The notes under the pieces: generated by a model
The model's database searches: none
Told to the model about the DNA's origin: nothing
What the model saw: the letters and a program-made list of their open reading frames with translations, nothing else
Part shown: piece by piece, positions 1 through 64,000 of the stretch
Layout of the letters: each line of letters opens with the position of its first letter
How positions within the stretch are numbered: the first letter of the stretch is position 1
Made by a program: the position numbers and the translations under genes
IMG/VR virus record: IMGVR_UViG_3300046490_000164
Span: 70,170-134,169 of that record
DNA from: a virus
Direction: 5' to 3' (one strand)
Length of the DNA stretch: 64,000 bases

Positions 1-242
1 ACGCCCGTGGGGACGCGCTTCGTCAGGTAGACGAGGTCGAGCTCCCGGGTGGGCTTGATGACGACGCCCTTGTACTTGTCGTTCACGTAGGCCCGGACGT
101 TCTCGGCCGTCTGTGCCCTGGAGAGGAGCTTGGTGTCTTGATCCTTCTTCTTCTTGGCGGCTGCGGCCTCCCGCTTCTCCGCTACCGTCTTGGCTGCCTT
201 GGGCGCAGGCTCAGCCTGCTCCACCTTCTTACGAGGGGGCAT
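1..242 (-). CDS. Hypothetical Lys/Ala-rich protein; the 3' end runs off the window
   Basis: Hand translation of the minus strand from ATG (complement of 240-242) gives MPPRKKVEQAEPAPKAAKTVAEKREAAAAKKKKDQDTKLLSRAQTAENVRAYVNDKYKGVVIKPTRELDLVYLTKRVPTG with no stop before position 1. It is absent from the ORF track because it is truncated. Confidence 0.35.
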   Translation of the reverse strand, partial: MPPRKKVEQAEPAPKAAKTVAEKREAAAAKKKKDQDTKLLSRAQTAENVRAYVNDKYKGVVIKPTRELDLVYLTKRVPTG

Positions 243-267
243 TCGTTCTCCGGCTGTATGTGGGCTG

Positions 268-438
268 CTACTTCTGAGACGGGTCGTGCCGAGCTTCGAA
301 GTTCATGGTCGAGCCGCAGTGAGGGCAACGGCTCATCCCCGGGCTGATCTCGAACTTCTTCCCGCAGGACATGCAGAACTGCGCCCCGGCACCCAGCTTC
401 GTCTTCTCGTCGTCGATCACAACGCCTAGCTTTTCCAC
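268..438 (-). CDS. Small zinc-ribbon protein (CxxC...CxxC)
   Basis: Hand translation gives VEKLGVVIDDEKTKLGAGAQFCMSCGKKFEISPGMSRCPHCGSTMNFEARHDPSQK. GTG start with AGGAGGA 4 nt upstream. It overlaps the 3' end of the HU-like gene by 13 nt; an internal GTG immediately after the HU stop is an alternative start. Confidence 0.35.
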   Translation of the reverse strand: MEKLGVVIDDEKTKLGAGAQFCMSCGKKFEISPGMSRCPHCGSTMNFEARHDPSQK

Positions 439-683
439 TTGCTCCTCCTGCTCTCACGGAACTTGAGAGACTTGCGAGGCACCGTAACCACATCACCGCC
501 GAAAAGGGTGCGGGACTTCAGGGCCTTCATGTAGAAGGTCCCGAGCCCAGGCAGTACAACACGCTCCCCTGACATTGCGACTCGCCTCACCTGCACGGAG
601 AAGGCCCGCAGGAGCTTTGCCACCTCTTCCTTGGGGAGCTTGCTCTCCATCGAGATGACCGATACGAGCTCTACGAAGCTCAC
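426..683 (-). CDS. HU/IHF-like histone-like DNA-binding protein
   Basis: 85 aa. The GLGTFYMKALKSRTLFGG...VTVPRKSLKFRES arm region matches the HU/IHF beta-arm signature (GFGTF...R.GRNP.TG). Confidence 0.6.
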   Translation of the reverse strand: MSFVELVSVISMESKLPKEEVAKLLRAFSVQVRRVAMSGERVVLPGLGTFYMKALKSRTLFGGDVVTVPRKSLKFRESRRSKWKS

Positions 684-714
684 TGCGGACCTCCTCTCTT
701 GTCAAGTAGTGCGT

Positions 715-2733
715 TTACTTCGCATCTGCCCAAGTGTAGCCCTCACCGACGGACGCCGGCAACGGAACACTGAGCTCGAACGGGAAGGGATGCTCCATGA
801 TCTCCTTCACCCGCTTCTTCACCCTCTGCCGGATCTCCTGATCGTCGGGCACGTCGAAGATGAGCTCGTCGTGGACCTGAAGAAGCATCTGAGCATCCAG
901 GCTGTGCAGCTCTGCGTCGCTGTCACAACGGAGCATCGCCATCTTGGCGATCTCAGCCGCGGTCCCCTGGATCTCGGAGTTGACGCCCTGGCGCTCAGCG
1001 GCCGACGCATCCCTGCGAGACATGTTGCGCACGTCACCGAACCGACGGAACCGACCGGTGATGACCTGGACATAGCCGAGCAGGCGCATCCGCTCGTGCA
1101 CCTCATCGATGTGCTTCTCCACGCTGGGGAAGACGCCTAGCCACCTGCGGATGAGGGCGTTGCCCTCTGGGTCTGTGACGAGCTTCTTGGTCTCGCGCGT
1201 CAGCTTGCGGGCAAGCTTGGGGCCGCCGATGCCGTAGATGATACCGAACCCGGTAGCCTTGTTGTTCTGGCGCTTGAGCAGAAGCTCATGCATCCGCTCG
1301 GTGAGGTCTTCCTTCTTCGTCTTCTTCGCCGCCAACACCTCGTCGTACGGGATGCCTTCCATCTCGGCGGTGGTGTAGCAGTGCAGATCCATCCCCTTGT
1401 GGATGGCGTCGATCATCTTGGCGTCGTTGGAGAAGTGCGCCATGAGACGCATCTCGAGCTGCTCGTAGTCGGCCACCACCAGGATGCGGTTCTCGCTGGG
1501 GATGAAGGCTTCCCGGATGCGGAAGTCGTCTTCGTCGGCGCGAGGGATGTTCTGGAGGTTGGGCTCCGACGACGAGAGCCGTCCGGTGACCGTGCCGATC
1601 TGGTTGAGAGACGTGTGGATGCGGCAGCCAGAGTCGAGCCAGTGCTGAAGGCCTTCGACGTAGGTGCCGTAGATCTTCGAGATGCCGCGGTACTCCAGCA
1701 GCTTCTGGGCCCAGTAGTCTCCAGTGCCGGCCCACTCCTCCAGTACCTCGGCATCGGTGGACGGGCGCTTGATGCCGCTCTTGCCGCCCTTGGTGTTCTT
1801 GATGGAGTTCTTCTGGAGGTGCTCGAAGAAGAACCAGGGAACGTCCTTGACGGCCGAGTTGAGGTTGATCTCCCGTCCAGCTTCCCGGTTGAACTCCCTC
1901 TCGATGTCGAGCATGCGGGCCTCCATCGGACCCTGCTTGCTCATGAGGTAGCCCTTGTCCGTCGTGATGCCGCGCCTCTCCAACTTGAAGAGGAGCTTGG
2001 TGAAGGGAACCTCAATCATGTAGTAGTAGTCCTTCAACGTCCCCCACGGAATTCGAATCTGCGACAGCAGGTCGTCGAAGTGCCGACGCAGTGTGGTGGT
2101 GTTGTAGGAGTCGAGGCTGGCGTAGTCGACTGCACGGATGAAGTTCTCCGGGTTGGACAACGCCTCCCGGATGAGCTCTCCGATGGTCTTCTTGCGCTCC
2201 CCCTTCTTGGGCGTCGGAATCTTTCCGAAGGTCTCCTCGAAGGTCGGGGTGCGCCGGCCGAAGTGGTCGGTGATGCACTCCTTTAGGCCGTGCCGCCCCT
2301 GGTTGTTCTCGTTGTAGAGCCAGGACTGCGGGAGGGTGCAGCGCCACCGTCCGTTGTTGACGAGCTGGATGCCGCTGTTGGCGAACATGTGCCCGTCGAA
2401 CTTGGCGTTGGTGAAGTCGAGGTCGATGGCAGGGTTCTCGAGGATGCCCTGCTCCTTCATGAGCTGAAGGTAGTTCCGGTCCAGGCAGATTCGAGTGGCG
2501 CCATCCGAGAGGGACCAGATCATGACGGTGTCACGGATCTTGTCGATACCGGTCGTCTCGGAGTCGATGCCCAGCGCGCCATCGTTCTGGTGATACGAGG
2601 TGCGATACCGCTCGGCCCACTGCCGGGCCTCGTACTCTGTCTCGACCCACTTGCCGCCTGGGATCGACATGTCGAAGCCGTGAGACGGACCGACGGGGGA
2701 CGCCATCTGCAACATCGACGGAGTGAGTGGCAT
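715..2733 (-). CDS. Family A (Pol I/T7-like) DNA polymerase with 3'-5' exonuclease
   Basis: 672 aa. Exo I motif LGIDSETTGI. Pol motif A region DYEQLEMRLMAHFSND, motif B-like KATGFGIIYG, motif C QVHDELIFDV. Confidence 0.85.
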   Translation of the reverse strand: MPLTPSMLQMASPVGPSHGFDMSIPGGKWVETEYEARQWAERYRTSYHQNDGALGIDSETTGIDKIRDTVMIWSLSDGATRICLDRNYLQLMKEQGILENPAIDLDFTNAKFDGHMFANSGIQLVNNGRWRCTLPQSWLYNENNQGRHGLKECITDHFGRRTPTFEETFGKIPTPKKGERKKTIGELIREALSNPENFIRAVDYASLDSYNTTTLRRHFDDLLSQIRIPWGTLKDYYYMIEVPFTKLLFKLERRGITTDKGYLMSKQGPMEARMLDIEREFNREAGREINLNSAVKDVPWFFFEHLQKNSIKNTKGGKSGIKRPSTDAEVLEEWAGTGDYWAQKLLEYRGISKIYGTYVEGLQHWLDSGCRIHTSLNQIGTVTGRLSSSEPNLQNIPRADEDDFRIREAFIPSENRILVVADYEQLEMRLMAHFSNDAKMIDAIHKGMDLHCYTTAEMEGIPYDEVLAAKKTKKEDLTERMHELLLKRQNNKATGFGIIYGIGGPKLARKLTRETKKLVTDPEGNALIRRWLGVFPSVEKHIDEVHERMRLLGYVQVITGRFRRFGDVRNMSRRDASAAERQGVNSEIQGTAAEIAKMAMLRCDSDAELHSLDAQMLLQVHDELIFDVPDDQEIRQRVKKRVKEIMEHPFPFELSVPLPASVGEGYTWADAK

Positions 2734-2793
2734 GTGATCTCGAAAGAGAAGAGGGGGCCGGTTGCCCGGCCCCCTCAGGTTACCTACTACCCG

Positions 2794-4140
2794 CTACCTG
2801 CCGAAGTGCGGGACCATCTGCTGCGGTACGGCGACGGGCTGCTGGGGCTGCTGCGGAGGCGCGATGGGGGCCATCGTCGGGAGGCCCTGCGCCGGCTGCA
2901 TCTGGGGCTGCGGCTGCTGCCCCTGGGCGTACATCCCGCCGTACCCGCCCTGCTGTGCCGGGGGCTGCGTGCCGAAGGTCCCGAGCAGGTTGGGGTTGAG
3001 CTCGAGGCGACGGATCTGCTCCTGCACCGGGATGGGCTCGTAGACCTTCGAGAAGTCGTGCGGCTTCCCGATCTCGTCCACGATCTGCCGCAGCGACTTC
3101 CCGTTCAGCAGCTGGGGCGATACGCGAGCCCCGAACTCCTCGACGCTCTCGTGCCGCTGGAGGACGAGGTGGCTGTTCATCTGCTTGCCCTGCCGCATTC
3201 CCCACAGCACCCGTCCGAAGATGGAGAGCTGCACGGGCTGCCGGTTGTTCTGCTCGCAGACCTCGCAGGCCACGATCTCCTTCAGGAGGACGGGGCGCTG
3301 GCAGCGGAGGCAGGGGTACGGCTGGGACACCGCGGCCTGGATCTCCGCGTCGGTGCGCGTGTCCTGGCTCATGTCGATGACCATGTTGTTGCAGGTCGGG
3401 CAGGCGAACCCGTCGGTGATGAGCTGGGCGCCGTCGTTCCCGCACAGGGAGGAGACGGTGGCATCCCAGGACAGCAGGTCCTCGAGGTGGTTCTTCCCGA
3501 GCTCGATGTAGCGCCGCTTGCCGATGACCGTCTGGATGTCCTGCGGGCGCAGGGCCTGGGGCCAGGGGTTCTGCGGGTCGTTGATGAGCGGCTGCCCGGA
3601 GACGGCCCGGCAGAAGTTGCAGGTCCGGCCGGAGCACTCGTCATCCACCAGCACCGGCGCTGGCGGGTTGGACTCCCGCTTCATGACGATGCCACCCGTC
3701 TGCTTGTCGATGAGCGGGTGGCGGTGGTAGACGGCGAGGTGGACGATAGTGAACGAGAAGACGTCGCTCAGCTTGATGTTGGGCGCCCCCTGGTTCTCGG
3801 CGGTGCATCCCGCGCACGGCTGCGGCGCGTGCGGGTTGTAGCCAGCGGAGCAGACGGCGTCGCGGATCTTCGGCTGCTCCTTCGTCCCGAGCTGCACGAC
3901 GTGCTTGCGGTGCTTGTAGAACGGGTTCTTCACCTCGCGCGGCCTCCCGCTGGCCGGGTCGATCTCGATCTGCTCCGGGGGCGGGTTCGGGTCGACGAAC
4001 TCCGCGGCCACGATGATGAACGGCGTGGCGTTGTCCTCGGGGATGCGGTAGCGGTCGTAGAGGCTTCCCTTCCACCCCTTGCCGCTGCTGCGCTTGGTCT
4101 CCGCCTTGATGCTGCGGCGGAACGGGCTCATCGTGGGCAT
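2794..4140 (-). CDS. Hypothetical multi-Cys (Zn-cluster) protein with a Gln/Pro-rich C-terminal tail
   Basis: 448 aa. Cys pairs CAGC, CSGRTCNFC, CPTCNN, CLRCQ and CEVCEQ. Low-complexity C-terminus (QQGGYGGMYAQGQQPQPQMQPAQG...). Sits between the polymerase and primase genes. Confidence 0.5.
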   Translation of the reverse strand: MPTMSPFRRSIKAETKRSSGKGWKGSLYDRYRIPEDNATPFIIVAAEFVDPNPPPEQIEIDPASGRPREVKNPFYKHRKHVVQLGTKEQPKIRDAVCSAGYNPHAPQPCAGCTAENQGAPNIKLSDVFSFTIVHLAVYHRHPLIDKQTGGIVMKRESNPPAPVLVDDECSGRTCNFCRAVSGQPLINDPQNPWPQALRPQDIQTVIGKRRYIELGKNHLEDLLSWDATVSSLCGNDGAQLITDGFACPTCNNMVIDMSQDTRTDAEIQAAVSQPYPCLRCQRPVLLKEIVACEVCEQNNRQPVQLSIFGRVLWGMRQGKQMNSHLVLQRHESVEEFGARVSPQLLNGKSLRQIVDEIGKPHDFSKVYEPIPVQEQIRRLELNPNLLGTFGTQPPAQQGGYGGMYAQGQQPQPQMQPAQGLPTMAPIAPPQQPQQPVAVPQQMVPHFGR

Positions 4141-5234
4141 CAGCTTCTCCTCATGCTGCGGTTGAAGTGATCTGCATACCTCAGGCTAGCTGCGACGATC
4201 TCGTGGATGGCCTCCGGCTCGTAGTCGTCCGGCTGGCTGTTGTCGGACTTGTAGATGGAGGCTTCCACGTCGGAGGCAGGATACTGCGCGACCATGACAC
4301 GGCCGTACAGAGGGGCCCAGAGCAGGTCCCCGATGTTGATGGTTCCGTTGCGCCCAGCATGATCGTTGTCGAGCAGCAAGACAACGGTGCATCCCAGACG
4401 GTGGAGCATCCTCTGCTGGTGCTCCGAGATGTACGATCCCATGAGGGCGACCGTGTTCCAGTAGCCACACTGAATCATCCACAGGCACGCCTTGAACCCC
4501 TCTACGATGTAGAGCTTCGCTTCGGGGTCTGGGTCCTCTACGAGCAGGGGGTAGACCTTGTCGTAGTTCCAGATGAAGTTGTGGTTCTCACAGCGGTACC
4601 CCAAGTACTTCTCCTCGAACCACTCTCCGTACTCACTTCGGATGACTCGTCCTTCCATGTTGGTGCGACGTCCCTGGTAGACGAGGTACTTCGGGTGCTG
4701 TGTCGGCAACGTCGCGCCGCCAGAGAAGCCTGCGAGGTTTCCGTACAGGTCTCGTAGCGGATACATGATGCGCTGGTTGTTGCGGTCGTACCCAATCTCC
4801 AGGCGACGCAGGAGAGCTGGGTCGAAGCCATCCCTCAAGAGCTTCTCGGGCGGCCAGTCGTAGACGCCCAGGATGCCCTCGTCAAGGATGTGTTCTGCCT
4901 TGAACGGATCGTTCCGAGAGAAGGCGTACTCTCTCGTGACCCGCTGGAGCTCCTTCTGCCGTTCCAAGAACGGCTTGATGAGTCGAGTCTCCGAGTCGAT
5001 GCGATCCCGCGGAACCTCCAGCAGGTGGAGGAAGTACTCGAGCCCGCCAGCGACGTGGCAGGTGAAGCACTTGAAGACACCTTTGTCGACGTTGATGGAG
5101 AAGCTGGGAGTCTTCTCGTTGCCGCCCTTGTGCCACGGGAAGGGGCAGGTGGTCAGGTAGTTCGACCCGCCTGATGGCTTCAGTCGTCGGTTGGGTAGAT
5201 ATCTCTGGACCAGCTCCAGGACTTGTTCACGCAT
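4140..5234 (-). CDS. DNA primase (CHC2 zinc finger plus Toprim)
   Basis: CHC2 zinc finger CPFPWHKGGNEKTPSFSINVDKGVFKCFTCHVAGG. Toprim-like VVLLLDNDHAGRNG. Start trimmed to ATG at 5234-5232 (MREQVLELVQ); the upstream 30 aa of the track ORF look like Arg/Ser-rich artefact. This leaves a 4-nt gap to the helicase stop. Confidence 0.75.
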   Translation of the reverse strand: MREQVLELVQRYLPNRRLKPSGGSNYLTTCPFPWHKGGNEKTPSFSINVDKGVFKCFTCHVAGGLEYFLHLLEVPRDRIDSETRLIKPFLERQKELQRVTREYAFSRNDPFKAEHILDEGILGVYDWPPEKLLRDGFDPALLRRLEIGYDRNNQRIMYPLRDLYGNLAGFSGGATLPTQHPKYLVYQGRRTNMEGRVIRSEYGEWFEEKYLGYRCENHNFIWNYDKVYPLLVEDPDPEAKLYIVEGFKACLWMIQCGYWNTVALMGSYISEHQQRMLHRLGCTVVLLLDNDHAGRNGTINIGDLLWAPLYGRVMVAQYPASDVEASIYKSDNSQPDDYEPEAIHEIVAASLRYADHFNRSMRRS

Positions 5235-5238
5235 CTGG

Positions 5239-6663
5239 TCACGGCCTGAAGACCGGGATCTTCGGGTCCTTGAAGAGTCCGTCCCTGGAGAACGGACTCG
5301 GTGCGCGAAGACGAGGAGGACCACGATCTCCGTAGTCGTCCTTGTTCACCTGCGGCTGCTGCCCCTCGATGAGAGGCTGGATGGAGCGGATGAAGTCGAA
5401 GTTGTAGCCGGGCTTGCCGTGGATGACCATGCCCTCGAACGTGCCTTCACGGAAACCTGGCGCCGTGATGTGGAGCTCGTTCTCGTGCTTCTTGACCTGC
5501 TCGTTCCACTTCACCATCTTCTTGATGCGCAGCACCAGGTCGGCGTCCATGCCGATGGCGTCTGCGAAGGCAAGCTCTGTCAGGTCCTCTCCGTTCTTGG
5601 TCTCGGCACCTCGGTTGGCCTGGGTGACGCCGATGATGGGAACGTTGAAGGCGTTGCAGGTGAGCTTCACGTCCTGGGAGATGTGCGTGATGTTCTTCCA
5701 GTCGATGGCTCTGGTCTTCGTCCGGTCGTCCTTCATGAGGTACATGCCGTCCACGATGACGAGGTCCGGCTTGTACTCCCTGATCTTGCCCTGGAGCCAG
5801 GCGATGCCACCACCGTCCGTCATGCCACGGTCGGAGACGACGATGATGTAGGGCTGGTTGAGACTGAATCCGCCGGCGGTCTTCTCGTCGTCGGCCAGCT
5901 CGTCCATGATGGTCCACATTCGCTGGGCCTCGCTCGGCTGGAGCTTGGCTTGCGTGAAGGCCTTGTAGTCGACCTTCGTGAGGACCGCGGCGAGACGCTG
6001 GAGGAGCTGCTCCGGTGGCATCTCTCGGGAGTAGATCATCACCCGGCGCCTGGCATTGAGGTAGGCATGGACCCCAATCTTCAGCGCCACGAACGTCTTC
6101 ATCGACTTCGGACGTCCGTAGATGATGAAGTACTGACCCTTCTGCATCCCCTGTGTCTCCTCGTTCAGGACTTGCCACGGGAAGGGAATGCCGATGAGAC
6201 CGTTGGCGCTGGCCACGAGATCGTAGCGCGCCTTGAGCATCCCCACCGACGTCGCGAGCGAGAAGTCCTGCGATGTCTCCGCCAGCGCGGAGATCTTCGT
6301 CGCTTCGACACGGAGGGATGCGAGTGCTTCCAGCGGACTTCGTTGGTTCTTGGTCTGGAGCTCTTGGATGAGTCCGTCGATTTCCATCCTGACGCGCTCC
6401 TTGCGGAGCTGGTCGACGAGGACGGCTACCGAGTCGGACGCATCGAAGAACGGGAAGGTGGGGAAGTTGTACCGCACCATGTCCCGGCTCGGCGTGTTAC
6501 CTGCCGTAGCCGGAGCTCGGTACATCTGCGAGACGTAACGAAAGACCTCGTTCGCTTCGTTGGTCGTGAAGTACGAGTCGTCGATGTTGGCCTTATCGAG
6601 CGAGTGGAAGTCTCCCGAGTCGATGACCTTGGTGAGCAAGGCAAGCTCGATGTTGCTCGGCAC
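5239..6663 (-). CDS. DnaB-like replicative DNA helicase
   Basis: 474 aa. Walker A-like GRPKSMKT, Walker B-like LVIVDGMYLM, RecA-type C-terminal domain and an N-terminal DnaB-like helical domain. Confidence 0.75.
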   Translation of the reverse strand: MPSNIELALLTKVIDSGDFHSLDKANIDDSYFTTNEANEVFRYVSQMYRAPATAGNTPSRDMVRYNFPTFPFFDASDSVAVLVDQLRKERVRMEIDGLIQELQTKNQRSPLEALASLRVEATKISALAETSQDFSLATSVGMLKARYDLVASANGLIGIPFPWQVLNEETQGMQKGQYFIIYGRPKSMKTFVALKIGVHAYLNARRRVMIYSREMPPEQLLQRLAAVLTKVDYKAFTQAKLQPSEAQRMWTIMDELADDEKTAGGFSLNQPYIIVVSDRGMTDGGGIAWLQGKIREYKPDLVIVDGMYLMKDDRTKTRAIDWKNITHISQDVKLTCNAFNVPIIGVTQANRGAETKNGEDLTELAFADAIGMDADLVLRIKKMVKWNEQVKKHENELHITAPGFREGTFEGMVIHGKPGYNFDFIRSIQPLIEGQQPQVNKDDYGDRGPPRLRAPSPFSRDGLFKDPKIPVFRP

Positions 6664-6807
6664 GCTACCTCCTGGGAAATGCGAGACCGGCCCAAGGCTA
6701 AGCCAGGGGTCCGACGCTTATCCCGACAACGAGGGTGAAGTTGAGGCCGCCCTCCCGGTCAGAGACACGGGAGCCCGCATCATAGAAACCGAGAGGGGGC
6801 CGTCAAC

Positions 6808-7110
6808 CTACAGAGAGGGTACGCCATCGGTTGTGGGAGACTCCTGTACCGCCCCACCACCTGTGGTGGCGCCGCCCTCGAAGAGGTCAGCGCAGATGTC
6901 CGCCTCGGCCGAGGCGACGAAGTCGGCCAGCTTCTTCATGGTCTCCTCACTCCACCCCACGTTCCGCTTGCCCGACCCGAAGAAGGTGACGTTCTTGGTG
7001 TCCGCGAGGGCGTAGGTGATGTGGAGCGAGGGGGCCGGGGTGAGGAGGTTGATGCTGATCTCACCAGCTGACACGCCGTTGATGCGGCAGAGCCCGGTGC
7101 TGGGGGTCAC
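6808..7110 (-). CDS. Hypothetical protein
   Basis: 100-aa ORF packed between the helicase and the downstream gene with a 4-nt overlap. Confidence 0.4.
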   Translation of the reverse strand: MTPSTGLCRINGVSAGEISINLLTPAPSLHITYALADTKNVTFFGSGKRNVGWSEETMKKLADFVASAEADICADLFEGGATTGGGAVQESPTTDGVPSL

Positions 7111-7490
7111 CTGCCGCCCCGCTGGTCGAGCAGCGTGTTGAAGGCGATCTCGGACTGCGCCCTCTGCTCGAGCGCGTAGCTGCGCGCCAGCTCACCGGCG
7201 ATGCCGATGGCCTTGTCGATGCTGGCCTCGTCCTGGTTGCAGGTCAGTGACACCGTGCACATGGCCGACGTGCCGGTCCCGAAGTCCTTGATGCCGAAGT
7301 CGGTGCTCACCGACACCTTCGCCTTGCCGTCCCCTGCGATCTTCGCGATCTCGTCCATGATGTGCCTCGGTACTTCGTTCTGGAGCACCTGGAAGTTGGC
7401 GCCCTCGTGGATGTTGAGGTCCTTGTTGGAAGACTCCCTGGACCCGATGATTTTGATGTCTGTGCGTACGATCTCGCTCATCGACTCCAT
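7107..7490 (-). CDS. Hypothetical protein
   Basis: Start trimmed to ATG 7490-7488 (MESMSEIV) with an AGAAGG RBS. 127 aa. Confidence 0.45.
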   Translation of the reverse strand: MESMSEIVRTDIKIIGSRESSNKDLNIHEGANFQVLQNEVPRHIMDEIAKIAGDGKAKVSVSTDFGIKDFGTGTSAMCTVSLTCNQDEASIDKAIGIAGELARSYALEQRAQSEIAFNTLLDQRGGR

Positions 7491-7816
7491 CCTTCTGGGA
7501 GAATGCAGTTCGGTGGCGCGCCCTTGAACATGGGTGCGATGTCTGCGTCCTTGTAGCCGGCCAGGCCGCAACCGATACGGGTTACTTGGTACATCTCCTT
7601 CGGGTGGGCCTTGGCATGGTTGAGGAAGTTCTTCACGTAGTACTCGATGGTCGGTAAGGGCAGCGTCTTGATGTCCCGATCCTTGGTTGGGATTGCGTAG
7701 CTGTTGCCTGACCGTCCCTCCCCTACACCTGTGACTGCTCCGTGGTGTCTCTTGGCGAAGACTGCCGCACCTGCTCCGTGACGTCCTGCCAGGTTGGACC
7801 CGAAGACGAAGACCAT
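7478..7816 (-). CDS. Small Rossmann-like protein with a macro-domain-like Gly-rich loop (FGSNLAGRHGAGAA)
   Basis: True start ATG 7816-7814 (MVFVFGSNLAGRHGAGAAVFAKRHHGA...SYAIPT). The N-terminal 112 aa of the track ORF overlap the upstream gene and look like artefact. The motif resembles the macro/ADP-ribose-binding NAAN...GGGV.GAI pattern; the family call is uncertain. Confidence 0.5.
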   Translation of the reverse strand: MVFVFGSNLAGRHGAGAAVFAKRHHGAVTGVGEGRSGNSYAIPTKDRDIKTLPLPTIEYYVKNFLNHAKAHPKEMYQVTRIGCGLAGYKDADIAPMFKGAPPNCILPEGWSR

Positions 7817-7818
7817 GA

Positions 7819-8394
7819 CTACCCCTTCGCCTCCCCGAGGAAGGTGAGCGGCTTCGGCCCCTTCACCTGAGGCGTGGACTCCTCCTCGTCGTAGGCACCG
7901 TCGATGATCGTGGTGAGCTTGTTGGCCTTGAGCCAGGTGTGGACACCCTCGAAGTCGATGTCCCACCCCTCCTTCACCAACATCTTCTCCTTGCCGTCCT
8001 TGTCCAGCGTTTTCAAGTCCATCAGCCGTTCGAGCAGACCCTGCTCGGTTGCCAGCTTGAAGAGCGACTGCGGATCGAAGGAACGTCGTGTGACGGATGA
8101 GACCTTGAACCGGCCAGAGGTGAGGATGGTGGGCTTCCCCTCTGGGCCGCGCCACTTGGTGGTCTCGAGAACGACCTTCTGACGGAGCTGGTCCTGGGCC
8201 GTCTTGAGTGCGACATTGCGGTTCTCGAGGGAGGCCTTCAGGTCCTCGACCATCCCGAGATAGGTCTCCTTGGGGTTGGGCTGCTTCAGGATGTCGTTGA
8301 GGAACTCCCCACCCAACAGGTAGGCCTCCCTCATCTTGTACTCGGTGTCAGCGTCGTTGAAGGCCTCAATGGCCTCCTCGTAGGATTGGGGCAT
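7819..8394 (-). CDS. Hypothetical protein
   Basis: 191-aa ORF; its stop TAG at 7819-7821 lies 2 nt before the next start. Confidence 0.5.
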   Translation of the reverse strand: MPQSYEEAIEAFNDADTEYKMREAYLLGGEFLNDILKQPNPKETYLGMVEDLKASLENRNVALKTAQDQLRQKVVLETTKWRGPEGKPTILTSGRFKVSSVTRRSFDPQSLFKLATEQGLLERLMDLKTLDKDGKEKMLVKEGWDIDFEGVHTWLKANKLTTIIDGAYDEEESTPQVKGPKPLTFLGEAKG

Positions 8395-8452
8395 GTGAAC
8401 TCCTGTGGGCTAAGAAGACAGAGGCGCCGATGCTATCTGGCGCCTCTGTCAC

Positions 8453-9307
8453 CTACCTGACCGGGATCGGCGTGCCGTAGTTCTGTTGTCGAAGGAAGTC
8501 CAGCATCTTCATCGCGGTGCGGAGGTCCCCGATGGTGCGCTGGAAGTTGCCGTTCTTCACCTTCCAGTCCGCGACGCGGTTCAGGAAGGATGGGTGGAGC
8601 AGCGGCATGACCGGGTAGGTGAGCTTCCCGAACTTGCCATCGAACTCCACGTCGAAGAGCTGGCCGCGCATCTTGGTGATCTGCACGGTCTGCTTTCGAG
8701 CTACCGCGGCGAGTGCGGAGTTGCCGAACGCCAGAATGATGAGCGGGTCCACCGTGTAGATGGTGTTCCACAGCCTCTCCCAGCAGGTCTTCACTTCGAC
8801 GTTGGTGGGAGGACGGTTCTCCGGCGGCTGGCAGGCGACCACGTTGGTGATGAAGAACTCGTTGAGTCGCCACTCGTGCATCGTGTCGTGGAACGAGCGG
8901 ATGTTCTCACGGTTGCGCGGGGCCGTGGCGTACCACTCGGCCAGCTTCTGGATCTCCGGGTCATCTGTCGTGTGCGCCAGGAGGGTGTCGAGGGTGTGCC
9001 CAGCCGGCCCAATGAAGGGTACGTGCTTGGACATCTCCTCGTCTCCTGGCGCTTCCCCGACGATGAGGACATGAGAGTCCGGGTTCCCTTCCCCGAAGAC
9101 GATCTCCTTGTCCCCGAATCTCAGGCGACCCTCGTGGAGAGGACAGCGCTTGCAGTCGTGCCAGGTGTCGTAGACGACCACCAGGCGTTCGTGCTTCGTC
9201 TCGCCCTTGATGTCGTAGAGAGGAACCTGGGCAGCCTGAACCTTTGGCCTTCCTCTCTTCCTCTTCTCCGGGTGCTCCGGAGGCGGCGCTACCTCGTGCT
9301 CTGTCAT
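8453..9307 (-). CDS. Uracil-DNA glycosylase, family 4-like
   Basis: Motifs GEGNPDSHVLIVGEAPGDEE and PFIGPAGHTLDTLL match the UDG family 4/5 signatures GEGP..A.IMFVGEAPG and PFVG.AG. The upstream Cys/His stretch HDCKRCPLHEG fits the Fe-S-type family-4 enzymes. Confidence 0.75.
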   Translation of the reverse strand: MTEHEVAPPPEHPEKRKRGRPKVQAAQVPLYDIKGETKHERLVVVYDTWHDCKRCPLHEGRLRFGDKEIVFGEGNPDSHVLIVGEAPGDEEMSKHVPFIGPAGHTLDTLLAHTTDDPEIQKLAEWYATAPRNRENIRSFHDTMHEWRLNEFFITNVVACQPPENRPPTNVEVKTCWERLWNTIYTVDPLIILAFGNSALAAVARKQTVQITKMRGQLFDVEFDGKFGKLTYPVMPLLHPSFLNRVADWKVKNGNFQRTIGDLRTAMKMLDFLRQQNYGTPIPVR

Positions 9308-9322
9308 GGCTCCCTTCTGTCG

Positions 9323-9826
9323 TTACCGATGGAGTAGCCCGTTGATCGGAACCGGCATCATGTCCGGCCGGATGATGCGAGGGCGGCCGCCGGAGACTTC
9401 ACGGATGCGGTCGCGCATCTCGAGGTAGCCGAGGTACATGTTGCAGAGGCGGATCTGGGCCACCGTGTCCACTCCTCCGAACCAGTAGCCAATCCTCCCA
9501 ACCACCTCGATCATCCCCGTCTCGACCACATCGAAGTCGACCACTGCGAACCGCACGCTGAAGTTCTCCCCTTCAGCGTTCTGGAAGCGGATCATGCGCT
9601 TGGGGTTCGTGATGCAGACACGGCCTCCGACCAGGGCATTGGCCCCAGGTGCCTCCCCGATGATGGTGTCCTCATCCCCAATGTTGATGGAGACGAGTCG
9701 TTCTGGGCTCACTCCCTTCTCCCGCAGCTTCGCGTGGACTTGCGCCAGCACCTCGAGGTTACTGTTCGTCGTCGAGTCCGTCGTCAGCTGGGGCGCTTCC
9801 CCAGAGCTCTGCGGCTGTTCGCTCAT
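9323..9826 (-). CDS. Hypothetical protein
   Basis: Start set to ATG 9826 (MSEQPQ) with a GAGGTGG RBS. Overlaps the 3' end of the helicase gene by 68 nt. Confidence 0.45.
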   Translation of the reverse strand: MSEQPQSSGEAPQLTTDSTTNSNLEVLAQVHAKLREKGVSPERLVSINIGDEDTIIGEAPGANALVGGRVCITNPKRMIRFQNAEGENFSVRFAVVDFDVVETGMIEVVGRIGYWFGGVDTVAQIRLCNMYLGYLEMRDRIREVSGGRPRIIRPDMMPVPINGLLHR

Positions 9827-11234
9827 AGATCTCATCCACCTCTGCTGGGAGTTCCAGCAGTACGTTGTTGGGTTTGACTACAGTGAATGCGTACTTCGAC
9901 TTCCTCAGCTCGGTACGCATGGCGCGGCAGATGTTCTTGATGGGCGGTGCCAGCCAGTCCTCGAATACTACGAAGACCGGGTCGTGCTTGCCAGATGCCT
10001 CCCGCTGGATGCGCCCCATGCTCTGCTGCACTCCGTTCTTGGCCTTGAACGGGGTGAGTGCCATGAGAGTATCGAGTGCCTGGTCATCGACTCCCTGCGA
10101 CCCGAGACGTGCGATGGCGAAGCACACTCGGCTGTTACGAAGAACGTCCATGCGGTTCTTGGTCTCTTGGACGATGAGACCTGACCCGGGGAAGAGCTTG
10201 TGGAAGAGCTTGAGCTGGTTCTTCGAGTGGGAGAGGCAGAGGATCTTCCTGCCCTGCTCGAGCGCCGTCTTGATGTGCTGGTAGCGGAAGACGTTCCCGA
10301 TCTTGCTCTTCCCGATGAGGCCGCGCAGGAGCGAGATGTTGGAGGCTCCGTTCACCACAGCCTTCGCGTAGTCGATGACCGCCGGCGTCTGCTGGAAGTA
10401 GATGTTCGGGATGAGCTGCTGCGTGAGGTCGGAGTAGAAGGGCTCCCCGATGTGGAACTTGTAGATGGGGTCGAGCCCGTCTTCCCGCTCGTGCGTGGCT
10501 GTGAGCCCGATGCGATCTCCATAGAACGGCCCGGCGGTGAGGCTGAGCTTCGGGGCACCTACGATGTGCACCTCGTCCCAGATGACTTGTCCGAAGTAAC
10601 GAAAAAGCTCTTCGGGTGCTGTACCGTCTTCGATCCTCTTCCAGAGCGTCGTGATGAGCGCGATGGTGAGAGGCCTGGCCCAGTTGAAGACAGGCCCCCT
10701 GATCATCCCGAGCTCACCCTCGAAGGAGATGGCCTTCTTGCGGCCAGTCGCTGGGTCTCCTTGGACGCCCTGCACCCACTGCTCCATGATGCCGGAGTCC
10801 GGCACGACGACCAGGGCAGGGACTCCTCGCTGCGCGATCTTCTTGAAGGCAAGGATGGTCTTCCCCTTGCCGCATCCTAGGTTGAGGATGCCGTTGTCGT
10901 TCTTCGCCAGCGCCTCCCAGGCCCGCTGCTGCTCCTCATCTCGCGGGACGACATGGTCCTCGAAGTCCACATGCTGGAAGGAGGGGCGCAGGTCGACGAA
11001 GGGGAAGTCGTACTTCTCGTACTCACTGGCCGGCAGGAACTCCCGCGGGCAGATGATGTGCTTCGAGGACTCCTCCCACATACGCAGGAGGACCTGTGCC
11101 TTCTGTGTCTCGCTGTAGACCGTGAACTCCAGCGCCTTCTTGACCGGTCCAGCGCGGACGCGACTCTTCGGAAGCCAGAGCCTGTTCGAGATGTAAGCCT
11201 TGTCGGCGTGCTTCGGCGTGAAGTTCAAGAGCAT
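9759..11234 (-). CDS. Superfamily 2 DEAH-box helicase
   Basis: 491 aa. Motif I LGCGKGKT, motif II IWDEVHI, motif III LTAT, motif VI QQSMGRIQR. Confidence 0.75.
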   Translation of the reverse strand: MLLNFTPKHADKAYISNRLWLPKSRVRAGPVKKALEFTVYSETQKAQVLLRMWEESSKHIICPREFLPASEYEKYDFPFVDLRPSFQHVDFEDHVVPRDEEQQRAWEALAKNDNGILNLGCGKGKTILAFKKIAQRGVPALVVVPDSGIMEQWVQGVQGDPATGRKKAISFEGELGMIRGPVFNWARPLTIALITTLWKRIEDGTAPEELFRYFGQVIWDEVHIVGAPKLSLTAGPFYGDRIGLTATHEREDGLDPIYKFHIGEPFYSDLTQQLIPNIYFQQTPAVIDYAKAVVNGASNISLLRGLIGKSKIGNVFRYQHIKTALEQGRKILCLSHSKNQLKLFHKLFPGSGLIVQETKNRMDVLRNSRVCFAIARLGSQGVDDQALDTLMALTPFKAKNGVQQSMGRIQREASGKHDPVFVVFEDWLAPPIKNICRAMRTELRKSKYAFTVVKPNNVLLELPAEVDEIYERTAAELWGSAPADDGLDDEQ

Positions 11235-11315
11235 GTCGGAGCCTTCGTGGGGTGACGATGTCTGTCTAGGCGAGCGCCCAGCCTAGACAGACATCGTCTG
11301 TACTACAAGCCCTCT

Positions 11316-11918
11316 CTACGGGAGGAGGTTGAAGTCCTGCGGTTCCTGTGGAGGCTTCGGTTCGGGCGGAAGGACCAGCTGTCGGATGGCGAGGAATCCG
11401 TGCATAAAGAACGCCTCGGCTGCCGACAGGAACATGTTCTTCGCCACCCGCTCCACGAAGGTCTCCCCCATGAGCTGGGGCCTAATGGGAGGCGGGCAGG
11501 CGGACATGGCCTGGTGAAGCGGATCGTGAAGCCACCCGTAGTCGTACTGTGCCGGCACCGGGTAGAGCGGCGAAGCCTGGCGAGGAGCGGCCAACGCCTG
11601 GGTCGGCACCTGGGTCGGCACCTGCGCCGGCTGGACGACCGGCATGGGGGCCTGCTGCATCGGCTGACGGAACTGCTGCGGAGCGGGCGCGTAGGCTGGG
11701 GCCGGCGCGTAGGTCATCGGCTGCTGCGGGATGTAGTTGGGCGGGGCATAGGCCGGGGCGGCCTGGTTCCTGGCGCGGTAGACCGTGTCGCGGCAGGAAT
11801 TCTGGAACGTGCAACCCCGGCATTCCCTCAAGTCCGGGTTGAACTCGTTGGGGTTGCCCCAGCATCTGGGGCGGCCCGCATCGGTTCCTTGTGGAGCATA
11901 ACCGTAAGCCAAGATCAC
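11316..11918 (-). CDS. Pro/Ala/Gln-rich hypothetical protein
   Basis: 200 aa. Low-complexity PAPAYAP repeats in the middle and an ordered C-terminal segment. It is the first gene of the minus-strand block, starting at the divergent region 11919-12065. Confidence 0.4.
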   Translation of the reverse strand: MILAYGYAPQGTDAGRPRCWGNPNEFNPDLRECRGCTFQNSCRDTVYRARNQAAPAYAPPNYIPQQPMTYAPAPAYAPAPQQFRQPMQQAPMPVVQPAQVPTQVPTQALAAPRQASPLYPVPAQYDYGWLHDPLHQAMSACPPPIRPQLMGETFVERVAKNMFLSAAEAFFMHGFLAIRQLVLPPEPKPPQEPQDFNLLP

Positions 11919-11953
11919 CTCCTGTTTCGTGGGTAATACTGGACGTCAGGTGC

Positions 11954-11961
11954 CTTATGCC
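11954..11961 (+). promoter_or_regulatory. Conserved CTTATGCC motif, copy 1 (divergent region 11919-12065, 105 nt upstream of the first plus-strand gene)
   Basis: Exact 8-mer shared with three other intergenic sites. Followed by the hairpin-like CCGCG AAAC CGCGG and a TCTTTCT tract. Confidence 0.35.
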
Positions 11962-12065
11962 GCGAAACCGCGGGCTCTTTCTGGCAACATCGCTGTTGGC
12001 ACTCCAGGGGGTGAGCGCCTAAACTCGTGCGACGACAGGTGTCGTATCCCTTCCAAGGAGAAGCA

Positions 12066-13260
12066 GATGAAGACAGCCGGCGTGGTGTTCGACTTTTACG
12101 ACGACATCGGGGGCTCTGTCCTCAAGGAAGTCTACCCGACTCCCGACTCGCTCCCGGCGTCCGTGAAGGAGGCCCACATCCTCCGGCCGGAGGAGCGCGA
12201 AGTCCTTCGTGACGACGCCTACGCTCTCGTGATGCAGAACGAGGGGAAGGTCCTCCGCAAGTTCGCCTGCGTGGATCGGGGCAACACCCTGCTCTCGATG
12301 GTCTACATCGGGAAGACGGCCGGGCTGCTTCCAGAAGAAGTGCGCAACGCGGCCTACGAGAACATCGTGAACCGGGCCGTCGAGTTCGGAATCCTCAAGC
12401 CGGAGGCCATCGAGGGCTTCAAGAAGATCTCCGCGGCCAAGGGGATGCAGAGGACTCGTGACTCGATGCGTCAGCCCATCGTAGGCGAGGACGCCGACTG
12501 GGCCGCCCGCACCAACCTCGTCTCGCAGCGCGGCGGAGCTGACTCAGGACGGGTCATCCCCACGGCCAACCAGATGAAGACCGCCGCCCCCATCGACGTG
12601 ACGGACCTCGAGCCCGAGATGGTCATCGAGACGAAGCAGGCCTCGGTGACGGCGCTTGGCAAGTACCCCCTCGACAGCTACGCGGACATCCGGGCAGCGG
12701 CGGACTACTTCGACCGGACCTGGACGGAGATGGACCCGGCTGACCGGCACGAGTTCGCCGTCAAGACCGCCTCCCGCGCCGAGGAGATCGGCCTCACCAC
12801 GAGCGATCTGCTGAGCCGGTACGGCTCAACCGAGTACGCTCCCGACGTGGAGGCCCACCTCGCCTCTCGCAAGCTCAACTGCGATCCCGAGTTCCATCCC
12901 CTCTACGACGAGCTCAAGGCGAAGTACGCCAGCATCGCACCGGAGGAGTTCGTCGAGCACCTCGCGGCCGTGGACGAGCTCGCCGGCCTGGACTACAGCT
13001 GGGGCGGGCAGATCTCCGACCCCTGGTACTCCACCTTCGGCGGCGCGTCTGAGCAGGAGAAGGTGGCCTTCGTCTGGAGCGGGAACGGCGTCGAGGTCGA
13101 TGCCGAGGCGCTCACCAACCTGGCCGGCAACAAGGACCTCCTCCTCGGCGCCTTCGACAAGAACCTGGTCGACGGCTTCGTGCGGGACCCGGTGACGATC
13201 TTCTCGTCCCTGCCCGACGACGCCAAGACCATCCTCGCCAACCTCGCCAACGGGGGGTAG
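12066..13260 (+). CDS. Hypothetical protein; first gene of the plus-strand virion block
   Basis: ATG 12066 with an AAGGAG RBS at 12055-12060. 398 aa. The upstream part of the track ORF (from 11929) lacks an RBS. Confidence 0.5.
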
Positions 13261-13380
13261 ATGTCCTCTCTAGCCGAGTACGGTGCTCGTAACAGTAAGC
13301 ACCTGGATCGCTACATCTTCGGCGGTGCAGCTCTTGCTGGGGCTGGGAAGCTTCACAGTCATATGAAGAAGAAGGCGACC

Positions 13381-13851
13381 ATGACGAAGATGGCGGCCTT
13401 CGCGGACGAGCTCGAGAAGATCGCCTGGGACGGGAAGAAGTTCCGCGAGGGTCTGATCGACGAGGGCATTCCCCTGGCCGGGGCCACCATAGGATCTCGC
13501 TACGGCCTGCGAGGTGCTGCGTTGGGGTACGCCGCTGGTGGTGGCGTTTCTCTGGCTCGGTCCTACCTCAAGGGCGAGAAGCCGTCACACCAGCGCAAGC
13601 TGTTGGCGGCGGGAGCGTTGGGGTACGGTGCAGGGGGCCTGGCCCATCACGCACTGGAGAAGGCCACGGCGGGTACGGGGAAGGGTATCCTCAAGCGCAT
13701 CAGGCCCGTGTTCCACCCCCCGTCTGGAGACATCGCCAAGATCAGGACCAAGAACATGGTAGAGGAAGCCCTACCGGCAGCCGGCGCAACCCTGGCCACC
13801 GGCATCGCCAGCGGCACCACGGGACCCAAGAAGAAGCCCAACGAGGCCTGA
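13381..13851 (+). CDS. Small Gly/Ala-rich protein with the N-terminal AFADELEKIA motif (paralog family member 1)
   Basis: ATG 13381 (MTKMAAFADELEKIAWDG) with an AAGAAGG RBS. Alternative upstream start 13261. Gly/Ala-rich segments GAALGYAAGGG and GALGYGAGGLA suggest membrane or glycine-zipper character. Confidence 0.45.
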   Translation: MTKMAAFADELEKIAWDGKKFREGLIDEGIPLAGATIGSRYGLRGAALGYAAGGGVSLARSYLKGEKPSHQRKLLAAGALGYGAGGLAHHALEKATAGTGKGILKRIRPVFHPPSGDIAKIRTKNMVEEALPAAGATLATGIASGTTGPKKKPNEA

Positions 13852-14756
13852 TGAGCACTGCCGAGGACGATCTGTTCGAGAGGCTCCAGAGCCCACCTCC
13901 GTCCCCAGCCGTTCCCGTAGGGGACCCGGACTCCTCGACGCCTGTCACCGTTCGGAATCTCTTCACGCACCACGACGCGCACCCACTCGTCATCGACTTC
14001 GCGCTGCTGAAGACCTTCAACCTGGAGTGGCTCGGGTGGGAGGAGGAGACGATCTGGGCGGAGATCCAGCGCCTCTTCAAGACGCAGATCTCCGAGCACG
14101 CCCGGGCCAAGGTCCGTACGGTCAAGACCTGCCACGTCGCCAACGGCCCGTGGGAGCAGTGGCAGGTGTTCGAGAAGGTCGTGCAGGGGTTGAACAACAA
14201 CGTCCCCCGCTGGGGCATCATGCAGGCCCCGACGCTCGAGCAGCTCTACGCCGCCATCGACATCCTCGCCGGCCTGCGCAAGCAGGACTTCTCGGACGAG
14301 GTGAAGAGGTACATGGCCGCGGCGGTGCTGCATGAGGATGTGGTCTTCGTCCCACCGCCCCTCGACTTCATCCAGGTGGAGGTCAGCCATCCCCACTACG
14401 TCTGCCAGGACTGCGGCAACGAGGACTCGGCCCTCTTCCACGACGGCACCTGCGACACCTGCACCAAGAAGTACGACCTCTCGAATGGCCTCGGCTTCCA
14501 TCCTGACCCGGACGTCCTGGCCAGCGGGCGCGGCAGAAACCTGAAGCTCGTCCTGCGCTACGACCCGGACCCGGTTCAGAAGCTCTGGGACACGGTGAAG
14601 GGCAAGAGGACGGAAGAGGTGGCTGACTCACTCGAGGAGACGCCAGAGGGTGTGCAGGTGGCGAAGCTCCTCATGGCCCGTGACTACCTCGACCTGCGTC
14701 GCAAGCAGCTCGCGGATCAGCTCATCTCCCTGAAGACCTGGCTGGGGGCTGTGTGA
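13851..14756 (+). CDS. Hypothetical protein
   Basis: 301 aa. TGATG overlap with the upstream gene. Contains a CxxC...CxxC pair (CQDCGN...CDTC). Confidence 0.5.
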   Translation: MSTAEDDLFERLQSPPPSPAVPVGDPDSSTPVTVRNLFTHHDAHPLVIDFALLKTFNLEWLGWEEETIWAEIQRLFKTQISEHARAKVRTVKTCHVANGPWEQWQVFEKVVQGLNNNVPRWGIMQAPTLEQLYAAIDILAGLRKQDFSDEVKRYMAAAVLHEDVVFVPPPLDFIQVEVSHPHYVCQDCGNEDSALFHDGTCDTCTKKYDLSNGLGFHPDPDVLASGRGRNLKLVLRYDPDPVQKLWDTVKGKRTEEVADSLEETPEGVQVAKLLMARDYLDLRRKQLADQLISLKTWLGAV

Positions 14757-15265
14757 ACAAGATCGCCATCACTGCCTTCTCGGACGAGCTGGAGAAGATC
14801 TCCAGTATGCAGCTGAACATCGGCACACGCATCGTCTCCCGTGCCGGTGCCGCCGCCAAGGGCGCAGGCAATGTGTTGCACGAGACAGGGCAGGCCGTAC
14901 TGGACCACCTCAACCCGGTACAGAAGATGAGGGAGAGCTGGAACGCCTCGAAGTGGTGGGGGATGAAGGGCCTCACGGTAGGTGGCGCAGCCCTGGCCGC
15001 CCCAGAAGTCCTGCCGAAGGAAGACCCTCTCCACATGAACCGCGGGCGCGCCGAGAGGCTCATCGGCAACGTGGCCGGTACCGCCTCTGGCCTCATCACC
15101 ATGCAGCGGGGCTTCGTGCCGGCCCTGGCTACTGGCCTGGCTGCCCAGTATGCCGGCGGCCGCGTCGGTCGCATGATCGACAAGGCGAAGGGCCGTAAGG
15201 CCCCCGCCACACCTACTCCGCCAGCACAGGCCCCGGTGGCTGCACCACCTGCGAGGACTCCTTGA
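14753..15265 (+). CDS. Small Gly/Ala-rich protein with the N-terminal AFSDELEKIS motif (paralog family member 2)
   Basis: GTG start overlapping the upstream stop. Begins MNKIAITAFSDELEKIS and continues with Gly/Ala-rich stretches. Confidence 0.5.
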   Translation: MNKIAITAFSDELEKISSMQLNIGTRIVSRAGAAAKGAGNVLHETGQAVLDHLNPVQKMRESWNASKWWGMKGLTVGGAALAAPEVLPKEDPLHMNRGRAERLIGNVAGTASGLITMQRGFVPALATGLAAQYAGGRVGRMIDKAKGRKAPATPTPPAQAPVAAPPARTP

Positions 15266-17307
15266 GCTTCGACAACACGACCAGCGGCATGTATGGGGTG
15301 TCCAGGTTCTCTGGGCAGCGGGGGCGTACCGCAGACGGTATGGGCCGTTCGGGAGTGCGCTACCCCTCCCCCTTCTTCGACATCGGGCAGACCTACCTGC
15401 CGCCGACGCAGAAGCACTTGCTGCGGTGGTGCCGGTACTACTACCTCGTCAACCCGCTCATCAACTCGGTCATTCACAAGATGGCGGAGTACCCCATCAC
15501 CGAGATCGTCATCGACGAGCGCGACAAGCGGGTGAAGGACAGGTGGGAGTCCTTCCTCACCAGCACCATCCGCTACCGCCCCTTCCAGATCGAAGTGGGT
15601 CTCGACTACTTCACCTACGGGATGTGCGTCGTCACCATCCACTTCCCGTTCACGAAGTGGCTCATCTGCCGACGCTGCGGCCACAAGGACAAGGCCAAGA
15701 ACACGACATACCGTTGGCGCAACCTGGACTACATGATCTCCTGCCCGAAGTGTGGGGAGGATGGTCCGGCCAAGGTCCAGGACTTCTACGAGAAGGACGT
15801 CCGGCGCATCCGCCTCATGCGGTGGAATCCCGAGTACGTCAACGTCGACCCTGGCTTCGCGGGTACCGACCCCGTCTACACCTTCGAGATCCCTCTCCAG
15901 CTCCGCAACGACCTGCTGCTGGGCAAGAAGACCACGCTCGACACGGTGCCGGACGTCTTCATCGAGGCGATGCGGCGCAACAAGTTCATCCGCTTCAACG
16001 ACGAGAACGTCTTCGTCTTCAAGCGCCCCATCATCTCGATGAAGGACGAGGGATGGGGGATGCCCCTCATCATGCCGGTGCTGAAGGACACCTTCTACCT
16101 TCAGATCCTGCGCAAGGCCCAGGAAGCCATCGCTCACGAGCACATCGTGCCGCTGCGCGTCCTCTTCCCGCAGGCCGGCTCCAACACCTCCGACCCGTAC
16201 ACCACGGTCAACCTCGACTCCTGGAAGTCCAGGATCGAGGGTGAGATCGCCAAGTGGAAGTACGACAACAACTACATCCCCATCCTCCCGCTGCCGATCG
16301 GCAACGAGACCATCGGTGGTGATGGCCGGGCCCTCATGCTCCACCAGGAGATGCAGGCCTGGTCCGAGCAGATCGTGGCCGGCATGGGTGTGCCACGGGA
16401 GTTCGTCTTCGGCGGCCTCACCTACTCCGGCTCGAACGTCTCGATGCGAATGCTGGAGAACAGCTTCATCGGCTACCGCGTCGACCACGAGAACATGCTG
16501 AACCATTTCGTCATCAAGCGCGTGGCCCACTTCATGGGCTGGCCGGTCGTCTCGGCTCACATGCGTCGCTTCAAGATGGCGGACGACCTCCAGCGCACGG
16601 CCTTCTACTTCCAGCTCAATCAGGCCCAGAAGATGTCCGACCAGACCCTCCAGCAGGAGGCCGACCTGGATCCGGTTGTCGAGCGCGAGCTCATCGACAC
16701 GGAGATGTCGACTCTGCTCGACCGCCAGCGGAAGATGCAGACCGCGCAGGCCGAGGTGCAGGGCGAGGTCATGGTCATCCAGGCCAAGCACCAGGCCGAG
16801 GCAGCCAAGCACATGCCCCAGCCGGTCGACCCTGCCACGGGCCAGCCCATGGGCGCGCAGCCAGGGGCCGAGGGTGGGATGCCCGGACAGCCGGGTGCGG
16901 AAGGCCAGGCGGGGGCAGAGGGAGAGATGGTGCCTGGGCAGCAGGTCGCCCCAGGGATGCCAGAGAACTCCACCGTGTCCCTCGAGAATGCCCAGCAGGC
17001 GCCTACCGAGGGCATCCCGCAGGAGATGCAGAGCCCGCTCACCATGGGTCTCCAGGGTGGTGGGGCGAACCTCCTCTACATGGCCAAGCGTGCGGCAACG
17101 GCCATCCAGGAGGCTGAGCAGCAGGGCGGCCCGCAGATGAAGTACACCATGCTCAACACGATGCGGATGTCGAACCCGCAGCTCTACATGCTCGTGCTGC
17201 GCATGCTCCAGAGCCAGCAGGGCTCCCAGGCCAACCCGCTCGACGCCATGCAGTCTCCGCTCCCGCAGCAGAAGCCGGAGCGTAAGGCGCAACCAGTCGG
17301 AGTCTAG
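15262..17307 (+). CDS. Large virion protein, putative portal (T7-like composition), with an internal zinc ribbon
   Basis: 681 aa. The C-terminal Gln/Met/Ala/Gly-rich tail resembles the T7 gp8 portal C-terminus. Internal CRRCGH...CPKCGEDG zinc ribbon. Position is at the head of the virion block. Portal assignment is tentative. Confidence 0.4.
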   Translation: MSFDNTTSGMYGVSRFSGQRGRTADGMGRSGVRYPSPFFDIGQTYLPPTQKHLLRWCRYYYLVNPLINSVIHKMAEYPITEIVIDERDKRVKDRWESFLTSTIRYRPFQIEVGLDYFTYGMCVVTIHFPFTKWLICRRCGHKDKAKNTTYRWRNLDYMISCPKCGEDGPAKVQDFYEKDVRRIRLMRWNPEYVNVDPGFAGTDPVYTFEIPLQLRNDLLLGKKTTLDTVPDVFIEAMRRNKFIRFNDENVFVFKRPIISMKDEGWGMPLIMPVLKDTFYLQILRKAQEAIAHEHIVPLRVLFPQAGSNTSDPYTTVNLDSWKSRIEGEIAKWKYDNNYIPILPLPIGNETIGGDGRALMLHQEMQAWSEQIVAGMGVPREFVFGGLTYSGSNVSMRMLENSFIGYRVDHENMLNHFVIKRVAHFMGWPVVSAHMRRFKMADDLQRTAFYFQLNQAQKMSDQTLQQEADLDPVVERELIDTEMSTLLDRQRKMQTAQAEVQGEVMVIQAKHQAEAAKHMPQPVDPATGQPMGAQPGAEGGMPGQPGAEGQAGAEGEMVPGQQVAPGMPENSTVSLENAQQAPTEGIPQEMQSPLTMGLQGGGANLLYMAKRAATAIQEAEQQGGPQMKYTMLNTMRMSNPQLYMLVLRMLQSQQGSQANPLDAMQSPLPQQKPERKAQPVGV

Positions 17308-17321
17308 GCTGAGGGGTAAAA

Positions 17322-17345
17322 GAGGGCCCGCTCGGGCCCTCTCCT
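17322..17345. terminator. Bidirectional intrinsic terminator (10-bp perfect stem AGAGGGCCCG/CGGGCCCTCT)
   Basis: Read directly from the sequence. Lies between the convergent genes 15262-17307 (+) and 17344-17553 (-). Confidence 0.6.
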
Positions 17346-17553
17346 ACTCCGGGAACCGACACAGGATAGGCCCGAGCTCGTCCGCGATCTCTGCGTACAA
17401 GTCTCGGGCCTTCCTGAGCCGTTCGATCAAGTCGGGTGGTGCGTCCTGAATCGCCATGACCCGCATGTATTCGTTCAGGGTCTTGGCTGAGTTCTTGGCG
17501 AGGTCGTACTGCTCTTCGATGTCCTCACGCCACACCTGGTCCGTCGGGTTCAT
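17344..17553 (-). CDS. Hypothetical small protein
   Basis: 69-aa ORF; its stop abuts the hairpin. Confidence 0.4.
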   Translation of the reverse strand: MNPTDQVWREDIEEQYDLAKNSAKTLNEYMRVMAIQDAPPDLIERLRKARDLYAEIADELGPILCRFPE

Positions 17554-17972
17554 CAGGTTCTCTCGTCTTCGATCCGCTCACGGAGCCGCTGGTCCGTGCT
17601 GTACTCTTCCATCATCTCCATGACGCGCTCCTCGGCCACAGAGTGGATGACCTCTTCGATGTCGTCCGCCAACCACTCCTCGCTCAACCAGTAGAGGAGG
17701 CACTCCTTGTGGAAGTGGAGAAGTCCTGGAGCTTCCCCAGTCTCTGCGTCTGCGGTCTGGAGCATCCCAGTCTTGGGGCTCACCCGCATGACACCTGGAG
17801 CGAACTCACAGGACTCCTCTTCGGCTGCGAACGCGCTGTTGCAGTGGTCGCACCGCCGCACCATGTCTTCTTCGTCCTGCGGCTGCGGTGGGGCTGGCGG
17901 TTGGTACGGAGCGGCATACTGCTGACCGACTACTTCCGTCACTGGAAGGAACGGTCGTTGGTACCCGCTCAT
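17553..17972 (-). CDS. Hypothetical protein with a Cys cluster (CDHCNSAFAAEEESCEF)
   Basis: 139-aa ORF with a 1-nt overlap to the downstream gene. Confidence 0.45.
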   Translation of the reverse strand: MSGYQRPFLPVTEVVGQQYAAPYQPPAPPQPQDEEDMVRRCDHCNSAFAAEEESCEFAPGVMRVSPKTGMLQTADAETGEAPGLLHFHKECLLYWLSEEWLADDIEEVIHSVAEERVMEMMEEYSTDQRLRERIEDERT

Positions 17973-17978
17973 CGGGGC

Positions 17979-18428
17979 TCACCCATCCTCTGCCCCGTCC
18001 GAGGAGACGACTTTCAAGTTGGCTCTCCGCAGTATGAGGGAAAGGAACGACGACCCCTTACCGCAGCTCGTACATCCCTCGAGCGATGGACGGTCGGGAT
18101 CGAAGTCGGGATCATCTTCGGTGAGGTCGTGCGGGCGGCCGGAGTGGTAGAAACCCGGCAACACCCGCGACACATCCTTGTTCTCTCGTTCGTATCGGTA
18201 GGAAGCGTCCAGGCATTCCCAGCACTCCCACCCGACACTCCAGCCCTTTGCGGCCTCGGCCTCGACCCACTGGATCAAGAACCTGCATCGCCCGCAGTCG
18301 AAGGCGATGCCACAGAGTCCGCGCCGGCCGGAAGAGAACACTGGCCGACCTCTCTCGTCGAACGTACCGCCGTTGGAGGCGAAGAGAAGAGGGCAGAACG
18401 CAACTCGTGAGGGCTGGTCGTGGCTCAT
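17979..18428 (-). CDS. Hypothetical Cys-rich protein
   Basis: Start trimmed to ATG 18428-18426 (MSHDQPSRVAF...). Contains CGIAFDCGRC and CWEC. Confidence 0.3.
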   Translation of the reverse strand: MSHDQPSRVAFCPLLFASNGGTFDERGRPVFSSGRRGLCGIAFDCGRCRFLIQWVEAEAAKGWSVGWECWECLDASYRYERENKDVSRVLPGFYHSGRPHDLTEDDPDFDPDRPSLEGCTSCGKGSSFLSLILRRANLKVVSSDGAEDG

Positions 18429-18519
18429 GGCTAGTTGAACAGCACGGAGTACCACATCGCCGACAGCTTGGAAGCGATGTACTGCACGATGCGCGCTGCG
18501 AACGCCCACAGGAACAGTT

Positions 18520-18708
18520 TCACGGCTTGGAGTCCTCGTTGGCTGGCTGCTGCGTGTCTTCCACCGGCTCAGACGGAGACGGCTCCTGGCTCGGAACACC
18601 CATGTTGCCGAGCAAAGCCTCTTTCCGCTCCTGCTCCCACATCTCGGACTGCGACTGCTGCTGCTTCTGCACGTCCACCTCCTGAGGAATGAAGCGCATC
18701 TTCGACAT
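18520..18708 (-). CDS. Hypothetical small acidic protein
   Basis: Start trimmed to ATG 18708-18706 (MSKMRFIPQEVDVQ...). 62 aa. Confidence 0.3.
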   Translation of the reverse strand: MSKMRFIPQEVDVQKQQQSQSEMWEQERKEALLGNMGVPSQEPSPSEPVEDTQQPANEDSKP

Positions 18709-18711
18709 TCT

Positions 18712-18719
18712 CTTATGCC
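18712..18719 (+). promoter_or_regulatory. Conserved CTTATGCC motif, copy 2 (130 nt upstream of the RNAP gene)
   Basis: tctCTTATGCCtc sits in the loop of an ATTCT...AGAAT hairpin and is followed by TTTCTCTTT. Confidence 0.35.
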
Positions 18720-18848
18720 TCAGAATCGTTTCTCTTTGAGGGCAGTTAGCTGTAGTCTGAAAAGGCTGTCGGGGGCGAAGACCGCTAAGGCGCTGCGGTA
18801 GCCCCACCAGCACATAGTCGTTGAGCTCCTTGCGCTAGGTGAGCACGC

Positions 18849-21800
18849 ATGGCTGATGCCAGCAATCTTACGCCCGACATCGCATTCGACACGTTGAAGT
18901 CGAACACGCTCGAGGCGATCAAGTCCTACTTCCCCTTCGACGGCAAGCACCGCCAGATCCATGTGGCGAACCTGCACGTTGACGACAAGCTGGACACCGA
19001 TGATGTGACCTCACAGGCGGAGGCCCGGGACAAGGAGGGCACCTGGGGCGTCCCCATCAAGGCCGACATCAAGCTGGTAGACAAGCTCACCGGCAAGACC
19101 ATAGACGAGAAGAAGGGCGCCATCATCGCCCGCCTTCCCAAGCTCACCAACCGCTACGGCTTCATCGTCGGAGGGAACGAGTACCAGGTCGACCACCTCT
19201 TCCGCCTGAAGAGCGGCATCTACGCCCGGGTCCAGGAGAACGGCGACCTGGAGAGCGAGTTCAACCTGGCCCACAGCCCGACGGGCCGCAACTTCTCCAT
19301 CAAGCTCGACGGCCAGAACAAGCGGTTCACCGTGAAGTACGGCGACGCCCACATCCCGCTCTACCCCCTGATGAAGAGCATGGGGGTCTCCGACGAACAG
19401 ATGGAGCAGCAGTGGGGCCGAGAAATCTTCTCCGCCAACCACCCCAAGACGGACGCTAAGTTCCGTGCCTCGCTCGCCTCCTTCGTGAAGCGCACGAGCG
19501 ACGCCGAGAACGTCGACACCCACAGCACCGACGAGCTGCACAAGCAGGTCCGCAACTTCTTCGACCAGACCTCCCTCCGCCCGGACACCACCAAGCTCAC
19601 ACTCGGCAAGGCCTACACCTCGGTGAACGGGGAGGTCCTGTCCCGCGCCGCCCAGAAGCTGCTGGGCGTGTCCCGCGGCACCGAGAAGCCTGACGATCGA
19701 GACAGCCTGGCCTTCAAGGAGGTCGTGTCCGTCGAGGACTTCGTCCCGGAGAAGATCCAGCGGAGCGCGAAGACCATCCGCTCCCGTCTTCGCCAGACGG
19801 TGGACAAGAAGAGCAGCGTAGGGGAGATCCTCTCCTCCGATCTCTTCAACCGCCCCATCCACGAGTTCTTCACGAAGGGTGGCTCGGTCGCAGAGCGCAG
19901 CGACCAAACCAACCCGATCCAGATGCTCTCGGCCCACCGCAAGACGACCCTCATGTCGAGGGAGTTCGGCGGCATCAAGAGCGACATGAGCATCACCCCC
20001 GACATGCGCGGGGTGAACCAGAGCCACATCGGGTTCCTCGACCCGATGCACACCCCGGAGTCCGAGAAGACCGGCATCACGCTCCACCTCTCGGCCAACG
20101 CGCGCAAGAACGGGCGCGACCTCGAGATCCCGGTCTACGACCTCGAGACCAAGAAGCCGGTGTGGGTGAAGGCCCCTGACTTCCACAACTCCATGGCCAT
20201 CCTGCCGGACCAGGTGACCTGGAAGAACGGCGTACCGACGCCCATCGCCAAGGAAGTGAAGGTGAAGGCGGTCGGTGGGGAGATCCTCGTCAAGCCGGCC
20301 GACTCCGCTCGCTACGTCATGCCGAGCGCCAAGGGGATGTGGAACTACAGCTCCAACCTCATCCCCTTCCTGCCCACCGACAACGGCAACCGGCTCATGA
20401 TGGCCGACAAGCAGATGGAGCAGGCCATCTCGCTCAAGCACCGGGAGGCCCCGCTCGTCCAGTCCAAGACGGACCACCCTACGGATCCGAGCCACACCTT
20501 CGAGAAGTTCATTGGTCACTTCGTGGCCACGAAGAGCCCGGTGTCTGGGACGATGGTGGGGTCGAAGGGCGATGCCCTCATCATCAAGGACGACGCCGGC
20601 AAGAAGCACGAGGTCCACCTCTACAACCACTTCGCGCTGAACGACCCCAAGGGGATGATGCACTCCGAGCCCCTCGTGAAGCCGGGGGACAAGGTCCGTA
20701 AGGGCCAGGTGGTGGCCGACAACAACTACACCAAGGACGGTGCGCTCGCTGTCGGCACCAACCTCCAGATCGGCTACCTGCCATACAAGGGCTACAACTT
20801 CGAGGATGGCATCGTCATCTCGGAGAGCGCGGCCCAGAAGCTCACCTCCGAGCACCTCTACAAGAAGGCGCTCGAGATCGATCCGGACCACGACCACATC
20901 TCCACAGCCAAGTTCAAGGCGTACTCCGTGGTGAAGGCGTCGCAGATGACGCCGGAGCAGTGGGGGCTCCTGGACGAGAACGGCGTGGTCAAGCCAGGGT
21001 CGAAGATCCTGCCCGGCCAGGTGCTCATCGCGGCCGTAGGCAAGAACGAGACGCGCCGCCTATCCCCTCTCGCCGGGTACGGCAAGCGAGCCTTCCAGCC
21101 CTTCAAGGACAAGTCCCTGACCTGGGACGAGGACCACGTCGGCATCGTGACCAAGGTCATCCCCATCTCGGGCGGCCGCGGCTACCGCGTCCACGTGAAG
21201 ACGGAGGAGCCGGCGGTGGTGGGCGACAAGCTCGCCGGACGCCACGGCAACAAGGGCATCATCACGCAGATCCTGCCCGACCACGAGATGCCCTTCACGA
21301 AGGACGGAGAAGAGCGCAAGCCTCTCCAGGTCCTGCTCAACCCGTCAGGCATCCCGACCCGACTCAACCCGGGCCAGATGCTCGAGACCCTTGCCGGGAA
21401 GATCGCCCAGAAGATTGGCAAGCCGTACGTCGTCAACAACTTCGGCAGCGCCGTGTCGGACTACCGCACTGGCATCGAGCACGAGCTGAAGGCGCACGGC
21501 ATCCCTGACGAGGAGATGGTCTTCGATCCCAAGGACACCCGTCGTCCTCTTGGGTCAGTGGCCGTCGGCCCCCAGTACATCCTGAAGCTGAAGCACCAGG
21601 TCGAGAAGAAGCTCACAGCTCGTGGCGGTGGGACGAGCGTGGAGGGCAAGCGCCTCTCCTCGGACATCGACCACCAACCTCCGAAGGGCTCTGGCGTCCC
21701 TGGCGGCGGGCAGGGCTTCGGCGCCCTGGAGATGTACGGCCTCCTGGGGCACAACGCTCGCCACAACATCCGGGAGATGGCGACGTACAAGTCCGATGCC

Positions 21801-24800
21801 CAGGACATCCCCTTCTGGAACATGATCCAGGAAGGGCACGAGCCGCCTCCGCCGAAGGCACCGTTCAGCTACCACAAGTTCACCGCGCTCCTGAATGGGC
21901 TTGGCGTCAACGTGACGAAGGAAGGCACCAACGTCCGCCTCATGCCGATGACGAGCAAGGAAGTCCTCCAGCTCGCAGGCAATGGGCGTAACGAGATCAC
22001 CGCCGGTGCCAAGACCATCCGCTCGAAGGACCTGAAGCCGGAGCCCGGTGGCCTCTTCGACCCCCACATCACTGGTGGCATCGACGGCAAGCAGTGGTCC
22101 TTCCTGCGGCTGGCCGAGCCTGTCCCCAACCCCATCTTCGTAGGCGCAGGCAACAAGCCCGGCCCAGTCCCAGTCCTCCTCGGCCTCAAGATGAAGGAGC
22201 TCGACGAGGTCATGCACGGGAAGCGTGAGCTCCACAGCAAGACGGGAGGGGCAGCGATCGAGGAGGCCCTGAAGAAGGTGGACGTCGACAGCTCCATCGA
22301 GGCGCTCCGCAAGGACCTCCCCACGCTCACCGGTTCCGCCCTCGACCGCTCCAACAAGAAGCTGAAGTACCTCCAGGCGCTGAAGAGCGTCGGCATGAAG
22401 CCAAGCGACGCCTATATCCTCAAGTACCTGCCGGTCCTCCCACCCACCTTCCGCCCGGCCACGACGACGCCGACTGGGGACGTGAACTACGCCCCACTGA
22501 ACGGCCTCTACAAGAACATCTCCCTCATCAACGACGAGCTGAAGAACTTCGACTACAAGACCTTCAGCGCCGAGCACGCCCACCCGCTCCGCACCCAGCT
22601 CTGGGACGCCATGAAGGCGCTCCAGTCGGTCGGAGACTACCGCCCGGTCTACGACACTGACTCGAGCGGAAACCGTGCCCTGAAGGGCATCCTCGACACC
22701 ATCGGTGGTGGTGAGGGCGAGCAGCCGAAGGAGGGCTACTTCCAGGCGAAGCTCGTGAAGCGTCGCCAGAACCTCTCCATCCGCTCCACCGTCGTCCCGG
22801 AGCCGGCTCTCGGCATCGACCAGGTCGGCATCCCCAAGGGTGCGGCCATGGAGATGTACAAGCCCTTCGTGGTGGCCCAGCTCCACAAGTGGGGCCTCGA
22901 CCCGCTCTCCGCCCAGAAGGAGATGCAGAAGAACACCCCTCTCTCCCACAAGGCACTGCAAGCCGTGGTGGACGAGCGCCCCATTCTCCTGAAGCGCGAC
23001 CCCGTGCTGCACAAGTTCGGCATCATGGCGTTCAAGCCGAAGCTCGTCGAGGGCAAGGCCATCCAGATCCACCCGCTCGTGTGCGGCGGCTTCAACGCCG
23101 ACTTCGACGGTGACACCATGGCCGGCACCATCCCGATGTCGCGTGAGGCGGTGGAGGAGGCGAAGAAGCTGCTGCCCTCCAACAACCTCTTCAGCCCCAC
23201 GACCGGTGGCGTCATGTACGTCCCTGGTCACGAGTCCCTGCTCGGTCTTCACCTCCTCTCGCAGTGGGGCAAGGACACGGGCAAGACGTTCAAGAGCGTT
23301 GGCGACCTCGAGAAGGCTGTTGAGAGGGATGGCCACGTCGGCATGAACGACGTGGTGCATGTCGGTGGGTTCAAGAAGCCCACGACGCTCGGCCGCATCA
23401 TGATCGAGGCTCGCCTACCTCGAGGCTTCGCAGGACGTGAGCAGCTCCTCCACGATCCGAAGTACGAGATCACCAAGAAGACGCTCAAGGGTGATATCGC
23501 TACCAAGGTCGCCAAGGAGCACACCAAGGACTTCTCGAAGACCATCGACGCACTCAAGGATCTGGGCAACGATCAGTCCTTCCAGTACGGCTTCTCGGTC
23601 GGCCTGAAGGACTTCAAGACGCTCCCGGAGCGCGACAAGATCGTGGCCGACGCCCAGGCCAAGGTGAAGAAGATCAAGGCCCAGAACATGGGGGAGGATC
23701 ACGAGCGCGACGACATCATCAAGGTGTGGACGGATGCCACCACCAAGATCGATGAGGCGCAGAAGAACCTGGTCGGCAAGGGCAACCGCTTGGCCCGCAT
23801 GGTCCTCGCCGGCGCTCGAGGGGAGCCAGAGCAGCTACGACAGATGCTGGCAGCCCCGATCCTCGTCGAGGACTCGTCTGGCCGCACGCTTGTCACGCCA
23901 CTCACCAGGTCCTACGCAGAGGGCTTCGACGTCGGTGACTTCTGGATCGCCCAGCATGGCGCTCGCAAGGGCATCATCCAGAAGAACCGCGGCACCGCAG
24001 AGCCTGGTGCCATCTCGAAGGACATCATCAACGCCTCCATGTCGACTCTCATCGTCGACCAGGACTGCAAGACGCAGCAGGGTGTCCTCCTCGGCCTGAA
24101 CGACAAGGACATCCACGACCGCTTCCTCGCCACGGCCTACAAGACGAAGGACGGTCACAGCATCCCCGCCGGCACCCTCATCGACCCGGGTGTCCTCTCG
24201 CGCCTCAAGAACTCCAAGCACGAGCGGGTTCTGGTTCGCAGCCCGATGAAGTGTGCCCACGGGTCCGGCATCTGTGCGAAGTGCTACGGCCTCAACGAGG
24301 CCGGAGTGCTGCACGACGTCGGCACCAACATCGGCGTGCTCGCCAGCCAGGCCATGGGTGAGCCGTCCACGCAGCTCTCCATGAAGGCCTTCCACTCCGG
24401 TGGCGTGGCACAGGGGGCCGGCGCGAAGTCCCTTGATGCCATCACCAGGTTCCGCAACCTGCTCGAGATGCCGAAGAAGCTGAAGGACGAGGCCATCCTC
24501 GCACTGGAGACTGGACGCATCACCGACATCAAGAAGGACGCAGTCGGTGGTCACGACGTCTTCATCAACGGCGTGCGTCACTGGGTACCGACCCACCTCA
24601 TCGACCCGAACGTGAAGGTCGGGAACGAGGTCCGCAAGGGACAGATGCTGTCTGGTGGCTACGTCAACCCGCACCGGATGCTCGAGGCCACCAAGGACAT
24701 CCACGCGGTGCAGAACTTCCTGACCGACGAGCTCCACGGCGGGCTGTTCGGGGACTTCGGGGTGCGCAAGAGGAACGTCGAGGTGGCTGTACGCTCCATG

Positions 24801-25136
24801 ACGAACCTCACCAAGGTCACCGACCCGGGCTCGAGCGACTGGGCCCACGGCGACATCGTTCCTCGGTCCATCGTGGAAGAGCACAACCGCTCGAGCCATG
24901 CAGGGCACAAGCCTGTGTTGCACCAGCCCATCCTCCGTGGCACTGGCGAGATCCCGCTCGTCGGAACGCAGGACTGGATGCAGCGGCTGAACTATCAGCG
25001 CCTGCACGATACCGTCCAGCAGGCTGCCTCGATGGGCCATCGCTCCGACATCCACAGCGCCAACCCCATCCCGGCGATGGCGCACGGTGCCGAGTTCGGT
25101 CGCCCGTCCCCTGGTAAGCCCAAGCACGTGTACTAG
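18849..25136 (+). CDS. Single-polypeptide multisubunit-type DNA-dependent RNA polymerase: beta-like N-terminal half fused to beta-prime-like C-terminal half
   Basis: 2095 aa. Beta motifs: EFFTKGG...NPIQMLSAHRKTTL...GFLDPMHTPESEKTGITLHL (compare CPIETPEGPNIGLI); GYNFEDGIVISE; LAGRHGNKGIITQILPDHEMPF...LNPSGIPTRLNPGQMLETLAGK; C-terminal GQGFGALEMYGLLGHNA...KSD. Beta-prime motifs: KPEPGGLFDPHITG; YLPVLPPTFRP; absolute NADFDGD at about 23094-23114; C-terminal AHGSGICAKCYG. Confidence 0.85.
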   Translation: MADASNLTPDIAFDTLKSNTLEAIKSYFPFDGKHRQIHVANLHVDDKLDTDDVTSQAEARDKEGTWGVPIKADIKLVDKLTGKTIDEKKGAIIARLPKLTNRYGFIVGGNEYQVDHLFRLKSGIYARVQENGDLESEFNLAHSPTGRNFSIKLDGQNKRFTVKYGDAHIPLYPLMKSMGVSDEQMEQQWGREIFSANHPKTDAKFRASLASFVKRTSDAENVDTHSTDELHKQVRNFFDQTSLRPDTTKLTLGKAYTSVNGEVLSRAAQKLLGVSRGTEKPDDRDSLAFKEVVSVEDFVPEKIQRSAKTIRSRLRQTVDKKSSVGEILSSDLFNRPIHEFFTKGGSVAERSDQTNPIQMLSAHRKTTLMSREFGGIKSDMSITPDMRGVNQSHIGFLDPMHTPESEKTGITLHLSANARKNGRDLEIPVYDLETKKPVWVKAPDFHNSMAILPDQVTWKNGVPTPIAKEVKVKAVGGEILVKPADSARYVMPSAKGMWNYSSNLIPFLPTDNGNRLMMADKQMEQAISLKHREAPLVQSKTDHPTDPSHTFEKFIGHFVATKSPVSGTMVGSKGDALIIKDDAGKKHEVHLYNHFALNDPKGMMHSEPLVKPGDKVRKGQVVADNNYTKDGALAVGTNLQIGYLPYKGYNFEDGIVISESAAQKLTSEHLYKKALEIDPDHDHISTAKFKAYSVVKASQMTPEQWGLLDENGVVKPGSKILPGQVLIAAVGKNETRRLSPLAGYGKRAFQPFKDKSLTWDEDHVGIVTKVIPISGGRGYRVHVKTEEPAVVGDKLAGRHGNKGIITQILPDHEMPFTKDGEERKPLQVLLNPSGIPTRLNPGQMLETLAGKIAQKIGKPYVVNNFGSAVSDYRTGIEHELKAHGIPDEEMVFDPKDTRRPLGSVAVGPQYILKLKHQVEKKLTARGGGTSVEGKRLSSDIDHQPPKGSGVPGGGQGFGALEMYGLLGHNARHNIREMATYKSDAQDIPFWNMIQEGHEPPPPKAPFSYHKFTALLNGLGVNVTKEGTNVRLMPMTSKEVLQLAGNGRNEITAGAKTIRSKDLKPEPGGLFDPHITGGIDGKQWSFLRLAEPVPNPIFVGAGNKPGPVPVLLGLKMKELDEVMHGKRELHSKTGGAAIEEALKKVDVDSSIEALRKDLPTLTGSALDRSNKKLKYLQALKSVGMKPSDAYILKYLPVLPPTFRPATTTPTGDVNYAPLNGLYKNISLINDELKNFDYKTFSAEHAHPLRTQLWDAMKALQSVGDYRPVYDTDSSGNRALKGILDTIGGGEGEQPKEGYFQAKLVKRRQNLSIRSTVVPEPALGIDQVGIPKGAAMEMYKPFVVAQLHKWGLDPLSAQKEMQKNTPLSHKALQAVVDERPILLKRDPVLHKFGIMAFKPKLVEGKAIQIHPLVCGGFNADFDGDTMAGTIPMSREAVEEAKKLLPSNNLFSPTTGGVMYVPGHESLLGLHLLSQWGKDTGKTFKSVGDLEKAVERDGHVGMNDVVHVGGFKKPTTLGRIMIEARLPRGFAGREQLLHDPKYEITKKTLKGDIATKVAKEHTKDFSKTIDALKDLGNDQSFQYGFSVGLKDFKTLPERDKIVADAQAKVKKIKAQNMGEDHERDDIIKVWTDATTKIDEAQKNLVGKGNRLARMVLAGARGEPEQLRQMLAAPILVEDSSGRTLVTPLTRSYAEGFDVGDFWIAQHGARKGIIQKNRGTAEPGAISKDIINASMSTLIVDQDCKTQQGVLLGLNDKDIHDRFLATAYKTKDGHSIPAGTLIDPGVLSRLKNSKHERVLVRSPMKCAHGSGICAKCYGLNEAGVLHDVGTNIGVLASQAMGEPSTQLSMKAFHSGGVAQGAGAKSLDAITRFRNLLEMPKKLKDEAILALETGRITDIKKDAVGGHDVFINGVRHWVPTHLIDPNVKVGNEVRKGQMLSGGYVNPHRMLEATKDIHAVQNFLTDELHGGLFGDFGVRKRNVEVAVRSMTNLTKVTDPGSSDWAHGDIVPRSIVEEHNRSSHAGHKPVLHQPILRGTGEIPLVGTQDWMQRLNYQRLHDTVQQAASMGHRSDIHSANPIPAMAHGAEFGRPSPGKPKHVY

Positions 25137-25139
25137 CCC

Positions 25140-26225
25140 ATGTCCCTCATCAAGAACGGCTTCGGCCCAGTCGTCATCCAGAGGGCTCGCGTCCTCGATG
25201 TGGACATCCGTGCCTACACCGTCTCGGTCGTCACCGAGTACACGACAAAGCCGCTCTCCGGCATCTCCTTCGCCACCCCGTACCAGCACTTCGCCAACGG
25301 GGAGGGCATCTACTTCATGCCGGAGGTCGGCTCTGTCTGTTGGCTCTGCGAGCCCTCCGACGGCAGCATGCCCTTCGTCCTGGCGTGGGCGCCGGCGCAG
25401 GATGAGGGGGATTTCAGGGCGCTGAAGGTGTCCCTCAACCCCGGAGACATCTACCTCGGCACTCGAGACGAGAACGCCATCATCCTTCGCCGCGGCGGCA
25501 TCCTCCAGATCTCGTCGACTCCGCTGTGCCAGCGCATCTTCATGCCCATCAACAACACCATCAAGGACTTCTGCGAGAACTACGGGATGTACTCGTTGGC
25601 CGGGGACATGGAGTGGGCAGTCACCATCCTCCCTGAGTCACAGGACGGGAAGCGCCCAGCCCATTTCCTCCTGAAGTCGAAGGAGTTTGCGAACGACCCC
25701 AACCCGATAGCTGAGCTTGAAATCGGTTCCCATGGAGAGGGCGCGGATACTATCCTCTCCATGATCGTTCGTGAGTCTGGTGCGGCTGGGGCGAACACAC
25801 AGATCGCTCTCTCTTTCGACAAGACAGGCAACGTGCAGTGGGATGTGGAGAAGGACGTGCAGTGGGACGTAGCAGGTGAGTTCAACCTGAACGTAGCCAA
25901 GGACATGAAGCTGCACTCCGACACGAACGCCACACTCGAAGGCATGGAGCAAGCCACAGTGTCTGGAGGGCTGGTCAACGTGGAGTCGATCTCGGGAGCC
26001 ATCAACCTTCAAGCAGCCACCGGCGTCGCTGTCACCTGCGGCAGCGGTGGCCCGGCACTGAAGGTAGGCCTCGGCACCAGCCCCACCCTCCTGGCCACCC
26101 CAGCGGTCCTTGCCTGGCTCAGCGCACACGTACACACCAGCGCAGCGCCCGGTGTCGTCACCTCTCCCCCAGTCGTACCCTTCCCTGCGGCACTCGCCCA
26201 GGCGAAGGACATCATGTCGTCCTAG
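25140..26225 (+). CDS. Virion protein, possibly a baseplate spike/hub (gpV/VgrG-like OB-fold followed by a beta-rich C-terminus)
   Basis: 361 aa. N-terminal OB-like segment GIYFMPEVGSVCWLCEPSDGSMPFVLAWAP. The C-terminal repetitive beta-strand region is rich in Gly/Ser/Thr/Val. The family call is uncertain. Confidence 0.45.
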   Translation: MSLIKNGFGPVVIQRARVLDVDIRAYTVSVVTEYTTKPLSGISFATPYQHFANGEGIYFMPEVGSVCWLCEPSDGSMPFVLAWAPAQDEGDFRALKVSLNPGDIYLGTRDENAIILRRGGILQISSTPLCQRIFMPINNTIKDFCENYGMYSLAGDMEWAVTILPESQDGKRPAHFLLKSKEFANDPNPIAELEIGSHGEGADTILSMIVRESGAAGANTQIALSFDKTGNVQWDVEKDVQWDVAGEFNLNVAKDMKLHSDTNATLEGMEQATVSGGLVNVESISGAINLQAATGVAVTCGSGGPALKVGLGTSPTLLATPAVLAWLSAHVHTSAAPGVVTSPPVVPFPAALAQAKDIMSS

Positions 26226-28396
26226 TGAGGAGCCACATGTCCCTGTACCTCGACAGCCTTCCCGAGCGCGATGACGAGTTCAAGAAGGAAGCCGCCTACG
26301 CCGCCAGGCTGGGGGAGGAAGTGGAGAACTGGCCGCAGGAGCTCTCGAGCGAGCTCTTGAAGCAGCTCCCGTTCCTCTCCGACTACGAGCTCAACGTCAA
26401 CCTCGACCGCGTCGACACGCAGCGTGGCTTCGCCTTCGGCTACGCCGACCTGGCGAACAAGACCGAGCGCCCAGAGGCAGAGCACGACGAGCATGGGATG
26501 CCGCACATCCGCGTCCCCATCGTGGTGCAGGAGAAGTCGGTCAAGCCCTTCTCGATGTACCTGGACGGCGATGCCGTGCTGCCCCTCACCGAGGAGCGCG
26601 TGCGGGAGGCCCTCTTCAACCCCGGCACCTTCGACATCTCCCAGACCCTGCCCCGGGACCCCAGCCTGGTCGAGCCGCTCATGCCCCCGACACGTACGGG
26701 TGCTGGCTATGGCGGCGAGTACAAGATGGCCTCTGCGCGCCCAGACCTGCTGCGCGCCATCGCCCCTACCATCTCCGAGAAGGACGCCTCCAGCTTCATC
26801 CAGAAGCTCTCCTCCGATGCCACTCTCCGAGTCGGCTTCAAGCGCGCCGGCGTGGTAGACGACCTCATCGAGGTCTTCGACAAGACCAAGAGGGCCAGCG
26901 CCGAAGAGCGCCTTGCCTTCGTGGCCGAGAGCATTCAGCCCACCGTCGTCACCCTCCACAAGCTGCCGGGCGGAGACTTCCTGGTGAAGTCGGCCAGCGT
27001 GAACGCTCTCAACCCCCAGGATATGCAGGGGCAGGCTGTGCCGGCCGAGGAGACCGGCATCGATCCCGCCGCGGCGCAGTCCATGGTGCCAGGGCAGACC
27101 GTCACCAGCGTCACCGAGCCCATCGAGCTCGAGGAGCCCTTCGAGTCGAAGCTGAAGCCGGTGGAGGAGTTCGGGCAGTACACCGTCGTCGACACCATGG
27201 GCAACAAGCTCACCGGCTGGGTCTTCCCTGTGACCCTGGCTTGGGACGGCGCCTTCTCGAAGCAGCCCATCGCCGTCTTCTCGAACGGCTCTGCCTACGC
27301 CATGCAGGACAGCATCGTGGGCGAGCTCATCGGCAAGAGCACGGCGCTCCCGAAGGAAGACCAGCCGGTCGGTGAGGGCGTCTTCTTCACCACCCTGGGC
27401 GCCAACGCCATCTGCACCGCCCCCATCACCGTGCGCTCCACCATGGCGGGCCCAGACGGCTTGCCGAAGATCCTGGCCTTCGATGCCTTCGGCCAGCAGC
27501 TCTCCGTCTCCTTCGTGGACGGGCTGTCCTCACCGCAGCGCGTCAGCGACATGGAGTACGCCTTCCCCAAGACTTGGAACTTCATGCGCCTGAACGGGCA
27601 GACCCAGCTCCAGGGCGGCGGCCAGGACATGAGCGGCGAAGAGGGTATGGAGGAGGGCATGGGCGGCATGTCGGACGCCCCCAAGTCCGCGAAGCCCAAG
27701 GCGAAGGGTGGGGACAAGAAGTCGGACAAGAAGCCGGCCAAGAAGGACGACAAGGGCGGCGAGAAGAAGGAGAAGTCCGAGAAGCCCACCGTCCAGGTCA
27801 ACGTCGGAGAGCAGGTCAAGAAGGAGAAGACCTCCGCGGTCCTCTTCTTCAACGGCGGCTACAACATCCAGGGTGGGTGCGGCCTCGACAAGCTGGCGGC
27901 TGAGTACCGCTACGACATGAGCCCGGTGGATGCCGAGTTCATGCTGGGCCTCCTGGGCGTGGATGGCATCACCGCCAAGCAGAAGGTGGCGGAGTGCCGG
28001 CGCAAGGGGTCAGTCAAGCTGGCAGGCCTCAAGACCATCACCCTCCTGGGAGAGCGCTACAGCGAGTCGGTGAAGACGGCCAGCGCCATCCTCGCCAAGC
28101 TCCCCAACCTGCGCCGTGACCTCACCAAGGAGGCCGCGGTCCTGGAGGACAAGGACACCGTCAACAACCTCCTCGCCCTCAACTTCATCAACCCGGAGAA
28201 CCTGAGCGAGTTCGTCAGCTACATCCCAGAGCTCGAGGAGACTAGCGAGCGCCTGGCCGAGATGCTGCTGTACAACTACCTCGGCATGAATGAGTTGCCC
28301 GAGGGTGCCATCGCTCGTTCCATGAAGGGGCTGGAAGACGTCCTCGTCGGTCTGAAGAACCTGTCTGAGACAGGGGGCGCATCCGAGGAGGAGTGA
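26225..28396 (+). CDS. Hypothetical large virion-block protein with a Lys/Glu/Asp-rich low-complexity insert
   Basis: 723 aa. Insert KSAKPKAKGGDKKSDKKPAKKDDKGGEKKEKSEKP. Confidence 0.5.
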   Translation: MRSHMSLYLDSLPERDDEFKKEAAYAARLGEEVENWPQELSSELLKQLPFLSDYELNVNLDRVDTQRGFAFGYADLANKTERPEAEHDEHGMPHIRVPIVVQEKSVKPFSMYLDGDAVLPLTEERVREALFNPGTFDISQTLPRDPSLVEPLMPPTRTGAGYGGEYKMASARPDLLRAIAPTISEKDASSFIQKLSSDATLRVGFKRAGVVDDLIEVFDKTKRASAEERLAFVAESIQPTVVTLHKLPGGDFLVKSASVNALNPQDMQGQAVPAEETGIDPAAAQSMVPGQTVTSVTEPIELEEPFESKLKPVEEFGQYTVVDTMGNKLTGWVFPVTLAWDGAFSKQPIAVFSNGSAYAMQDSIVGELIGKSTALPKEDQPVGEGVFFTTLGANAICTAPITVRSTMAGPDGLPKILAFDAFGQQLSVSFVDGLSSPQRVSDMEYAFPKTWNFMRLNGQTQLQGGGQDMSGEEGMEEGMGGMSDAPKSAKPKAKGGDKKSDKKPAKKDDKGGEKKEKSEKPTVQVNVGEQVKKEKTSAVLFFNGGYNIQGGCGLDKLAAEYRYDMSPVDAEFMLGLLGVDGITAKQKVAECRRKGSVKLAGLKTITLLGERYSESVKTASAILAKLPNLRRDLTKEAAVLEDKDTVNNLLALNFINPENLSEFVSYIPELEETSERLAEMLLYNYLGMNELPEGAIARSMKGLEDVLVGLKNLSETGGASEEE

Positions 28397-28803
28397 TGGT
28401 ATCACTCCCCCAGGAGCTGGTGGTCGGTCATCCAGTCATCGACCACCAGCACCGCGAGATCTACCGACGCACCGACGAGCTTCTCGATTCCTCGTTTCTC
28501 GAGAGGGACCTCGAGAAGCTCCCTGCCTTTGCCGACTACCTGATGGACTATGTGGATGTCCACTTCAGGGACGAAGAGATGTTCATGGGGAGGCTTGACT
28601 TCCCCGGCCTGGTCCCCCACCAACACGCCCATGCCGCCTTTCGGCTCAAGGTGGTCCGTCTGCGATCTACCCTTGATTCCGAGGGCCTAGGTGCGGCAGC
28701 CTATGCCGATGTGTGCCGGGTGGTGACGGACTGGTTCGAAGGGCACATCAACACGCTGGATCGTGAGTTCGCCAAGTTCGTGCGGGCACACCACGGGAAG
28801 TGA
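28393..28803 (+). CDS. Hemerythrin-like metal-binding protein
   Basis: 136 aa. His ligand pattern VIDHQHREIYRRTDELL...HFRDEEMFM...HQHAHAAF...HINTLDREF matches the hemerythrin/HHE cation-binding signature (H..H...E...H...H...H..D). Confidence 0.6.
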   Translation: MMVSLPQELVVGHPVIDHQHREIYRRTDELLDSSFLERDLEKLPAFADYLMDYVDVHFRDEEMFMGRLDFPGLVPHQHAHAAFRLKVVRLRSTLDSEGLGAAAYADVCRVVTDWFEGHINTLDREFAKFVRAHHGK

Positions 28804-28812
28804 GCACTACGG

Positions 28813-29682
28813 ATGGCCAAGCATCCCGCAGAGAACCTGATCCGCTTCTTCATGGTTCGTGACCCTGCCGTCACGGACGGCTCCATCCAGAAGATGCTCG
28901 AGGATTGGGGGTTCCTCACCGTCGATCCCACCTACCTCCCTCTCCTGCGTCAGGAGATCCCAGCTCCTCCGGCCGGCTTCAACCCAGGAGACAAGGCTCA
29001 CCGCGCCAGCGTCACCTACCTGCGCGACCTCAAGCTCTACGAGTTCTTCCACCCGAACGACGCAGCTGAGGACGCTTGGAGGGTGCTCTCGATCCCCGAC
29101 CAGCGTATGGCGGCCGAGCAGATCCTCCTGGCCCGACTCGACCTCGCCGTCACCGCCAAGAAGATCAACGCCAAGCGCGGCTGGGACTTCACCGAGAAGA
29201 TGCTGAAGATGTACCAGCACTTCTTCTGGAACGTGCCGTCCCTGACCTTCGATGAGTGGGGCCGGTACATGTTCAACCGGACCTCGCTCTACGAGCACTA
29301 CATGGGGCTGCTCATCGCCTCCCCGATGCTCGCCTTCTACCACCTGCGGCTCGACCAGACGGTGGAGTCGAAGCGCATGATCCAGCGCACGCAGGAGATC
29401 GCCTACTTCACGATGGAAGAGGTGGCGCAGAAGCCGGGCGTCCACATCGACAAGGTGAAGAGCTTGTCGATGCTCTCGAAGACCATCAACGAGTGCCACC
29501 AGTCCTTGTCCACCTCGGACATGGCGCTGAAGGACGTCCTCCGCCAGTTCGAACACTGGCGCATGGAGCACCCGCAGATCACACCTCCGGCGCTGAACCT
29601 ACTGGCGCCTGCCGGGAACCACTCGGGCTCCGGGCAAGACAAGAAGGAAGCGGAAGTCATCGAGCTCCATCCCGAGCCATGA
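28813..29682 (+). CDS. Hypothetical protein
   Basis: 289-aa ORF with a clean start 10 nt after the upstream stop. Confidence 0.5.
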   Translation: MAKHPAENLIRFFMVRDPAVTDGSIQKMLEDWGFLTVDPTYLPLLRQEIPAPPAGFNPGDKAHRASVTYLRDLKLYEFFHPNDAAEDAWRVLSIPDQRMAAEQILLARLDLAVTAKKINAKRGWDFTEKMLKMYQHFFWNVPSLTFDEWGRYMFNRTSLYEHYMGLLIASPMLAFYHLRLDQTVESKRMIQRTQEIAYFTMEEVAQKPGVHIDKVKSLSMLSKTINECHQSLSTSDMALKDVLRQFEHWRMEHPQITPPALNLLAPAGNHSGSGQDKKEAEVIELHPEP

Positions 29683-30023
29683 TGCTCAACAACATCATCC
29701 CACCGCGACCAGTTCGTGGGATGGGCTACTGGGTGTGGATCCCCGCTGAGGCTACCTTCTCCACCCAAGACCCGTGGATCCAATACTACGGTACGGGGGA
29801 CCTACCGACCAACGTATCTGTCTTCTTGGAGAGCGTAACGAAGGAGAAGGCAGCGAAGATCAGGTACGGGAAGCTGTTCCAGAAGAACATGCATCACATC
29901 GAGAAGAGTCGGGAGTACCGTAGCCAGCAGGCCTGCATGGCCTTGAAGTCCCGAGCGGTCTCGGCCAAGCTGTACGGCAAGCACCGCACCACACGAAACG
30001 CCCTATCGTCGGGTCGATGGTAG
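29679..30023 (+). CDS. Hypothetical small protein
   Basis: ATG 29679 overlapping the upstream stop (ATGATG). Begins MMLNNIIPPRPVRGMGYWVWIP. 114 aa. Confidence 0.4.
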   Translation: MMLNNIIPPRPVRGMGYWVWIPAEATFSTQDPWIQYYGTGDLPTNVSVFLESVTKEKAAKIRYGKLFQKNMHHIEKSREYRSQQACMALKSRAVSAKLYGKHRTTRNALSSGRW

Positions 30024-30044
30024 AACTCTGAGAGGGACCGCACT

Positions 30045-30521
30045 ATGCCCACCTGGCAGGAGCAAGAGACCAACAGCCGCAAGCCCATCCCCGTCACGGC
30101 CGAGAAGGCCGCGGACCTCGACAAGGCCAAGGAGGAGGGCCTTCCCACCGTCATCAAGCAAGCGGCCAAGGGAGAGCTTCCCGTCCAGCCTGTGCAGCTC
30201 CAGCCTGTGCGCAGCCCAGGGATCTACGAGGGGGAGTTCGGAGTCAAGGACGACGACCTCATCTTCCACTTCTGGCCCTACGGCTACCACGACGCGGACC
30301 GCAAGGGGCTCGCCACGCCTCGCTTCAAGAAGGACTTCGAGTCGACGCTCAAGGCGGTGGCAGCTCGTGAGCTGCGCAACCGTGCCGTCGTGGAGCACGA
30401 CCAGGACGTGGGCGCCTACTTCGTACGCGGGACAGGGTGGGGGACGAGCCAGTTCCACCACGACATCGCCGTCAAGTTCTGCCAGGCACTACACACCGCG
30501 CTCGGCGGCACTGAGGGCTAA
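30045..30521 (+). CDS. Hypothetical protein
   Basis: 158-aa ORF; last plus-strand gene before the minus-strand island. Confidence 0.5.
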   Translation: MPTWQEQETNSRKPIPVTAEKAADLDKAKEEGLPTVIKQAAKGELPVQPVQLQPVRSPGIYEGEFGVKDDDLIFHFWPYGYHDADRKGLATPRFKKDFESTLKAVAARELRNRAVVEHDQDVGAYFVRGTGWGTSQFHHDIAVKFCQALHTALGGTEG

Positions 30522-30552
30522 GAAGAAGGGGCCCGAACAGGCGCCCCACTCC

Positions 30553-31119
30553 CTACTTCTTGTCCGGCGAACCTGGCGGCAGCAGGTTCTGCTTGAAGCC
30601 CGGTGCGCGCAGCCGCTTCAGGACGTCAGCAGCGTTGTGCTGCACCCACTGCTTGTAGAGCCCAGCCTCGCCGGTCGAGGGGATGTTGGCCGGGTTGATG
30701 CTGGCGAGCGTCTGCTCGAAGTTCTCCGCCGCCCTGTCTAGGGTCTTCGCCTTCTTGGTGAGGTCGTACTTCGCCCGGTCAAGGTCATCGAACGTGGCAC
30801 GGATGCCGACCGATGGCAGCGAGACCAGACCGCGGAGGTACTTCGTGTGGAGGATCTTCCTGGCCGGCGTCACCGTCCTCTTGATCCGGTCCACGTCCTC
30901 CGAGTCGAAGCGCGGCATGTGCTTGAAGCCGTTCACCATCTTGGCGACGACGTTGAAGGCCTGGAACTCCCCAGGGGTGTTCTGGGCCGCCCAGTCCAGG
31001 AAGTGCGCCACGCGATGGGACATCGACAGCTCCAGCGGCGGGGAATAGATGGTCCCGTTCACCGCAGCCTTGGTGCTACGAGCGGTCTTGCTCACTCGGC
31101 CCTCCTGTTGGATCTCCAT
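30553..31119 (-). CDS. Hypothetical protein
   Basis: 188-aa ORF; last gene of the minus-strand island 33488 to 30553. Confidence 0.45.
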   Translation of the reverse strand: MEIQQEGRVSKTARSTKAAVNGTIYSPPLELSMSHRVAHFLDWAAQNTPGEFQAFNVVAKMVNGFKHMPRFDSEDVDRIKRTVTPARKILHTKYLRGLVSLPSVGIRATFDDLDRAKYDLTKKAKTLDRAAENFEQTLASINPANIPSTGEAGLYKQWVQHNAADVLKRLRAPGFKQNLLPPGSPDKK

Positions 31120-32017
31120 CCACGACCCCCGCTGCGATGATCTGTTCGTTGTACTTCTTCACCAGCGCCCAGGCCGAGCACACAGCTTCGTACTTCGGCC
31201 GCTTCGTCTCGTCTCCGTCGTGCCTATCCGGGTGATACTCGCGCGCCATGGCGTGGTAGCGAGTCCGGGCTATGGCGATATCCACAGGATGCCCGTCTCG
31301 AAGGGGAGGGTCGATGTGCAGCGCACGGCAGGCCTCCACTACCTCTGCTCTGCTCATGTTGCTGCGCCTGGCAAGCGTCTCGTCCACGGACGCTGCCTCC
31401 TTCATGTTACGTTTCAGCTCCCCCATCATCACCTTCAGGGTGACGACGAAGTCTCTAGTCACCTTGTCGATCACCACAGGGGGCGCGTGTCGTAGGCGTC
31501 CCTTGACGTACCCGACTACCTGCGCTCGGATCTGGGCCGCAAAGGCAGTGTCCGGGTCCTCGGTGGAGGCCAGAACCCTTGGGACCTTCCGCTTCACGCC
31601 CTTGCCCTTGGGCGCCGGCTTTCCTACCCTGACCGGCACACCACTGATCCAACGAAGGAACGGAAGGCGGTCGTAGTCGGCCAGGGCCTTCTTCATCGCC
31701 TCATCCAGAGGGATGCCCTTGTCCACTGCGATCCTCTTCGCATCCCCAACGATCTTGGCAGCGGAGTTGACCAACAACTGCCCAGCATCGACCCGTTGCC
31801 ACAGCGGGTCGATCATGTCCCCCAACCCGATGAGGGTCGCACGAACCTGGATGTGGAAGAGGTTGTCTCCTAGGAACTTGCAGAGCCACTCTCTCTGCTG
31901 TCCGTCAGACACCCCCGACTTCTCTCTTTCACGCTTGAGCGCTCGCTCAATGAGAGCCTTCTTCTTCTGCGTGTCGGCCCAACCCCAAGCTTCTTTGAGA
32001 TCATCGATGGTGCTCAT
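31076..32017 (-). CDS. J-domain (DnaJ-like) protein, J domain at the C-terminus
   Basis: 313 aa. C-terminal YHAMAREYHPDRHDGDETKRPKYEAV contains the HPD tripeptide in a J-domain context. Confidence 0.6.
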   Translation of the reverse strand: MSTIDDLKEAWGWADTQKKKALIERALKREREKSGVSDGQQREWLCKFLGDNLFHIQVRATLIGLGDMIDPLWQRVDAGQLLVNSAAKIVGDAKRIAVDKGIPLDEAMKKALADYDRLPFLRWISGVPVRVGKPAPKGKGVKRKVPRVLASTEDPDTAFAAQIRAQVVGYVKGRLRHAPPVVIDKVTRDFVVTLKVMMGELKRNMKEAASVDETLARRSNMSRAEVVEACRALHIDPPLRDGHPVDIAIARTRYHAMAREYHPDRHDGDETKRPKYEAVCSAWALVKKYNEQIIAAGVVDGDPTGGPSEQDRS

Positions 32018-32580
32018 CGCAGAGCCTCAAGGATGGTGCTCATGTCGTTGACCTTCTTCTCGATGCTGTCGATCTTGTCGCGCATGTAGATGATGGATTG
32101 GAACGCTGCACCACTGAGCTCGATGAGCTCATTCAGGATCTTGTTGGTCTCCATGAAGGTGGCTAGCAGTGGGTCGCTCCCTTCTGCCGCAGCCACGACC
32201 GTCGGCTGGAAGGGAACCTGCTGCTGTACGATCTCCTTGGGCACCTCTTGTACTGGAGGTTCTGGATCAACAACCTTGCTGGGTACGAGTTCCAACGTTG
32301 GCTGTGGCCAAATGAACAAGGCGAGTGACTCGTCGTTCTTGACGATGCCGCTGAGCATGTTGATGTCCAATGCCTGAAAGCACTGTACGGCACCGTCAAC
32401 CTTTTTCACAGCCTTGGAGGCTATGAGCTTGTTGATGATCTTCCGCTGAAAGTCTCGCGTTCCGGCTGGTGCTCCGTTGAAGAGATCCGTTCGGGAACAC
32501 ACAGCTCCCCGTCGGAGCAAGATGACGGCCCTCCGAACGATGTCGGCACGGAGCCGCTCCTCGGCAGCGTCCATGAACAT
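32014..32580 (-). CDS. Hypothetical protein
   Basis: 188-aa ORF with a 4-nt overlap to the J-domain gene. Confidence 0.45.
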   Translation of the reverse strand: MFMDAAEERLRADIVRRAVILLRRGAVCSRTDLFNGAPAGTRDFQRKIINKLIASKAVKKVDGAVQCFQALDINMLSGIVKNDESLALFIWPQPTLELVPSKVVDPEPPVQEVPKEIVQQQVPFQPTVVAAAEGSDPLLATFMETNKILNELIELSGAAFQSIIYMRDKIDSIEKKVNDMSTILEALR

Positions 32581-32598
32581 CTCCTTGTTGTGGGTTGG

Positions 32599-32874
32599 TT
32601 ACTGCTTGATGAGCGCCTGTTCCATGTCCTGCTGCGCCGCGAAGAGTCTTCTCACGTCGCGCTGTATGGACTCGCTCGTATGCATGAGAGTAGCAACCTG
32701 GCAGCGCACGGCGTACAGCATCCGCACGATCGGCCAGGGCATGAGACCTCGGTAGATGTGCTTCGCGCACTCCTCACACACAGCCGCAGGAGCCTCCGCA
32801 GAGGTCCACTCGGTCATGCTCACAATACAGTCCGTGCCGCAAGACAGGCACGGTTGCACTACCTGATCCGTCAT
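32599..32874 (-). CDS. Small zinc-ribbon protein
   Basis: ATG 32874-32872 forms an ATGA overlap with the RNase HII stop. MTDQVVQPCLSCGTDC...CEECAKH. Only the C-terminal 91 aa of the 181-aa track ORF are treated as real. Confidence 0.4.
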   Translation of the reverse strand: MTDQVVQPCLSCGTDCIVSMTEWTSAEAPAAVCEECAKHIYRGLMPWPIVRMLYAVRCQVATLMHTSESIQRDVRRLFAAQQDMEQALIKQ

Positions 32875-33488
32875 GAGATCCTCAGTAGTACCTTGCGGCA
32901 GTAACGCTGCCTGTGCAGGTACCTGGACTTGTCGATGGGGTCCACGAGAACTCCTAGCTTCTTGATGCCCTCCTCGTGGGTAAAGGTTCCGTAGCCGGCG
33001 TTGCTCTCCCACCCGTACCCGGGGAACTGTTTGGCGTAGTCCGCCATCATAGTGTCCCGAAGGTACTTGGCGATGATGCTGGCCGCGGAGACCTGTGCGT
33101 AGTTCAGATCTGCCTTGGGCTCGACTTGCTGCCTTCCCTTCCATGTCTGCACGCGGTGGTCACCGTCCACGATGAGCAACCCAGGTGCTGTCTTCAAGTC
33201 ACCCAGGGCGCGGTCGTAAGAAAGCTGGAGGGCTCTGCCGGCTCCGAACGTGTCGATCTCCCACGGCCATGCGTGGCCTATGCCGACGTCGTGCGCCAGG
33301 GACACCAACGGCATGTAGAGGGAGCTGCGAAGCTTCTCCGTCGTCTTCTTCGAGTCCGTCACACCTGGAGGCATTCGCGTGAGCGCCTCGTTCGAGAAGA
33401 CGGCTACAACAGAAATCACCGGACCAGCCCAGGCCCCGTACCCTACTTCATCCAAGCCACCTACGAGATCCTCGGGACGTACGGTCAT
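32871..33488 (-). CDS. rnhB: Ribonuclease HII
   Basis: 205 aa. GLDEVGYGAWAGPVISVVAV (compare GIDEAGRGPLAGPVV), DSKKTTEKLR, LIVDGDHR and SAASIIAK motifs. Confidence 0.8.
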   Translation of the reverse strand: MTVRPEDLVGGLDEVGYGAWAGPVISVVAVFSNEALTRMPPGVTDSKKTTEKLRSSLYMPLVSLAHDVGIGHAWPWEIDTFGAGRALQLSYDRALGDLKTAPGLLIVDGDHRVQTWKGRQQVEPKADLNYAQVSAASIIAKYLRDTMMADYAKQFPGYGWESNAGYGTFTHEEGIKKLGVLVDPIDKSRYLHRQRYCRKVLLRIS

Positions 33489-33502
33489 GTGTCCTCCGAA
33501 AC

Positions 33503-33510
33503 CTTATGCC
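33503..33510 (+). promoter_or_regulatory. Conserved CTTATGCC motif, copy 3 (just upstream of the rnhB start, within the hairpin GAAACCTT...AAGGTTTT)
   Basis: aacCTTATGCCtc, followed by TTTTTCGTTCTT. Confidence 0.3.
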
Positions 33511-33810
33511 TCAAGGTTTTTCGTTCTTGGCAGGGCCCAGACGGCGTCTCACACCGACCGAGAACTCGATCCTGGTGGGCTTCATCGTGACGCTGCCCTG
33601 CACCACGGCTTCGTTGCGGGCGATCCACGTCTGCGCCACGTTCCACATCGGCAAGAGGACGCTCATGGGCTGTGGCGTCTGGAGCTCGATTAGTACCTTA
33701 TGTACCAACGGCATCCCGCCATCGCTGACCGTGACCCTGATCGGTACGCCTACAGCTCTCGTCATGGAGGCGCCCATCTCGGCGACCCAAGCTAGCGGAG
33801 GAGTGAGCAT
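33511..33810 (-). CDS. Hypothetical small protein (uncertain)
   Basis: Start trimmed to an internal ATG (MLTPPLAWVAEM...). Diverges from the terminase gene with a gap of about 28 nt. Could be non-coding. Confidence 0.25.
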   Translation of the reverse strand: MLTPPLAWVAEMGASMTRAVGVPIRVTVSDGGMPLVHKVLIELQTPQPMSVLLPMWNVAQTWIARNEAVVQGSVTMKPTRIEFSVGVRRRLGPAKNEKP

Positions 33811-33838
33811 TCTTGTTGCTTTGTAGCACGCACTTCGT

Positions 33839-35683
33839 ATGTACTGGCAACCTATGCAAGTCGTCACTGCCGCCGAGTACCGGAAACGCTACAGGCCCAA
33901 CGTCGTCATCTCCGAGAGCGGACGACCTGAGCTCGCGGAGGAATGGGACTTCGAGCCAGAGATCCCTCCAGAGTACGCCGACGACCTGGAGGTCGCGCGC
34001 AAGCGGTCAGAGCTCGTCTCCATCTCACCGTCCCACTTCACCGAGTTCGCGGTGAAGATCCCCATCAACAAGGACGACGACGCTGAGACGCAGAAGACGC
34101 ACGACAACTTCAACTTCAAGGGGCGTGAGTACCTCCGCATGCCCTACGACACTGGGGCGAAGAGGCGGCTCTTCAAGTGCGGACGCCAGGTGGAGAAGTC
34201 GACGCTCCTCGGCAACACCTGCCTGTCCTACTGCTGCATCGTCAACGCCTTCAACGTCCTCTACGTCTCCCCCACCAACCAGCAGACCAAGACCTTCTCT
34301 CGAGATCGTCTGAAGGAGCCGCTCGAGACGAGTGACCTCTTGAAGAGCTGGACGACCACCAAGCTCTCCGACAACGTCTTCGAGAAGCAGTTCATCAACC
34401 GCTCCAAGATCACGCTGCGGTACGCCTACCACAACGCCGACCGTACCCGCGGTATCCCCGCGGACATGATCCTGATCGACGAGGTTCAGGACATCATCAC
34501 CGACAACATCCCCATCATCGAGGAGTGCGCCTCGCACTCCCACTTCAAGCTCTTCGTCTACTCGGGCACGCCCAAGTCTCTCGACAACGCCATCGAGAAG
34601 TACTGGAACGACTACTCGACGCAGAACGAGTGGGTGGTCCCTTGTGAGCGCCACGGGACACCGAACGACCCCAGCTCCTGGCACTGGAACATCCTCTCCG
34701 AAGACACCATGGAGGAGAAGGGCCTCGTCTGCGACAAGTGCCACGAGCTCATCAACCCGATGCACCCGATGGCCCAGTGGGCCTCGATGAATCCGAAGGT
34801 CCGACAGGACCCTCCAGAAGGTCTCGGTACGGATGGCGCCTATGAGGGGTTCCGCATCCCACAGCTCATGGTGCCGTGGCTGAACTGGTCGCAGATCTGG
34901 GTGAAGAAGCTCACCTATCCTCGAGGTCAGTTCTACAACGAGGTGCTCGGTCTTTCGTACGACTCCGGCCTTCGCCCCCTCACGCAGCAGGATGTGAAGA
35001 ACAACTGCAAGTCTGGACTCCTCATGTCGGAGTCCATGCTGGCCGACATCAAGCACAGGCTCGGACAGTCCTCTCCCATCTTCGCCGGCATCGACTGGGG
35101 CACCGGAGAGGGCAGCTACACCGTCCTCACCCTGGGCGCCTACATCGATGGCTTCTTCACCATCTTCTACATCCACCGCTTCGAGGGCCAGGAGCTCGAG
35201 CCACCAGTCCAGCTCGGCATCATCGAGGACCTCCTGCGTGCCTGGAACGTGGACATGGTCGGCTGCGACTACGGTGGCGGCTACCACCAGAATGACAACC
35301 TCCAGCGCAAGTTCGGGACCAACAAGATCGTGAAGTACCAGTACTCGAACCCTGGCCAGAAGGTGAAGTACGAGCCCGACCTTCGACGTTTCCTCGTGAA
35401 CCGCACCGAGGTGATGAGCGACTTCTTCAACGCCATCAAGCGCGCCAACTTCTTCCGCTTCCCTGACTGGGCCCACTTCGAGGATCCGTACGCTTCAGAC
35501 TTCCTCTCCATCTTCAGCGAGTACAACGAGCAGCGCAGGCAGATCGAGTACAAGCACGCACCGGACAAGACGGACGACTCGTTCCACTCCTCGCTCTACT
35601 GCTTCCTCGCATCCATGCTGAAGATCCCAGCCTTCCACATCCTGAACCCCACCTCCAAGGTCTCCATCCAGACTGAGGACTAA
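33839..35683 (+). CDS. terL: Terminase large subunit (ATPase plus nuclease)
   Basis: 614 aa. Walker A CGRQVEKST, Walker B ADMILIDEVQD. C-terminal RNase-H-like nuclease region GIDWGTGEGSYTVLTLGAY...DYGGGY. Confidence 0.85.
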   Translation: MYWQPMQVVTAAEYRKRYRPNVVISESGRPELAEEWDFEPEIPPEYADDLEVARKRSELVSISPSHFTEFAVKIPINKDDDAETQKTHDNFNFKGREYLRMPYDTGAKRRLFKCGRQVEKSTLLGNTCLSYCCIVNAFNVLYVSPTNQQTKTFSRDRLKEPLETSDLLKSWTTTKLSDNVFEKQFINRSKITLRYAYHNADRTRGIPADMILIDEVQDIITDNIPIIEECASHSHFKLFVYSGTPKSLDNAIEKYWNDYSTQNEWVVPCERHGTPNDPSSWHWNILSEDTMEEKGLVCDKCHELINPMHPMAQWASMNPKVRQDPPEGLGTDGAYEGFRIPQLMVPWLNWSQIWVKKLTYPRGQFYNEVLGLSYDSGLRPLTQQDVKNNCKSGLLMSESMLADIKHRLGQSSPIFAGIDWGTGEGSYTVLTLGAYIDGFFTIFYIHRFEGQELEPPVQLGIIEDLLRAWNVDMVGCDYGGGYHQNDNLQRKFGTNKIVKYQYSNPGQKVKYEPDLRRFLVNRTEVMSDFFNAIKRANFFRFPDWAHFEDPYASDFLSIFSEYNEQRRQIEYKHAPDKTDDSFHSSLYCFLASMLKIPAFHILNPTSKVSIQTED

Positions 35684-35742
35684 GAAGAAGCTGCGGGCCT
35701 TACGGGGCCCACAACTCCTCCACGTTCTGCTCAGCGTGCCGG

Positions 35743-36186
35743 CTACTTCCGGACCGTCGGCTTGCTGCCGGGGAACATCTGCGGCAGGTCGAAGCGGGGA
35801 GCGATGACGGTCTCGTACACGACGCCGAGGACCGCTACCGCGCCGGCGACCTTCACGGCGCCGCCGACCGTGACGCCCGAGCGCCAGACCTTGATGACGG
35901 GCTTGGTCCAGCCCTCGACCGGCGGCTCGCCGCGGAGCGCGTTGGCGGCGTCGATGTGGCCGGTCATGTCGAGGACGGAGGCGGCGACCTCCTTCTCCTC
36001 CTTGGACATGGCGCCGACGATGGCGTTCAGGGACGGGGTGGTGTTCAGCGACTCGAGCTTCTTCTCGAGCGAGGCGAACTGCGCCGCCATGTCGACGGGC
36101 GGGACCAGGTGCGGCGGCGGCAGCGCGGTGGCGACGTCGAGGACGACGCCGGGAGCGGGGGTCTTGTTGTCGGGGGTCTTGGCCAC
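35743..36186 (-). CDS. Hypothetical protein
   Basis: 147-aa ORF. The overlapping 402-aa Arg-rich track ORF (35495-36703) is treated as artefact. Confidence 0.4.
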   Translation of the reverse strand: MAKTPDNKTPAPGVVLDVATALPPPHLVPPVDMAAQFASLEKKLESLNTTPSLNAIVGAMSKEEKEVAASVLDMTGHIDAANALRGEPPVEGWTKPVIKVWRSGVTVGGAVKVAGAVAVLGVVYETVIAPRFDLPQMFPGSKPTVRK

Positions 36187-36264
36187 GGGGTATCTCCTTC
36201 TTCAGTCCGGAGTGAACTGAGGGCCAGTTCTGTCTGGCTATACCCTTATCCCGATGCCTTCGAC

Positions 36265-36969
36265 TCAATTGCCAGTCTTGACCCCTAGGGAGCGCAGCAG
36301 GTCGTCCTTGGGGGTGTCGAAGTCCTTGAACACCTCGGCTGGCACGATTCCCTGTTTGCTCTCGATCCAGAAGAGGGCCATCTCCCGGATGCGCTTGCGT
36401 CCCTGCTCGAGCTTGGCGCGCAGAGCCTGGACACGGACGTCGTCCTTCATCTCCTTGGTGGATCCGAGGTAGGAGCTCATGCGGGCAGCTAGGGTGTAGA
36501 AGACCAACCACGGCTGGACGGTGAGGTTGGCCTCCGCCAAACGCCTCAGCAGCTCCTCGTCGAAGTGCCCGAAGAGCTCCGCCCACTGGGACATGGCCTC
36601 GAACTTCCATTCCTTGGTGGCGAGGTAGTCCGTGGCGGCCTTGTAGAGGGCCACTGCCTCCTGGGTGTTCGGTCGCATCGGCTTCATCTCCTGCGCCCCC
36701 CACGCGGCCTGCGCCATCGCCATCTGCTCCTCGAGCCTGCGCACCCGCGCAGTGAGATTGAAGAAGGTCTTCCTGGTGAGGGCCGGCATGTCGGTCCCCA
36801 GCTCCACGGCCAGTTGCTCGATCTCCTCCTTGAGGAGTAGAACCTTGCCGTCCCTCAGGTTCCTGCGAAGGAAGCCTTTCGTGATGTACGTGTGAACGGT
36901 CCTTCGAGAGACGTTCAGCCTGGTTGCCGTCTCGTTGATGGTCAGGAACCGAGAAGAAGTGCTTCCCAT
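36265..36969 (-). CDS. Helix-turn-helix DNA-binding regulator (MerR/excisionase-type N-terminal HTH)
   Basis: N-terminus LTINETATRLNVSRRTVHTYITKGFL is a classic HTH. 234 aa, with a C-terminal helical domain. Confidence 0.55.
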   Translation of the reverse strand: MGSTSSRFLTINETATRLNVSRRTVHTYITKGFLRRNLRDGKVLLLKEEIEQLAVELGTDMPALTRKTFFNLTARVRRLEEQMAMAQAAWGAQEMKPMRPNTQEAVALYKAATDYLATKEWKFEAMSQWAELFGHFDEELLRRLAEANLTVQPWLVFYTLAARMSSYLGSTKEMKDDVRVQALRAKLEQGRKRIREMALFWIESKQGIVPAEVFKDFDTPKDDLLRSLGVKTGN

Positions 36970-37037
36970 GTCGCCACCTCGCGCTCTAGTCTAATCCAGT
37001 GCTTGCACCACTCCTGTCGACGACGGAGCCTACCGCA

Positions 37038-37976
37038 ATGGATGAGCTCACGCAGTATCTCCTCTCCGATCGCAAGACCCACCCCAAGATCTCCCCCGAG
37101 ATGTTGGAGATGATGGGGAAGCAGGCTGCCAACAGCCTCTACGAGGACGGGAGGTCGATGACCACCACCATCGCCAAGCTGGCGAGTGCCTACCCCGACA
37201 TCAACTCCGAGCAGGTGAAGCGCATCTGCGAGTTCGCCAACACGGCCGCCCATCTCCATCAGCACGACAACGCGAAGACCGCCGGCGCCGACTCGAGCTA
37301 CCCGCAGTTCGATCTGGCCGATCCGGCCAGGGTGCTGCAAGAGCTCTCCAACGGAGCTCGCGCCGTGCACGTCCCAGCCACCGACCCATCCTACGCCCGG
37401 GCGCCAGAGCACAAGGCGAAGGTGTCCAACGCCGCAGAGGACGCGCTGGCGGACATGTTCCACGTGAAGACCGCGCAGGCCGAGCCGGAGTACGCCCCGA
37501 ACGCCGTGCTCAACGAGGTCTTCAAGACCAAGGACGATCTCAAGAGCCTGCGGGACCACCTCGCCAGCTCTGCCGAGAGCCTCGACTTCGGCTGGAAGAC
37601 GGCCAGCGATGAGCTCTACGATCTCACCAAGCGCCACATCCTGGACGGCGGCTCCCTGGCTGACATCGTGAAGGTGGCCAAGGCATCCGGCATCTCTTCG
37701 GAGCAGGCCACGGACACGCTCCAGCCGGTGGTCATCCGTCTCCTCAAGGAGAAGGTCGCCACCCCACTCCAGCTCAAGCAACAGGCCCTCGACTACATCA
37801 AGGTGGCGCACCGGGACCTGAACGAGAACCACCCGCTCGTGATGACGTTCCGGGCCGTGGCCTCCCTCGACGAAGAGGTCACCAAGGTGGCCGCCGCCCT
37901 CAAGGAGGCCGAGGAGCAGCTCGGTCGGGTGGACGCCTTCCTCAAGGAGCAGGTCCGTGCTGGCGCGTCTCGCTAA
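37038..37976 (+). CDS. Hypothetical protein
   Basis: ATG 37038 (MDELTQYLLSD) with a GGAG-type RBS. The upstream GTG at 36999 lacks an RBS. Confidence 0.5.
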   Translation: MDELTQYLLSDRKTHPKISPEMLEMMGKQAANSLYEDGRSMTTTIAKLASAYPDINSEQVKRICEFANTAAHLHQHDNAKTAGADSSYPQFDLADPARVLQELSNGARAVHVPATDPSYARAPEHKAKVSNAAEDALADMFHVKTAQAEPEYAPNAVLNEVFKTKDDLKSLRDHLASSAESLDFGWKTASDELYDLTKRHILDGGSLADIVKVAKASGISSEQATDTLQPVVIRLLKEKVATPLQLKQQALDYIKVAHRDLNENHPLVMTFRAVASLDEEVTKVAAALKEAEEQLGRVDAFLKEQVRAGASR

Positions 37977-38226
37977 GCTGGCCCACGTCTCCGCCCATCT
38001 TCGCGCCGGAGCCGAGGAGTCCGAGAAGACCGCCTTCGTGGCTGCCCTGAAGCTCTTGGGTGGGCTCGCTGCGAAGAACCCAGGCAAAGCACTGGGGGTG
38101 GCTGCCACACTAGGACTGGGCGGGGCCGGGGCTCTGGGCAAGAAGAGGCAGTACGCCGCCGGCTTCGATCCTGAAGTGCAGAAGACCATGCTGGGGCCAA
38201 CCCCCACACCCCCGGGAACAACATGA
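37957..38226 (+). CDS. Small Ala/Gly/Leu-rich (likely membrane) protein
   Basis: GTG start with an AAGGAG RBS at the correct spacing. 89 aa. Confidence 0.4.
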   Translation: MLARLAKLAHVSAHLRAGAEESEKTAFVAALKLLGGLAAKNPGKALGVAATLGLGGAGALGKKRQYAAGFDPEVQKTMLGPTPTPPGTT

Positions 38227-39029
38227 CCAAGACCGAGCTCATCCGTGCCGCTGGGGAAGCCGCCCCCGACCTCATGCAGAAGACGGCCGCGGTGATGGCC
38301 GACCTCGAGGCGACCCACCCAGTCTTCGCCAAGGACATGGCGAAGGAGTTGGACGAGGTGGCCGGCTACATCGTCGAGAAGGTCGCCTCAGCCGGACCGG
38401 TCGGATACAGCCCGGTCGCTCGCTGGGCGGCTGGCGTGGGGAGCGCAGTAGCTGGCGGTCTCCTCATCGGCGCCGCCAACGACCTCTACGACACCGCCAA
38501 GCGCGGGCTCACCAAGAAGCGCAACCTCACGAACATCATGAAGGTGAACCCGGACCTGAAGCAGTTCGACAAGGTCCGCCTTCAGCAGAGCTACGACGCC
38601 CTGCACCGCTTCGCCCCGGAGTTCACCGCCGACCCCATGGTCGGTGGGACGCTCCTCAAGGCGGTGGCCGAACTGCCCGGCAACGAGCACACCATCCTGA
38701 AGGACCTCATCAGCTCGAGGAAGACCCTGCTCGAGGCGAAGGACAAGCAGTTCCGTCCGAGCACCGTCACCATCGACCTGCCCTCCTCCTTCGACGTGGC
38801 CATGGATGCCAAGCGGCAGGCTGACGCCGTCTCCATGGCTGCCGAGAACCGCAACCATGCAGTCTCCATGGAGACGGCCAAGAGCGACTCCATGCGCCGC
38901 CTCAAGGAGCAGGAGAGTCGTGAGCGTGCCGATAGCTCCAAGACCGACTTCACCCGCAAGCTACGGCTGGAGAAGTCCAAGGCGACCTTCAACGCCATGG
39001 CGCAGGCCAAGTACAACCCCAAGCGGTAG
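38223..39029 (+). CDS. Hypothetical protein
   Basis: ATGA overlap with the upstream gene. 268 aa. Confidence 0.5.
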   Translation: MTKTELIRAAGEAAPDLMQKTAAVMADLEATHPVFAKDMAKELDEVAGYIVEKVASAGPVGYSPVARWAAGVGSAVAGGLLIGAANDLYDTAKRGLTKKRNLTNIMKVNPDLKQFDKVRLQQSYDALHRFAPEFTADPMVGGTLLKAVAELPGNEHTILKDLISSRKTLLEAKDKQFRPSTVTIDLPSSFDVAMDAKRQADAVSMAAENRNHAVSMETAKSDSMRRLKEQESRERADSSKTDFTRKLRLEKSKATFNAMAQAKYNPKR

Positions 39030-40736
39030 ATGGACAAGCGCACCCTCTTCCTCGGCGCATCCGACGCCGGCGTCTTCGCCCAGGCACTCGATGCCTCGAT
39101 GGAGAAGACTGCCGGCGTGCCGGGGCAGGCATGGGACACCGCCGATGAGATCCGTCGCTTCATCAAGACCCTCACGAAGAAGGACCGGGCAGAGAACTGC
39201 TATGTCCTCGTGACGGCTCTGGGGGCTGGCGAGTACTACGGCTCCAACATCAACGCCGACTACTTCCCCTGGGACGCCCTGGCGCACGAGGGGGAGGACT
39301 ACGGCTACAAGACGTTCCTCAACGCCCACGCCTACGCGCACCACGTCAACAAGGACTCAGAGCGTTCCTTCGGCATCCCGGTCGTCTCCGTCCTGAACCC
39401 GCGTATGAAGCGGGTTGAGCTGGTCATCAAGCTCAACCGGGCGAAGGCCAAGCAGGAGGGTGCGGACGGCATCATCTCCCGCATCGACGCTGGTGAGTTC
39501 CCAGACGTCTCGATGGGCTGCAAGGTGCCCTTCGACGTCTGCTCCTACTGCGGACACCACTCCAAGACCCGCGACGACTACTGCGAGCATATGCGTCCGC
39601 CCCCGGAGATGCGGGGGATCTGGGGTCCGAACAGGATCACCTCGGACGGCGTTCGCATCTGCGTCTACAACACCCTGCCCCGCTTCTTCGACATCTCCTT
39701 CGTCTTCATCGGCGCGGACAAGATCGCCAAGGTGATGGCGAAGCTGGCCTCGAAGGGGAACCAGCACTGCCTTGGGAGCGTCTGTGCTCTTCCCTCTGCT
39801 GGGGAGGAAGATGCCCCCGTCCTGTATGGCGCGCACGGTGAGGTGCTGGACGTGAAGCAGATGCGGAAGGTCGCATCGGCCCAGTGCGATGGGATGCGTG
39901 GCCCGTGCGGTCGTCTCTGTGACGACTGTGCCGAGAAGAGGTCCTGCCACAGCACCAAGCTCGCAAGCGCCTTCGGGGTGAAGGAGGCCACCGAGCGCAA
40001 GGTGGCCGAAATGCTGAAGACCGTCCCGGCCGGCAACTTCGCCATGAAGAAGCTGCCCGAGATGGAGGCCAGCGAGCCTGACCTCCCGAACGACATCCTG
40101 GACTCCATGGCGGGCCACCCGCTTCAGTCGTCAATGGGCACTTCCAGCCTGGCCGGTGTGGTCCTCAAGCCCAGGGAGTTCCAGCGGATCGTCCTCATCA
40201 GGATGGGCGAGGACGACCTGGCCAACGATCTCGACCGCTCCAGGCACGTCTTCCGGCCCGTACATCGGTTTGATGACAGCCTCGATCTCTCCCTCGACCC
40301 GGTAGAAGAGATCCTCCATCTCCTGCTTCCGTATCTGCGTGCGAGGAGCGCCCTCGGGGCCCACCTCCATCTCCGGCGGTCGGGGCCCGCGCAAGAGGTC
40401 AAAAAGACTCTTCCCACCCACGAGCCTGTCGCGCATCCTTTACTGGACAAGGTCAGCGCGGCGTACAACGGCTACCGTCGAAGCATGATGTTGAAGCTGT
40501 CGAAGGTGCGAGAGGAAGTAGAGAGCGACTCAAGGTTGCGGGCAGCGATTCTCGGAGAGACCCTGGGCGACATGTTCCTGAAGACCTCCAGAGCCTCCTC
40601 CGTCGTGACCCCCGACTCGGTTGCATACATGATGAGCGCTCATCTCTCAGACCGTAGCCTGCTGTCCGGCACCGCCGTTGCGGAGTCAATCGCGGTGAGC
40701 AACACCTCGCTCCTCTCTGAGGGGCTCACGGCCTAG
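39030..40736 (+). CDS. Hypothetical large protein with a central Cys cluster (CKVPFDVCSYCGHH...CEH)
   Basis: 568 aa. TAG-ATG junction with the upstream gene. Could be a portal or a protease, but no diagnostic motif was recognised. Confidence 0.5.
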   Translation: MDKRTLFLGASDAGVFAQALDASMEKTAGVPGQAWDTADEIRRFIKTLTKKDRAENCYVLVTALGAGEYYGSNINADYFPWDALAHEGEDYGYKTFLNAHAYAHHVNKDSERSFGIPVVSVLNPRMKRVELVIKLNRAKAKQEGADGIISRIDAGEFPDVSMGCKVPFDVCSYCGHHSKTRDDYCEHMRPPPEMRGIWGPNRITSDGVRICVYNTLPRFFDISFVFIGADKIAKVMAKLASKGNQHCLGSVCALPSAGEEDAPVLYGAHGEVLDVKQMRKVASAQCDGMRGPCGRLCDDCAEKRSCHSTKLASAFGVKEATERKVAEMLKTVPAGNFAMKKLPEMEASEPDLPNDILDSMAGHPLQSSMGTSSLAGVVLKPREFQRIVLIRMGEDDLANDLDRSRHVFRPVHRFDDSLDLSLDPVEEILHLLLPYLRARSALGAHLHLRRSGPAQEVKKTLPTHEPVAHPLLDKVSAAYNGYRRSMMLKLSKVREEVESDSRLRAAILGETLGDMFLKTSRASSVVTPDSVAYMMSAHLSDRSLLSGTAVAESIAVSNTSLLSEGLTA

Positions 40737-40806
40737 AGGTTTCGACCTCGAAGACGGCCACCACAACGTCGCGCATCACCCACCTACCCGCAGCAAGGAG
40801 ATGTTC

Positions 40807-41598
40807 ATGGACCCCACACTGGCTGAGATCTACGGCACCAACCAGACCGACGAGGCCGACGTCGAGAAGCTCGCCGCGGCAGAGCTCGCTGCTGAGCTGA
40901 CCGACGACGGCGACGCCGACATCGAAGGCCTCACCGAGGAGCAGCTCGAGGAAGTCGCCGCCGAGGTCATGGCCTCCGGTGACGAGAACGAGGAAGAGGC
41001 TGCCGTCGAGGAGCCGGCCGAGGAGATGCAGGAGAAGGTCGCCGAGGCCGACCACCTCGGGCGCGTCATGGCGCACGCCTTCGTCCAGGAGAGCCGCGAG
41101 ATCGAGAAGGAGGCTGGCATCAAGGATCTCGCCAAGAAGGGCCTCGACGCCGCCAAGACGCACGGTGGCAAGGTGCTCGCCAAGGTCAAGGAGATCGGTG
41201 GCAAGGCCAAGGGCCACGCCAAGCGGTACGGCGAGCTGATGGCTGGTGGCGAGAAGCCCCTGGCCGGCGGCAAGCGTCCGGGCAACGCCCTCAAGCTCCA
41301 CGCGAAGGGCAGCCACTACCGCTCGGAGCAGCTGAAGTCCCTCGGCGCCCGGGCGGGTACCGCCGCGGCCGTGGGTGCTGCTGGTGGTGCCGCCGCGTAC
41401 AAGCGGAAGCACTCCTCCGCCCTCGACACCCTCGTGCAGCAGCGCGCCCTCGAGATCCTCGCCGCGAACGGCGTCGAGATCGAGCCCGAGGAGACCGAGA
41501 AGACGTCGGCCGCCGACAAGTACGACGTCCTGGCGGACGTGGTCGAGCAGCGCGCCCAGGAGCTCCTGGTCGCCAACGGCTACGAGTTCCAGGAGTAG
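40807..41598 (+). CDS. Acidic/Lys-rich protein, tandem paralog A
   Basis: AAGGAG RBS 6 nt before the second ATG at 40807. The C-terminal block HSSALDTLVQQRALEILAANGVEIE matches the C-terminus of the downstream gene. Confidence 0.5.
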   Translation: MDPTLAEIYGTNQTDEADVEKLAAAELAAELTDDGDADIEGLTEEQLEEVAAEVMASGDENEEEAAVEEPAEEMQEKVAEADHLGRVMAHAFVQESREIEKEAGIKDLAKKGLDAAKTHGGKVLAKVKEIGGKAKGHAKRYGELMAGGEKPLAGGKRPGNALKLHAKGSHYRSEQLKSLGARAGTAAAVGAAGGAAAYKRKHSSALDTLVQQRALEILAANGVEIEPEETEKTSAADKYDVLADVVEQRAQELLVANGYEFQE

Positions 41599-41605
41599 CA
41601 CCTAG

Positions 41606-41640
41606 GTGCGGGGCTCTGGGTACGAGACAGAGCCCCGCAC
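41606..41640 (+). terminator. Intrinsic terminator with a 13-bp perfect stem (GTGCGGGGCTCTG...CAGAGCCCCGCAC)
   Basis: Read directly from the sequence, 8 nt after the stop of 40807-41598. Followed by a C/T-rich tract. Confidence 0.55.
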
Positions 41641-41671
41641 CGCCTTTCCCTCTTCGCTCTGGAACCACACG

Positions 41672-42139
41672 ATGACCTACGACGAACTGGAAGTCCTGGC
41701 CGAGGAAGTTCTCGAGAAGACCGCCGCCTCTGCTGGTCAGCAGGGTGAGGAAGGCCACAAGCTGTGGCAGGCCAACCAGGCTCGTCGCTCAGCGGAGGAG
41801 GAGATCGCAGACCTTCCTCGTGGCCTGCACCATGGGCGCGAGAGCAGCATCGGCCCGTCCAAGCCGAAGACCGTCATGGATCGCATCAAGGACGTAGGCA
41901 GCAAGGCCAAGGGCCGTGCCAAGGAGCTGGGGGCCAAGGCCAAGCACCACGCCGGCCGTGCCGTCGAGGTGGTCAAGAAGCACCCGAAGTCGTTCGGCGC
42001 AGGTGCTGTGGGGCTGGCAGCCGCTGGCTACGGAGCACACCGTCTGTCCAAGCAGAGCTCTGCTCTCGACACCCTCGTCCTTCTGCGTGCTGAGGAGATC
42101 CTGGCCGAGAACGGCATCGGTACCGCGGAGCAGGAGTAG
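41672..42139 (+). CDS. Tandem paralog B of 40807-41598
   Basis: ATG 41672 (MTYDELEVLAEEVLEK). Shares SSALDTLVLLRAEEILAENGIGTAEQE and a GSKAKGRAKELGAKAKHHA block with paralog A. Confidence 0.5.
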   Translation: MTYDELEVLAEEVLEKTAASAGQQGEEGHKLWQANQARRSAEEEIADLPRGLHHGRESSIGPSKPKTVMDRIKDVGSKAKGRAKELGAKAKHHAGRAVEVVKKHPKSFGAGAVGLAAAGYGAHRLSKQSSALDTLVLLRAEEILAENGIGTAEQE

Positions 42140-42148
42140 TTCTCGTCG

Positions 42149-42601
42149 ATGCCGGCATGGATCCACGACCGCGCGAAGCACATCCGGAGCAAGAACCCGG
42201 AGATGTCGGAGAGTGAGTCCTTCGCAATAGCAACGCAGCAGGCACATGCAACAGGACACACCCCGAAGGGGTTTGGAACGTCACAGGGGAAGAAGGTAGC
42301 GAAGGGGAAGTACGACGAGCCGAAGGCGGAGTACGTGCAGACTGCGGATCCGAGCAGCAAGACCAAGAAGAGCAGCATCAGCTTGGTCTCGGTGCAGGGC
42401 TTCGCAAGAGAACTTGAGAAGATCGCAACGTTGGCAAGTGTGAACGCAGTAGGGAATGGAGCACTCAGGCGTTCGACGTTGATGACGCCGCCAAAGAAGA
42501 CCTCGATTCCCAGAGACCCGGCACCACCTGCACCGATGACCGACCTTCTCAGCAGCACCAAGACGATCCAACCTCCGCCAGTGACGGCGGGCAGTCTGTA
42601 A
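42149..42601 (+). CDS. Hypothetical protein with an internal FARELEKIA motif (paralog family member 3, divergent)
   Basis: 150-aa ORF. The motif FARELEKIATLASVNAVGNG sits mid-protein. Confidence 0.4.
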   Translation: MPAWIHDRAKHIRSKNPEMSESESFAIATQQAHATGHTPKGFGTSQGKKVAKGKYDEPKAEYVQTADPSSKTKKSSISLVSVQGFARELEKIATLASVNAVGNGALRRSTLMTPPKKTSIPRDPAPPAPMTDLLSSTKTIQPPPVTAGSL

Positions 42602-42611
42602 GGAGACCGAG

Positions 42612-43631
42612 ATGCACGCAAAGCTCGCGGGCCACCGCCTTCCTCTTCAGGAGATGATCACCGCCCACATCGACGCGGCGCGCACCAAGCTCGCGGCCGA
42701 GGAGAAGGGCGAGGAGAAGAAGGACGAGAAGGTGAAGAACCTCCTCAAGTTCGAGAAGAAGGAGCACGGCCACGTTCCGTCGGTGAAGGAGGAGAAGGAG
42801 GAGTACGAGAAGAAGTCCTCCGTCGACTTCCACGACCCGGACGACATGGACAAGCTCGCCTCGGCCCTCGACGCCGTGGGCGACGCGCTCACCAAGCAGG
42901 CCGACTCCGTCGACAACGGCGGGGAGAAGAAGCAGGGCGGCGAGCAGCTGGCCACCCAGTCGCCGACCCCGGGCAAGCAGAACTACGCCCGCGGCGCCGC
43001 CACAGCCGCCCACCAGCCCAAGAAGGAAGCCGACAAGTCCACCGTCGACAACCCGGGACCGGCCACTGCCGTCTCCACCGACGACAAGCGTCCGCCGGGT
43101 GGTGGCGCCAAGTACCCGGCCAAGGGCGTGTTCAAGACCGCCAGCCAGTCGGTGCGTGACCTCATCGAGGCGAAGAAGGCCGAGAAGGCCGGCACCGTGG
43201 TCGAGGAGACCGAGAAGAGCGCCTCCGTCGGCAACGAGGCCGTCGACTTCATCCTCGACAAGGTCGCGGAGTTCCAGGGTGGCGGGCTCGTCCTCTCGGA
43301 CGACAAGGCGGGCAACAACCCGATGCCGGCGATGGTGCCGGGCCGCTCGCTCATCCAGAACAAGGACTCCATCAAGAACGTGACGAAGAAGGACGCGAAG
43401 TCTCCGCGCAAGGCCGAGCTCACCCAGGTCCTCACCGAGCCGGCCATGTCGAAGGCCCACGATCCTGTCGTCCAGAACAACCTGCGTAACGCCTCCAAGG
43501 GTGGCGTGAAGATCGCAGCGGCCAAGGCGTACCTCCAGAAGATCGCAGAGGAGGGGTGCACGTGCGGCAAGAAGGGTGAGTGCCGTCACTGCAAGCTCGC
43601 CAAGGCCATCGAGGCCAAGAAGGCCTCCTAA
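42612..43631 (+). CDS. Lys/Glu/Ala-rich protein (scaffold- or internal-virion-like)
   Basis: 339 aa, highly charged and helical-looking, with a C-terminal CTCGKKGECRHC motif. Confidence 0.5.
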   Translation: MHAKLAGHRLPLQEMITAHIDAARTKLAAEEKGEEKKDEKVKNLLKFEKKEHGHVPSVKEEKEEYEKKSSVDFHDPDDMDKLASALDAVGDALTKQADSVDNGGEKKQGGEQLATQSPTPGKQNYARGAATAAHQPKKEADKSTVDNPGPATAVSTDDKRPPGGGAKYPAKGVFKTASQSVRDLIEAKKAEKAGTVVEETEKSASVGNEAVDFILDKVAEFQGGGLVLSDDKAGNNPMPAMVPGRSLIQNKDSIKNVTKKDAKSPRKAELTQVLTEPAMSKAHDPVVQNNLRNASKGGVKIAAAKAYLQKIAEEGCTCGKKGECRHCKLAKAIEAKKAS

Positions 43632-43658
43632 CACGAGAGCCCAGAGAGGACAGGCGTC

Positions 43659-44027
43659 ATGAGGAAGATCAGCAGCGTCGAGGCCGGACAGATGATGAAG
43701 CTGGCGGCCGCGAATCTCCGGGGACTCTCGGAGGAGAACCAGCAGCTCCGCGAGAAGGTCGCGAGCTACGAGAAGAGGGAGCGCGCCGAGAAGATCGCCA
43801 CCGCGATGGAGGAGAAGGGCCTCGAGCCCGAGGCCTCCTTCGAGGACAAGGTGGACGGTCTGCTCAAGCGCGAGGACCTCGACGTGGTGGAGAAGGCCGT
43901 CGGCTTCTCGGCACCCCAGATGAAGATCGCCTCCGTGCACGAAGACGGGTTCGGTGGCGAAGTCGAGGGTGACACCGAGGGCGGATCGGCGGCAGCGAAC
44001 TTCGCAGCGGGCCTGGCCTCGCTATAG
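43659..44027 (+). CDS. Coiled-coil protein, putative scaffolding protein
   Basis: 122 aa. Predicted coiled coil (LRGLSEENQQLREKVASYEKRERAEKIATAMEEKG). Lies two genes upstream of the putative capsid gene. Confidence 0.45.
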   Translation: MRKISSVEAGQMMKLAAANLRGLSEENQQLREKVASYEKRERAEKIATAMEEKGLEPEASFEDKVDGLLKREDLDVVEKAVGFSAPQMKIASVHEDGFGGEVEGDTEGGSAAANFAAGLASL

Positions 44028-44076
44028 GCCCATCAACCGCAGTGAACACACACAACCCTTGAAGGAGAGCTGACAG

Positions 44077-44547
44077 ATGGCAACCCCGAACTTCGAGCTC
44101 GTCACCGAGCTCCAGACGACCACCCGCCGGGACTTCCCCCTGGCTGACCTCACGGCGCTCGCGCCGCTCAACTCCAACGCGCTGCTGGACGGCGAGTGGC
44201 TGGAGCTCGACTCCAACTACAAGCTGGCCCGTGGTGCCGCCGGTGCTGGCCTCGTGCCGGCGTACGTCGTCCACACCGAGCGCGGTCGGTACGACACGCA
44301 GGCCATCGGCAAGGTGAACGTGATCATGCTCGGCATGTACGAGGCCGAGACCAAGATCGTGGACACCACCTCCCTGGTGATCGGCTCGCCGCTCATCGTC
44401 ACCGACGTCAACACCCAGGGCTACGCCTCCCGGCGCGGCCTCGCCATCGAAGGCGCCACAGCTGGCCGCATGCTGGTCGGCTACGTCAGCAAGCTCCCCG
44501 GTGGCGGCAAGGTCCGCTTCGTCCACTTCGGCTACCAGAAGCGGTAA
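44077..44547 (+). CDS. Hypothetical virion protein (head-associated?)
   Basis: GAAGGAGAG RBS. 156 aa. Confidence 0.5.
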   Translation: MATPNFELVTELQTTTRRDFPLADLTALAPLNSNALLDGEWLELDSNYKLARGAAGAGLVPAYVVHTERGRYDTQAIGKVNVIMLGMYEAETKIVDTTSLVIGSPLIVTDVNTQGYASRRGLAIEGATAGRMLVGYVSKLPGGGKVRFVHFGYQKR

Positions 44548-44583
44548 TCGGTAGCCCACCCCCAGGAACCAGGAGACCAGCAA

Positions 44584-45714
44584 ATGAGCATCCCATCCAA
44601 GGCCGTCAACGACCTCTTCTTCGAGAAGGTCGGTACCTCGGAAGGCAAGGACAAGATCGCGGAGTTCGGCGGGACGTACATCCGCGACCGCCTCCGCGAA
44701 GTGTCCTTCGCCCGCAAGATCCTGCCGCCCACGCCGGTGCAGCGCACCGAGCTCCAGCGGTCGGTCAACCACGACACCCTCGTGAAGATCGTCGACGTGG
44801 AGCCCAACTCGCGGGCCATGTCGATGTCCTTCCGCGGGCAGCCCACCGCCCGCCTCATCCGCGCCGCGCGCTTCGAGATCCCCTTCTTCACGATCTCCTC
44901 GGAGAAGTTCGAGAAGCACGAGCAGGAGCTCCTGGCGTACGAGATGCCCATCACCAAGATCATCGAGGAGAACTCGGTGAAGGACATCCAGGCCATCGAG
45001 GACCGGCAGTTCCTGGTCTACGACGAGGCCGCCATCCAGGCGATGCAGCTCTCGGTCAACGGCGTGACGTCCTTCACGTCCGGCACCGCAGCCACCTCCG
45101 CGAACTTCCTCGCGGGCACCTGCAAGGCCGGCTCCGTGGTGAAGGGTGAGGGCGCCCTCCAGTCCGCCACCACCGACTTCGTGATCCACCCGATCCTGAA
45201 GCCGGACTTCATCAAGATCAAGCAGCTCCTGCACCGCCGCTTCCTCCGGGCGGAGCGCATCCTCATCACCGAGCCCGACTACGACAACCTGTCGGCCTGG
45301 ACCATCCAGGACGTCTGGAACATCGCGGCCGAGACGGCGACCGAGGGCTGGAAGGCCAACACGGTGGTCGGCCTCAAGATCATCCGGACCATCAAGACCA
45401 ACATCCTCCGCGAGGGCAACGTCTACTGCTTCACCGCCCCCGAGTTCTTCGGCCGGTTCTACATCCTGAACCAGACGAAGTTCTACATCGACAAGATCGC
45501 CAACCTGATCACCTGGCAGAGCTGGGAAGACATCGGGATGGGCATCGGCAACATCTCGTCGATCGTGAAGCTCGAGCTCTACTCGGGCTCCGTCTCGCCT
45601 GGCCAGGAGACCACCGGCTACGCCGCCCTCCTGCCGGCTGACGAGGACCAGCTGAACCCGGTCAACAACAAGGCCGACGACGGCAACACGGTGCCTGCGG
45701 TCGACCAGTTCTAA
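44584..45714 (+). CDS. Putative major capsid protein
   Basis: CAGGAGACC RBS. 376 aa, a size typical of HK97-fold capsid proteins. Preceded by scaffold-like genes and followed immediately by a strong terminator, as is usual for highly expressed capsid genes. No sequence motif confirms the call. Confidence 0.45.
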   Translation: MSIPSKAVNDLFFEKVGTSEGKDKIAEFGGTYIRDRLREVSFARKILPPTPVQRTELQRSVNHDTLVKIVDVEPNSRAMSMSFRGQPTARLIRAARFEIPFFTISSEKFEKHEQELLAYEMPITKIIEENSVKDIQAIEDRQFLVYDEAAIQAMQLSVNGVTSFTSGTAATSANFLAGTCKAGSVVKGEGALQSATTDFVIHPILKPDFIKIKQLLHRRFLRAERILITEPDYDNLSAWTIQDVWNIAAETATEGWKANTVVGLKIIRTIKTNILREGNVYCFTAPEFFGRFYILNQTKFYIDKIANLITWQSWEDIGMGIGNISSIVKLELYSGSVSPGQETTGYAALLPADEDQLNPVNNKADDGNTVPAVDQF

Positions 45715-45746
45715 GCTGGTCAACGCACCGCGAATGGTGCAACCTG

Positions 45747-45780
45747 AGAGGCACCTAGCACCCGCTGGGTGCCTCTCTTC
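45747..45780 (+). terminator. Intrinsic terminator (stem GAGAGGCACC...GGTGCCTCTC) followed by a TTCTCTTCC tract
   Basis: Read directly from the sequence. Lies 33 nt after the stop of the putative capsid gene. Confidence 0.55.
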
Positions 45781-45796
45781 TCTTCCAGGAGCCTAC

Positions 45797-46243
45797 ATGC
45801 ACTACGTCATTCGCTCAGCCATGAAGCCGGGGGTTCGACTCACCCCCATGCAGCGCAGCTCTTCGTTCTTCAGCGAGGAGCCTCGCCTCGGCACCACCAT
45901 CCTGCGCCGCGGGACGGAGATCACCCTCACGGCAGAGCAGTACGCCCTGGCGGAGACCCGCATCCGGCAGCTCCTCTCGGCCGAGGCCATCATCGTCTCC
46001 AAGGTCGGGGACGAGGTGAAGGGTGAGGGCTACGAGGTCACGAAGGCCAAGGAGGAGGCTGCGGCAGCGGAAGCCAAGGCCAAGCAGGAGGCCGAGGCAG
46101 CCGCAGAGGCAGCCCGTCTAGCGGAGGCCGCCAAGGCGGCCGAGGTCCCGCCCGAGCAGCCGGCTGTCGTCGAGGCGACCCAGGAGCCTGCCCAGCAGCC
46201 CGAGCAGACCGACGTCACCAAGCCCACCAAGAAGAAGAAGTAG
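45797..46243 (+). CDS. Ala/Glu/Lys-rich protein (decoration-like?)
   Basis: ATG 45797 with an AGGAGC RBS. Begins MHYVIRSAMKPGVRL and has a C-terminal AEAKAKQEAEAAAEAARLAEAAKAAE low-complexity tail. Confidence 0.45.
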   Translation: MHYVIRSAMKPGVRLTPMQRSSSFFSEEPRLGTTILRRGTEITLTAEQYALAETRIRQLLSAEAIIVSKVGDEVKGEGYEVTKAKEEAAAAEAKAKQEAEAAAEAARLAEAAKAAEVPPEQPAVVEATQEPAQQPEQTDVTKPTKKKK

Positions 46244-46258
46244 GCGAGGCTCGGCACT

Positions 46259-46594
46259 ATGCGAGTCTTCAACCTCAGCAGTCAGTTCGTGGACTACCGC
46301 GGGCGCAACATCCCACCCAATGGTTACTACGACTTCCCAGGTCTCACCCACATCCCCGACCGTGACCGGGCCCTGGAGCGTTCCAGGATCCTCGCCTTCG
46401 GGAAGCTGCCGCAGTGGTGGCTGCTCGAGCAAGAGCTCAAGCTCGTCCCCGAGCAGGCCAAGTCCGTCACCGACCAGCCCAAGCCTCTCGCTGTGGCGAA
46501 GAGGCTCGAGGATGTGGTGGTGGCGTCGGAAGAGACGACGGAAGCCGAGACCAAGGGTACCAAGGAATCTCAGTCCTTCTCGAAGCGGCGGTAG
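46259..46594 (+). CDS. Hypothetical protein
   Basis: 111-aa ORF. Confidence 0.4.
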   Translation: MRVFNLSSQFVDYRGRNIPPNGYYDFPGLTHIPDRDRALERSRILAFGKLPQWWLLEQELKLVPEQAKSVTDQPKPLAVAKRLEDVVVASEETTEAETKGTKESQSFSKRR

Positions 46595-46606
46595 CAGGAG
46601 GCGGCC

Positions 46607-47149
46607 TTGTCGGACCCGAACGCACTGACTCCGGCCCAGCAGGCCGCCTCCCCCGGTCCCGTGGCCTCTGAGCCTGGGGACCTTCCTCGCGCCAACGTCG
46701 AGCTCAACGCCTTCGTCAACGCCGTCCGTGCCTTCCTCCGTGACTACCCGGAGCTCAACCGCCTCGTCTCCGGGGAGGAGAGCACCAACAGGCAGATCAT
46801 GTGGGCCATCGCGGACTGCCTGGACGACTTCAACACCACCCCGCCCTTCACCAGCTTCGGCATCGGCACCTTCCCCTCGAAGAGCATGTTGCTGCGCGGG
46901 ACGGTGTGCACGCTCCTCGAGAGCATCGGTCTGCTCCAGACGCGCAACCACCTCCAGTTCTCGGACGGCGGCATCACGGTCGGCATCAACGACAAGACGC
47001 CCTTCCTCCAGAGCTGGATTCAGCTCTTCCGCAACTCCTACGAGGAGAAGAAGCTGAAGCTCAAGGTGGCCTACAACATCGAGAATGCCTGGGGCGGAGG
47101 CATCTTCTCGGAGTTCCGGTTCATCAACAACTTCTACGGAGAATGGTGA
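46607..47149 (+). CDS. Hypothetical protein
   Basis: 180-aa ORF; its stop overlaps the next start (TGATG). Confidence 0.5.
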   Translation: MSDPNALTPAQQAASPGPVASEPGDLPRANVELNAFVNAVRAFLRDYPELNRLVSGEESTNRQIMWAIADCLDDFNTTPPFTSFGIGTFPSKSMLLRGTVCTLLESIGLLQTRNHLQFSDGGITVGINDKTPFLQSWIQLFRNSYEEKKLKLKVAYNIENAWGGGIFSEFRFINNFYGEW

Positions 47150-47484
47150 TGCTCGAGGCCTCTTACACAGCCTTCTTTGATGAGCTGGAGAAGATCGCTG
47201 TCAGCCCGACCTGGGTGCGCAACACCACAGCCACCGCTGCGAAGCGTATCGCTAGCTCCGGGCAGGCTGGGGCAGACCGAGTGCAGAAGTTCGTGGTGAA
47301 CAACATCAAGAAGCGCAACACCCTACAGGCAGCCCAGAAGAAGCCCTTCGCGGGGCGGGCGGCTTGGAAGCGCAACGAGGCGGTGGAGGAGGGCACGATC
47401 GCCGGCCACTACTCCAAGAAGCCGAACCCGTGGCACTTCGACGACAACACGGCTCAGCACGAACTGAAGCCTGGGACACGTTAG
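47149..47484 (+). CDS. Small protein with the N-terminal AFFDELEKIA motif (paralog family member 4)
   Basis: ATG 47149 in a TGATG overlap. Begins MLEASYTAFFDELEKIAVSPTW. Confidence 0.5.
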   Translation: MLEASYTAFFDELEKIAVSPTWVRNTTATAAKRIASSGQAGADRVQKFVVNNIKKRNTLQAAQKKPFAGRAAWKRNEAVEEGTIAGHYSKKPNPWHFDDNTAQHELKPGTR

Positions 47485-47493
47485 GAGAACGAC

Positions 47494-47634
47494 ATGCAGT
47501 GGAGAACCTTCAGCTCCCCGAACATGAGCGACATCGTGAAGTTCATGAACACGAACTCCATCGTCTTCGGGACGCACTTCCCTTCGATCTTCCAGGACAA
47601 CAGCGGCGGCTACACGCTCGTCTACTACAAGTAG
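47494..47634 (+). CDS. Very small hypothetical protein (46 aa)
   Basis: Strong RBS TAGGAGAAC and ATG 47494. Hand-translated MQWRTFSSPNMSDIVKFMNTNSIVFGTHFPSIFQDNSGGYTLVYYK. Not in the ORF track (below its size cut-off). Confidence 0.35.
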   Translation: MQWRTFSSPNMSDIVKFMNTNSIVFGTHFPSIFQDNSGGYTLVYYK

Positions 47635-47672
47635 TTCCCACACCCCTGCTGCCGCCGTAGCCTGGGAACGAC

Positions 47673-48086
47673 ATGGCCGACCTCTTCGAGACCCTCTCCG
47701 AGTCCTACAAGCGCAAGCTTGCGGGGCCGGAGTTCTTGAGCAAGCTCAGGGCGCTCGCGGCGGCTCACCCGGCACAGACCGGGCGCATCATCGGAGGCGT
47801 GGCCTTCACCGCCGGCCAGTACCTCTCCAACCGCGCCACCAAGGGTGGGAAGTCGCAACAGCAGCGTGCCTACGGGAACGCAGAGCGTCGTGTTCTAGAT
47901 GCAAAGCGCGAGCGTGAGCGAGAAGGTCGCAAGCCCTCCATGGTGGAGGAGACCGCCGAGATCATGGCTACCCCGCTGCGTCAGCTAGGGGATGCCGCGG
48001 CCCGTCGTCCTCTCCGCTACGCCCTCGTCGCAGCCCCTTTCGGTGCCAGTCTCGGTGCCGCCGTCGCCAAGAAACTGATCAGGTAG
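47673..48086 (+). CDS. Hypothetical protein
   Basis: 137-aa ORF. Start context GGGAACGACATG. Confidence 0.45.
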   Translation: MADLFETLSESYKRKLAGPEFLSKLRALAAAHPAQTGRIIGGVAFTAGQYLSNRATKGGKSQQQRAYGNAERRVLDAKREREREGRKPSMVEETAEIMATPLRQLGDAAARRPLRYALVAAPFGASLGAAVAKKLIR

Positions 48087-48095
48087 GAGAACACC

Positions 48096-49166
48096 ATGTC
48101 CATGTCCCCCGAGATGAAGCTCGCCCAGGCCCTTGGCGGCCTACCATCCACCGAGACGGAGAAGCTCGCCTCCAAGATGGAGGAGATGACCGTCGAGGAG
48201 CTCGAGGCGATCCTCAAGGACGAGGGAGTGGAGAAGCTCGCCTTGTCCACCAAGACCGTCGGGTCGGCGCTGGGCAAGAGGGCCATTCAAGTTGTGAAGG
48301 CCAATCGTCCGTCGAAGAGTCACGTAGAAGCACTCATGCGTGGTAACGACATCGCCAAGCAGCTGGACCACGCGCACCCTCAGTACGCGAAGTGGATCAA
48401 GAAGCACCCGATCAAGCAGCTGCCAATGGCGTTCCATGCCGGGGGGGAGCTCGCAAAGAAGTCATCTGTCGAGATGGCGGACAGCTGGGGACGTACCCTC
48501 GCCAAGACCGCAGCTCCTAGGTTCGGGGCCATGGTAGGCCAGGGGCTCAACGCTGCCATGCGCGTCAAGCCCGTGCTCGGCATGTCCGGCGCAGCCACTC
48601 GAGTCGCCGGCGGTGCGGCCATGGGCGCCATCGGTGGCGCAGGCAGCGCCATGATGTCTTCCCCGAACCCGCAGACGGGCCAGAAGCCCAGCATGCTCGG
48701 TCGTGCTGTCGTAGGTGCCGGCCTTGGTGCTGCCGGTGGTGCTGGCCTCAACGCTGCCGTAGCCGGCAAGGGCGCCATCGGTCAGGCAGCTCGAGGGGCC
48801 ATGAAGCAGGGCAAGGTCGCCACCAACGCCGCGAAGGCGGCCAAGCCGGCTGCCGCAGCAGCAAAGGCTGCCCCCGCTGTAGCTCCCGCGTCGGGGGCCG
48901 CCCCAGTGGGAGCACCTGCGCCGGCTCCACAAGTCCACCCCAGCCAGATCTCCCAGATGAAGGCTTCTGGTCTGGCCGAGGCTGAGATCGCTGGACGAGT
49001 CCGCACTGGCCGCGGTCTGCCTCCAATGGCCCCGTCCACTACGGATGTCGCCAGGAGCCGCGCTCTTCACATGCAGACCTCCGCCCAGGCGAACAGCGCA
49101 CGCAACCGGGTAGCTCAGATGACCGGTGGGCAGGCGCAGAACTTCGTCATCCAGCCCAGGGCATAG
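48096..49166 (+). CDS. Gly/Ala-rich hypothetical protein (possible membrane or internal virion protein)
   Basis: RBS TAGGAGAAC. 356 aa with long runs such as GAAMGAIGGAGSAMM and GAGLGAAGGAGLNAAVAGKG. Confidence 0.5.
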   Translation: MSMSPEMKLAQALGGLPSTETEKLASKMEEMTVEELEAILKDEGVEKLALSTKTVGSALGKRAIQVVKANRPSKSHVEALMRGNDIAKQLDHAHPQYAKWIKKHPIKQLPMAFHAGGELAKKSSVEMADSWGRTLAKTAAPRFGAMVGQGLNAAMRVKPVLGMSGAATRVAGGAAMGAIGGAGSAMMSSPNPQTGQKPSMLGRAVVGAGLGAAGGAGLNAAVAGKGAIGQAARGAMKQGKVATNAAKAAKPAAAAAKAAPAVAPASGAAPVGAPAPAPQVHPSQISQMKASGLAEAEIAGRVRTGRGLPPMAPSTTDVARSRALHMQTSAQANSARNRVAQMTGGQAQNFVIQPRA

Positions 49167-49171
49167 GGCTC

Positions 49172-50080
49172 ATGCTGAAGGTCACGAAGCTCGAAGTTAG
49201 GTCGCTCGACCTCGACCACCTGGACGTCTTCTGGGTGATTGGGAACGTGCCTGGCCCGAGGCGTGACGAAGACCCACACGAGATCCTGTCGTACCAGTTC
49301 TTCATCCTTCGGGCCGGGGACAGCCCGATGGGTCCGTACGAGCAGATCGCCGGACCCTTCGTCGACCAGTACAGCTTCCGCGACTCGCAGGTCACTCTCC
49401 TGCACAAGTGGCGGCAGTATCACTACAAGCTGCGCGTGGTCGATCGTCGAACCGGGGAATCGGAGGAGTTCGGCCCTGCATCGTCGGGGGCCGCTCCTCC
49501 GGACCTCATCCAGCGCGAGATCATGCGCCAGGAGGACATCCTCTTCAGGGAGTTCACCGGTCGCCGCTGCTGGCTCTTCCCTGTTAGGACCTTCGGCCCG
49601 CGTTGCTCCTGCTTCGACATGACAACTGGGCGTGTCACTCGCTCCAACCACGCGCTCTGCTACGGCACCGGCTTCTTGGGTGGCTTCATGTCCCCCATCG
49701 AGGTCTTCGTCCAGATCGACCCCAACAACGTCAACACCGCATCATCGTCACTTCAAGAGGTGCAGCAGAGCGACACCTCCGCGAGACTGATCTCCTTCCC
49801 ACCCGTCAACCCCCAAGACATACTGGTGGAGGCAGAGAACAGGCGTTGGCGAGTCATCAACATGATGCCAACAGAGCGTCTTCGCGCGATGGTGCGGCAG
49901 GAGCTTAGGATTCACGAGGTACCGAGAGGCGACATCATCTACGACCTCCCGCTGAGAGTGGACCTGAGCGTGTCCTCGTCGGCCAGGAGGAACTTCACGA
50001 ACCCGCAGAACCTGGAGAACGATGGCGACATCTCGCCAATCCTTGCAGCTTACGGCGGCTTTCCACCGGGGACTCTATGA
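49172..50080 (+). CDS. Hypothetical protein
   Basis: 302-aa ORF. Confidence 0.5.
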   Translation: MLKVTKLEVRSLDLDHLDVFWVIGNVPGPRRDEDPHEILSYQFFILRAGDSPMGPYEQIAGPFVDQYSFRDSQVTLLHKWRQYHYKLRVVDRRTGESEEFGPASSGAAPPDLIQREIMRQEDILFREFTGRRCWLFPVRTFGPRCSCFDMTTGRVTRSNHALCYGTGFLGGFMSPIEVFVQIDPNNVNTASSSLQEVQQSDTSARLISFPPVNPQDILVEAENRRWRVINMMPTERLRAMVRQELRIHEVPRGDIIYDLPLRVDLSVSSSARRNFTNPQNLENDGDISPILAAYGGFPPGTL

Positions 50081-50375
50081 CGAGCTGGAGAAGATCTCCG
50101 CCGCCAAGGGGATCTCCGCCGAAGATCGTCAGCGCCGCGAGAAGCTGAAGAAGTGGGCCAAGAACACGGCCCTCTTCGCAGCCGGCACGGGTGCGGGGAC
50201 TGGCACCGCCATGATTGGTGAGCGCCTCATCTCGAGTGCGTTCGGAGCGCGATGGAAGGCCATGCCGAAGTCCAAGCAGATGGCCATCCTCGGCCCAGCA
50301 ATCGGTATCGCCAGCGTGGGTGGGGCACTCTTGATGAGGAAGGCTCTGGAAGAGAAGCGGAAGGCCGATGAGTGA
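50022..50375 (+). CDS. Small Gly/Ala-rich protein with the LYDELEKIS motif (paralog family member 5)
   Basis: Begins ...TAAFHRGLYDELEKISAAKG and carries the Gly/Ala stretch LFAAGTGAGTGTAMIG. The start is uncertain; the track start overlaps the upstream gene by 59 nt, and a downstream TTG at about 50043 is possible. Confidence 0.45.
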   Translation: MATSRQSLQLTAAFHRGLYDELEKISAAKGISAEDRQRREKLKKWAKNTALFAAGTGAGTGTAMIGERLISSAFGARWKAMPKSKQMAILGPAIGIASVGGALLMRKALEEKRKADE

Positions 50376-51162
50376 GGTCGTCAACAAGAGCATTCCACTC
50401 GCTCAGGGACTGGGAGAGGACCCCCTCTTCCAGTACGTCCGCATCTTCACGAAGTTCCTCCAGCTCGCCTTCAGCAGCTTCGAGAAGGGGCAATTCCGGT
50501 GGTGTGATGACCTCGCCCTGACAGACCTCATCATCCAGGGCGAAGGGACTGTGCTGCGCGAGGTGGTCGAGAAGAGACCAGCCATCATCGTCGCTCGCGG
50601 GCCCGTGGCCTTCACCAACATCGCATTGGACCAGTTCGCGGGTCCGCTCCTCGACCCCAAGACCGGTAGGCTGACGGCGAACCAGGATCTCGAGACAGGG
50701 GCCAGGAGGCACACAGACCTTCTCGCCTCCTCTGTGTCCTTCAACTGCCTCTCGTCGGTGGGTGTCGAAGCCGGCCGTATCGCATGGGTCTGCGCCTACG
50801 CCACGCGGACCCTCAAGCGTGCCCTCATGCGTGCCGGTATGCACCGCGTGGGGGAGGACATCCAGGTTGGTGCCGAATCGGCACCAGGCGCCATCGTCCA
50901 ACCCGACCAGGGCGAGATCATCATGGTGACGGTGTCGGTGCCGTTCTTCTTCCAGCAGACCTGGACGACGACGCCTTTGGACAAAACTCTTCTCAATCAG
51001 GTCACTCTGGCCCTAAGGTCAGAAGTCGGATACCCCGCCCAAGACGCTGCTGTTCTTGCTGGGCCGGGGATGAACGGGATGCCGCTTCAAAACGTCAAGA
51101 GCGTCTCTCTCAACCAGGTCGTGATCACCACCGGAACCGGTGGGCTCAGGGCCAAGAAGTAA
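50368..51162 (+). CDS. Hypothetical protein
   Basis: 264-aa ORF; its start overlaps the upstream stop. Confidence 0.5.
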   Translation: MSEVVNKSIPLAQGLGEDPLFQYVRIFTKFLQLAFSSFEKGQFRWCDDLALTDLIIQGEGTVLREVVEKRPAIIVARGPVAFTNIALDQFAGPLLDPKTGRLTANQDLETGARRHTDLLASSVSFNCLSSVGVEAGRIAWVCAYATRTLKRALMRAGMHRVGEDIQVGAESAPGAIVQPDQGEIIMVTVSVPFFFQQTWTTTPLDKTLLNQVTLALRSEVGYPAQDAAVLAGPGMNGMPLQNVKSVSLNQVVITTGTGGLRAKK

Positions 51163-51174
51163 AGGAGCGGAATC

Positions 51175-54100
51175 ATGGCGACTGGTGAGCTGCTGCGGCC
51201 GGGCGTCGAGGTCATCCAGTCCTTCAAGGCCACGGCCCCATCGTTCGTGCGGCCGACACTGGCGCCTTGCGTGGTCGGTGCTGCGTTCGAGGTCATCAAC
51301 GTCCTCAACACGGACGGGACCGTCAACGCGAAGGCCAAGTACGGGATCTACGACCAGTTCGGCAAGTCCATCACCGAGAGCTCGTTCCCCGACCCACGGG
51401 GCAACATCGACGAGCTCGACATCCAGGAGGACACGGTCCGTCCCTTCCTCCTGGCTGGTGGCGTGCTCTCCGAGTTGGCAGTCCGTCCCCACGGCTCCGC
51501 CTTCCTGAAGGGCGCCAACCTCGCCTCCAAGGCCGTCTTCCACACCCTGCCCTTCTCTGGGGCCACCGGCCTCGCCCTGAACGGCAAGGTGCTGGTCCTC
51601 TCGATCGACAACCCGACGCCGAGCAACACCGCGAACGACGTGGTCGTCACCTTCCTGGGCGCAGGCAACCTGACCTCCCAGATGGCGGCTGACCAGATCA
51701 ACTCGGCTGCCGGCCAGGTCATCGCCACCGTCAAGGGGACCGCCCCCTCGGACTACGTGGCGATCTCCTCCCCCACCTTCGGCGCTCTCTCGAGCATCAC
51801 GGTCCGCGCCGGCGCATCGGCCAACCAGACGCTCGGCATCGGCTGGACCACGGCCACGCACGAAGAGCGCGTGGTCGGTGCCGGCTTCCGCGCCCAGGAC
51901 GACAACAACAAGGACACCCAGTCCCCCTGGATCGAGTTCTTCAACGGCGCCTACTACCTCGACGGCGTCGACACGACCTTTGCAGCCCGAGCCTTCCTCA
52001 CCAAGCTCGACGGCACGGAGACGTCGGTCAAGAACACCCCGTCCCTCGCCTACCTCGGCTCTACGCCGACCCACCCTCTCAAGGTGGGCGACTACTTCTT
52101 CTGCGACGGCGTGCGCCCCAACGGCGCCGAGGTCATGAAGGTGGAGCAGAGCCGCTTCAAGCTCGGCACCATCAACCCGGTCCTCTCCACCGCAGACGCG
52201 AACGGGACCTACACCAACAAGGTGTACGACATCTCCCAGGTCGGCCTGCTCGTCGACTCCAACCCGTTCAGCCCGACCTACGCCTACTTCCGGGCGAACG
52301 GAATCGACTGGGCCAGCACGGTGGCCACTGCCGCCTCCGTCACCGGCTCGGCCGGCACGGCCGCAACGCGCGGGACGATCCTCGGGACCGGCGCAGCAGC
52401 AGGACCCTTCGCCATCACCGGCCTCACCCTCGTGTGGTCCTCGATCGCTGACGGCGTGTCGAACAGCGGGACCTTCATCTTCCCCTCCGACACCTACCTC
52501 ACCATGAGCGACGTGGCTGCTGCGCTCGTGGGACGCATCCCCGGCGTGACGCCCTCGAACGTGGCCGGTCAGCTCAGCCTGGCCACCACCAAGACGGGCG
52601 CAAGCCAGACCGTCACGGTCAAGCCCGGCACGTGCAACTCGATCCTCGGCCTCCCTGCCGTCGAGACGAGCGCCACGGGTGTCGACGTCTCCTTCACAGG
52701 CATCACGGGCAAGGCGCTCTCCTTCAAGTTCGACGACAACGCCCACGTCGTCTCCCTCACCTGCACCTCGGACAGCCTCGACGTCCTGGTGAGCGACATC
52801 AACACGGCGCTCGGCGTCGCGGTAGCGTCGAAGAACGGGGCCGGCACGGCCCTCGTCCTGACATCCCCGCTGCGTGGCCTGGCCTCGAGGATCGAGGTCA
52901 TCGTCCCCAGCCCGACCCAGGCCGAGACGCTGCTCGGTCTCACGGGCGGGAGCGCCCTCGCCACTGGCACGGGCCGCCCCTACCCGGAGGCGTACCTCAA
53001 CAGCTCCAGCGTCCTGCACATCTCTCCCGAGATCCTGCGTGATGTGACCACCGGCAACCCGCTCGACCAGAGCTACAACACGGGCCTGCTCTACATCCAG
53101 TTCAAGGCCCTCCGCCGCGACGTCACTGCCGTGGCGCAGGTGGCCGGTGTGCTGAAGATCACCGACACCGACACCCTCTCGACGGTGCTCGACCCGCTCA
53201 CCGAGGAGAACCCGCTCGGCCTGGGGCTCTTCCTCTGCATGGTCAACGCGCCCACGTACGAGGTGAAGGGCCTGGGCATCGACACGGTGACCGGCGCAGC
53301 TCCCGAAGGCACCCAGGACGCCTGGGCTCGCGCCGTCTCGATGCTCGAGACCGAGGAGATCTACGCCATCGCCCCGCTCACCAACGACCCGGTGGTGCAC
53401 GGGATCCTGGCGACCCACGCCACGGTGATGAGCCAGCCCGAGCTCACAGGCGAGCGCATCGTCTTCATCAACAAGAAGGAGCCGGTCCGGAAGAACCCGA
53501 CCATCACCATCTCCGGCTCGCAGGCCAACTCGACAAGCCAGACGAACGAGCTGCTCCTCGACTCGGACCCGACCCCGGGCCTGGTCGCCGCGGGCATCAC
53601 CACGGTGGGCCTCGTCCCGGCGACCGCCGGCGTCTACGTCGAGGTCGTGGTCGACAGCCAGCTCCGTCGCTACAACGTCTCGAGCGTGGCCGGCGCCCTG
53701 GTCGGCTTCCGCACCTCGTTCGCAGCAGGCGGGAACGACGACGCCTTCTACAGCACCGTCACGATGTCGAGCGCGGTCATCAACGCCGCCTACTCCGTCA
53801 ACGTGCGCGGTGACTCGCTCATCGTCCCCGGCTCCAATCCTCCTCGCCTCGACTACTCGACCATGGCGAGCGTGGTGTCGGACGCCAACTCGAGCATCAA
53901 GAACCGCCGCGTCTTCTCGGTCTTCCCCGACACCGTGAAGACGATGGTGGCCGGCATCGAGAAGAGCCTGCCTGGCTACTACGGCTGCGCGGCCATCGTC
54001 GGCATGGTGGCGGCCCAGCCTCCGCAGCAGGGCTTCACCAACTTCCCCATCACCGGCCTCACCGGTGTGTCTGGCCCCGAGAAGTTCACCCGTCGCCAGC

Positions 54101-54489
54101 TCAACATCATGGCCGGTGGCGGTACCTACATCCTGGTGCAGGACGCTCCTGGTGGCGCGGTCTACTGCCGCCACCAGGTCTCCACCGACCTCACGATGGT
54201 GGAGACGCGAGAGCTCTCCATCACCAAGGTGGTGGACTTCGTGGCGAAGTTCCTTCGTCTCGGTGTGCGTCGCTTCATCGGTGTGAACAACATCAACGCC
54301 AACCTCCTCGACACGCTCGGAGCAACTGTCCACGCCATCCTCCAGTTCCTCGACGAGGGTGGGGTGCTGAATGGGTTCAGCGTCAACAACATCGCCCAGG
54401 ACAAGAGCAACCCGGACACGGTCCTCATCGACGTGACCCTCCAAGTGCCGTACCCCTGCAACTACATACGCCTCACGCTGGTTATCTGA
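51175..54489 (+). CDS. Large Thr/Ser/Gly/Ala/Val-rich virion protein (tail sheath- or fiber-like)
   Basis: AAGGAGCGG RBS. 1104 aa with a beta-rich composition. Followed (after the HNH gene) by a 137-aa tube-like gene, which would fit a sheath-then-tube order. No diagnostic motif was recognised. Confidence 0.5.
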   Translation: MATGELLRPGVEVIQSFKATAPSFVRPTLAPCVVGAAFEVINVLNTDGTVNAKAKYGIYDQFGKSITESSFPDPRGNIDELDIQEDTVRPFLLAGGVLSELAVRPHGSAFLKGANLASKAVFHTLPFSGATGLALNGKVLVLSIDNPTPSNTANDVVVTFLGAGNLTSQMAADQINSAAGQVIATVKGTAPSDYVAISSPTFGALSSITVRAGASANQTLGIGWTTATHEERVVGAGFRAQDDNNKDTQSPWIEFFNGAYYLDGVDTTFAARAFLTKLDGTETSVKNTPSLAYLGSTPTHPLKVGDYFFCDGVRPNGAEVMKVEQSRFKLGTINPVLSTADANGTYTNKVYDISQVGLLVDSNPFSPTYAYFRANGIDWASTVATAASVTGSAGTAATRGTILGTGAAAGPFAITGLTLVWSSIADGVSNSGTFIFPSDTYLTMSDVAAALVGRIPGVTPSNVAGQLSLATTKTGASQTVTVKPGTCNSILGLPAVETSATGVDVSFTGITGKALSFKFDDNAHVVSLTCTSDSLDVLVSDINTALGVAVASKNGAGTALVLTSPLRGLASRIEVIVPSPTQAETLLGLTGGSALATGTGRPYPEAYLNSSSVLHISPEILRDVTTGNPLDQSYNTGLLYIQFKALRRDVTAVAQVAGVLKITDTDTLSTVLDPLTEENPLGLGLFLCMVNAPTYEVKGLGIDTVTGAAPEGTQDAWARAVSMLETEEIYAIAPLTNDPVVHGILATHATVMSQPELTGERIVFINKKEPVRKNPTITISGSQANSTSQTNELLLDSDPTPGLVAAGITTVGLVPATAGVYVEVVVDSQLRRYNVSSVAGALVGFRTSFAAGGNDDAFYSTVTMSSAVINAAYSVNVRGDSLIVPGSNPPRLDYSTMASVVSDANSSIKNRRVFSVFPDTVKTMVAGIEKSLPGYYGCAAIVGMVAAQPPQQGFTNFPITGLTGVSGPEKFTRRQLNIMAGGGTYILVQDAPGGAVYCRHQVSTDLTMVETRELSITKVVDFVAKFLRLGVRRFIGVNNINANLLDTLGATVHAILQFLDEGGVLNGFSVNNIAQDKSNPDTVLIDVTLQVPYPCNYIRLTLVI

Positions 54490-54532
54490 GGTAACTGACT
54501 CCTAGTGTGCTAGACTCCTCTCAGGGGGAGTC

Positions 54533-55183
54533 ATGGACAAGAAGAGGAGCTGCAAAGTGGTCGAGTGCGGGCGCGAAATGACGACGAGAGGGCTGTGCGG
54601 GAAGCACTACCGCCAGCTCCATCTCGGCATCATCGACGAGAACGGGGCCACGCTCCGCTCTCCAAAGCGCGCTGCGTCGTGGGCTGGGGCCGTCTGTGTT
54701 GTTGCCGGCTGCCCTAGCCCAGTCCGGACCAAAGGCTGGTGCGACAAGCACTATCAGCAGTTCCAGGCCGGGAACATCGACGAGCTCAGTAGGCCGACCG
54801 GAAAGCAGCGGTACTGGCACAACAAGGGCTACAGGACGTACATGCGGGGCTACCGCAAGGTGATGGCGGCCAAGGGCCACCCTCACGCCGACAAGGACGG
54901 CTACGTCTTGGAGCACCGTCTCGTGATGGAGAAGACGCTCGGCCGTTACCTGGAGCCGGGAGAAGTCGTCCACCACATCAACGGAGTTCGGGACGACAAC
55001 CGCCCCGAGAATCTTCAGCTCAGAGCAAGTCGTGCGGACCACGGCCATGGGCACGAAGAGATGAGATCGGTCGAGGCTGCCTTGCTCGTACTCGACCAGT
55101 TGGTGAACCCCGGCATGACTGGGGCAGACATGGTTCTCAAGAAGTTGCACAACCTCACCATCAGGCTCACCCTGGTCGTCTGA
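54533..55183 (+). CDS. HNH homing endonuclease
   Basis: Two N-terminal Zn modules (CKVVECGREMTTRGLCGKHY and CVVAGCPSPVRTKGWCDKHY). C-terminal HNH core VVHHINGVRDDNRPENLQL. Confidence 0.75.
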   Translation: MDKKRSCKVVECGREMTTRGLCGKHYRQLHLGIIDENGATLRSPKRAASWAGAVCVVAGCPSPVRTKGWCDKHYQQFQAGNIDELSRPTGKQRYWHNKGYRTYMRGYRKVMAAKGHPHADKDGYVLEHRLVMEKTLGRYLEPGEVVHHINGVRDDNRPENLQLRASRADHGHGHEEMRSVEAALLVLDQLVNPGMTGADMVLKKLHNLTIRLTLVV

Positions 55184-55214
55184 CCGAAGCCCCACACCCC
55201 GAAGGAGAATCACG

Positions 55215-55628
55215 ATGGCTCTCTCTGCCGACAAGAAGGTGCTGCTCCACAACCTGGCCGACCGCGGTGACGTGGTCGCCCAAGCGTTCCTCGACTCGTC
55301 GAAGGACGTGGTCCTCACCGCCGGCGTCGAAGGCGCTGGGGCCGCCAACTCCATCGACGTCACCGGCCAGATCGTGGACGGGATGGGCTACCCGGTGGCC
55401 GGCGTCCAGGACGTCCTGCTCACCTCTGTGCCCGTCTCTGGGGCCGGCACCACCACCGTCATCACCGGCACCGCGAAGTTCGGCTCGGCCTCGAAGCAGG
55501 TCTGGCTCCAGACCGACGCCACCGGCAAGTTCGTGGCTCGGGTGCTGAACGCCGCGGTCGAGGACAACCTGGTCCTGGTGCAGACCGGCAACGGCGACAC
55601 CGCAGCCCTCAAGATCACCTTCGCCTAA
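55215..55628 (+). CDS. Small beta-rich virion protein (tail tube- or Ig-like?)
   Basis: AAGGAGAATCACG RBS. 137 aa. Confidence 0.45.
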   Translation: MALSADKKVLLHNLADRGDVVAQAFLDSSKDVVLTAGVEGAGAANSIDVTGQIVDGMGYPVAGVQDVLLTSVPVSGAGTTTVITGTAKFGSASKQVWLQTDATGKFVARVLNAAVEDNLVLVQTGNGDTAALKITFA

Positions 55629-55662
55629 GAAGTAGCGAAGGTCCTCGAAGCAAGGAGCCATC

Positions 55663-56391
55663 ATGGCGACCCTCACAAACTGGAAGCCCTACAGCCAGAA
55701 GGTGGACAACTCGTCCGCCATGGGCGAGGGGCGCTTCGCATCTGGCGCGTACACGATGATCGCCGCGGGCCCTCCGAGGCTCTCGGCGGTCGGTGGGAGT
55801 ATCGCTGCGGCGGCCGAGACGTTCGGCTCTGCCGGCCGCAACTGGGCGTTGCCCATCGGCGTCGTCCAGAACTTCAGCCTCTCCCACAACAAGAACTTCT
55901 CGCGCTTCTTCGAGCTCGGCTCGGAGAGGTCGTACACCATCGGCGGGCGCACGGTCGCGCAGGCCGGGTTCAGCCGGGTGCTCTACAACGGCCCCTCGCT
56001 GCTTCGCATGATGTACGCCTTCTACAACGACATCCTCGCCCCGACGCTGGTGCCGACCTTCGGCGTCGACCCGTCCATCTCGGCGCTGGTGGCGAACCAG
56101 CACAACGTGAAGATCCCGCCTGGGTTCGAGAACATCTACCTCAACCTGGCCTCGGACCTCTTCTCGCAGCCCTGCGGTCTCCTCGTCTACATGATGGACT
56201 CGAACGAGACGACCCTGGGCGCCTGCTACCTCGAGGAGACGTACATCCCGTCCCACTCCATCGCCACCGATGCGCAGGGGTGCGTGATGCAGGAGCAGGT
56301 CTCGCTTCAGCCGGAGCGCGTGGTCCCCATCGCCGTGAAGAGCATCTCTCTCATCGAGAGCGGCATCGAGGAAGCACTGAACGCCGGCTAG
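55663..56391 (+). CDS. Hypothetical virion protein
   Basis: AAGGAGCC RBS. 242 aa. Last gene of the plus-strand block. Confidence 0.5.
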   Translation: MATLTNWKPYSQKVDNSSAMGEGRFASGAYTMIAAGPPRLSAVGGSIAAAAETFGSAGRNWALPIGVVQNFSLSHNKNFSRFFELGSERSYTIGGRTVAQAGFSRVLYNGPSLLRMMYAFYNDILAPTLVPTFGVDPSISALVANQHNVKIPPGFENIYLNLASDLFSQPCGLLVYMMDSNETTLGACYLEETYIPSHSIATDAQGCVMQEQVSLQPERVVPIAVKSISLIESGIEEALNAG

Positions 56392-56456
56392 GTCTCACCC
56401 GGGCGCGGTCCCGCTGCCCACCAGCCGACCCTAGAGGGGGAAGGCTCCTACCGCAC

Positions 56457-56482
56457 GAGGGAGGCCCACAGGACCGGGCCTC
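56457..56482. terminator. Bidirectional intrinsic terminator (GGGAGGCCC...GGGCCTCCC followed by TTTCTCATTTCT)
   Basis: Read directly from the sequence. Lies between the convergent genes 55663-56391 (+) and the csp gene (-). Confidence 0.55.
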
Positions 56483-56488
56483 CCTTTC

Positions 56489-56707
56489 TCATTTCTGGGG
56501 CTCTTCGACTCGGCGGACCTTGGCAGCCTGGAGCTTGTTGCCCTTGCCGATCTCAGTCTCGAACTCGACTCGCTCCCCCTCCACCAGCTCTCTGAAGCCA
56601 TCCATCCTGATGGCCGAGTAGTGGACGAAGATGTCCTTGCCCCCACCGTCTGGGAGCAGGAAGCCGAATCCCTTTACACTGGAGAACCACTTGACTGTGC
56701 CTTGCAT
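56489..56707 (-). CDS. cspA: Cold-shock protein (CspA family)
   Basis: 72 aa. [33 protein letters not shown] with the RNP1/RNP2 motifs KGFGFI and VFVHY. Confidence 0.85.
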
Positions 56708-56809
56708 GATCCCTCAATAGGACCATTCTCTTGGCAGAGGGCTGGTGTGGGAATGAGAAAGGCCGCCCCTCCCTCTCGGAAGAGCGGCCTCGTGCTGCTG
56801 CCTCACGGG

Positions 56810-57346
56810 CTAGGCGGTGATGGGTGGGAACGGCGCCTGCACCTGGTGCTGCGGGACGGCCGGGGCGGCCACGGGTGCGTGGACCTGCATCGGGAGCTGC
56901 GGCTGGGTTGGGGCCGCCTTCGTGGCCTTGACCACCGTCGCGGAGACCGAGACCGGGTCCTTCTCGGCCTTCGGCTGTGCCTCGTTTGCGGCCTTCTCGG
57001 CCTTCGTCTCCCCGAAGACCTCGAGGCGCTTCTCCCTCATGAGCTCCGCCACTACCTCGATCTCGTGCCCCAGAGAGATGGGGGCCTGCGAGTCGAGGAG
57101 GACGTACACCGACGCGAGGGAAGCGAGGTGCGTCTGGAGTGCGGTGAGGTCCGTCGTCTTCTTCACGGAGATGGTGCCGTCCGTGAGGAGGTTCGCTGGG
57201 ATGGTGTCCGGGTAGGTCTTCGTTCCGGCGCCATAGGCTACGGCCTTGGTCCTGCGTGTCTTCTTCGCCGGCGAGGCGGTCTTGGGGGCCTTCTCGGCTG
57301 CGCGCTGCGCTGCTGTCTTGGACCGATCGTACTGACCACGGGGCAT
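56810..57346 (-). CDS. Hypothetical Lys/Ala-rich protein
   Basis: Start trimmed to ATG 57346-57344 (MPRGQYDRSKT) with an AAAGGAAC RBS. 178 aa. Confidence 0.45.
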   Translation of the reverse strand: MPRGQYDRSKTAAQRAAEKAPKTASPAKKTRRTKAVAYGAGTKTYPDTIPANLLTDGTISVKKTTDLTALQTHLASLASVYVLLDSQAPISLGHEIEVVAELMREKRLEVFGETKAEKAANEAQPKAEKDPVSVSATVVKATKAAPTQPQLPMQVHAPVAAPAVPQHQVQAPFPPITA

Positions 57347-57386
57347 CGGGTAGTTCCTTTCTAGAGGGGGAAGCGTCTTCTTCTTA

Positions 57387-57590
57387 CTACTTCTTCGAGG
57401 AAGAGCAAGACGCCTCTTGAGTCGGAAGGCTGTCTGCCGTCTCGAAGAACCTAGCAAGAATCCTAGCCGCCAGGTCTGACTTTGAGGCCCTCTTCCCCGT
57501 CTTCACTTCCGCGTCCCTCTTGAGCTCTTCCAGCTTGGCTGAGAGTTCTCTGGACAACGGGATCTCGAGTCGGTATGGTTTCATCCTCAT
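57387..57590 (-). CDS. Ribbon-helix-helix (Arc/CopG-like) DNA-binding protein
   Basis: Start trimmed to ATG 57590-57588 (MRMKPYRLEIPLSRELSAKLEELKRDAE...SKSDLAARILARFF) with a GGAGTGAGG RBS. The pattern is a beta-strand followed by two helices. Confidence 0.5.
   Translation of the reverse strand: MRMKPYRLEIPLSRELSAKLEELKRDAEVKTGKRASKSDLAARILARFFETADSLPTQEASCSSSKK

Positions 57591-64000: not shown

Follow-up and report, generated by a model that had tools for sequence, protein, structure and literature searches.

A portable helical peptide on unrelated proteins of an uncultured phage: a putative virion-loading tag

Five small proteins scattered among the structural genes of an uncultured ~200-kb phage carry nearly the same short peptide, which raises the question of whether the resemblance is real and, if so, where the peptide might direct the proteins that bear it. 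The original prediction, made for the 64-kb stretch of DNA analyzed here (the window), located five such proteins, and we find all five at the positions it gave.

The motif and its bearers in the window

The motif is not a product of chance. ELEK occurs five times in the six-frame translation of the window, always on the + strand and always within one of the five motifs, and ELEKI[AS] is observed five times vs. 0.0012 expected from composition (Poisson P ~2e-17); no ELEK string lies outside the motifs to suggest the compositional coincidence that had been considered as a pitfall. An HMM of the motif, proposed at the outset as a check, scores the five window tags at 18–26 bits, and the next best match in the window reaches 6.5 bits. 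The maximum for reversed sequences is 6.4 bits (window and first 81 related loci, 16,565 ORFs), and in the window and these loci every one of the 76 matches of at least 14 bits lies on the strand of the major capsid protein (MCP) gene. The tag is absent from the genomes or genome parts scanned from distant or unrelated phages, namely PA-SR01 (137 kb; top score 4.1 bits) and the MCP locus of Salmonella phage Arash (24.9 kb; top score 4.3 bits with the first HMM), and a search of INPHARED for a cultured tag-bearing phage found none, the nearest MCP there being 29% identical.

All five tagged genes are on the structural strand and adjoin portal, head, or neck/sheath genes. Two of them lie immediately 5' of the portal gene (15262..17307, + strand), whose product is 30% identical (E = 1.6e-70) to the annotated Arash portal gp204. 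The first, two genes 5' of the portal gene, has a longest ORF of 196 aa (13261..13851, + strand); its start is uncertain, with 13363, 13381, or 13390 likely, and GC3 is 0.60 in codons 1–40 vs. 0.80 after. Its tag, MAAFADELEKIAWDG (13390-13434, + strand; 25.8 bits), precedes a tail rich in Gly and Ala that contains [GAS]xxx[GAS] runs. Counterpart tags occur ~1.7–2.3 kb upstream of the portal start in 6/6 portal-centred loci, five of them scoring 16–24 bits and those of L087 and L088 scoring 11.7 and 9.9 bits, respectively. The second (14753..15265, + strand; 170 aa from a GTG start) shares 4 nt with the start of the portal gene, and an independent gene call gives the identical 170-aa product. 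Its N-terminus, MNKIAITAFSDELEKISSM (14753-14809), is a canonical tag with F at residue 9 (tag peptide TAFSDELEKISSM, 14771-14809, + strand; 19.1 bits), and in 6/6 loci the tag is retained by positional orthologs located ~500 nt before the portal gene.

The third protein (42149..42601, + strand; 150 aa) is a clade-wide core member encoded in the head module, where its gene is preceded by scaffold-like genes and followed by scaffold and MCP genes; in 46 MCP-centred loci a syntenic ortholog is found 2.1–3.2 kb before the start of the MCP gene, and all 58 of its database homologs are annotated as hypothetical. In it, an 80-aa helical N-domain is followed by the tag (VSVQGFARELEKIATL, 42386-42433, + strand; 18.2 bits), a disordered linker, and a conserved C-terminal peptide ending in SSTKTIQPPPVT. 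The AlphaFold2 model places the tag in a helix (residues 79–98) between coil or disordered segments, and the N-domain has a pLDDT of 88–95.

The fourth protein (47149..47484, + strand; 111 aa), whose start codon shares 1 nt with the stop codon of the gene before it, has a canonical N-terminus, MLEASYTAFFDELEKIAV (47149-47202), again with F at residue 9 (tag peptide ASYTAFFDELEKIAV, 47158-47202, + strand; 22.8 bits), and a basic tail that is neither hydrophobic nor Gly-rich. At the same position, 2.1–2.8 kb after the MCP start, tagged ORFs with unrelated tails are found in eight relatives (L004, L007, L009, L010, L016, L021, L022, and L023). The fifth (50022..50375, + strand; 117 aa) lies between neck/tail genes and a sheath-like gene, just upstream of the latter. 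In its tag, AFHRGLYDELEKISAAK (50058-50108, + strand; 20.4 bits), Y replaces F, with a Met 16 residues before that aromatic position, a spacing that is identical in orthologs from L011, L016, and L017; two hydrophobic Gly/Ala segments follow (maximum KD19 1.90).

As judged by sequence comparison, these proteins are not the paralogs they had been taken for, and the tag peptide is the only part they share: outside the motif, blastp returns weak Gly/Ala compositional matches only. Other elements of the original prediction hold for some members. The motif is strictly N-terminal in the second and fourth proteins and nearly so in the first, but internal in the third (residues 83–98 of 150). The first, second, and fifth are Gly/Ala-rich (30–34%), unlike the tails of the fourth (21% G+A) and third (16% G+A), and of the four members checked for glycine-zipper-like [GAS]xxx[GAS] runs, the first and fifth have them and the second and fourth have none.

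Conservation, anatomy, and cargo of the tag

In 2.36 Mb of related contigs, including 80 loci retrieved with the window MCP, we find 180 distinct tag copies in 146 loci; reversing the sequences of the first 82 sources as a control yields zero copies. Among the genes neighboring the pattern-derived matches, those homologous to the protease, MCP, terminase, and scaffold-like genes predominate. The consensus, M-[DNS]-x-φ-x-φ-x-[GAS]-F-x-D-E-L-x-K-I-[ASG], spans ~17 residues, and its F, D, E, L, K, and I are 87–100% conserved. Since synonymous codons vary freely at the tag (GAT 34 and GAC 28 times, four codons for Leu, three for Ile, and four for Ala), selection acts on the peptide, and the tag is conserved across the clade as a peptide and not as DNA. 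In 144 of the 180 copies (~80%) a Met/ATG lies 2–17 codons 5' of the tag; an ATG exactly 8 codons before F, which puts F at residue 9, is the commonest spacing (58/178 copies). Approximately 20% of the copies are internal and two are C-terminal, which is compatible with a docking helix and not with a classical N-terminal propeptide. One high-scoring match, in L181, is the N-terminus of a transketolase and looks like a chance resemblance.

Conserved positions (9–10 across 13 residues) follow the helical periodicity i, i+4, i+7, i+8; the helical hydrophobic moment is 0.4–0.6, with L, F, L, I, and A falling in a 100° arc. Information content drops directly after K-I-A, where a low-complexity linker rich in A, P, G, T, and K begins, and structure prediction gives the tag as a lone helix between disordered stretches. 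Such an amphipathic helix could instead bind membranes, or act as a host-factor or degradation signal, on small late membrane proteins for lysis or superinfection exclusion that have nothing to do with the virion; three of the five window proteins do have moderately hydrophobic Gly/Ala segments, the KD19 value of the fifth being the maximum quoted above. We regard this as highly improbable, because six near-invariant residues, two of them acidic, in phages with MCPs ~50% identical point to a specific protein interface that generic lipid binding would not need. Moreover, the tag lacks Sec/Tat features, and many of the proteins behind it are soluble enzymes or hydrophilic, such as the fourth window protein, the family of the third, and the helicases described next.

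The 147 distinct tails that follow the tag fall into 88 BLAST clusters; on this clustering, the tag is modular and is carried by at least 88 unrelated kinds of cargo, including enzymes. Tagged SNF2 helicases occur in four loci (L004, L105, L092, and L108), where the tag is an N-terminal add-on and the core starts a few residues later, whereas an untagged ortholog, Arash gp217 (36–38% identity), starts directly at the core. A virion mass-spectrometry table places Arash gp217 among the proteins with high counts, at 1148 spectra (PMC10585845). As the Arash structural list holds 116/272 proteins, listing there is weak evidence except for proteins with high spectral counts. Further cargo includes Peptidase_C92/NlpC-P60 amidases, a Zn-peptidase, MazG with a P-loop, and a glyoxalase-GNAT protein, a repertoire that fits injected or virion proteins. 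The fused RNA polymerase, homologs of which are the most abundant virion proteins of Arash, has no tag, so the tag is dispensable for some internal proteins.

Head machinery and the possible destination of tagged proteins

The phage has T4-like head machinery, comprising a protease with the gp21/assemblin fold and a scaffold-like protein that itself contains a tag-like helix. The N-terminal 240 residues of the prohead (head maturation) protease (39030..40736, + strand) adopt the fold of T4 gp21 and herpesvirus assemblin, with H105 and S161 invariant and a C-terminal extension after the fold; this protein is a candidate processing enzyme for the tagged proteins. The motif might even be primarily a recognition or cleavage site for this protease, marking processing rather than targeting. 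The Glu at +3 is invariant (67/67 instances), Glu being the residue after which T4-type proteases cut (PMC5694885), a K-I-A-E subset of tags ends like the T4 F-I-A-E cleavage site, and a DKIAE is conserved in the N-arm of the MCP (44584..45714, + strand; 29% identical over 87% of its length to the annotated Arash MCP). We consider this quite improbable, as such sites span 3–4 residues and not the 9–10 helically spaced positions conserved here, the would-be P3 of D-E↓L varies (A, S, F, T, L, or R), and the P1-equivalent position of the MCP is E, Q, or A across the clade. T4-like cleavage of a targeting sequence would need a conserved Glu after the tag; none was found among the 67 instances, Glu occupying position +9 in 11 of them (16%), which counts against it. 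A processing role and a targeting role could in any case coexist.

The scaffold-like head-module protein (40801..41598, + strand) is acidic at its N-terminus and rich in Lys in the middle, has two ALDTLVxxRAxEILAxNG helices in its C-terminal part, and carries an internal degenerate tag-like helix, GRVMAHAFVQESREIEKEAG. Its orthologs have GRVMAHSYxQELxKIAAA, and these helices score 8.4–11.5 bits with the tag HMM vs. the reversed-control maximum of 6.4, making the protein a candidate partner or origin of the tag. A paralog of its C-terminal half follows (41606..42139, + strand); the JGI call from an internal ATG gives a 155-aa product with a tag-like N-terminus, MTYDELEVLAEEVLEKTAA, which the tag HMM does not detect. 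Downstream are a Lys/Glu-rich protein (42612-43631, + strand; 339 aa, with homologs in 66 MCP-centred loci) and one rich in Glu and Lys (43659-44027, + strand; 122 aa, with homologs in 70). Family searches with both gave nothing above threshold, with weak sub-threshold matches of the latter to ZapB/DivIC-type coiled-coil families, and by position and composition both are candidate scaffolding proteins and possible tag receptors.

The helix in the scaffold-like protein also suggests that tags could bundle with one another and with it to form a heteromeric internal body or ejection complex, no separate receptor being needed. Related (L/F)EK(I/T)A strings in several head-module proteins are consistent with this, as are the many Gly/Ala-rich, moderately hydrophobic tails that resemble ejection proteins. 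Even so, we give such self-association a slim chance: at 13 residues the helix is short to form a stable coiled coil, its invariant D-E and K point to a specific interface with a heterologous partner, and enzymes (helicase, GNAT, MazG) are unlikely building blocks. It would be a variant mechanism of docking in the virion rather than its opposite.

Tagged proteins might also be loaded into the tail, with the payload docked to the baseplate hub, central spike, or tube lumen. In nine loci (L092, L161, L162, L171, L176, L179, L185, L195, and L207), tagged genes or tandem arrays of them occur directly downstream of, and on the same strand as, large tail-type ORFs of 900–1300 aa. Six of these ORFs form one family, the N-termini of two (L176 and L092) match that of the Arash virion cell-wall hydrolase gp8, and one ORF contains a β-helix, which is typical of tail spikes. 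Where arrays follow such a hub-like gene, tail loading fits as well as head loading, and the fifth window gene lies next to the sheath-like gene. Payloads of extracellular contractile injection systems (eCIS, PVC) are likewise encoded in arrays downstream of contractile-tail genes and bear a transferable N-terminal loading signal on unrelated effectors (PMC10097599, PMC11495950). The eCIS signals differ in being ~50–70 aa long, poorly conserved, and dependent on the Pvc15 AAA ATPase, and they lead to the tube lumen of a tail-only particle; we identified no Pvc15-type loader beside tagged genes. In a myovirus the tape-measure protein fills the tube lumen; a folded helicase of 720 aa would be too large for it. 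Tail loading is unlikely in our view, given that the sole clade-wide tagged family is encoded in the head module, flanked by the protease and scaffold-like genes and, on the other side, by scaffold and MCP genes, that two tagged genes adjoin the portal gene, and that the tag-like helix is inside a head protein.

A vault-like shell had also been put forward as the address of the tag. The window does encode a major vault protein (MVP)-like protein (57843-60569; MVP_shoulder E 8e-23, Vault_3 E 1e-10) beside an AAA_5 ATPase gene, but this cassette is on the strand opposite to the tagged genes, 7.5 kb from the nearest one, and no tagged gene adjoins it. Homologs of MVP, AAA_5, and the 60813 gene are absent from the 146 tag loci (2.36 Mb, mainly head regions of relatives), a scan of close relatives in IMG/VR found no MVP homolog, and in L182 the cassette is missing from the 6 kb downstream of the ortholog of the 55663 gene. 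Known vault cargo enters via an INT domain of ~160 aa and not a short helix. The MVP-like gene is real, and the likelihood that the tag serves it is minimal.

Comparison with known loading systems and a proposed role

The T4 capsid-targeting sequence (CTS), cited in the original prediction as a model for a targeting or docking peptide, is the closest analog. The T4 internal proteins are otherwise highly diverse and have only this sequence, MKTYQEFIAE, in common (PMC3012670, PMC8442874, PMC5694885). As with IPI–III and Alt, a short N-terminal peptide is here the sole conserved part of unrelated, fast-evolving proteins that are encoded partly in variable arrays and include enzymes, in a phage with a scaffold core and a gp21-fold prohead protease; about one-sixth of the tags end in K-I-A-E, cf. 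F-I-A-E in T4. The tag differs in having no detectable homology to the CTS, in its greater length (~17 aa) and clear amphipathic-helix periodicity, in ending without a conserved Glu cleavage site, in the ~20% of copies that are internal or C-terminal, and in cargo much of which is Gly/Ala-rich and hydrophobic rather than basic. Packaging and cleavage are hypothetical here.

Other systems share fewer of these features. Encapsulins dock diverse enzymes inside an HK97-fold shell by a short, portable, position-tolerant peptide with a flexible Pro/Ala/Gly-rich linker. Their cargo-loading peptides are usually C-terminal and extended and have a different consensus, whereas here the peptide is helical and mostly N-terminal and the shell is a genuine phage capsid that comes with a portal, a terminase, and a protease. 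In P1, the DarB helicase/methyltransferase, an anti-defence protein, is packaged in a myovirus head and injected; the likeness, drawn by description, is a helicase-family enzyme as cargo, but P1 loads via dedicated adaptor proteins (DarA, Hdf) and not a shared peptide tag. Phages like phiKZ and SPN3US are also large; they carry an RNA polymerase in the virion, have a prohead protease of T4 type, and contain numerous internal proteins in the head. The N-terminal regions of their ejection or inner-body proteins are thought to target these into the prohead (PMC5694885); they are propeptides of 80–130 residues, paralog-specific and defined by A/S/G-x-E cleavage sites, and not a single short motif on unrelated families.

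Based on the clade-wide peptide, its cargo clusters, predicted helix, and structural-module context, together with the virion-detected Arash gp217 and the gp21-fold protease, we infer incorporation into the virion, a receptor there, and a probable destination in the head rather than the tail. On balance we lean toward a portable amphipathic-helix docking tag, analogous to the T4 CTS, by which proteins may be recruited to the virion during its assembly, with the prohead core as the probable site. The tag would fold into a short amphipathic α-helix ahead of a flexible linker, and its hydrophobic face (φ-3, F0, L4, I7, and A8) and invariant charged D2, E3, and K6 would dock at one conserved protein site of the assembling virion, most likely in the prohead core, on scaffold-like proteins, the portal, or the capsid interior. 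In this way a changeable set of unrelated proteins, made up of small proteins rich in Gly and Ala, one core protein of the head module, and enzymes in the relatives, may enter the particle and reach the next host.

A conserved peptide on otherwise dissimilar proteins

The window (63% G+C) comes from a large tailed phage that has not been cultured. Its first 12 kb carry replication genes on the − strand (family A DNA polymerase, primase, DnaB, UDG, and ResIII helicase), while the + strand encodes a portal (15262-17307; 30% identical to gp204 of the Salmonella phage Arash), a fused β-β' multisubunit RNA polymerase (18849-25136), a large terminase (33839-35683), a head module (39030-45714) whose last gene is the major capsid protein (MCP; 44584-45714; 29% identical to the Arash MCP), and, after the head module, a sheath-like protein (51175-54489). 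The sheath-like gene is separated from the next tail genes by an inserted HNH endonuclease gene (54533-55183, +; HNH_3, E 5.9e-12).

Five + strand genes, named here by their starts (13261, which runs to 13851, 14753, 42149, 47149, and 50022), share a peptide that we call the tag, with residues counted from its Phe as position 0; the part of each protein beyond it is referred to as tail or cargo. In six-frame translation, the window contains the string ELEK five times in all, always on the + strand and always within [FY]-x-[DR]-E-L-E-K-I-[AS], and all five copies lie where the original prediction had placed them. That prediction took the proteins for a paralogous family, which proved incorrect because, motif aside, they have only a Gly/Ala-rich composition in common: an all-against-all blastp of the five returned motif or low-complexity Gly/Ala matches only, with E above 1e-3, and the tails cluster separately. 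The N-terminal position proposed for the motif holds for 14753 and 47149, where F is residue 9, and nearly so for 13261-13851, in which codons 1–40 of the ORF look non-coding by GC3; in 50022 the motif lies 16 residues in, and in 42149 it is internal. The glycine-zipper character also ascribed to the proteins is likewise partial, with [GAS]xxx[GAS] runs in 13261 and 50022 and none in 14753 and 47149, the four members scanned. Maximum 19-residue hydropathy is 1.0–1.9 for 13261, 14753, and 50022 and below 0.4 for 47149 and 42149. Pfam and PHROGs gave nothing significant for the five proteins or for other small head-module proteins, nor did NCBIfam, searched with the larger neighbours only, give any match. 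All 58 database homologs of 42149 are "hypothetical", no family library names any of the five, and a literature search with the motif strings found no paper.

Using the MCP as an IMG/VR query, we obtained 80 related loci (49–83% identity), many of them on contigs of 170–210 kb. A tag HMM, made with the first instances and then refined in one iteration, was scanned on the window and 81 loci (these 80 plus the Arash locus). It gave 76 matches of at least 14 bits, all on the MCP strand, with a maximum of 6.4 bits in the reversed-sequence control. This control and the 0.0012 occurrences of ELEKI[AS] expected in the window from composition, against five seen, rule out chance or compositional coincidence as the source of the motif. 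In the Arash MCP locus (24.9 kb) the first HMM found no tag and nothing above 4.3 bits. The complete genome of the unrelated cyanophage PA-SR01 also contains no tag (best score 4.1 bits), though its helicase alignment starts at the tag position.

The tag covers 17 positions (for example, MNKIAITAFSDELEKIS) with the logo M(-8)-[SDN]-x-φ-x-[LWM]-x-[GAS]-F-x-D-E-L-x-K-I-[ASG], in which F, D, E, L, K, and I are 87–100% conserved; the five window copies are those with Glu at its one variable position. Information content drops to background directly past the motif, where the sequence is Ala/Pro/Gly/Thr/Lys-rich. Because synonymous codons are free to vary at each conserved residue, the constraint is on the peptide rather than on a nucleic-acid signal, and for the same reason a DNA or RNA element such as a promoter, ribosome-binding site, or recombination box near the starts was rejected. 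A back-translated DNA pattern of the tag matched at least 119 further IMG/VR stretches; of 90 loci derived from this pattern, 60 contain at least one window-protein homolog, usually of the protease, MCP, terminase, or scaffold-like genes. Altogether, 180 distinct tag instances of at least 14 bits were found in 146 loci (2.36 Mb compared). An ATG lies 2–17 codons upstream in 144 of the 180, making these N-terminal, and exactly 8 codons ahead of F in 58 of 178, while two instances are C-terminal.

Other sequences also resemble the tag. A transketolase-type N-terminus (MRTAFVDELCKIAEDHPELILLTADLG; locus L181, 7835-8770, −) scores 15.7 bits and may be either a chance resemblance or a genuine tagged enzyme. 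The string iMDEIAKIAGDGKA.V.VS is conserved between ORF 56810-57457 (−) of the window, which adjoins a cassette encoding a major vault protein (MVP) homolog, and the related loci L084 and L085 (about 20716, −); it scores 6.5–7.7 bits, lacks the F-x-D half, and was left out of the tag count.

Cargo diversity and the setting of tagged genes

BLAST sorts the 147 distinct tails that reach 60 aa into 88 clusters, 67 of which are singletons. Many are small, Gly/Ala-rich, moderately hydrophobic proteins, but enzymes also occur: three SNF2 helicases, three Peptidase_C92 amidases, one NlpC/P60 protein, a Zn-peptidase, a MazG plus P-loop protein, and a glyoxalase-GNAT fusion. The tagged helicases are orthologs of Arash gp217 (36–38% identity). 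Their catalytic core begins 4–5 residues past the tag, whereas the untagged gp217 begins directly at the core, indicating that the tag is a discrete N-terminal add-on. No tagged cargo besides the helicase has a homolog in Arash, which, with its untagged MCP locus, was therefore set aside as a proteomic stand-in for the tagged set.

One tagged family, that of 42149, is clade-wide and always lies 2.1–3.2 kb upstream of the MCP start. In its members the tag is followed by a variable linker of low complexity and then by a conserved C-terminal peptide, ...KPTNYS.VH...SK.VPPPPV(R)T, and in the window's subclade an extra 80-aa helical N-domain precedes the tag. AF2 predicts the tag of 42149 to be a helix (residues 79–98) with disordered segments on either side. 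The N-domain itself (42149-42390, +; MPxWIHDRAxHIRxKNPxM..S..AIATQQ.H..G) is a predicted helical hairpin with pLDDT of about 90; together with the tag it is a recurring module, which fronts an SNF2 helicase in the related locus L092 (about 3390-3560, −) and three other tails (P0110, P0116, and P0122).

Both genes upstream of the portal are tagged in six of six portal-centred relatives. Elsewhere, tagged genes occur in tandem arrays (five in L161, four in L092, and three in L173), which in several relatives lie directly downstream of ORFs of 900–1300 aa. Six of these large ORFs form one family of 1000–1270 aa (L092 7141-10173, −; L162 4931-8305, +; L176 6913-10737, −; and in L171, L185, and L195) with an N-terminus that starts LKLRLFLEGIEVPVIG; those of L176 and L092 weakly match the N-terminus of Arash gp8, a virion cell-wall hydrolase (tblastn, E about 2e-7). 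Pfam, PHROG, and PDB sequence searches gave no match for this family. Another large ORF beside a tag array, in L179, contains a β-helix domain, the only Pfam match among six such ORFs and three neighbours; PHROGs returned nothing for the eight scanned, and a PDB profile search gave no match. Tags are thus located in head, portal-proximal, and tail/baseplate operons.

Head machinery, possible virion association, and comparison with known systems

As expected of a phage with a T4-type capsid-targeting sequence (CTS), this one has genes for a gp21-type prohead protease and a scaffold core. The protease gene (39030-40736, +) weakly matches the PHROG "head maturation protease"; PDB sequence and profile searches found nothing, and its identity was settled by a fold search. 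His105 and Ser161 are invariant. The protease also has a conserved, predicted disordered N-terminal peptide (39030-39125, +; consensus G.FAQ.LFGS.G.FEKTAGAP), in which K26 and A28 are invariant in 16 aligned orthologs and which ends in a tag-like FEKTAG; this peptide may be the protease's own targeting element.

The next gene, 40801-41598 (+), encodes a scaffold-like protein, orthologs of which contain an internal helix, GRVMAHSYxQELxKIAAA, scoring 8–11 bits with the tag HMM. The resemblance suggests how such tags might originate. The adjacent 41606-42139 (+), whose start in the JGI gene call is MTYDELEVLAEEVLEKTAA, is a paralog of 40801. The two have a second motif in common, the C-terminal helix SSALDTLVxxRAxEILAxNG, with two copies in 40801; the C-terminal helix of Arash gp223 is similar, without a BLAST-level match. 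This helix may act in scaffold or coat binding.

Arash is the closest cultured relative, and its virion proteome detects RNA polymerase subunits, the helicase gp217 (1148 spectra), the protease homolog gp222, gp223, and gp8 (PMC10585845). Thus the untagged ortholog of one tagged cargo is detected in virions, at high spectral counts. The window RNA polymerase, a single untagged ORF of 2095 aa (18849-25136, +) with β-like and β'-like modules, lies 1.5 kb downstream of the portal, and its halves match Arash gp206 (33% identity) and gp216 (26% identity). It is probably virion-packaged, since these homologs rank first and fifth, respectively, by abundance and spectral count in the Arash virion proteome.

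The T4 CTS is a 10-residue N-terminal peptide, the sole conserved part of highly diverse internal proteins, and is removed by gp21 once they are packaged (PMC3012670, PMC8442874, PMC5694885). The tag is similar in being a short, mostly N-terminal peptide (144 of 180 instances) common to non-homologous proteins (88 unrelated tail clusters). However, its consensus, φxφx[GAS]FxDELxKI[ASG], does not align with MKTYQEFIAE, save for I-A-E in 11 of 67 instances, and it has no conserved Glu after K-I-A (position +9 is Glu in 16%). The tag contains an invariant Glu at position +3; we found neither a consistent Glu cleavage site past the tag nor a common site in the MCP N-arm. The cargo peptides of encapsulins bind a portal-less shell whose gene adjoins that of the cargo; the tag, by contrast, accompanies a phage MCP together with a portal, a terminase, a prohead protease, and a contractile tail. 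Payload arrays of extracellular contractile injection systems (eCIS) carry N-terminal loading signals (PMC10097599, PMC11495950), and the tag arrays of relatives, following hub-like or tail-spike-like genes, are reminiscent of these. We found no gene like that of Pvc15, the type of AAA ATPase that loads eCIS payloads, adjoining tagged genes in the window, where the sole AAA gene (62812-63726, AAA_5) belongs to the MVP cassette. We classify the tag as a probable targeting tag resembling a CTS or cargo-loading peptide, but distinct in sequence and helical architecture, position-tolerant, and with a very broad cargo range.

The MVP cassette bears on a further proposal of the original prediction, namely that the motif addresses cargo to a vault-like shell. 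The window does encode an MVP homolog (57843-60569, −; MVP_shoulder E 8e-23, Vault_3 E 1e-10), which is accompanied by a 626-aa ORF with no family match (60813-62693, −) and the AAA_5/MoxR-like ATPase (62812-63726, −). However, no tagged gene adjoins the cassette, and none of the three has a homolog in the 146 tag-bearing loci (2.36 Mb, which cover the relatives in part) or in a close-relative IMG/VR scan. Because the whole clade carries the tag, MVP is an unlikely general receptor for it, and the absence of homologs makes the cassette (57843-63726) look like an accessory of this genome.

A candidate loading signal

On a helical wheel, φ(-3), F0, L4, I7, and A8 fall inside a 100° arc, with D2, E3, and K6 opposite. 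The tag would thus be a short amphipathic helix, its hydrophobic face and its charges both specific, joined through a flexible linker to cargo of any kind, as expected of a docking peptide. Such a peptide would attach its cargo to some conserved part of the virion during assembly, the prohead core being the most likely site. On balance we consider this docking role probable, based on peptide-level conservation in a clade whose MCPs have diverged to about 50%, on diverse and modular cargo, on the location of tagged genes in structural modules, and on a virion-associated helicase ortholog together with a T4-type protease; incorporation of the tagged proteins into the virion, a receptor there, and a head rather than tail destination are inferred. 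A broader proposal, which we put forward tentatively, is that one easily recognised helical tag of 17 residues universally marks the proteins to be loaded and injected in a very large uncultivated clade, phages of ~170–210 kb with their own multisubunit RNA polymerase, and that it may have arisen by mimicry of a scaffold-protein helix.

Phage proteins that are packed in the virion and co-injected with the DNA can usually be known only by proteomics on cultured phages, and many of them are anti-defence or takeover effectors. Should the tag prove to be a loading signal, sequence alone would reveal what an entire uncultured clade injects; the loci sampled so far give at least 88 cargo families, among them SNF2 helicases, cell-wall amidases, MazG, and acetyltransferase fusions. 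The docking role would also provide a second, sequence-unrelated case of the T4 capsid-targeting principle. Being well defined, helical, and position-tolerant, the tag is open to tests by peptide binding or complex prediction and might also serve to load foreign proteins into capsids. If the broader proposal is correct, the tag would be a packaging handle that can be transferred and that differs from the T4 CTS, and every tagged ORF, from helicases, amidases, MazG, and glyoxalase-GNAT to dozens of small unknowns in hypervariable arrays, would be carried in the virion and delivered to the host with the DNA.

Follow-up and report, generated by a model that had tools for sequence, protein, structure and literature searches.

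A phage RNA polymerase of bacterial type that carries beta and beta-prime in a single polypeptide

We analysed a 64-kb stretch (the window) of a 134 kb contig that comes from a tailed phage. A gene for a fused RNA polymerase (RNAP) lies inside its virion gene block, together with portal, terminase, capsid, and sheath genes (Table 1), as a sequence-only reading of this DNA had proposed. Searching with tblastn matched the portal protein to the gp204 portal of Salmonella phage Arash (30% identity, E 1e-70) and to the homologue in Vibrio phage D69 (1e-75), and a portal gene is found in the same position in relatives L005, L007, and L008. The RNAP gene had been placed between the portal gene and a gpV/VgrG-like gene; both flanks were borne out, but the gene does not adjoin the portal gene directly, as several short genes on the minus strand lie in between, namely ones of 69 and 139 aa, an acidic ORF of 63 aa, and a possible ORF rich in Cys; the relatives have equivalents of this block. 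The candidate hub protein downstream matched Phage_base_V at E 0.011 and its three orthologues did so at 0.011, 2.6e-4, and 1.9e-5, the last (25.4 bits; gathering cut-off, 23.8) being the sole one of the four above the cut-off. The 723-aa protein that follows had no match in family profile searches of the window's genes. The order portal, small leftward genes, RNAP, hub-like gene, 723-aa gene, terminase is conserved, and that of portal then RNAP holds from 67% down to about 30% identity. Pfam detected no alpha, omega, or sigma family in any gene of the window, in keeping with the earlier remark that alpha and omega genes are not seen nearby. Since the window covers 64 kb of the 134 kb contig, genes for a sigma factor, small subunits, or another RNAP may lie elsewhere.

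Table 1. Features of the RNAP locus and of the surrounding window.
Feature	Position (nt)	Strand	Basis or remark
DnaB-like helicase gene box, GGGATAAG	6717..6724	-	Upstream of the gene
GGCATAAG box	11954..11961	-	Head of leftward replication-gene block
Portal protein gene (681 aa)	15262..17307	+	PHROG portal 2.6e-5 and 7.9e-4 (weak); tblastn
Small leftward genes between portal and RNAP	17344..18709	-	Codon-position GC pattern
GGCATAAG box (CTTATGCC on + strand)	18712..18719	-	3 nt before ATG of small leftward ORF, 130 nt before RNAP ATG
Fused beta/beta-prime RNAP gene	18849..25136	+	Single ORF; Pfam Rpb2 then Rpb1 domains
Beta-like module (residues 1-1026)	18849..21926	+	Protrusion, lobe, fork, flap, double-psi barrel with GRHGNKG, C-terminal clamp part
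Beta active-site GRHGNKG (residues 797-803)	21237..21257	+	Aligned to E. coli GRHGNKG
Beta/beta-prime junction (residues 1001-1100)	21849..22148	+	Last beta residues straight into beta-prime region A, without zinc ribbon; hmmalign
Beta-prime-like module (residues 1027-2095)	21927..25133	+	Lid, clamp helices, NADFDGD, bridge helix, second zinc site, trigger loop without SI3, jaw
Catalytic NADFDGD (residues 1416-1422)	23094..23114	+	Aligned to RpoC 458-464
Second zinc site (C1740, C1802, C1809, C1812)	24066..24284	+	No other Cys conserved among 98 homologues
gpV/VgrG-like baseplate hub candidate (361 aa)	25140..26225	+	Immediately downstream of RNAP; Pfam Phage_base_V at N-terminus
Conserved 723-aa protein, same operon	26225..28396	+	Orthologues after RNAP and hub genes in L005, L007, L008
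GGCATAAG box	33503..33510	-	14 nt before RNase HII gene ATG
Large terminase	33839..35683	+	PHROG 675 at 2e-59; homologous to Arash gp1
GGGATAAG box	36245..36252	-	Between two leftward genes
Prohead-protease-like protein	39030-40736		Profile match
Major head protein	44584..45714	+	PHROG 2522 at 3.7e-10; 29% identity to Arash gp226 major capsid protein
Tail sheath	51175..54489	+	PHROG 279 and 2839; C-terminus homologous to Arash gp236
GGGATAAG box	60606..60613	-	Upstream of vault-protein-like gene
GGCATAAG box	63768..63775	-	Head of leftward block starting with AAA_5 ATPase gene

The RNAP gene has an ATG start and zero internal stops, and encodes a protein of 2095 aa (computed 230 kDa and pI 9.2). 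A stop or frameshift between the beta and beta-prime parts, which the sequence-only reading had named as a possible refutation, was looked for and is absent. Pfam found Rpb2 domains 3, 6 (Rpb2_6, 1e-56), and 7, followed by Rpb1 domains 1 to 5, and a search of the PDB matched bacterial beta-prime at 1e-116; identity to the bacterial enzymes is ~26-28%. The proposed single-chain fusion of clearly bacterial type is therefore confirmed. Every motif quoted for it was located in the protein: besides GRHGNKG and NADFDGD, these are GFLDPMHTPESEKTGITL (residues 395-412), GYNFEDGIVISE (648-659), LNPSGIPTRLNPGQMLE (830-846), GALEMYGL (958-965), LNGLGVNVTKEG (1015-1026), LPVLPPTFRP (1194-1203), and GICAKCYG (1807-1814). 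NADFDGD is nearly invariant, being shared by 90% or more of the aligned family members. GICAKCYG had been called terminal, which is incorrect, as ~280 residues (trigger loop, jaw, and C-terminal region) come after it.

Mapping against RpoB and RpoC profiles, together with structure models, showed that the core modules are all present, i.e., bridge helix, trigger loop, clamp helices, lid, lobe/protrusion, and flap. The family HMM aligned with RpoB (1342 aa) over 84-232, 429-931, 1048-1126, and 1207-1339, and with RpoC over 168-949 and 1151-1347. A model of residues 1-520 (pLDDT 89) superposes on bacterial beta with a TM of 0.72-0.78, and one of residues 880-1330 (pLDDT 80) matches the bacterial beta-prime clamp. 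The beta double-psi barrel with its active-site lysines (GRHGNKG) and a GYNFED motif were found by Pfam and alignment. At 654 aa less than RpoB plus RpoC of Salmonella/E. coli length (1342 + 1407 aa), the protein is as short as had been estimated (~650 aa), mainly because it lacks both the zinc ribbon at the N-terminus of beta-prime and the E. coli lineage insertions, of which bi4, bi9, bi11, and SI3 are missing when it is aligned to RpoB and RpoC. The description "compact" or "minimal" overstates the reduction, since no core module has been lost and the length difference corresponds mostly to insertions specific to the E. coli lineage. Absence of the four-Cys ribbon, also proposed earlier, agrees with the cysteine count (no Cys in residues 1027-1411) and with an alignment of 98 homologues, in which none is conserved there. 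Indeed, the whole protein has only 5 Cys, and the four in the second zinc site line up with cysteines in two motifs of Salmonella/E. coli RpoC, DC and SC...C..C. In alignments of 94-98 family members, conservation of this site and of the catalytic motifs is at least 90%. The segment at the flap tip is short, variable, and weakly conserved, with no firm bearing on sigma use. Residues of the rifampicin pocket are altered in the alignment (Q513E, S531, and H526 or R529), and since the pocket has diverged, the enzyme is likely insensitive to rifampicin.

As the sequence-only reading had it, the beta C-terminus runs directly into the beta-prime N-terminus. Conservation of the junction columns (0.68-0.69) is the same as in the remainder of the protein, and the model of the junction (pLDDT 81-97) is an ordered hairpin with a strand pair across the join. 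The chain might nevertheless be a polyprotein, with the prohead protease, for example, cutting it at or near the join to give a beta-like and a beta-prime-like product; the working enzyme would then have two subunits. A prohead-protease-like protein is encoded in the window, and some relatives have the enzyme as two genes, though the break falls inside beta-prime and not at the join. Cleavage is very unlikely, however, given a join as conserved as the catalytic regions, a continuous strand pair modelled with pLDDT >80, and no loop-like, variable linker. In bacterial RNAP, the beta C-terminus and beta-prime N-terminus are adjacent, and both natural (Helicobacter) and engineered beta/beta-prime fusions are active, which also counts against processing.

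The single-chain layout recurs in hundreds of related metagenomic phages, a very large clade with contigs of roughly 100-220 kb. More than 100 full-length homologues measure 2079-2130 aa, the join falls within one chain in every one of the best 150 representatives (clustered at 50% identity), and ~70 IMG/VR viral contigs with a GC of 0.36-0.69 encode the same single chain. We also scored the protein against cellular equivalogs, using the curated whole-protein cut-offs of NCBIfam. The models of cellular beta/beta-prime fusions gave 555 bits (NF007172; cut-off 5372) and 466 (NF011417; cut-off 4632), that of rpoC gave 524 (TIGR02386; cut-off 963.5), and that of rpoB gave 304 (TIGR02013; cut-off 801). 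The cellular models were missed by a wide margin, which bears out the earlier view of a viral enzyme rather than a bacterial chromosomal rpoBC. Among solved structures, bacterial beta and beta-prime match best, as would be expected of a cellular rpoBC of the Helicobacter/Wolbachia type or a recently captured host gene, but the low identity to bacterial enzymes counts against both, and the window carries phage replication genes in addition to its structural genes. An assembly or frameshift artefact joining two genes is at odds with the same single-chain form obtained from hundreds of independent assemblies, and we regard all three possibilities as negligible. The cellular RpoBC fusions (Helicobacter, Wolbachia) are likewise joined head-to-tail at the same termini; they are chromosomal housekeeping enzymes of ~2840-2890 aa that work with alpha, omega, and sigma. 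Since the phage protein scores about a tenth of the cellular-fusion cut-offs and has a phage location, its fusion most likely arose independently.

The closest annotated relatives, at 30-33% identity over 97% of the query, are Gp206 and Gp216 of Arash and the proteins of Vibrio phages D69, D148, and D181. Arash Gp206 (1525 aa), which comprises beta and the N-terminal half of beta-prime, has the same join in one ORF and matches residues 4-1453 of the query in one piece. In this group the portal gene is just upstream of RNAP, as here, and the portal, terminase, protease, capsid, sheath, and tube genes of Arash are homologous and collinear with those of the window. Unlike here, beta-prime is broken ~30 residues past NADFDGD. 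A separate gene encodes the C-terminal half; in Arash it is 5-7 kb distant, and in the Vibrio phages small ORFs and a homing endonuclease intervene. The GenBank records label the genes only "RNA polymerase subunit beta" or "hypothetical protein", and the portions of the Arash paper available to us give them only as beta and beta-prime subunits. Arash has one RNAP set only and encodes a sigma factor that is also in particles, whereas none was detected in the 64-kb window. The mReC phages (Weinheimer and Aylward, 2020; PMC7481178) are uncultured tailed phages with bacterial-like, alignable beta and beta-prime, NADxDGD, and RNAP genes among capsid, portal, and terminase genes, some on contigs >200 kb; the window shares the mReC trait of a tailed-phage contig with alignable subunits and NADxDGD. 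In the table rows compared, however, mReC enzymes are two separate proteins of ~900-1560 aa each, and the paper mentions fusion solely for crAss-like phages. The jumbo phages phiKZ and AR9 also encode two-barrel RNAPs without alpha, omega, or canonical sigma, one set of which is packaged and injected for early transcription. Their enzymes are highly diverged and divided among 4-5 or more polypeptides, the opposite trend to the complete fusion seen here, and the PHROG families of their subunits match the fused RNAP only at 1e-25 to 1e-4, versus 1e-116 for bacterial beta-prime. Both double-psi barrels are in one polypeptide in crAss-like gp66, SPbeta YonO, and P23-45 gp96/gp64, of which gp66 and gp96 are virion proteins, but these belong to the distant QDE-1/YonO-like clade and lack alignable beta/beta-prime modules, whereas the fused RNAP has the complete core of a bacterial-type enzyme, including lobe, flap, clamp, bridge helix, and trigger loop. 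We found no description of this single-chain phage RNAP in the searchable literature. The earlier suggestion that the architecture is undescribed thus stands for the full fusion, but the partial form was already in GenBank, unremarked (Arash gp206; D69, D148, and D181).

A conserved motif 130 nt upstream of the RNAP gene had also been reported, and its position and conservation were confirmed, with equivalents in the same place in L005 (9849), L007 (9870), and L008 (9852). It is one of 7 GGSATAAG sites in the window, where 0.95 were expected and no shuffle reached 7. The sites share a single orientation, stand at the head of four of the five leftward blocks, and are kept in relatives that differ in GC (0.51-0.63). 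Since its orientation fits promoters of leftward non-structural genes, the CTTATGCC box most likely belongs to these genes, as a candidate promoter, and not to the RNAP gene. The region preceding the RNAP gene showed no promoter of sigma-70 type. More distant relatives have a CTTATACC box at a constant distance (10-17 nt) from the RNAP start codon, and therefore the box may also act rightward there. GGSATAAG is not sigma-70-like, because its hexamer ends in G and a -35 element is lacking, and the conservation of such a box across this GC range argues against host-specific recognition.

The explanation that we consider best, and probable overall, is that the gene encodes the catalytic core of a phage-owned, bacterial-type two-barrel RNAP in which the covalent link between beta and beta-prime substitutes for the assembly role of the alpha dimer, so that the enzyme would fold and work without alpha and omega, like the split phiKZ and AR9 enzymes. 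It would be synthesised late, alongside the virion proteins, would be packaged and enter the cell with the DNA, and would then begin host-independent transcription of the leftward non-structural genes bearing GGSATAAG, with promoter recognition either by the fused RNAP itself or by a phage-encoded factor absent from the window. Packaging is plausible because the gene order is conserved and the Arash homologue was found in virion preparations. Arash Gp206 had the highest spectral count of all proteins in these preparations and Gp216 was also abundant; since the 116 "virion" proteins given there include ribonucleotide reductase, lysate carry-over is possible. Arash, from which packaging is transferred, is a relative at only about 30% identity.

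Alternatively, host RNAP could transcribe the early genes, and the fused enzyme, made later and not packaged, would carry out middle or late transcription only; on this view the gene sits among the virion genes because of when it is expressed. The rightward RNAP block has no GGSATAAG in its own orientation and the Arash particle proteome appears contaminated with metabolic enzymes, as this alternative would have it. We nonetheless find it rather doubtful, considering the persistence of the portal-then-RNAP order at low identity, the top rank of Gp206 in the Arash spectral counts, and a leftward-gene box that is conserved across GC contents and unlike sigma-70 promoters. Within the packaged-polymerase explanation that we favour, the most far-reaching form, which we put forward as an unlikely conjecture, is that the 230 kDa chain is self-sufficient, i.e., that it is delivered by the virion, requires no alpha, omega, or sigma-like partner, and itself recognises GGSATAAG, giving fully host-independent early transcription. 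If true, it would be the first enzyme of the cellular (multisubunit) RNAP lineage to be encoded naturally by a single gene.

The fused beta/beta-prime RNA polymerase (RNAP) gene of the window was found to be a single ATG-initiated ORF of 2095 codons, with neither stop nor frameshift between its beta and beta-prime parts, and its codon-position GC (0.61/0.40/0.90 at positions 1/2/3) follows the pattern of genuine genes in this 63% GC window. All of the beta and beta-prime motifs quoted in a sequence-only reading of this DNA were recovered, in the order given there. Pfam searches placed Rpb2 domains 3, 6 and 7 at residues 351-986 and Rpb1 domains 1 to 5 at 1174-1890, and the closest solved structures by sequence were bacterial beta-prime chains (E 1e-116). 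NCBIfam models of cellular RpoB, RpoC and Helicobacter- or Wolbachia-type RpoBC all scored far under their cut-offs (e.g., 555 bits against a cut-off of 5372 for the fusion model, and 524 against 963 for RpoC). Together with the phage gene context, these scores rule out a cellular rpoBC gene, including a chromosomal one of the Helicobacter/Wolbachia type.

Over 100 homologues (2079-2130 aa, 46-69% identity) were present in the protein database, on contigs of up to 220 kb. When a 1200-residue segment spanning the join was searched against 50% identity clusters, each represented by a single sequence, the best 150 representatives, down to 38% identity, all crossed the join in a single chain. In IMG/VR, ~70 of the 80 viral contigs listed matched the join segment over its full length without a change of frame, mostly within ORFs of 2000-2150 aa and at contig GC of 0.36-0.69. 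An assembly artefact is contradicted by the single-chain join in both sets and, because the join recurs across them, we regard this fused architecture, on sequence comparison, as ancient, widespread and stable. A 24-kb portion of the window, compared by megablast with 50,697 phage records, gave zero matches; therefore, the window phage has no close cultured relative.

To define the anatomy of the enzyme, a profile of 98 family members was aligned with Salmonella RpoB and RpoC, whose lengths equal those of the E. coli proteins. The profile covered RpoB 84-232, 429-931, 1048-1126 and 1207-1339 (of 1342) and RpoC 168-949 and 1151-1347; the unaligned gaps presumably represent bi4, bi9, bi11 and SI3, which are insertions of the E. 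coli lineage, together with a somewhat trimmed lobe. The end of the beta part (…FSYHKFTALLNGLGVNVTKEG) aligns with the final residues of RpoB and is followed by ~95 residues bearing the beta-prime region A motifs KPEPGGLFDP and WSFLRLAEPVPNPIF. In our manual alignment of region A, the Cys4 stretch between these motifs is omitted, and the beta-prime N-terminal zinc ribbon is thus absent, as had been claimed. The protein has five cysteines, and the four conserved in the family all fall, in the alignment, at the second beta-prime zinc site. Mean column identity at the join (0.68-0.69) equals that of the remainder of the protein. In an AlphaFold model of residues 880-1330, which superposes on bacterial beta-prime clamps, the join is ordered (pLDDT 81-97) and its flanking strands pair together. 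A model of residues 1-520 (pLDDT 89, pTM 0.82) matches the N-terminal half of the bacterial beta subunit on superposition (TM 0.72-0.78), and the protrusion, lobe and fork are therefore kept; the flap-tip segment varies in sequence and is shortened. The description of the enzyme as 'minimal' therefore holds for the missing lineage insertions and zinc ribbon, but the profile alignment and models indicate a complete bacterial-type core. In the rifampicin pocket (residues 351-412; window 19899-20084), E. coli Q513 is replaced by E and S531 by T or L; a further change falls at H526 or at R529, according to how a one-residue choice of register is made. This pattern is kept across the family and, because these positions differ from E. 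coli, the fused enzyme is probably rifampicin-insensitive.

The nearest cultured phages, Vibrio D69, D148 and D181 and Salmonella phage Arash, reach ~31% identity to the fused RNAP at best. They share with the window the portal-then-RNAP order, collinear portal, terminase, protease, capsid, sheath and tube homologues, and the same beta to beta-prime join, which lies within one ORF of ~1525 aa. Unlike the window, however, their beta-prime is broken ~30 residues past NADFDGD, and a separate gene encodes its C-terminal half. A partial beta/beta-prime fusion is already present, unremarked, in GenBank isolates. The two halves of beta-prime are separated in D148 and D181 by an interval containing a homing endonuclease, and ~25 of the homologous proteins reach 2430-3387 aa through intein or LAGLIDADG insertions, with three in one protein. 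Insertion hot spots follow query residues ~405 (fork motif PMHTPES), ~857, ~1428-1431 and ~1850 (trigger loop GEPSTQ), the commonest being that at ~1428-1431, directly after NADFDGDTM (16 of 27 insertions). Since inteins concentrate right after NADFDGD, near the break in the split relatives, these results suggest that mobile elements caused the secondary beta-prime splits; inteins and homing endonucleases mark the sites of such splits within the family.

The genes surrounding the RNAP gene are summarized in the table. Four rightward genes ending with portal are followed by a few small leftward genes, RNAP, a 361-aa gene, a 723-aa gene, a leftward RNase HII and terminase, an order common to the related loci L008 (67% identity), L007 (54%) and L005 (46%). 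Labeling the 361-aa gene gpV/VgrG-like is reasonable, because the protein and its three orthologues all match the Pfam Phage_base_V OB domain N-terminally, one of them above the gathering score. The 723-aa gene had no meaningful match in PHROGs or Pfam. A hemerythrin-domain protein (1.1e-10) shares the rightward operon of the RNAP, hub-like and 723-aa genes, and a Cys-rich ORF of ~150 aa, a candidate that failed the codon-position filter, may fill an apparent gap of ~550 nt among the small leftward genes upstream of RNAP. Farther away, tail sheath and tail tube are separated by an inserted HNH endonuclease gene (Pfam HNH_3, 5.6e-11). In Pfam, a 908-aa ORF matches the shoulder domain of the major vault protein (8e-23), Vault_3 (1e-10) and the Vault repeat; such a homologue is unusual for a phage genome. 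Its leftward block also encodes an AAA_5 (MoxR-like) ATPase and an unknown protein of 626 aa.

Features of the window and their coordinates
Feature	Coordinates	Strand	Remark
HU-like DNA-binding protein	426-683	-	
UDG-superfamily protein	8453-9307	-	
Portal	15262-17307		phage gene
Cys-rich ORF	17979-18429	-	candidate
Small acidic ORF	18520-18709	-	divergent from RNAP gene
Fused RNAP	18849-25136	+	2095 aa
Hemerythrin-domain protein	28393-28803	+	
RNase HII	32871-33488	-	terminase neighbour; adjacency kept in relatives
Large terminase	33839-35683		phage gene
Prohead-protease-like gene	39030-40736		phage gene
Major head protein	44584-45714		phage gene
Tail sheath	51175-54489		phage gene
HNH endonuclease	54533-55183	+	
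Cold-shock-domain protein	56489-56707	-	
Vault-like ORF	57843-60569	-	
626-aa unknown protein	60813-62693	-	
AAA_5 ATPase	62812-63726	-	
DNA polymerase A, primase, DnaB-like helicase			opposite strand to structural genes

Passages of the Arash study on particle preparations (PMC10585845) report that Gp206, comprising beta and the N-terminal half of beta-prime, had the most spectra of any protein (3516), and that Gp216, the C-terminal half of beta-prime (1210 spectra), and the sigma factor Gp10 were also present; metabolic enzymes are listed in the same proteome. Arash has only one RNAP set. Because of these spectra and the conserved position of RNAP among virion genes, packaging of the fused enzyme in the virion is plausible by extrapolation from Arash. 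Pfam detected no sigma, alpha or omega within the 64 kb window of the 134 kb contig, concatenated small proteins included, in agreement with the earlier statement that alpha and omega genes are not seen nearby.

The motif CTTATGCC, found 130 nt upstream of the RNAP ATG, occurs four times in the window against 0.5 expected, and the widened form CTTATSCC seven times against 0.95 expected, a count reached in none of 100 shuffles. All seven sites are on the plus strand; read on the minus strand, they form a GGSATAAG box 3-60 nt upstream of minus-strand start codons, at the head of four of the five leftward gene blocks. Of the seven, three are flanked on both sides by minus-strand genes, so that a rightward promoter there would yield only antisense RNA; another three, in L005 and L008, are flanked in the same way, and no site in the window or close relatives has plus-strand genes on both sides. 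CTTATGCC was therefore rejected as the RNAP gene's own promoter in these genomes. The box recurs at matching places and orientation in L005 (three sites), L007 (three, at a GC of only 51%) and L008 (four; 0.49 expected), and its strand bias in 57 more distant IMG/VR loci is 44 to 16. Given this orientation, the position at leftward block heads and the recurrence in relatives, we read the box as a candidate clade-specific promoter element of leftward non-structural genes. Its conservation across differing GC and its lack of sigma-70 likeness would fit recognition by phage-encoded machinery. A sigma-54-like reading of the sequence downstream was dropped for unsuitable spacing, and a scan for sigma-70-type promoters upstream of the RNAP gene found none. 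With its ATG 3 nt past a GGCATAAG box, the small acidic ORF (63 aa) may be expressed from a leaderless or near-leaderless mRNA; similar ORFs occupy the same position in L007 (~9687-9822, minus strand) and in another related locus, L070 (~6288, leftward). Some distant relatives carry, upstream of the RNAP ATG at a fixed distance of 10-17 nt, a CTTATACC box (in L032-L034, L039 and L043, aAGGCTTATACCAA at -10 to -17, in the form CTTATATC in L032/L033), and others gCTAGAAT-like or TATACT-like boxes 15-25 nt upstream of the RNAP start. Such boxes may act as promoters for the RNAP operon, and the box may have a rightward or two-way role in distant relatives.

Phage-encoded bacterial-like RNAPs (phiKZ, AR9, mReC), cellular RpoBC fusions and distant single-chain two-barrel phage RNAPs (crAss gp66, YonO, P23-45) are already known. 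In one of the 14 parts of the mReC supplementary table and in matching passages, beta and beta-prime are separate proteins in every mReC row, and the jumbo-phage RNAP reviews, together with a 2026 jumbo-phage review, describe split enzymes only. No paper found in our literature search described a phage beta/beta-prime fusion. Whereas the evolutionary trend in phiKZ-like phages is fragmentation, the window clade shows the opposite, fusion.

To our knowledge, cellular-type RNA polymerases are always multi-protein, and their two large subunits require an alpha dimer for assembly. A natural, widespread one-gene RNAP with all core elements would directly test how much of the assembly and accessory apparatus is dispensable, and would give a simple object for structural and single-molecule study of the two-barrel mechanism. 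It may also serve as a one-gene orthogonal transcription tool, probably rifampicin-insensitive and of a class different from T7 RNAP. The fused enzyme defines a large clade of uncultured phages (contigs up to ~220 kb, GC 36-69%) that probably carry their own transcription machinery inside the particle.

What the first reader, a model, noticed from the sequence alone, without database searches (positions are those of the whole stretch)
28393..28803. Hemerythrin-like protein encoded inside the virion gene block
The His/Glu/Asp ligand spacing (HQH...H..EE...HQH.H...H...D) fits the hemerythrin/HHE diiron fold. This is unusual among structural genes and may reflect O2 or NO sensing, or iron handling, during infection. 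The gene is translationally coupled to the upstream 723-aa protein.
Basis: partly seen in the sequence, partly recalled or inferred. Interest (0 to 1): 0.5.

Follow-up and report, generated by a model that had tools for sequence, protein, structure and literature searches.

The report
Hemerythrin gene in a phage operon
An uncultured large phage carries an intact gene for hemerythrin, a two-iron oxygen-binding protein normally found in bacteria and some invertebrates. The same gene type sits at the same spot in at least three related phages, which suggests these phages alter oxygen handling in the cells they infect.

Summary
Window 28396-28803 (+) encodes a 135-aa single-domain hemerythrin: PF01814 at 49.3 bits (cut-off 25.3) and TIGR02481 at 79.3 bits (cut-off 51.75). 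All seven diiron ligands of O2-binding hemerythrins are present. An AlphaFold model (pLDDT 90) is a four-helix bundle that matches DcrH-Hr at TM 0.82. Its ATG overlaps the stop of the upstream 723-aa gene (TGATG) behind a GAGGAGGAG Shine-Dalgarno site, so translational coupling is plausible.

The phrase "virion gene block" is not established. The neighbours are conserved proteins of unknown function next to a fused beta-beta' RNA polymerase. The recognisable terminase, capsid and sheath genes lie 5-25 kb downstream.

The new result is that the p723|p289 junction is a variable slot across a widespread uncultured phage clade. In 14 close lineages it holds a hemerythrin in four, small basic proteins in four, an endonuclease VII in one, and nothing in five. 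The four phage hemerythrins are only 33-59% identical to each other, while flanking proteins are 60-82% identical, yet all keep the seven ligands.

No genuine phage hemerythrin was found in INPHARED, BFVD or the literature searched. The most likely role is an O2-binding accessory gene. Its physiological function and the host are unknown.

The parts
28396..28803 (+). Hemerythrin CDS, 135 aa from ATG 28396 (alternative in-frame GTG at 28393), stop TGA 28801-28803
   Evidence: ORF list. PF01814 at 49.3 bits vs cut-off 25.3. TIGR02481 at 79.3 bits vs 51.75. AF2 model pLDDT 90.2. Foldseek PDB top 14 hits are all hemerythrins.
28385..28393 (+). Shine-Dalgarno-like GAGGAGGAG, 2-10 nt upstream of the ATG. 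It also encodes the C-terminal EEE of p723.
   Evidence: Read directly from the sequence.
28394..28398 (+). TGATG: the stop of the 723-aa gene overlaps the hemerythrin start by one base
   Evidence: The same tight junctions occur in L072 (TGATG), L078 (TAATG) and L079 (TAG then GTG).
28450..28452 (+). Codon for ligand His19
   Evidence: Aligns with McHr H22. Invariant in 79/79 relatives and in the 4 phage hemerythrins.
28561..28575 (+). HFRDE: ligands His56 and Glu60 (HxxxE)
28618..28632 (+). HQHAH: ligands His75 and His79 (HxxxH)
   Evidence: H75 is His in 70/79 relatives.
28744..28761 (+). HINTLD: ligands His117 and Asp122 (HxxxxD)
26225..28396 (+). p723, a conserved upstream gene of unknown function that forms the left border of the variable slot
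   Evidence: 66-85% identical in relatives L001-L004 and L072. No family or structure match.
28813..29682 (+). p289, a conserved downstream gene of unknown function that forms the right border of the slot, 9 nt after the hemerythrin stop
   Evidence: 60-77% identical in relatives. The family has at least 176 clusters.

Best explanation
The ORF encodes a functional single-domain bacteriohemerythrin: a four-helix bundle holding an oxo-bridged diiron site that binds O2 reversibly. It is an accessory (auxiliary metabolic or moron-type) gene of an uncultured ~134-kb tailed phage (a tail-sheath homologue suggests a contractile tail) that encodes its own RNA polymerase. It sits in a variable slot between two conserved phage genes, p723 and p289. 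It has no room for its own promoter, so it is probably transcribed with that operon and translated by coupling to p723.

The inferred role is to bind or buffer O2 in the infected cell. It could keep high-affinity respiration supplied under micro-oxic conditions, as P. aeruginosa Mhr and methanotroph bacteriohemerythrins do, and so sustain the energy supply for phage production.

Shown here: family membership, an intact ligand set, the fold, the operon geometry, and recurrence in the same slot in four phage lineages. Inferred: iron and O2 binding. Speculative: the physiological benefit.
For: Family and fold:
- PF01814 E 8.6e-13, and TIGR02481 above its cut-off.
- The best PDB sequence hits are McHr and DcrH-Hr.
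- The seven ligands align and are invariant or nearly so among 79 relatives.
- The AF2 model has pLDDT 90.2 and pTM 0.84 with four helices. Foldseek gives DcrH-Hr at TM 0.82, rmsd 2.5 A, and the top 14 hits are all hemerythrins.
- The 5 His + Glu + Asp set is the pattern of O2-binding 'true' hemerythrins. YtfE, the human iron sensor and mycobacterial hemerythrin-like proteins use different sets (PMC6993866).

Accessory status:
- Synteny RNAP-p361-p723-[slot]-p289 is conserved.
- Slot content varies: hemerythrin in the window, L072/L073, L078 and L079; small basic proteins in L004, L074, L075 and L076; endonuclease VII in L001/L003; empty in L002, L077, L085, L086 and L091, and in all distant relatives.

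Selection for function:
- The four phage hemerythrins are 33-59% identical, yet all seven ligands are invariant.

Coupling:
- Stop/start overlaps or spacers of 0-9 nt occur in all four lineages.
- There is no promoter- or terminator-like site at either end of the gene.

Functional precedent:
- Mhr binds O2 with Kd about 1 uM and supports microoxic fitness together with high-affinity oxidases (bioRxiv 10.1101/802934).
Against: - No iron, O2-binding, expression or host data exist.
- The host and its oxygen physiology are unknown.
- The protein scores just below NCBI's curated bacteriohemerythrin subfamily cut-off (78.4 vs 84 bits), and its nearest relatives are only 35-40% identical.
- Many clade members lack the gene, so it is dispensable for the phage cycle.
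- No O2-dependent phage enzyme that it might serve was found in the window.
- Single-domain hemerythrins also act as oxidative-stress protectants (C. jejuni HerA), so the direction of the benefit (supplying O2 or removing it) is open.
Confidence: 0.45

Rival explanations
1. The protein acts as an O2 or peroxide scavenger. It removes O2 or reactive oxygen species in a microaerophilic or anaerobic host to protect oxygen-sensitive Fe-S enzymes of the host or phage during infection, rather than delivering O2.
For: C. jejuni hemerythrin HerA helps protect Fe-S enzymes, and its mutant grows poorly in air. Many named profile relatives come from anaerobes such as Geobacteraceae, Desulfuromonadaceae, Acetobacterium and Clostridiaceae. 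The protein has the same intact diiron site.
Against: Those named relatives were retrieved by a family profile and are not the closest relatives of the phage protein. The host is unknown. No oxygen-sensitive phage enzyme was identified in the window.
Confidence: 0.25
2. The protein is an O2 (or NO/redox) sensor subunit. It reports oxygen status to phage partner proteins such as p723, p289 or the phage RNA polymerase, and so tunes the timing of the infection cycle.
For: Hemerythrin domains serve as O2 sensors in DcrH and in two-component and chemotaxis proteins. DcrH-Hr is the best structural match. Tight coupling to p723 and p289 in all four lineages would favour co-assembly.
Against: There is no output domain. 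The p723-p289 pair works without it in most clade members. The same slot also takes unrelated cargo, including an endonuclease VII and small basic proteins, which argues for a generic insertion site rather than a functional partnership.
Confidence: 0.1
3. The gene is a neutral passenger: a host gene picked up at a recombination-prone junction with no benefit to the phage, or on its way to being lost.
For: The slot is variable and holds a homing-type endonuclease in one lineage. The hemerythrin has lower GC3 (0.763) and weaker codon adaptation (0.529) than its flanks (0.914/0.778 and 0.889/0.733). The gene is absent from most relatives.
Against: Four diverged lineages keep an intact, full-length ORF with all seven ligands and the conserved pocket residues F57, W113 and I118, despite only 33-59% identity. 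Junctions are compact in all four. Identical copies were recovered in three further samples.
Confidence: 0.1
4. The protein is virion-associated cargo, packaged into or onto the particle by analogy with hemerythrin cargo of encapsulins, as the reader's 'virion block' framing would suggest.
For: Hemerythrins are known cargo of HK97-fold encapsulin shells (PMC8346489 and 10.1101/085266, listed). The gene lies in a long operon with a weak portal-like hit and a weak baseplate-hub-like hit in p361.
Against: The neighbours are not demonstrably structural. The recognised head and tail module is elsewhere. The C-termini of the four phage hemerythrins are short, basic and not conserved, and I saw no encapsulin-type targeting peptide (motif from my own knowledge). 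The gene is absent in most relatives.
Confidence: 0.05

Closest known systems
Single-domain bacteriohemerythrins: Methylococcus capsulatus McHr (PDB 4XPX) and P. aeruginosa Mhr
   Same: Similar length (~130-137 aa) and a four-helix bundle. The H-HxxxE-HxxxH-HxxxxD ligand set is identical, as are the conserved pocket residues F57, W113 and I118. There is no extra domain.
   Different: Only about 25% identical to McHr and 40% or less to any protein in 1.84 billion representatives. Phe114 replaces the usual Leu (L in 71/79 relatives); this is the residue mutated in the McHr L114F/Y/A structures. The gene is phage-encoded and lies in a phage operon rather than under a host O2-responsive regulon.
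DcrH-Hr, the hemerythrin domain of the Desulfovibrio vulgaris chemoreceptor (PDB 2AVK, 3WAQ)
   Same: It is the best structural match, with TM 0.77-0.82 and rmsd 2.5-2.9 A over 132-133 columns. [quoted passage not shown]
   Different: DcrH-Hr is a sensor domain fused to a methyl-accepting chemotaxis protein. The phage protein stands alone.
Phage auxiliary metabolic genes and morons in general
   Same: A family otherwise known from cellular organisms, set between conserved phage genes. It varies in presence among close relatives and is expressed from the phage operon.
   Different: I found no earlier report of a hemerythrin in this role. The only annotated 'phage' hemerythrin in INPHARED lies on a mislabelled bacterial contig. 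BFVD has no structural match.
YtfE/RIC and other hemerythrin-like proteins (human FBXL5, mycobacterial HLP)
   Same: All match the same Pfam clan and share the four-helix diiron scaffold.
   Different: Those proteins use 4 His plus 2-3 Glu, or a Tyr, and have extra domains or a fifth helix. The phage protein has the 5 His/Glu/Asp set and four helices.

Membership tests
Hemerythrin/HHE domain (Pfam PF01814, NCBIfam TIGR02481) | Profile score above the curated cut-off over the full domain | tested here: met
   PF01814 at 49.3 bits vs 25.3, residues 15-127 on profile positions 5-124 of 127. TIGR02481 at 79.3 bits vs 51.75.
Hemerythrin/HHE domain | Four-helix up-down bundle | tested here: met
   AF2 with a 79-sequence alignment gives pLDDT 90.2 and helices at 13-31, 39-66, 72-96 and 100-133. 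Foldseek PDB gives DcrH-Hr at TM 0.82 and McHr at 0.69-0.72, and the top 14 hits are all hemerythrins.
O2-binding ('true') hemerythrin / bacteriohemerythrin | Seven ligands, 5 His + 1 Glu + 1 Asp, in the pattern H...HxxxE...HxxxH...HxxxxD | tested here: met
   H19, H56, E60, H75, H79, H117 and D122 align with the McHr ligands. They are conserved in 70-79 of 79 relatives. The pattern definition is from PMC6993866.
O2-binding ('true') hemerythrin / bacteriohemerythrin | Score above NCBI's curated bacteriohemerythrin subfamily model NF033749 | tested here: not met
   78.4 bits against a cut-off of 84. This is a near miss that reflects divergence. The match is full-length, covering 6-129 of 129 profile positions.
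O2-binding ('true') hemerythrin / bacteriohemerythrin | Binds two Fe and binds O2 reversibly (spectroscopy) | not testable with these tools
   This needs purified protein.
Phage auxiliary/accessory gene (AMG or moron) | Lies on a genuine phage genome, flanked by conserved phage genes, and is variably present among relatives | tested here: met
   The window carries phage hallmark genes: TerL, MCP, sheath, PolA and primase. The slot census covers 14 close and about 8 distant lineages.
Phage auxiliary/accessory gene (AMG or moron) | Alters host metabolism during infection | not testable with these tools
   There is no cultured phage-host pair.
Virion structural module | Neighbours are recognisable structural proteins, or the protein is detected in virions | tested here: inconclusive
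   p361 matches Phage_base_V only weakly (E 0.011, below the cut-off). p723 and p289 have no matches. The defined head and tail genes start at 33839.
YtfE/RIC-type hemerythrin-like proteins (NO or Fe-S repair) | A ligand set of 4 His + 2 Glu with an additional domain or cofactor | tested here: not met
   The protein has 5 His/Glu/Asp and a single domain.

The most novel reading that the evidence does not exclude
Hemerythrin is a recurrently selected phage accessory function. In a widespread clade of RNA-polymerase-encoding soil or sediment phages, one fixed slot has been filled repeatedly, possibly independently, with highly divergent hemerythrins. That would imply phages manipulate intracellular O2 availability, or sense it to time their cycle. 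This would be a class of oxygen-management auxiliary gene not yet described for viruses.
Probability: 0.3. Interest if true: 0.6.

Novelty: new member of a known kind. Interest (0 to 1): 0.4.

Why it matters
Phage auxiliary genes are known for photosynthesis, nucleotide, sulfur, nitrogen and phosphate metabolism. I found no report of a reversible O2-binding protein among them. A hemerythrin that recurs at one locus in several diverged phages, with its metal site preserved, points to oxygen supply or oxygen stress as a limiting factor for phage replication in micro-oxic habitats. It also offers a small, easily expressed protein on which to test this. The protein family itself and its chemistry are well known, so the advance is ecological and contextual rather than mechanistic.

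Tried and rejected
- Host inference failed. There are no tRNAs. The MVP-like protein has no relative in GTDB genomes. The RNase HII is 40% identical or less to many phyla. The closest hemerythrin clusters carry no organism names. No paper mentions the sample ids.
- I tried to decide between common ancestry and cassette replacement for the window and L072 hemerythrins. DNA identity drops from about 0.8-0.9 in the flanks to 0.33-0.63 in the gene. However, synonymous sites are already saturated in the flanks (same-codon fraction 0.57-0.74 against 0.67 expected by chance), so that test has no power. NJ bootstraps are weak: window and L072 are sisters in 2/100, all four phage proteins fall in a group of 10 taxa or fewer in 21/100, and L072+L078+L079 group in 63/100. 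The first NJ run timed out.
- Broad-alignment scans of IMG/VR either failed or found nothing of this type. A motif scan found unrelated viral contigs with hemerythrin-like ORFs.
- The INPHARED 'Acinetobacter phage MD-2021a McHr' was rejected as a phage hemerythrin. Its neighbours are argB, fur, pilT and sbcC, so it is a bacterial contig.
- Defence or anti-defence role: no PADLOC hit.
- Encapsulin-like cargo: the phage hemerythrin C-termini show no conserved tail.
- Antisense ORFs 28402-28632 and 28010-28405 were treated as GC-rich noise, because the sense frame has the family match.
- The single-sequence AF2 model (pLDDT 65.5) was replaced by the alignment-based model.
Full report
**1. The observation**

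Window 28393-28803 (+) is an open reading frame of 136 codons from GTG 28393, or 135 codons from ATG 28396. The ATG is the better start for three reasons:
- GAGGAGGAG (28385-28393) lies 2-10 nt upstream of it.
- It overlaps the TGA stop (28394-28396) of the upstream 723-aa ORF as TGATG.
- Public gene calls use it (P0001, 135 aa, identical protein on contigs from three further samples).

**2. Is it a hemerythrin?**

Yes. The evidence is as follows.
- Pfam PF01814 scores 49.3 bits (cut-off 25.3, E 8.6e-13) over residues 15-127.
- NCBIfam TIGR02481 scores 79.3 bits (cut-off 51.75). The narrower bacteriohemerythrin model NF033749 scores 78.4 bits, just under its cut-off of 84.
- The best solved-structure sequence matches are Methylococcus bacteriohemerythrin (4xpw, E 2.5e-7) and DcrH-Hr (2avk, E 1.9e-6).
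- In that alignment H19, H56, E60, H75, H79, H117 and D122 (135-aa numbering) fall on McHr H22, H58, E62, H77, H81, H117 and D122.
- In a 79-sequence alignment these columns are His/Glu/Asp in 79/79 sequences, except H75, which is His in 70/79. F57, W113 and Y52 are also invariant.
- According to PMC6993866, 5 His + Glu + Asp is the ligation of the O2-binding 'true' hemerythrins and of the DcrH sensor. YtfE, the human iron sensor and mycobacterial hemerythrin-like proteins use other sets.
- An AlphaFold2 model built on that alignment has pLDDT 90.2 and pTM 0.84, with four helices.
- Foldseek against the PDB returns only hemerythrins in the first 14 places. DcrH-Hr gives TM 0.77-0.82 (rmsd 2.5-2.9 A) and McHr gives TM 0.69-0.72.

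An exhaustive HMMER search of 1.84 billion cluster representatives finds 8441 relatives at E<=1e-3. None except the protein itself is above 40% identity, so the sequence is a divergent member of the family. One detail stands out. Position 114 is Phe where 71 of 79 relatives have Leu. This is the position mutated in the McHr L114F/Y/A crystal structures.

**3. What the window is**

The window is part of a ~134-kb contig from an uncultured tailed phage of 61-66% GC.

| Feature | Coordinates |
|---|---|
| Family A DNA polymerase | 715-2733 (-) |
| Primase | 4140-5324 (-) |
| DnaB-type helicase | 5239-6663 (-) |
| UDG | 8453-9307 (-) |
| Helicase (ResIII/DEAD) | 9759-11234 (-) |
| Fused beta-beta' RNA polymerase, one 2095-aa ORF | 18849-25136 |
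| gpA-type large terminase | 33839-35683 |
| Protease-like gene | 39030-40736 |
| Major head protein | 44584-45714 |
| Tail sheath homologue, 1104 aa | 51175-54489 |

There is no nucleotide match in INPHARED.

The hemerythrin lies in a + strand gene string (11929-30521) in the order RNAP, p361, p723, hemerythrin, p289, p114, p158. There is no promoter- or terminator-like site at either end of the gene. The immediate neighbours have no significant match in Pfam, PHROGs, NCBIfam, PDB sequences or INPHARED. The only hints are weak: p361 against a baseplate-hub OB domain (E 0.011) and the 681-aa ORF at 15262 against portal PHROGs (E 2.6e-5). 'Virion gene block' is therefore unproven. The recognisable packaging, head and tail module starts 5 kb downstream, beyond a divergent minus-strand cassette that includes an RNase HII.

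**4. The slot**

The order RNAP-p361-p723-p289 is conserved in relatives. The p289 family alone has at least 176 clusters at 90% identity, on contigs up to 210 kb. What lies between p723 and p289 varies.

| Slot content | Lineages |
|---|---|
| Hemerythrin | window; L072/L073 (the closest relative: RNAP 80%, p723 79-85%, p289 76-77% identity); L078; L079 |
| One or two small basic proteins (98-123 aa) with an N-terminal F.DE.EKIA motif | L004/L017, L074, L075, L076 |
| Endonuclease VII homologue (PF02945, E 3e-26) | L001/L003 |
| Empty, with p723 stop and p289 start adjacent | L002, L077, L085, L086, L091-L096 |
| Empty in distant relatives (p289 19-27% identical) | L018-L025, L088-L090 |

The hemerythrin carriers are not a single branch by p289. 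L078 is closer to hemerythrin-less L074 (78%) than to the window phage (62%).

**5. How the phage hemerythrins relate**

- They are 33-59% identical to each other, while their flanking proteins are 60-82% identical. Between the window and L072, DNA identity falls from about 0.8-0.9 in the flanks to 0.33-0.63 within the gene, and the change occurs at the gene borders.
- All seven ligands, and 28 columns in total, are invariant among the four. They also share Phe/Leu-Pro where the family has a nearly invariant Trp near the N-terminus.
- L072's protein is the best single-domain hit of the window protein in the exhaustive search. By BLAST, however, each has slightly closer bacterial relatives. The window protein's nearest relative, P0011, sits among bacterial genes.
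- Neighbour-joining bootstraps group L072, L078 and L079 in 63/100 replicates. They place the window protein with them only weakly.
- A synonymous-site test had no power because the flanks are already saturated.

I therefore cannot say whether there was one old acquisition followed by fast divergence and losses, or repeated gain and cassette exchange. Under either history, intact diiron sites and compact junctions in four lineages (stop/start overlaps or spacers of 0-9 nt) argue that the gene is kept by selection.

**6. Mechanism**

Shown:
- It is a full-length hemerythrin with the O2-binding ligand set and fold.
- Its operon position has no room for a promoter of its own.
- It has a Shine-Dalgarno site and a stop/start overlap.

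Inferred:
- It binds two irons and O2.
- It is made together with p723 and p289.

Most likely role (about 0.45): it buffers or delivers O2 in the infected cell so that respiration continues under micro-oxic conditions. P. aeruginosa Mhr does this (Kd about 1 uM, epistatic with high-affinity oxidases), as do methanotroph bacteriohemerythrins.

Rivals:
- Protection of Fe-S enzymes from O2 or peroxide, as proposed for C. jejuni HerA. About 0.25.
- An O2 sensor acting on phage partner proteins. About 0.1.
- A neutral passenger. About 0.1.
- Virion cargo. About 0.05.

The host is unknown. One carrier contig is named 'AH_forest', which hints at soil.

**7. Novelty**

The protein family and its chemistry are well known. 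The context appears to be new.
- tblastn of INPHARED (50,697 records) gives three weak hits. Two of them (the same strain) were checked via H1 and lie on a mislabelled bacterial contig with neighbours argB, fur and pilT. The third (MT837110.1, 7.7 kb, unannotated, 23% identity, E 6e-3) was not examined.
- The BFVD viral structure library has no significant match (best E 0.74).
- PHROGs has no hit.
- Full-text searches pairing hemerythrin with bacteriophage, auxiliary metabolic genes, AMGs or jumbo phage found no report of a phage hemerythrin.
- A motif scan of IMG/VR did find a few other viral contigs with hemerythrin-like ORFs. One is in an unrelated, genuine 41%-GC phage (L013), next to a homing endonuclease, and its last ligand motif is altered.

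I class this as a new member of a known kind and give it moderate interest. The recurrence at one locus is the part worth following up.

Noticed in passing
window 18849-25136 (+): A single 2095-aa ORF fuses a beta-like half (Rpb2_6, E 1e-56) and a beta'-like half (Rpb1 domains, NADFDGD motif) of a multisubunit RNA polymerase. It is 65-80% identical in clade relatives. The nearest cultured phages are Vibrio phages D181/D148/D69, at about 31% identity over 97% of its length. It may belong to, or lie near, the 'mReC' phage lineage of PMC7481178.
   Followed up: partly
window 57843-60569 (-), with 60813-62693 (-) and 62812-63726 (-): A 908-aa Major Vault Protein homologue (MVP_shoulder E 8e-23, Vault_3 E 1e-10) lies next to a 626-aa protein of unknown function and a MoxR-like AAA_5 ATPase. 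Phage MVPs have been reported once, in a preprint (10.1101/2023.11.10.566534). No relative was found in GTDB genomes by the pattern scan.
   Followed up: partly
L004 9306-9650; L074 2782-3153 and 3192-3488; L075 3157-3501; L076 3127-3498: A family of small, very basic proteins (98-123 aa) with a conserved N-terminal F.DE.EKIA motif occupies the same p723|p289 slot in other clade members. It has no Pfam, NCBIfam or PADLOC match.
   Followed up: partly
L003 10204-10638 (also L001): An endonuclease VII homologue (PF02945, E 3e-26) occupies the same slot. This suggests the junction is a target for homing-type mobile genes.
   Followed up: yes
L013 7997-8434 (IMGVR_UViG_3300045971_000210): An unrelated 41%-GC phage, from the same IMG sample as relative L003, has a 146-aa hemerythrin-like ORF (PF01814, E 5.3e-8). 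It lies three genes after TerL and directly before a homing endonuclease. The first five ligands are kept, but the final HxxxxD reads HMAVEI.
   Followed up: partly
INPHARED CAKLQH020000030.1 / CAKLQF020000028.1 (locus L016): Records named 'Acinetobacter phage MD-2021a' carry ordinary bacterial chromosome genes (argB, fur, pilT, sbcC, rpoB/rpoC). They appear to be mislabelled bacterial contigs, so their 'McHr' is not a phage gene.
   Followed up: yes
window 28735-28737 (Phe114 of the hemerythrin): Phe occupies the position of McHr Leu114, the residue mutated in PDB 4xpw, 4xpy and 4xq1. Leu is found in 71/79 relatives and Phe in 4/79. L078 also has Phe here, while L072 and L079 have Leu.
   Followed up: partly
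window 51175-54489 (+): The tail sheath homologue is unusually long at 1104 aa. Only the C-terminal ~200 residues match sheath profiles.
   Followed up: no
window 54533-55183 (+), 32871-33488 (-), 8453-9307 (-), 31076-32017 (-): Other genes noted: an HNH_3 endonuclease just after the sheath gene, an RNase HII, a UDG-superfamily protein, and a 313-aa protein with a weak C-terminal J-domain match (E 1.4e-4, below the cut-off). The RNase HII and the DnaJ-like gene are syntenic in L072.
   Followed up: no
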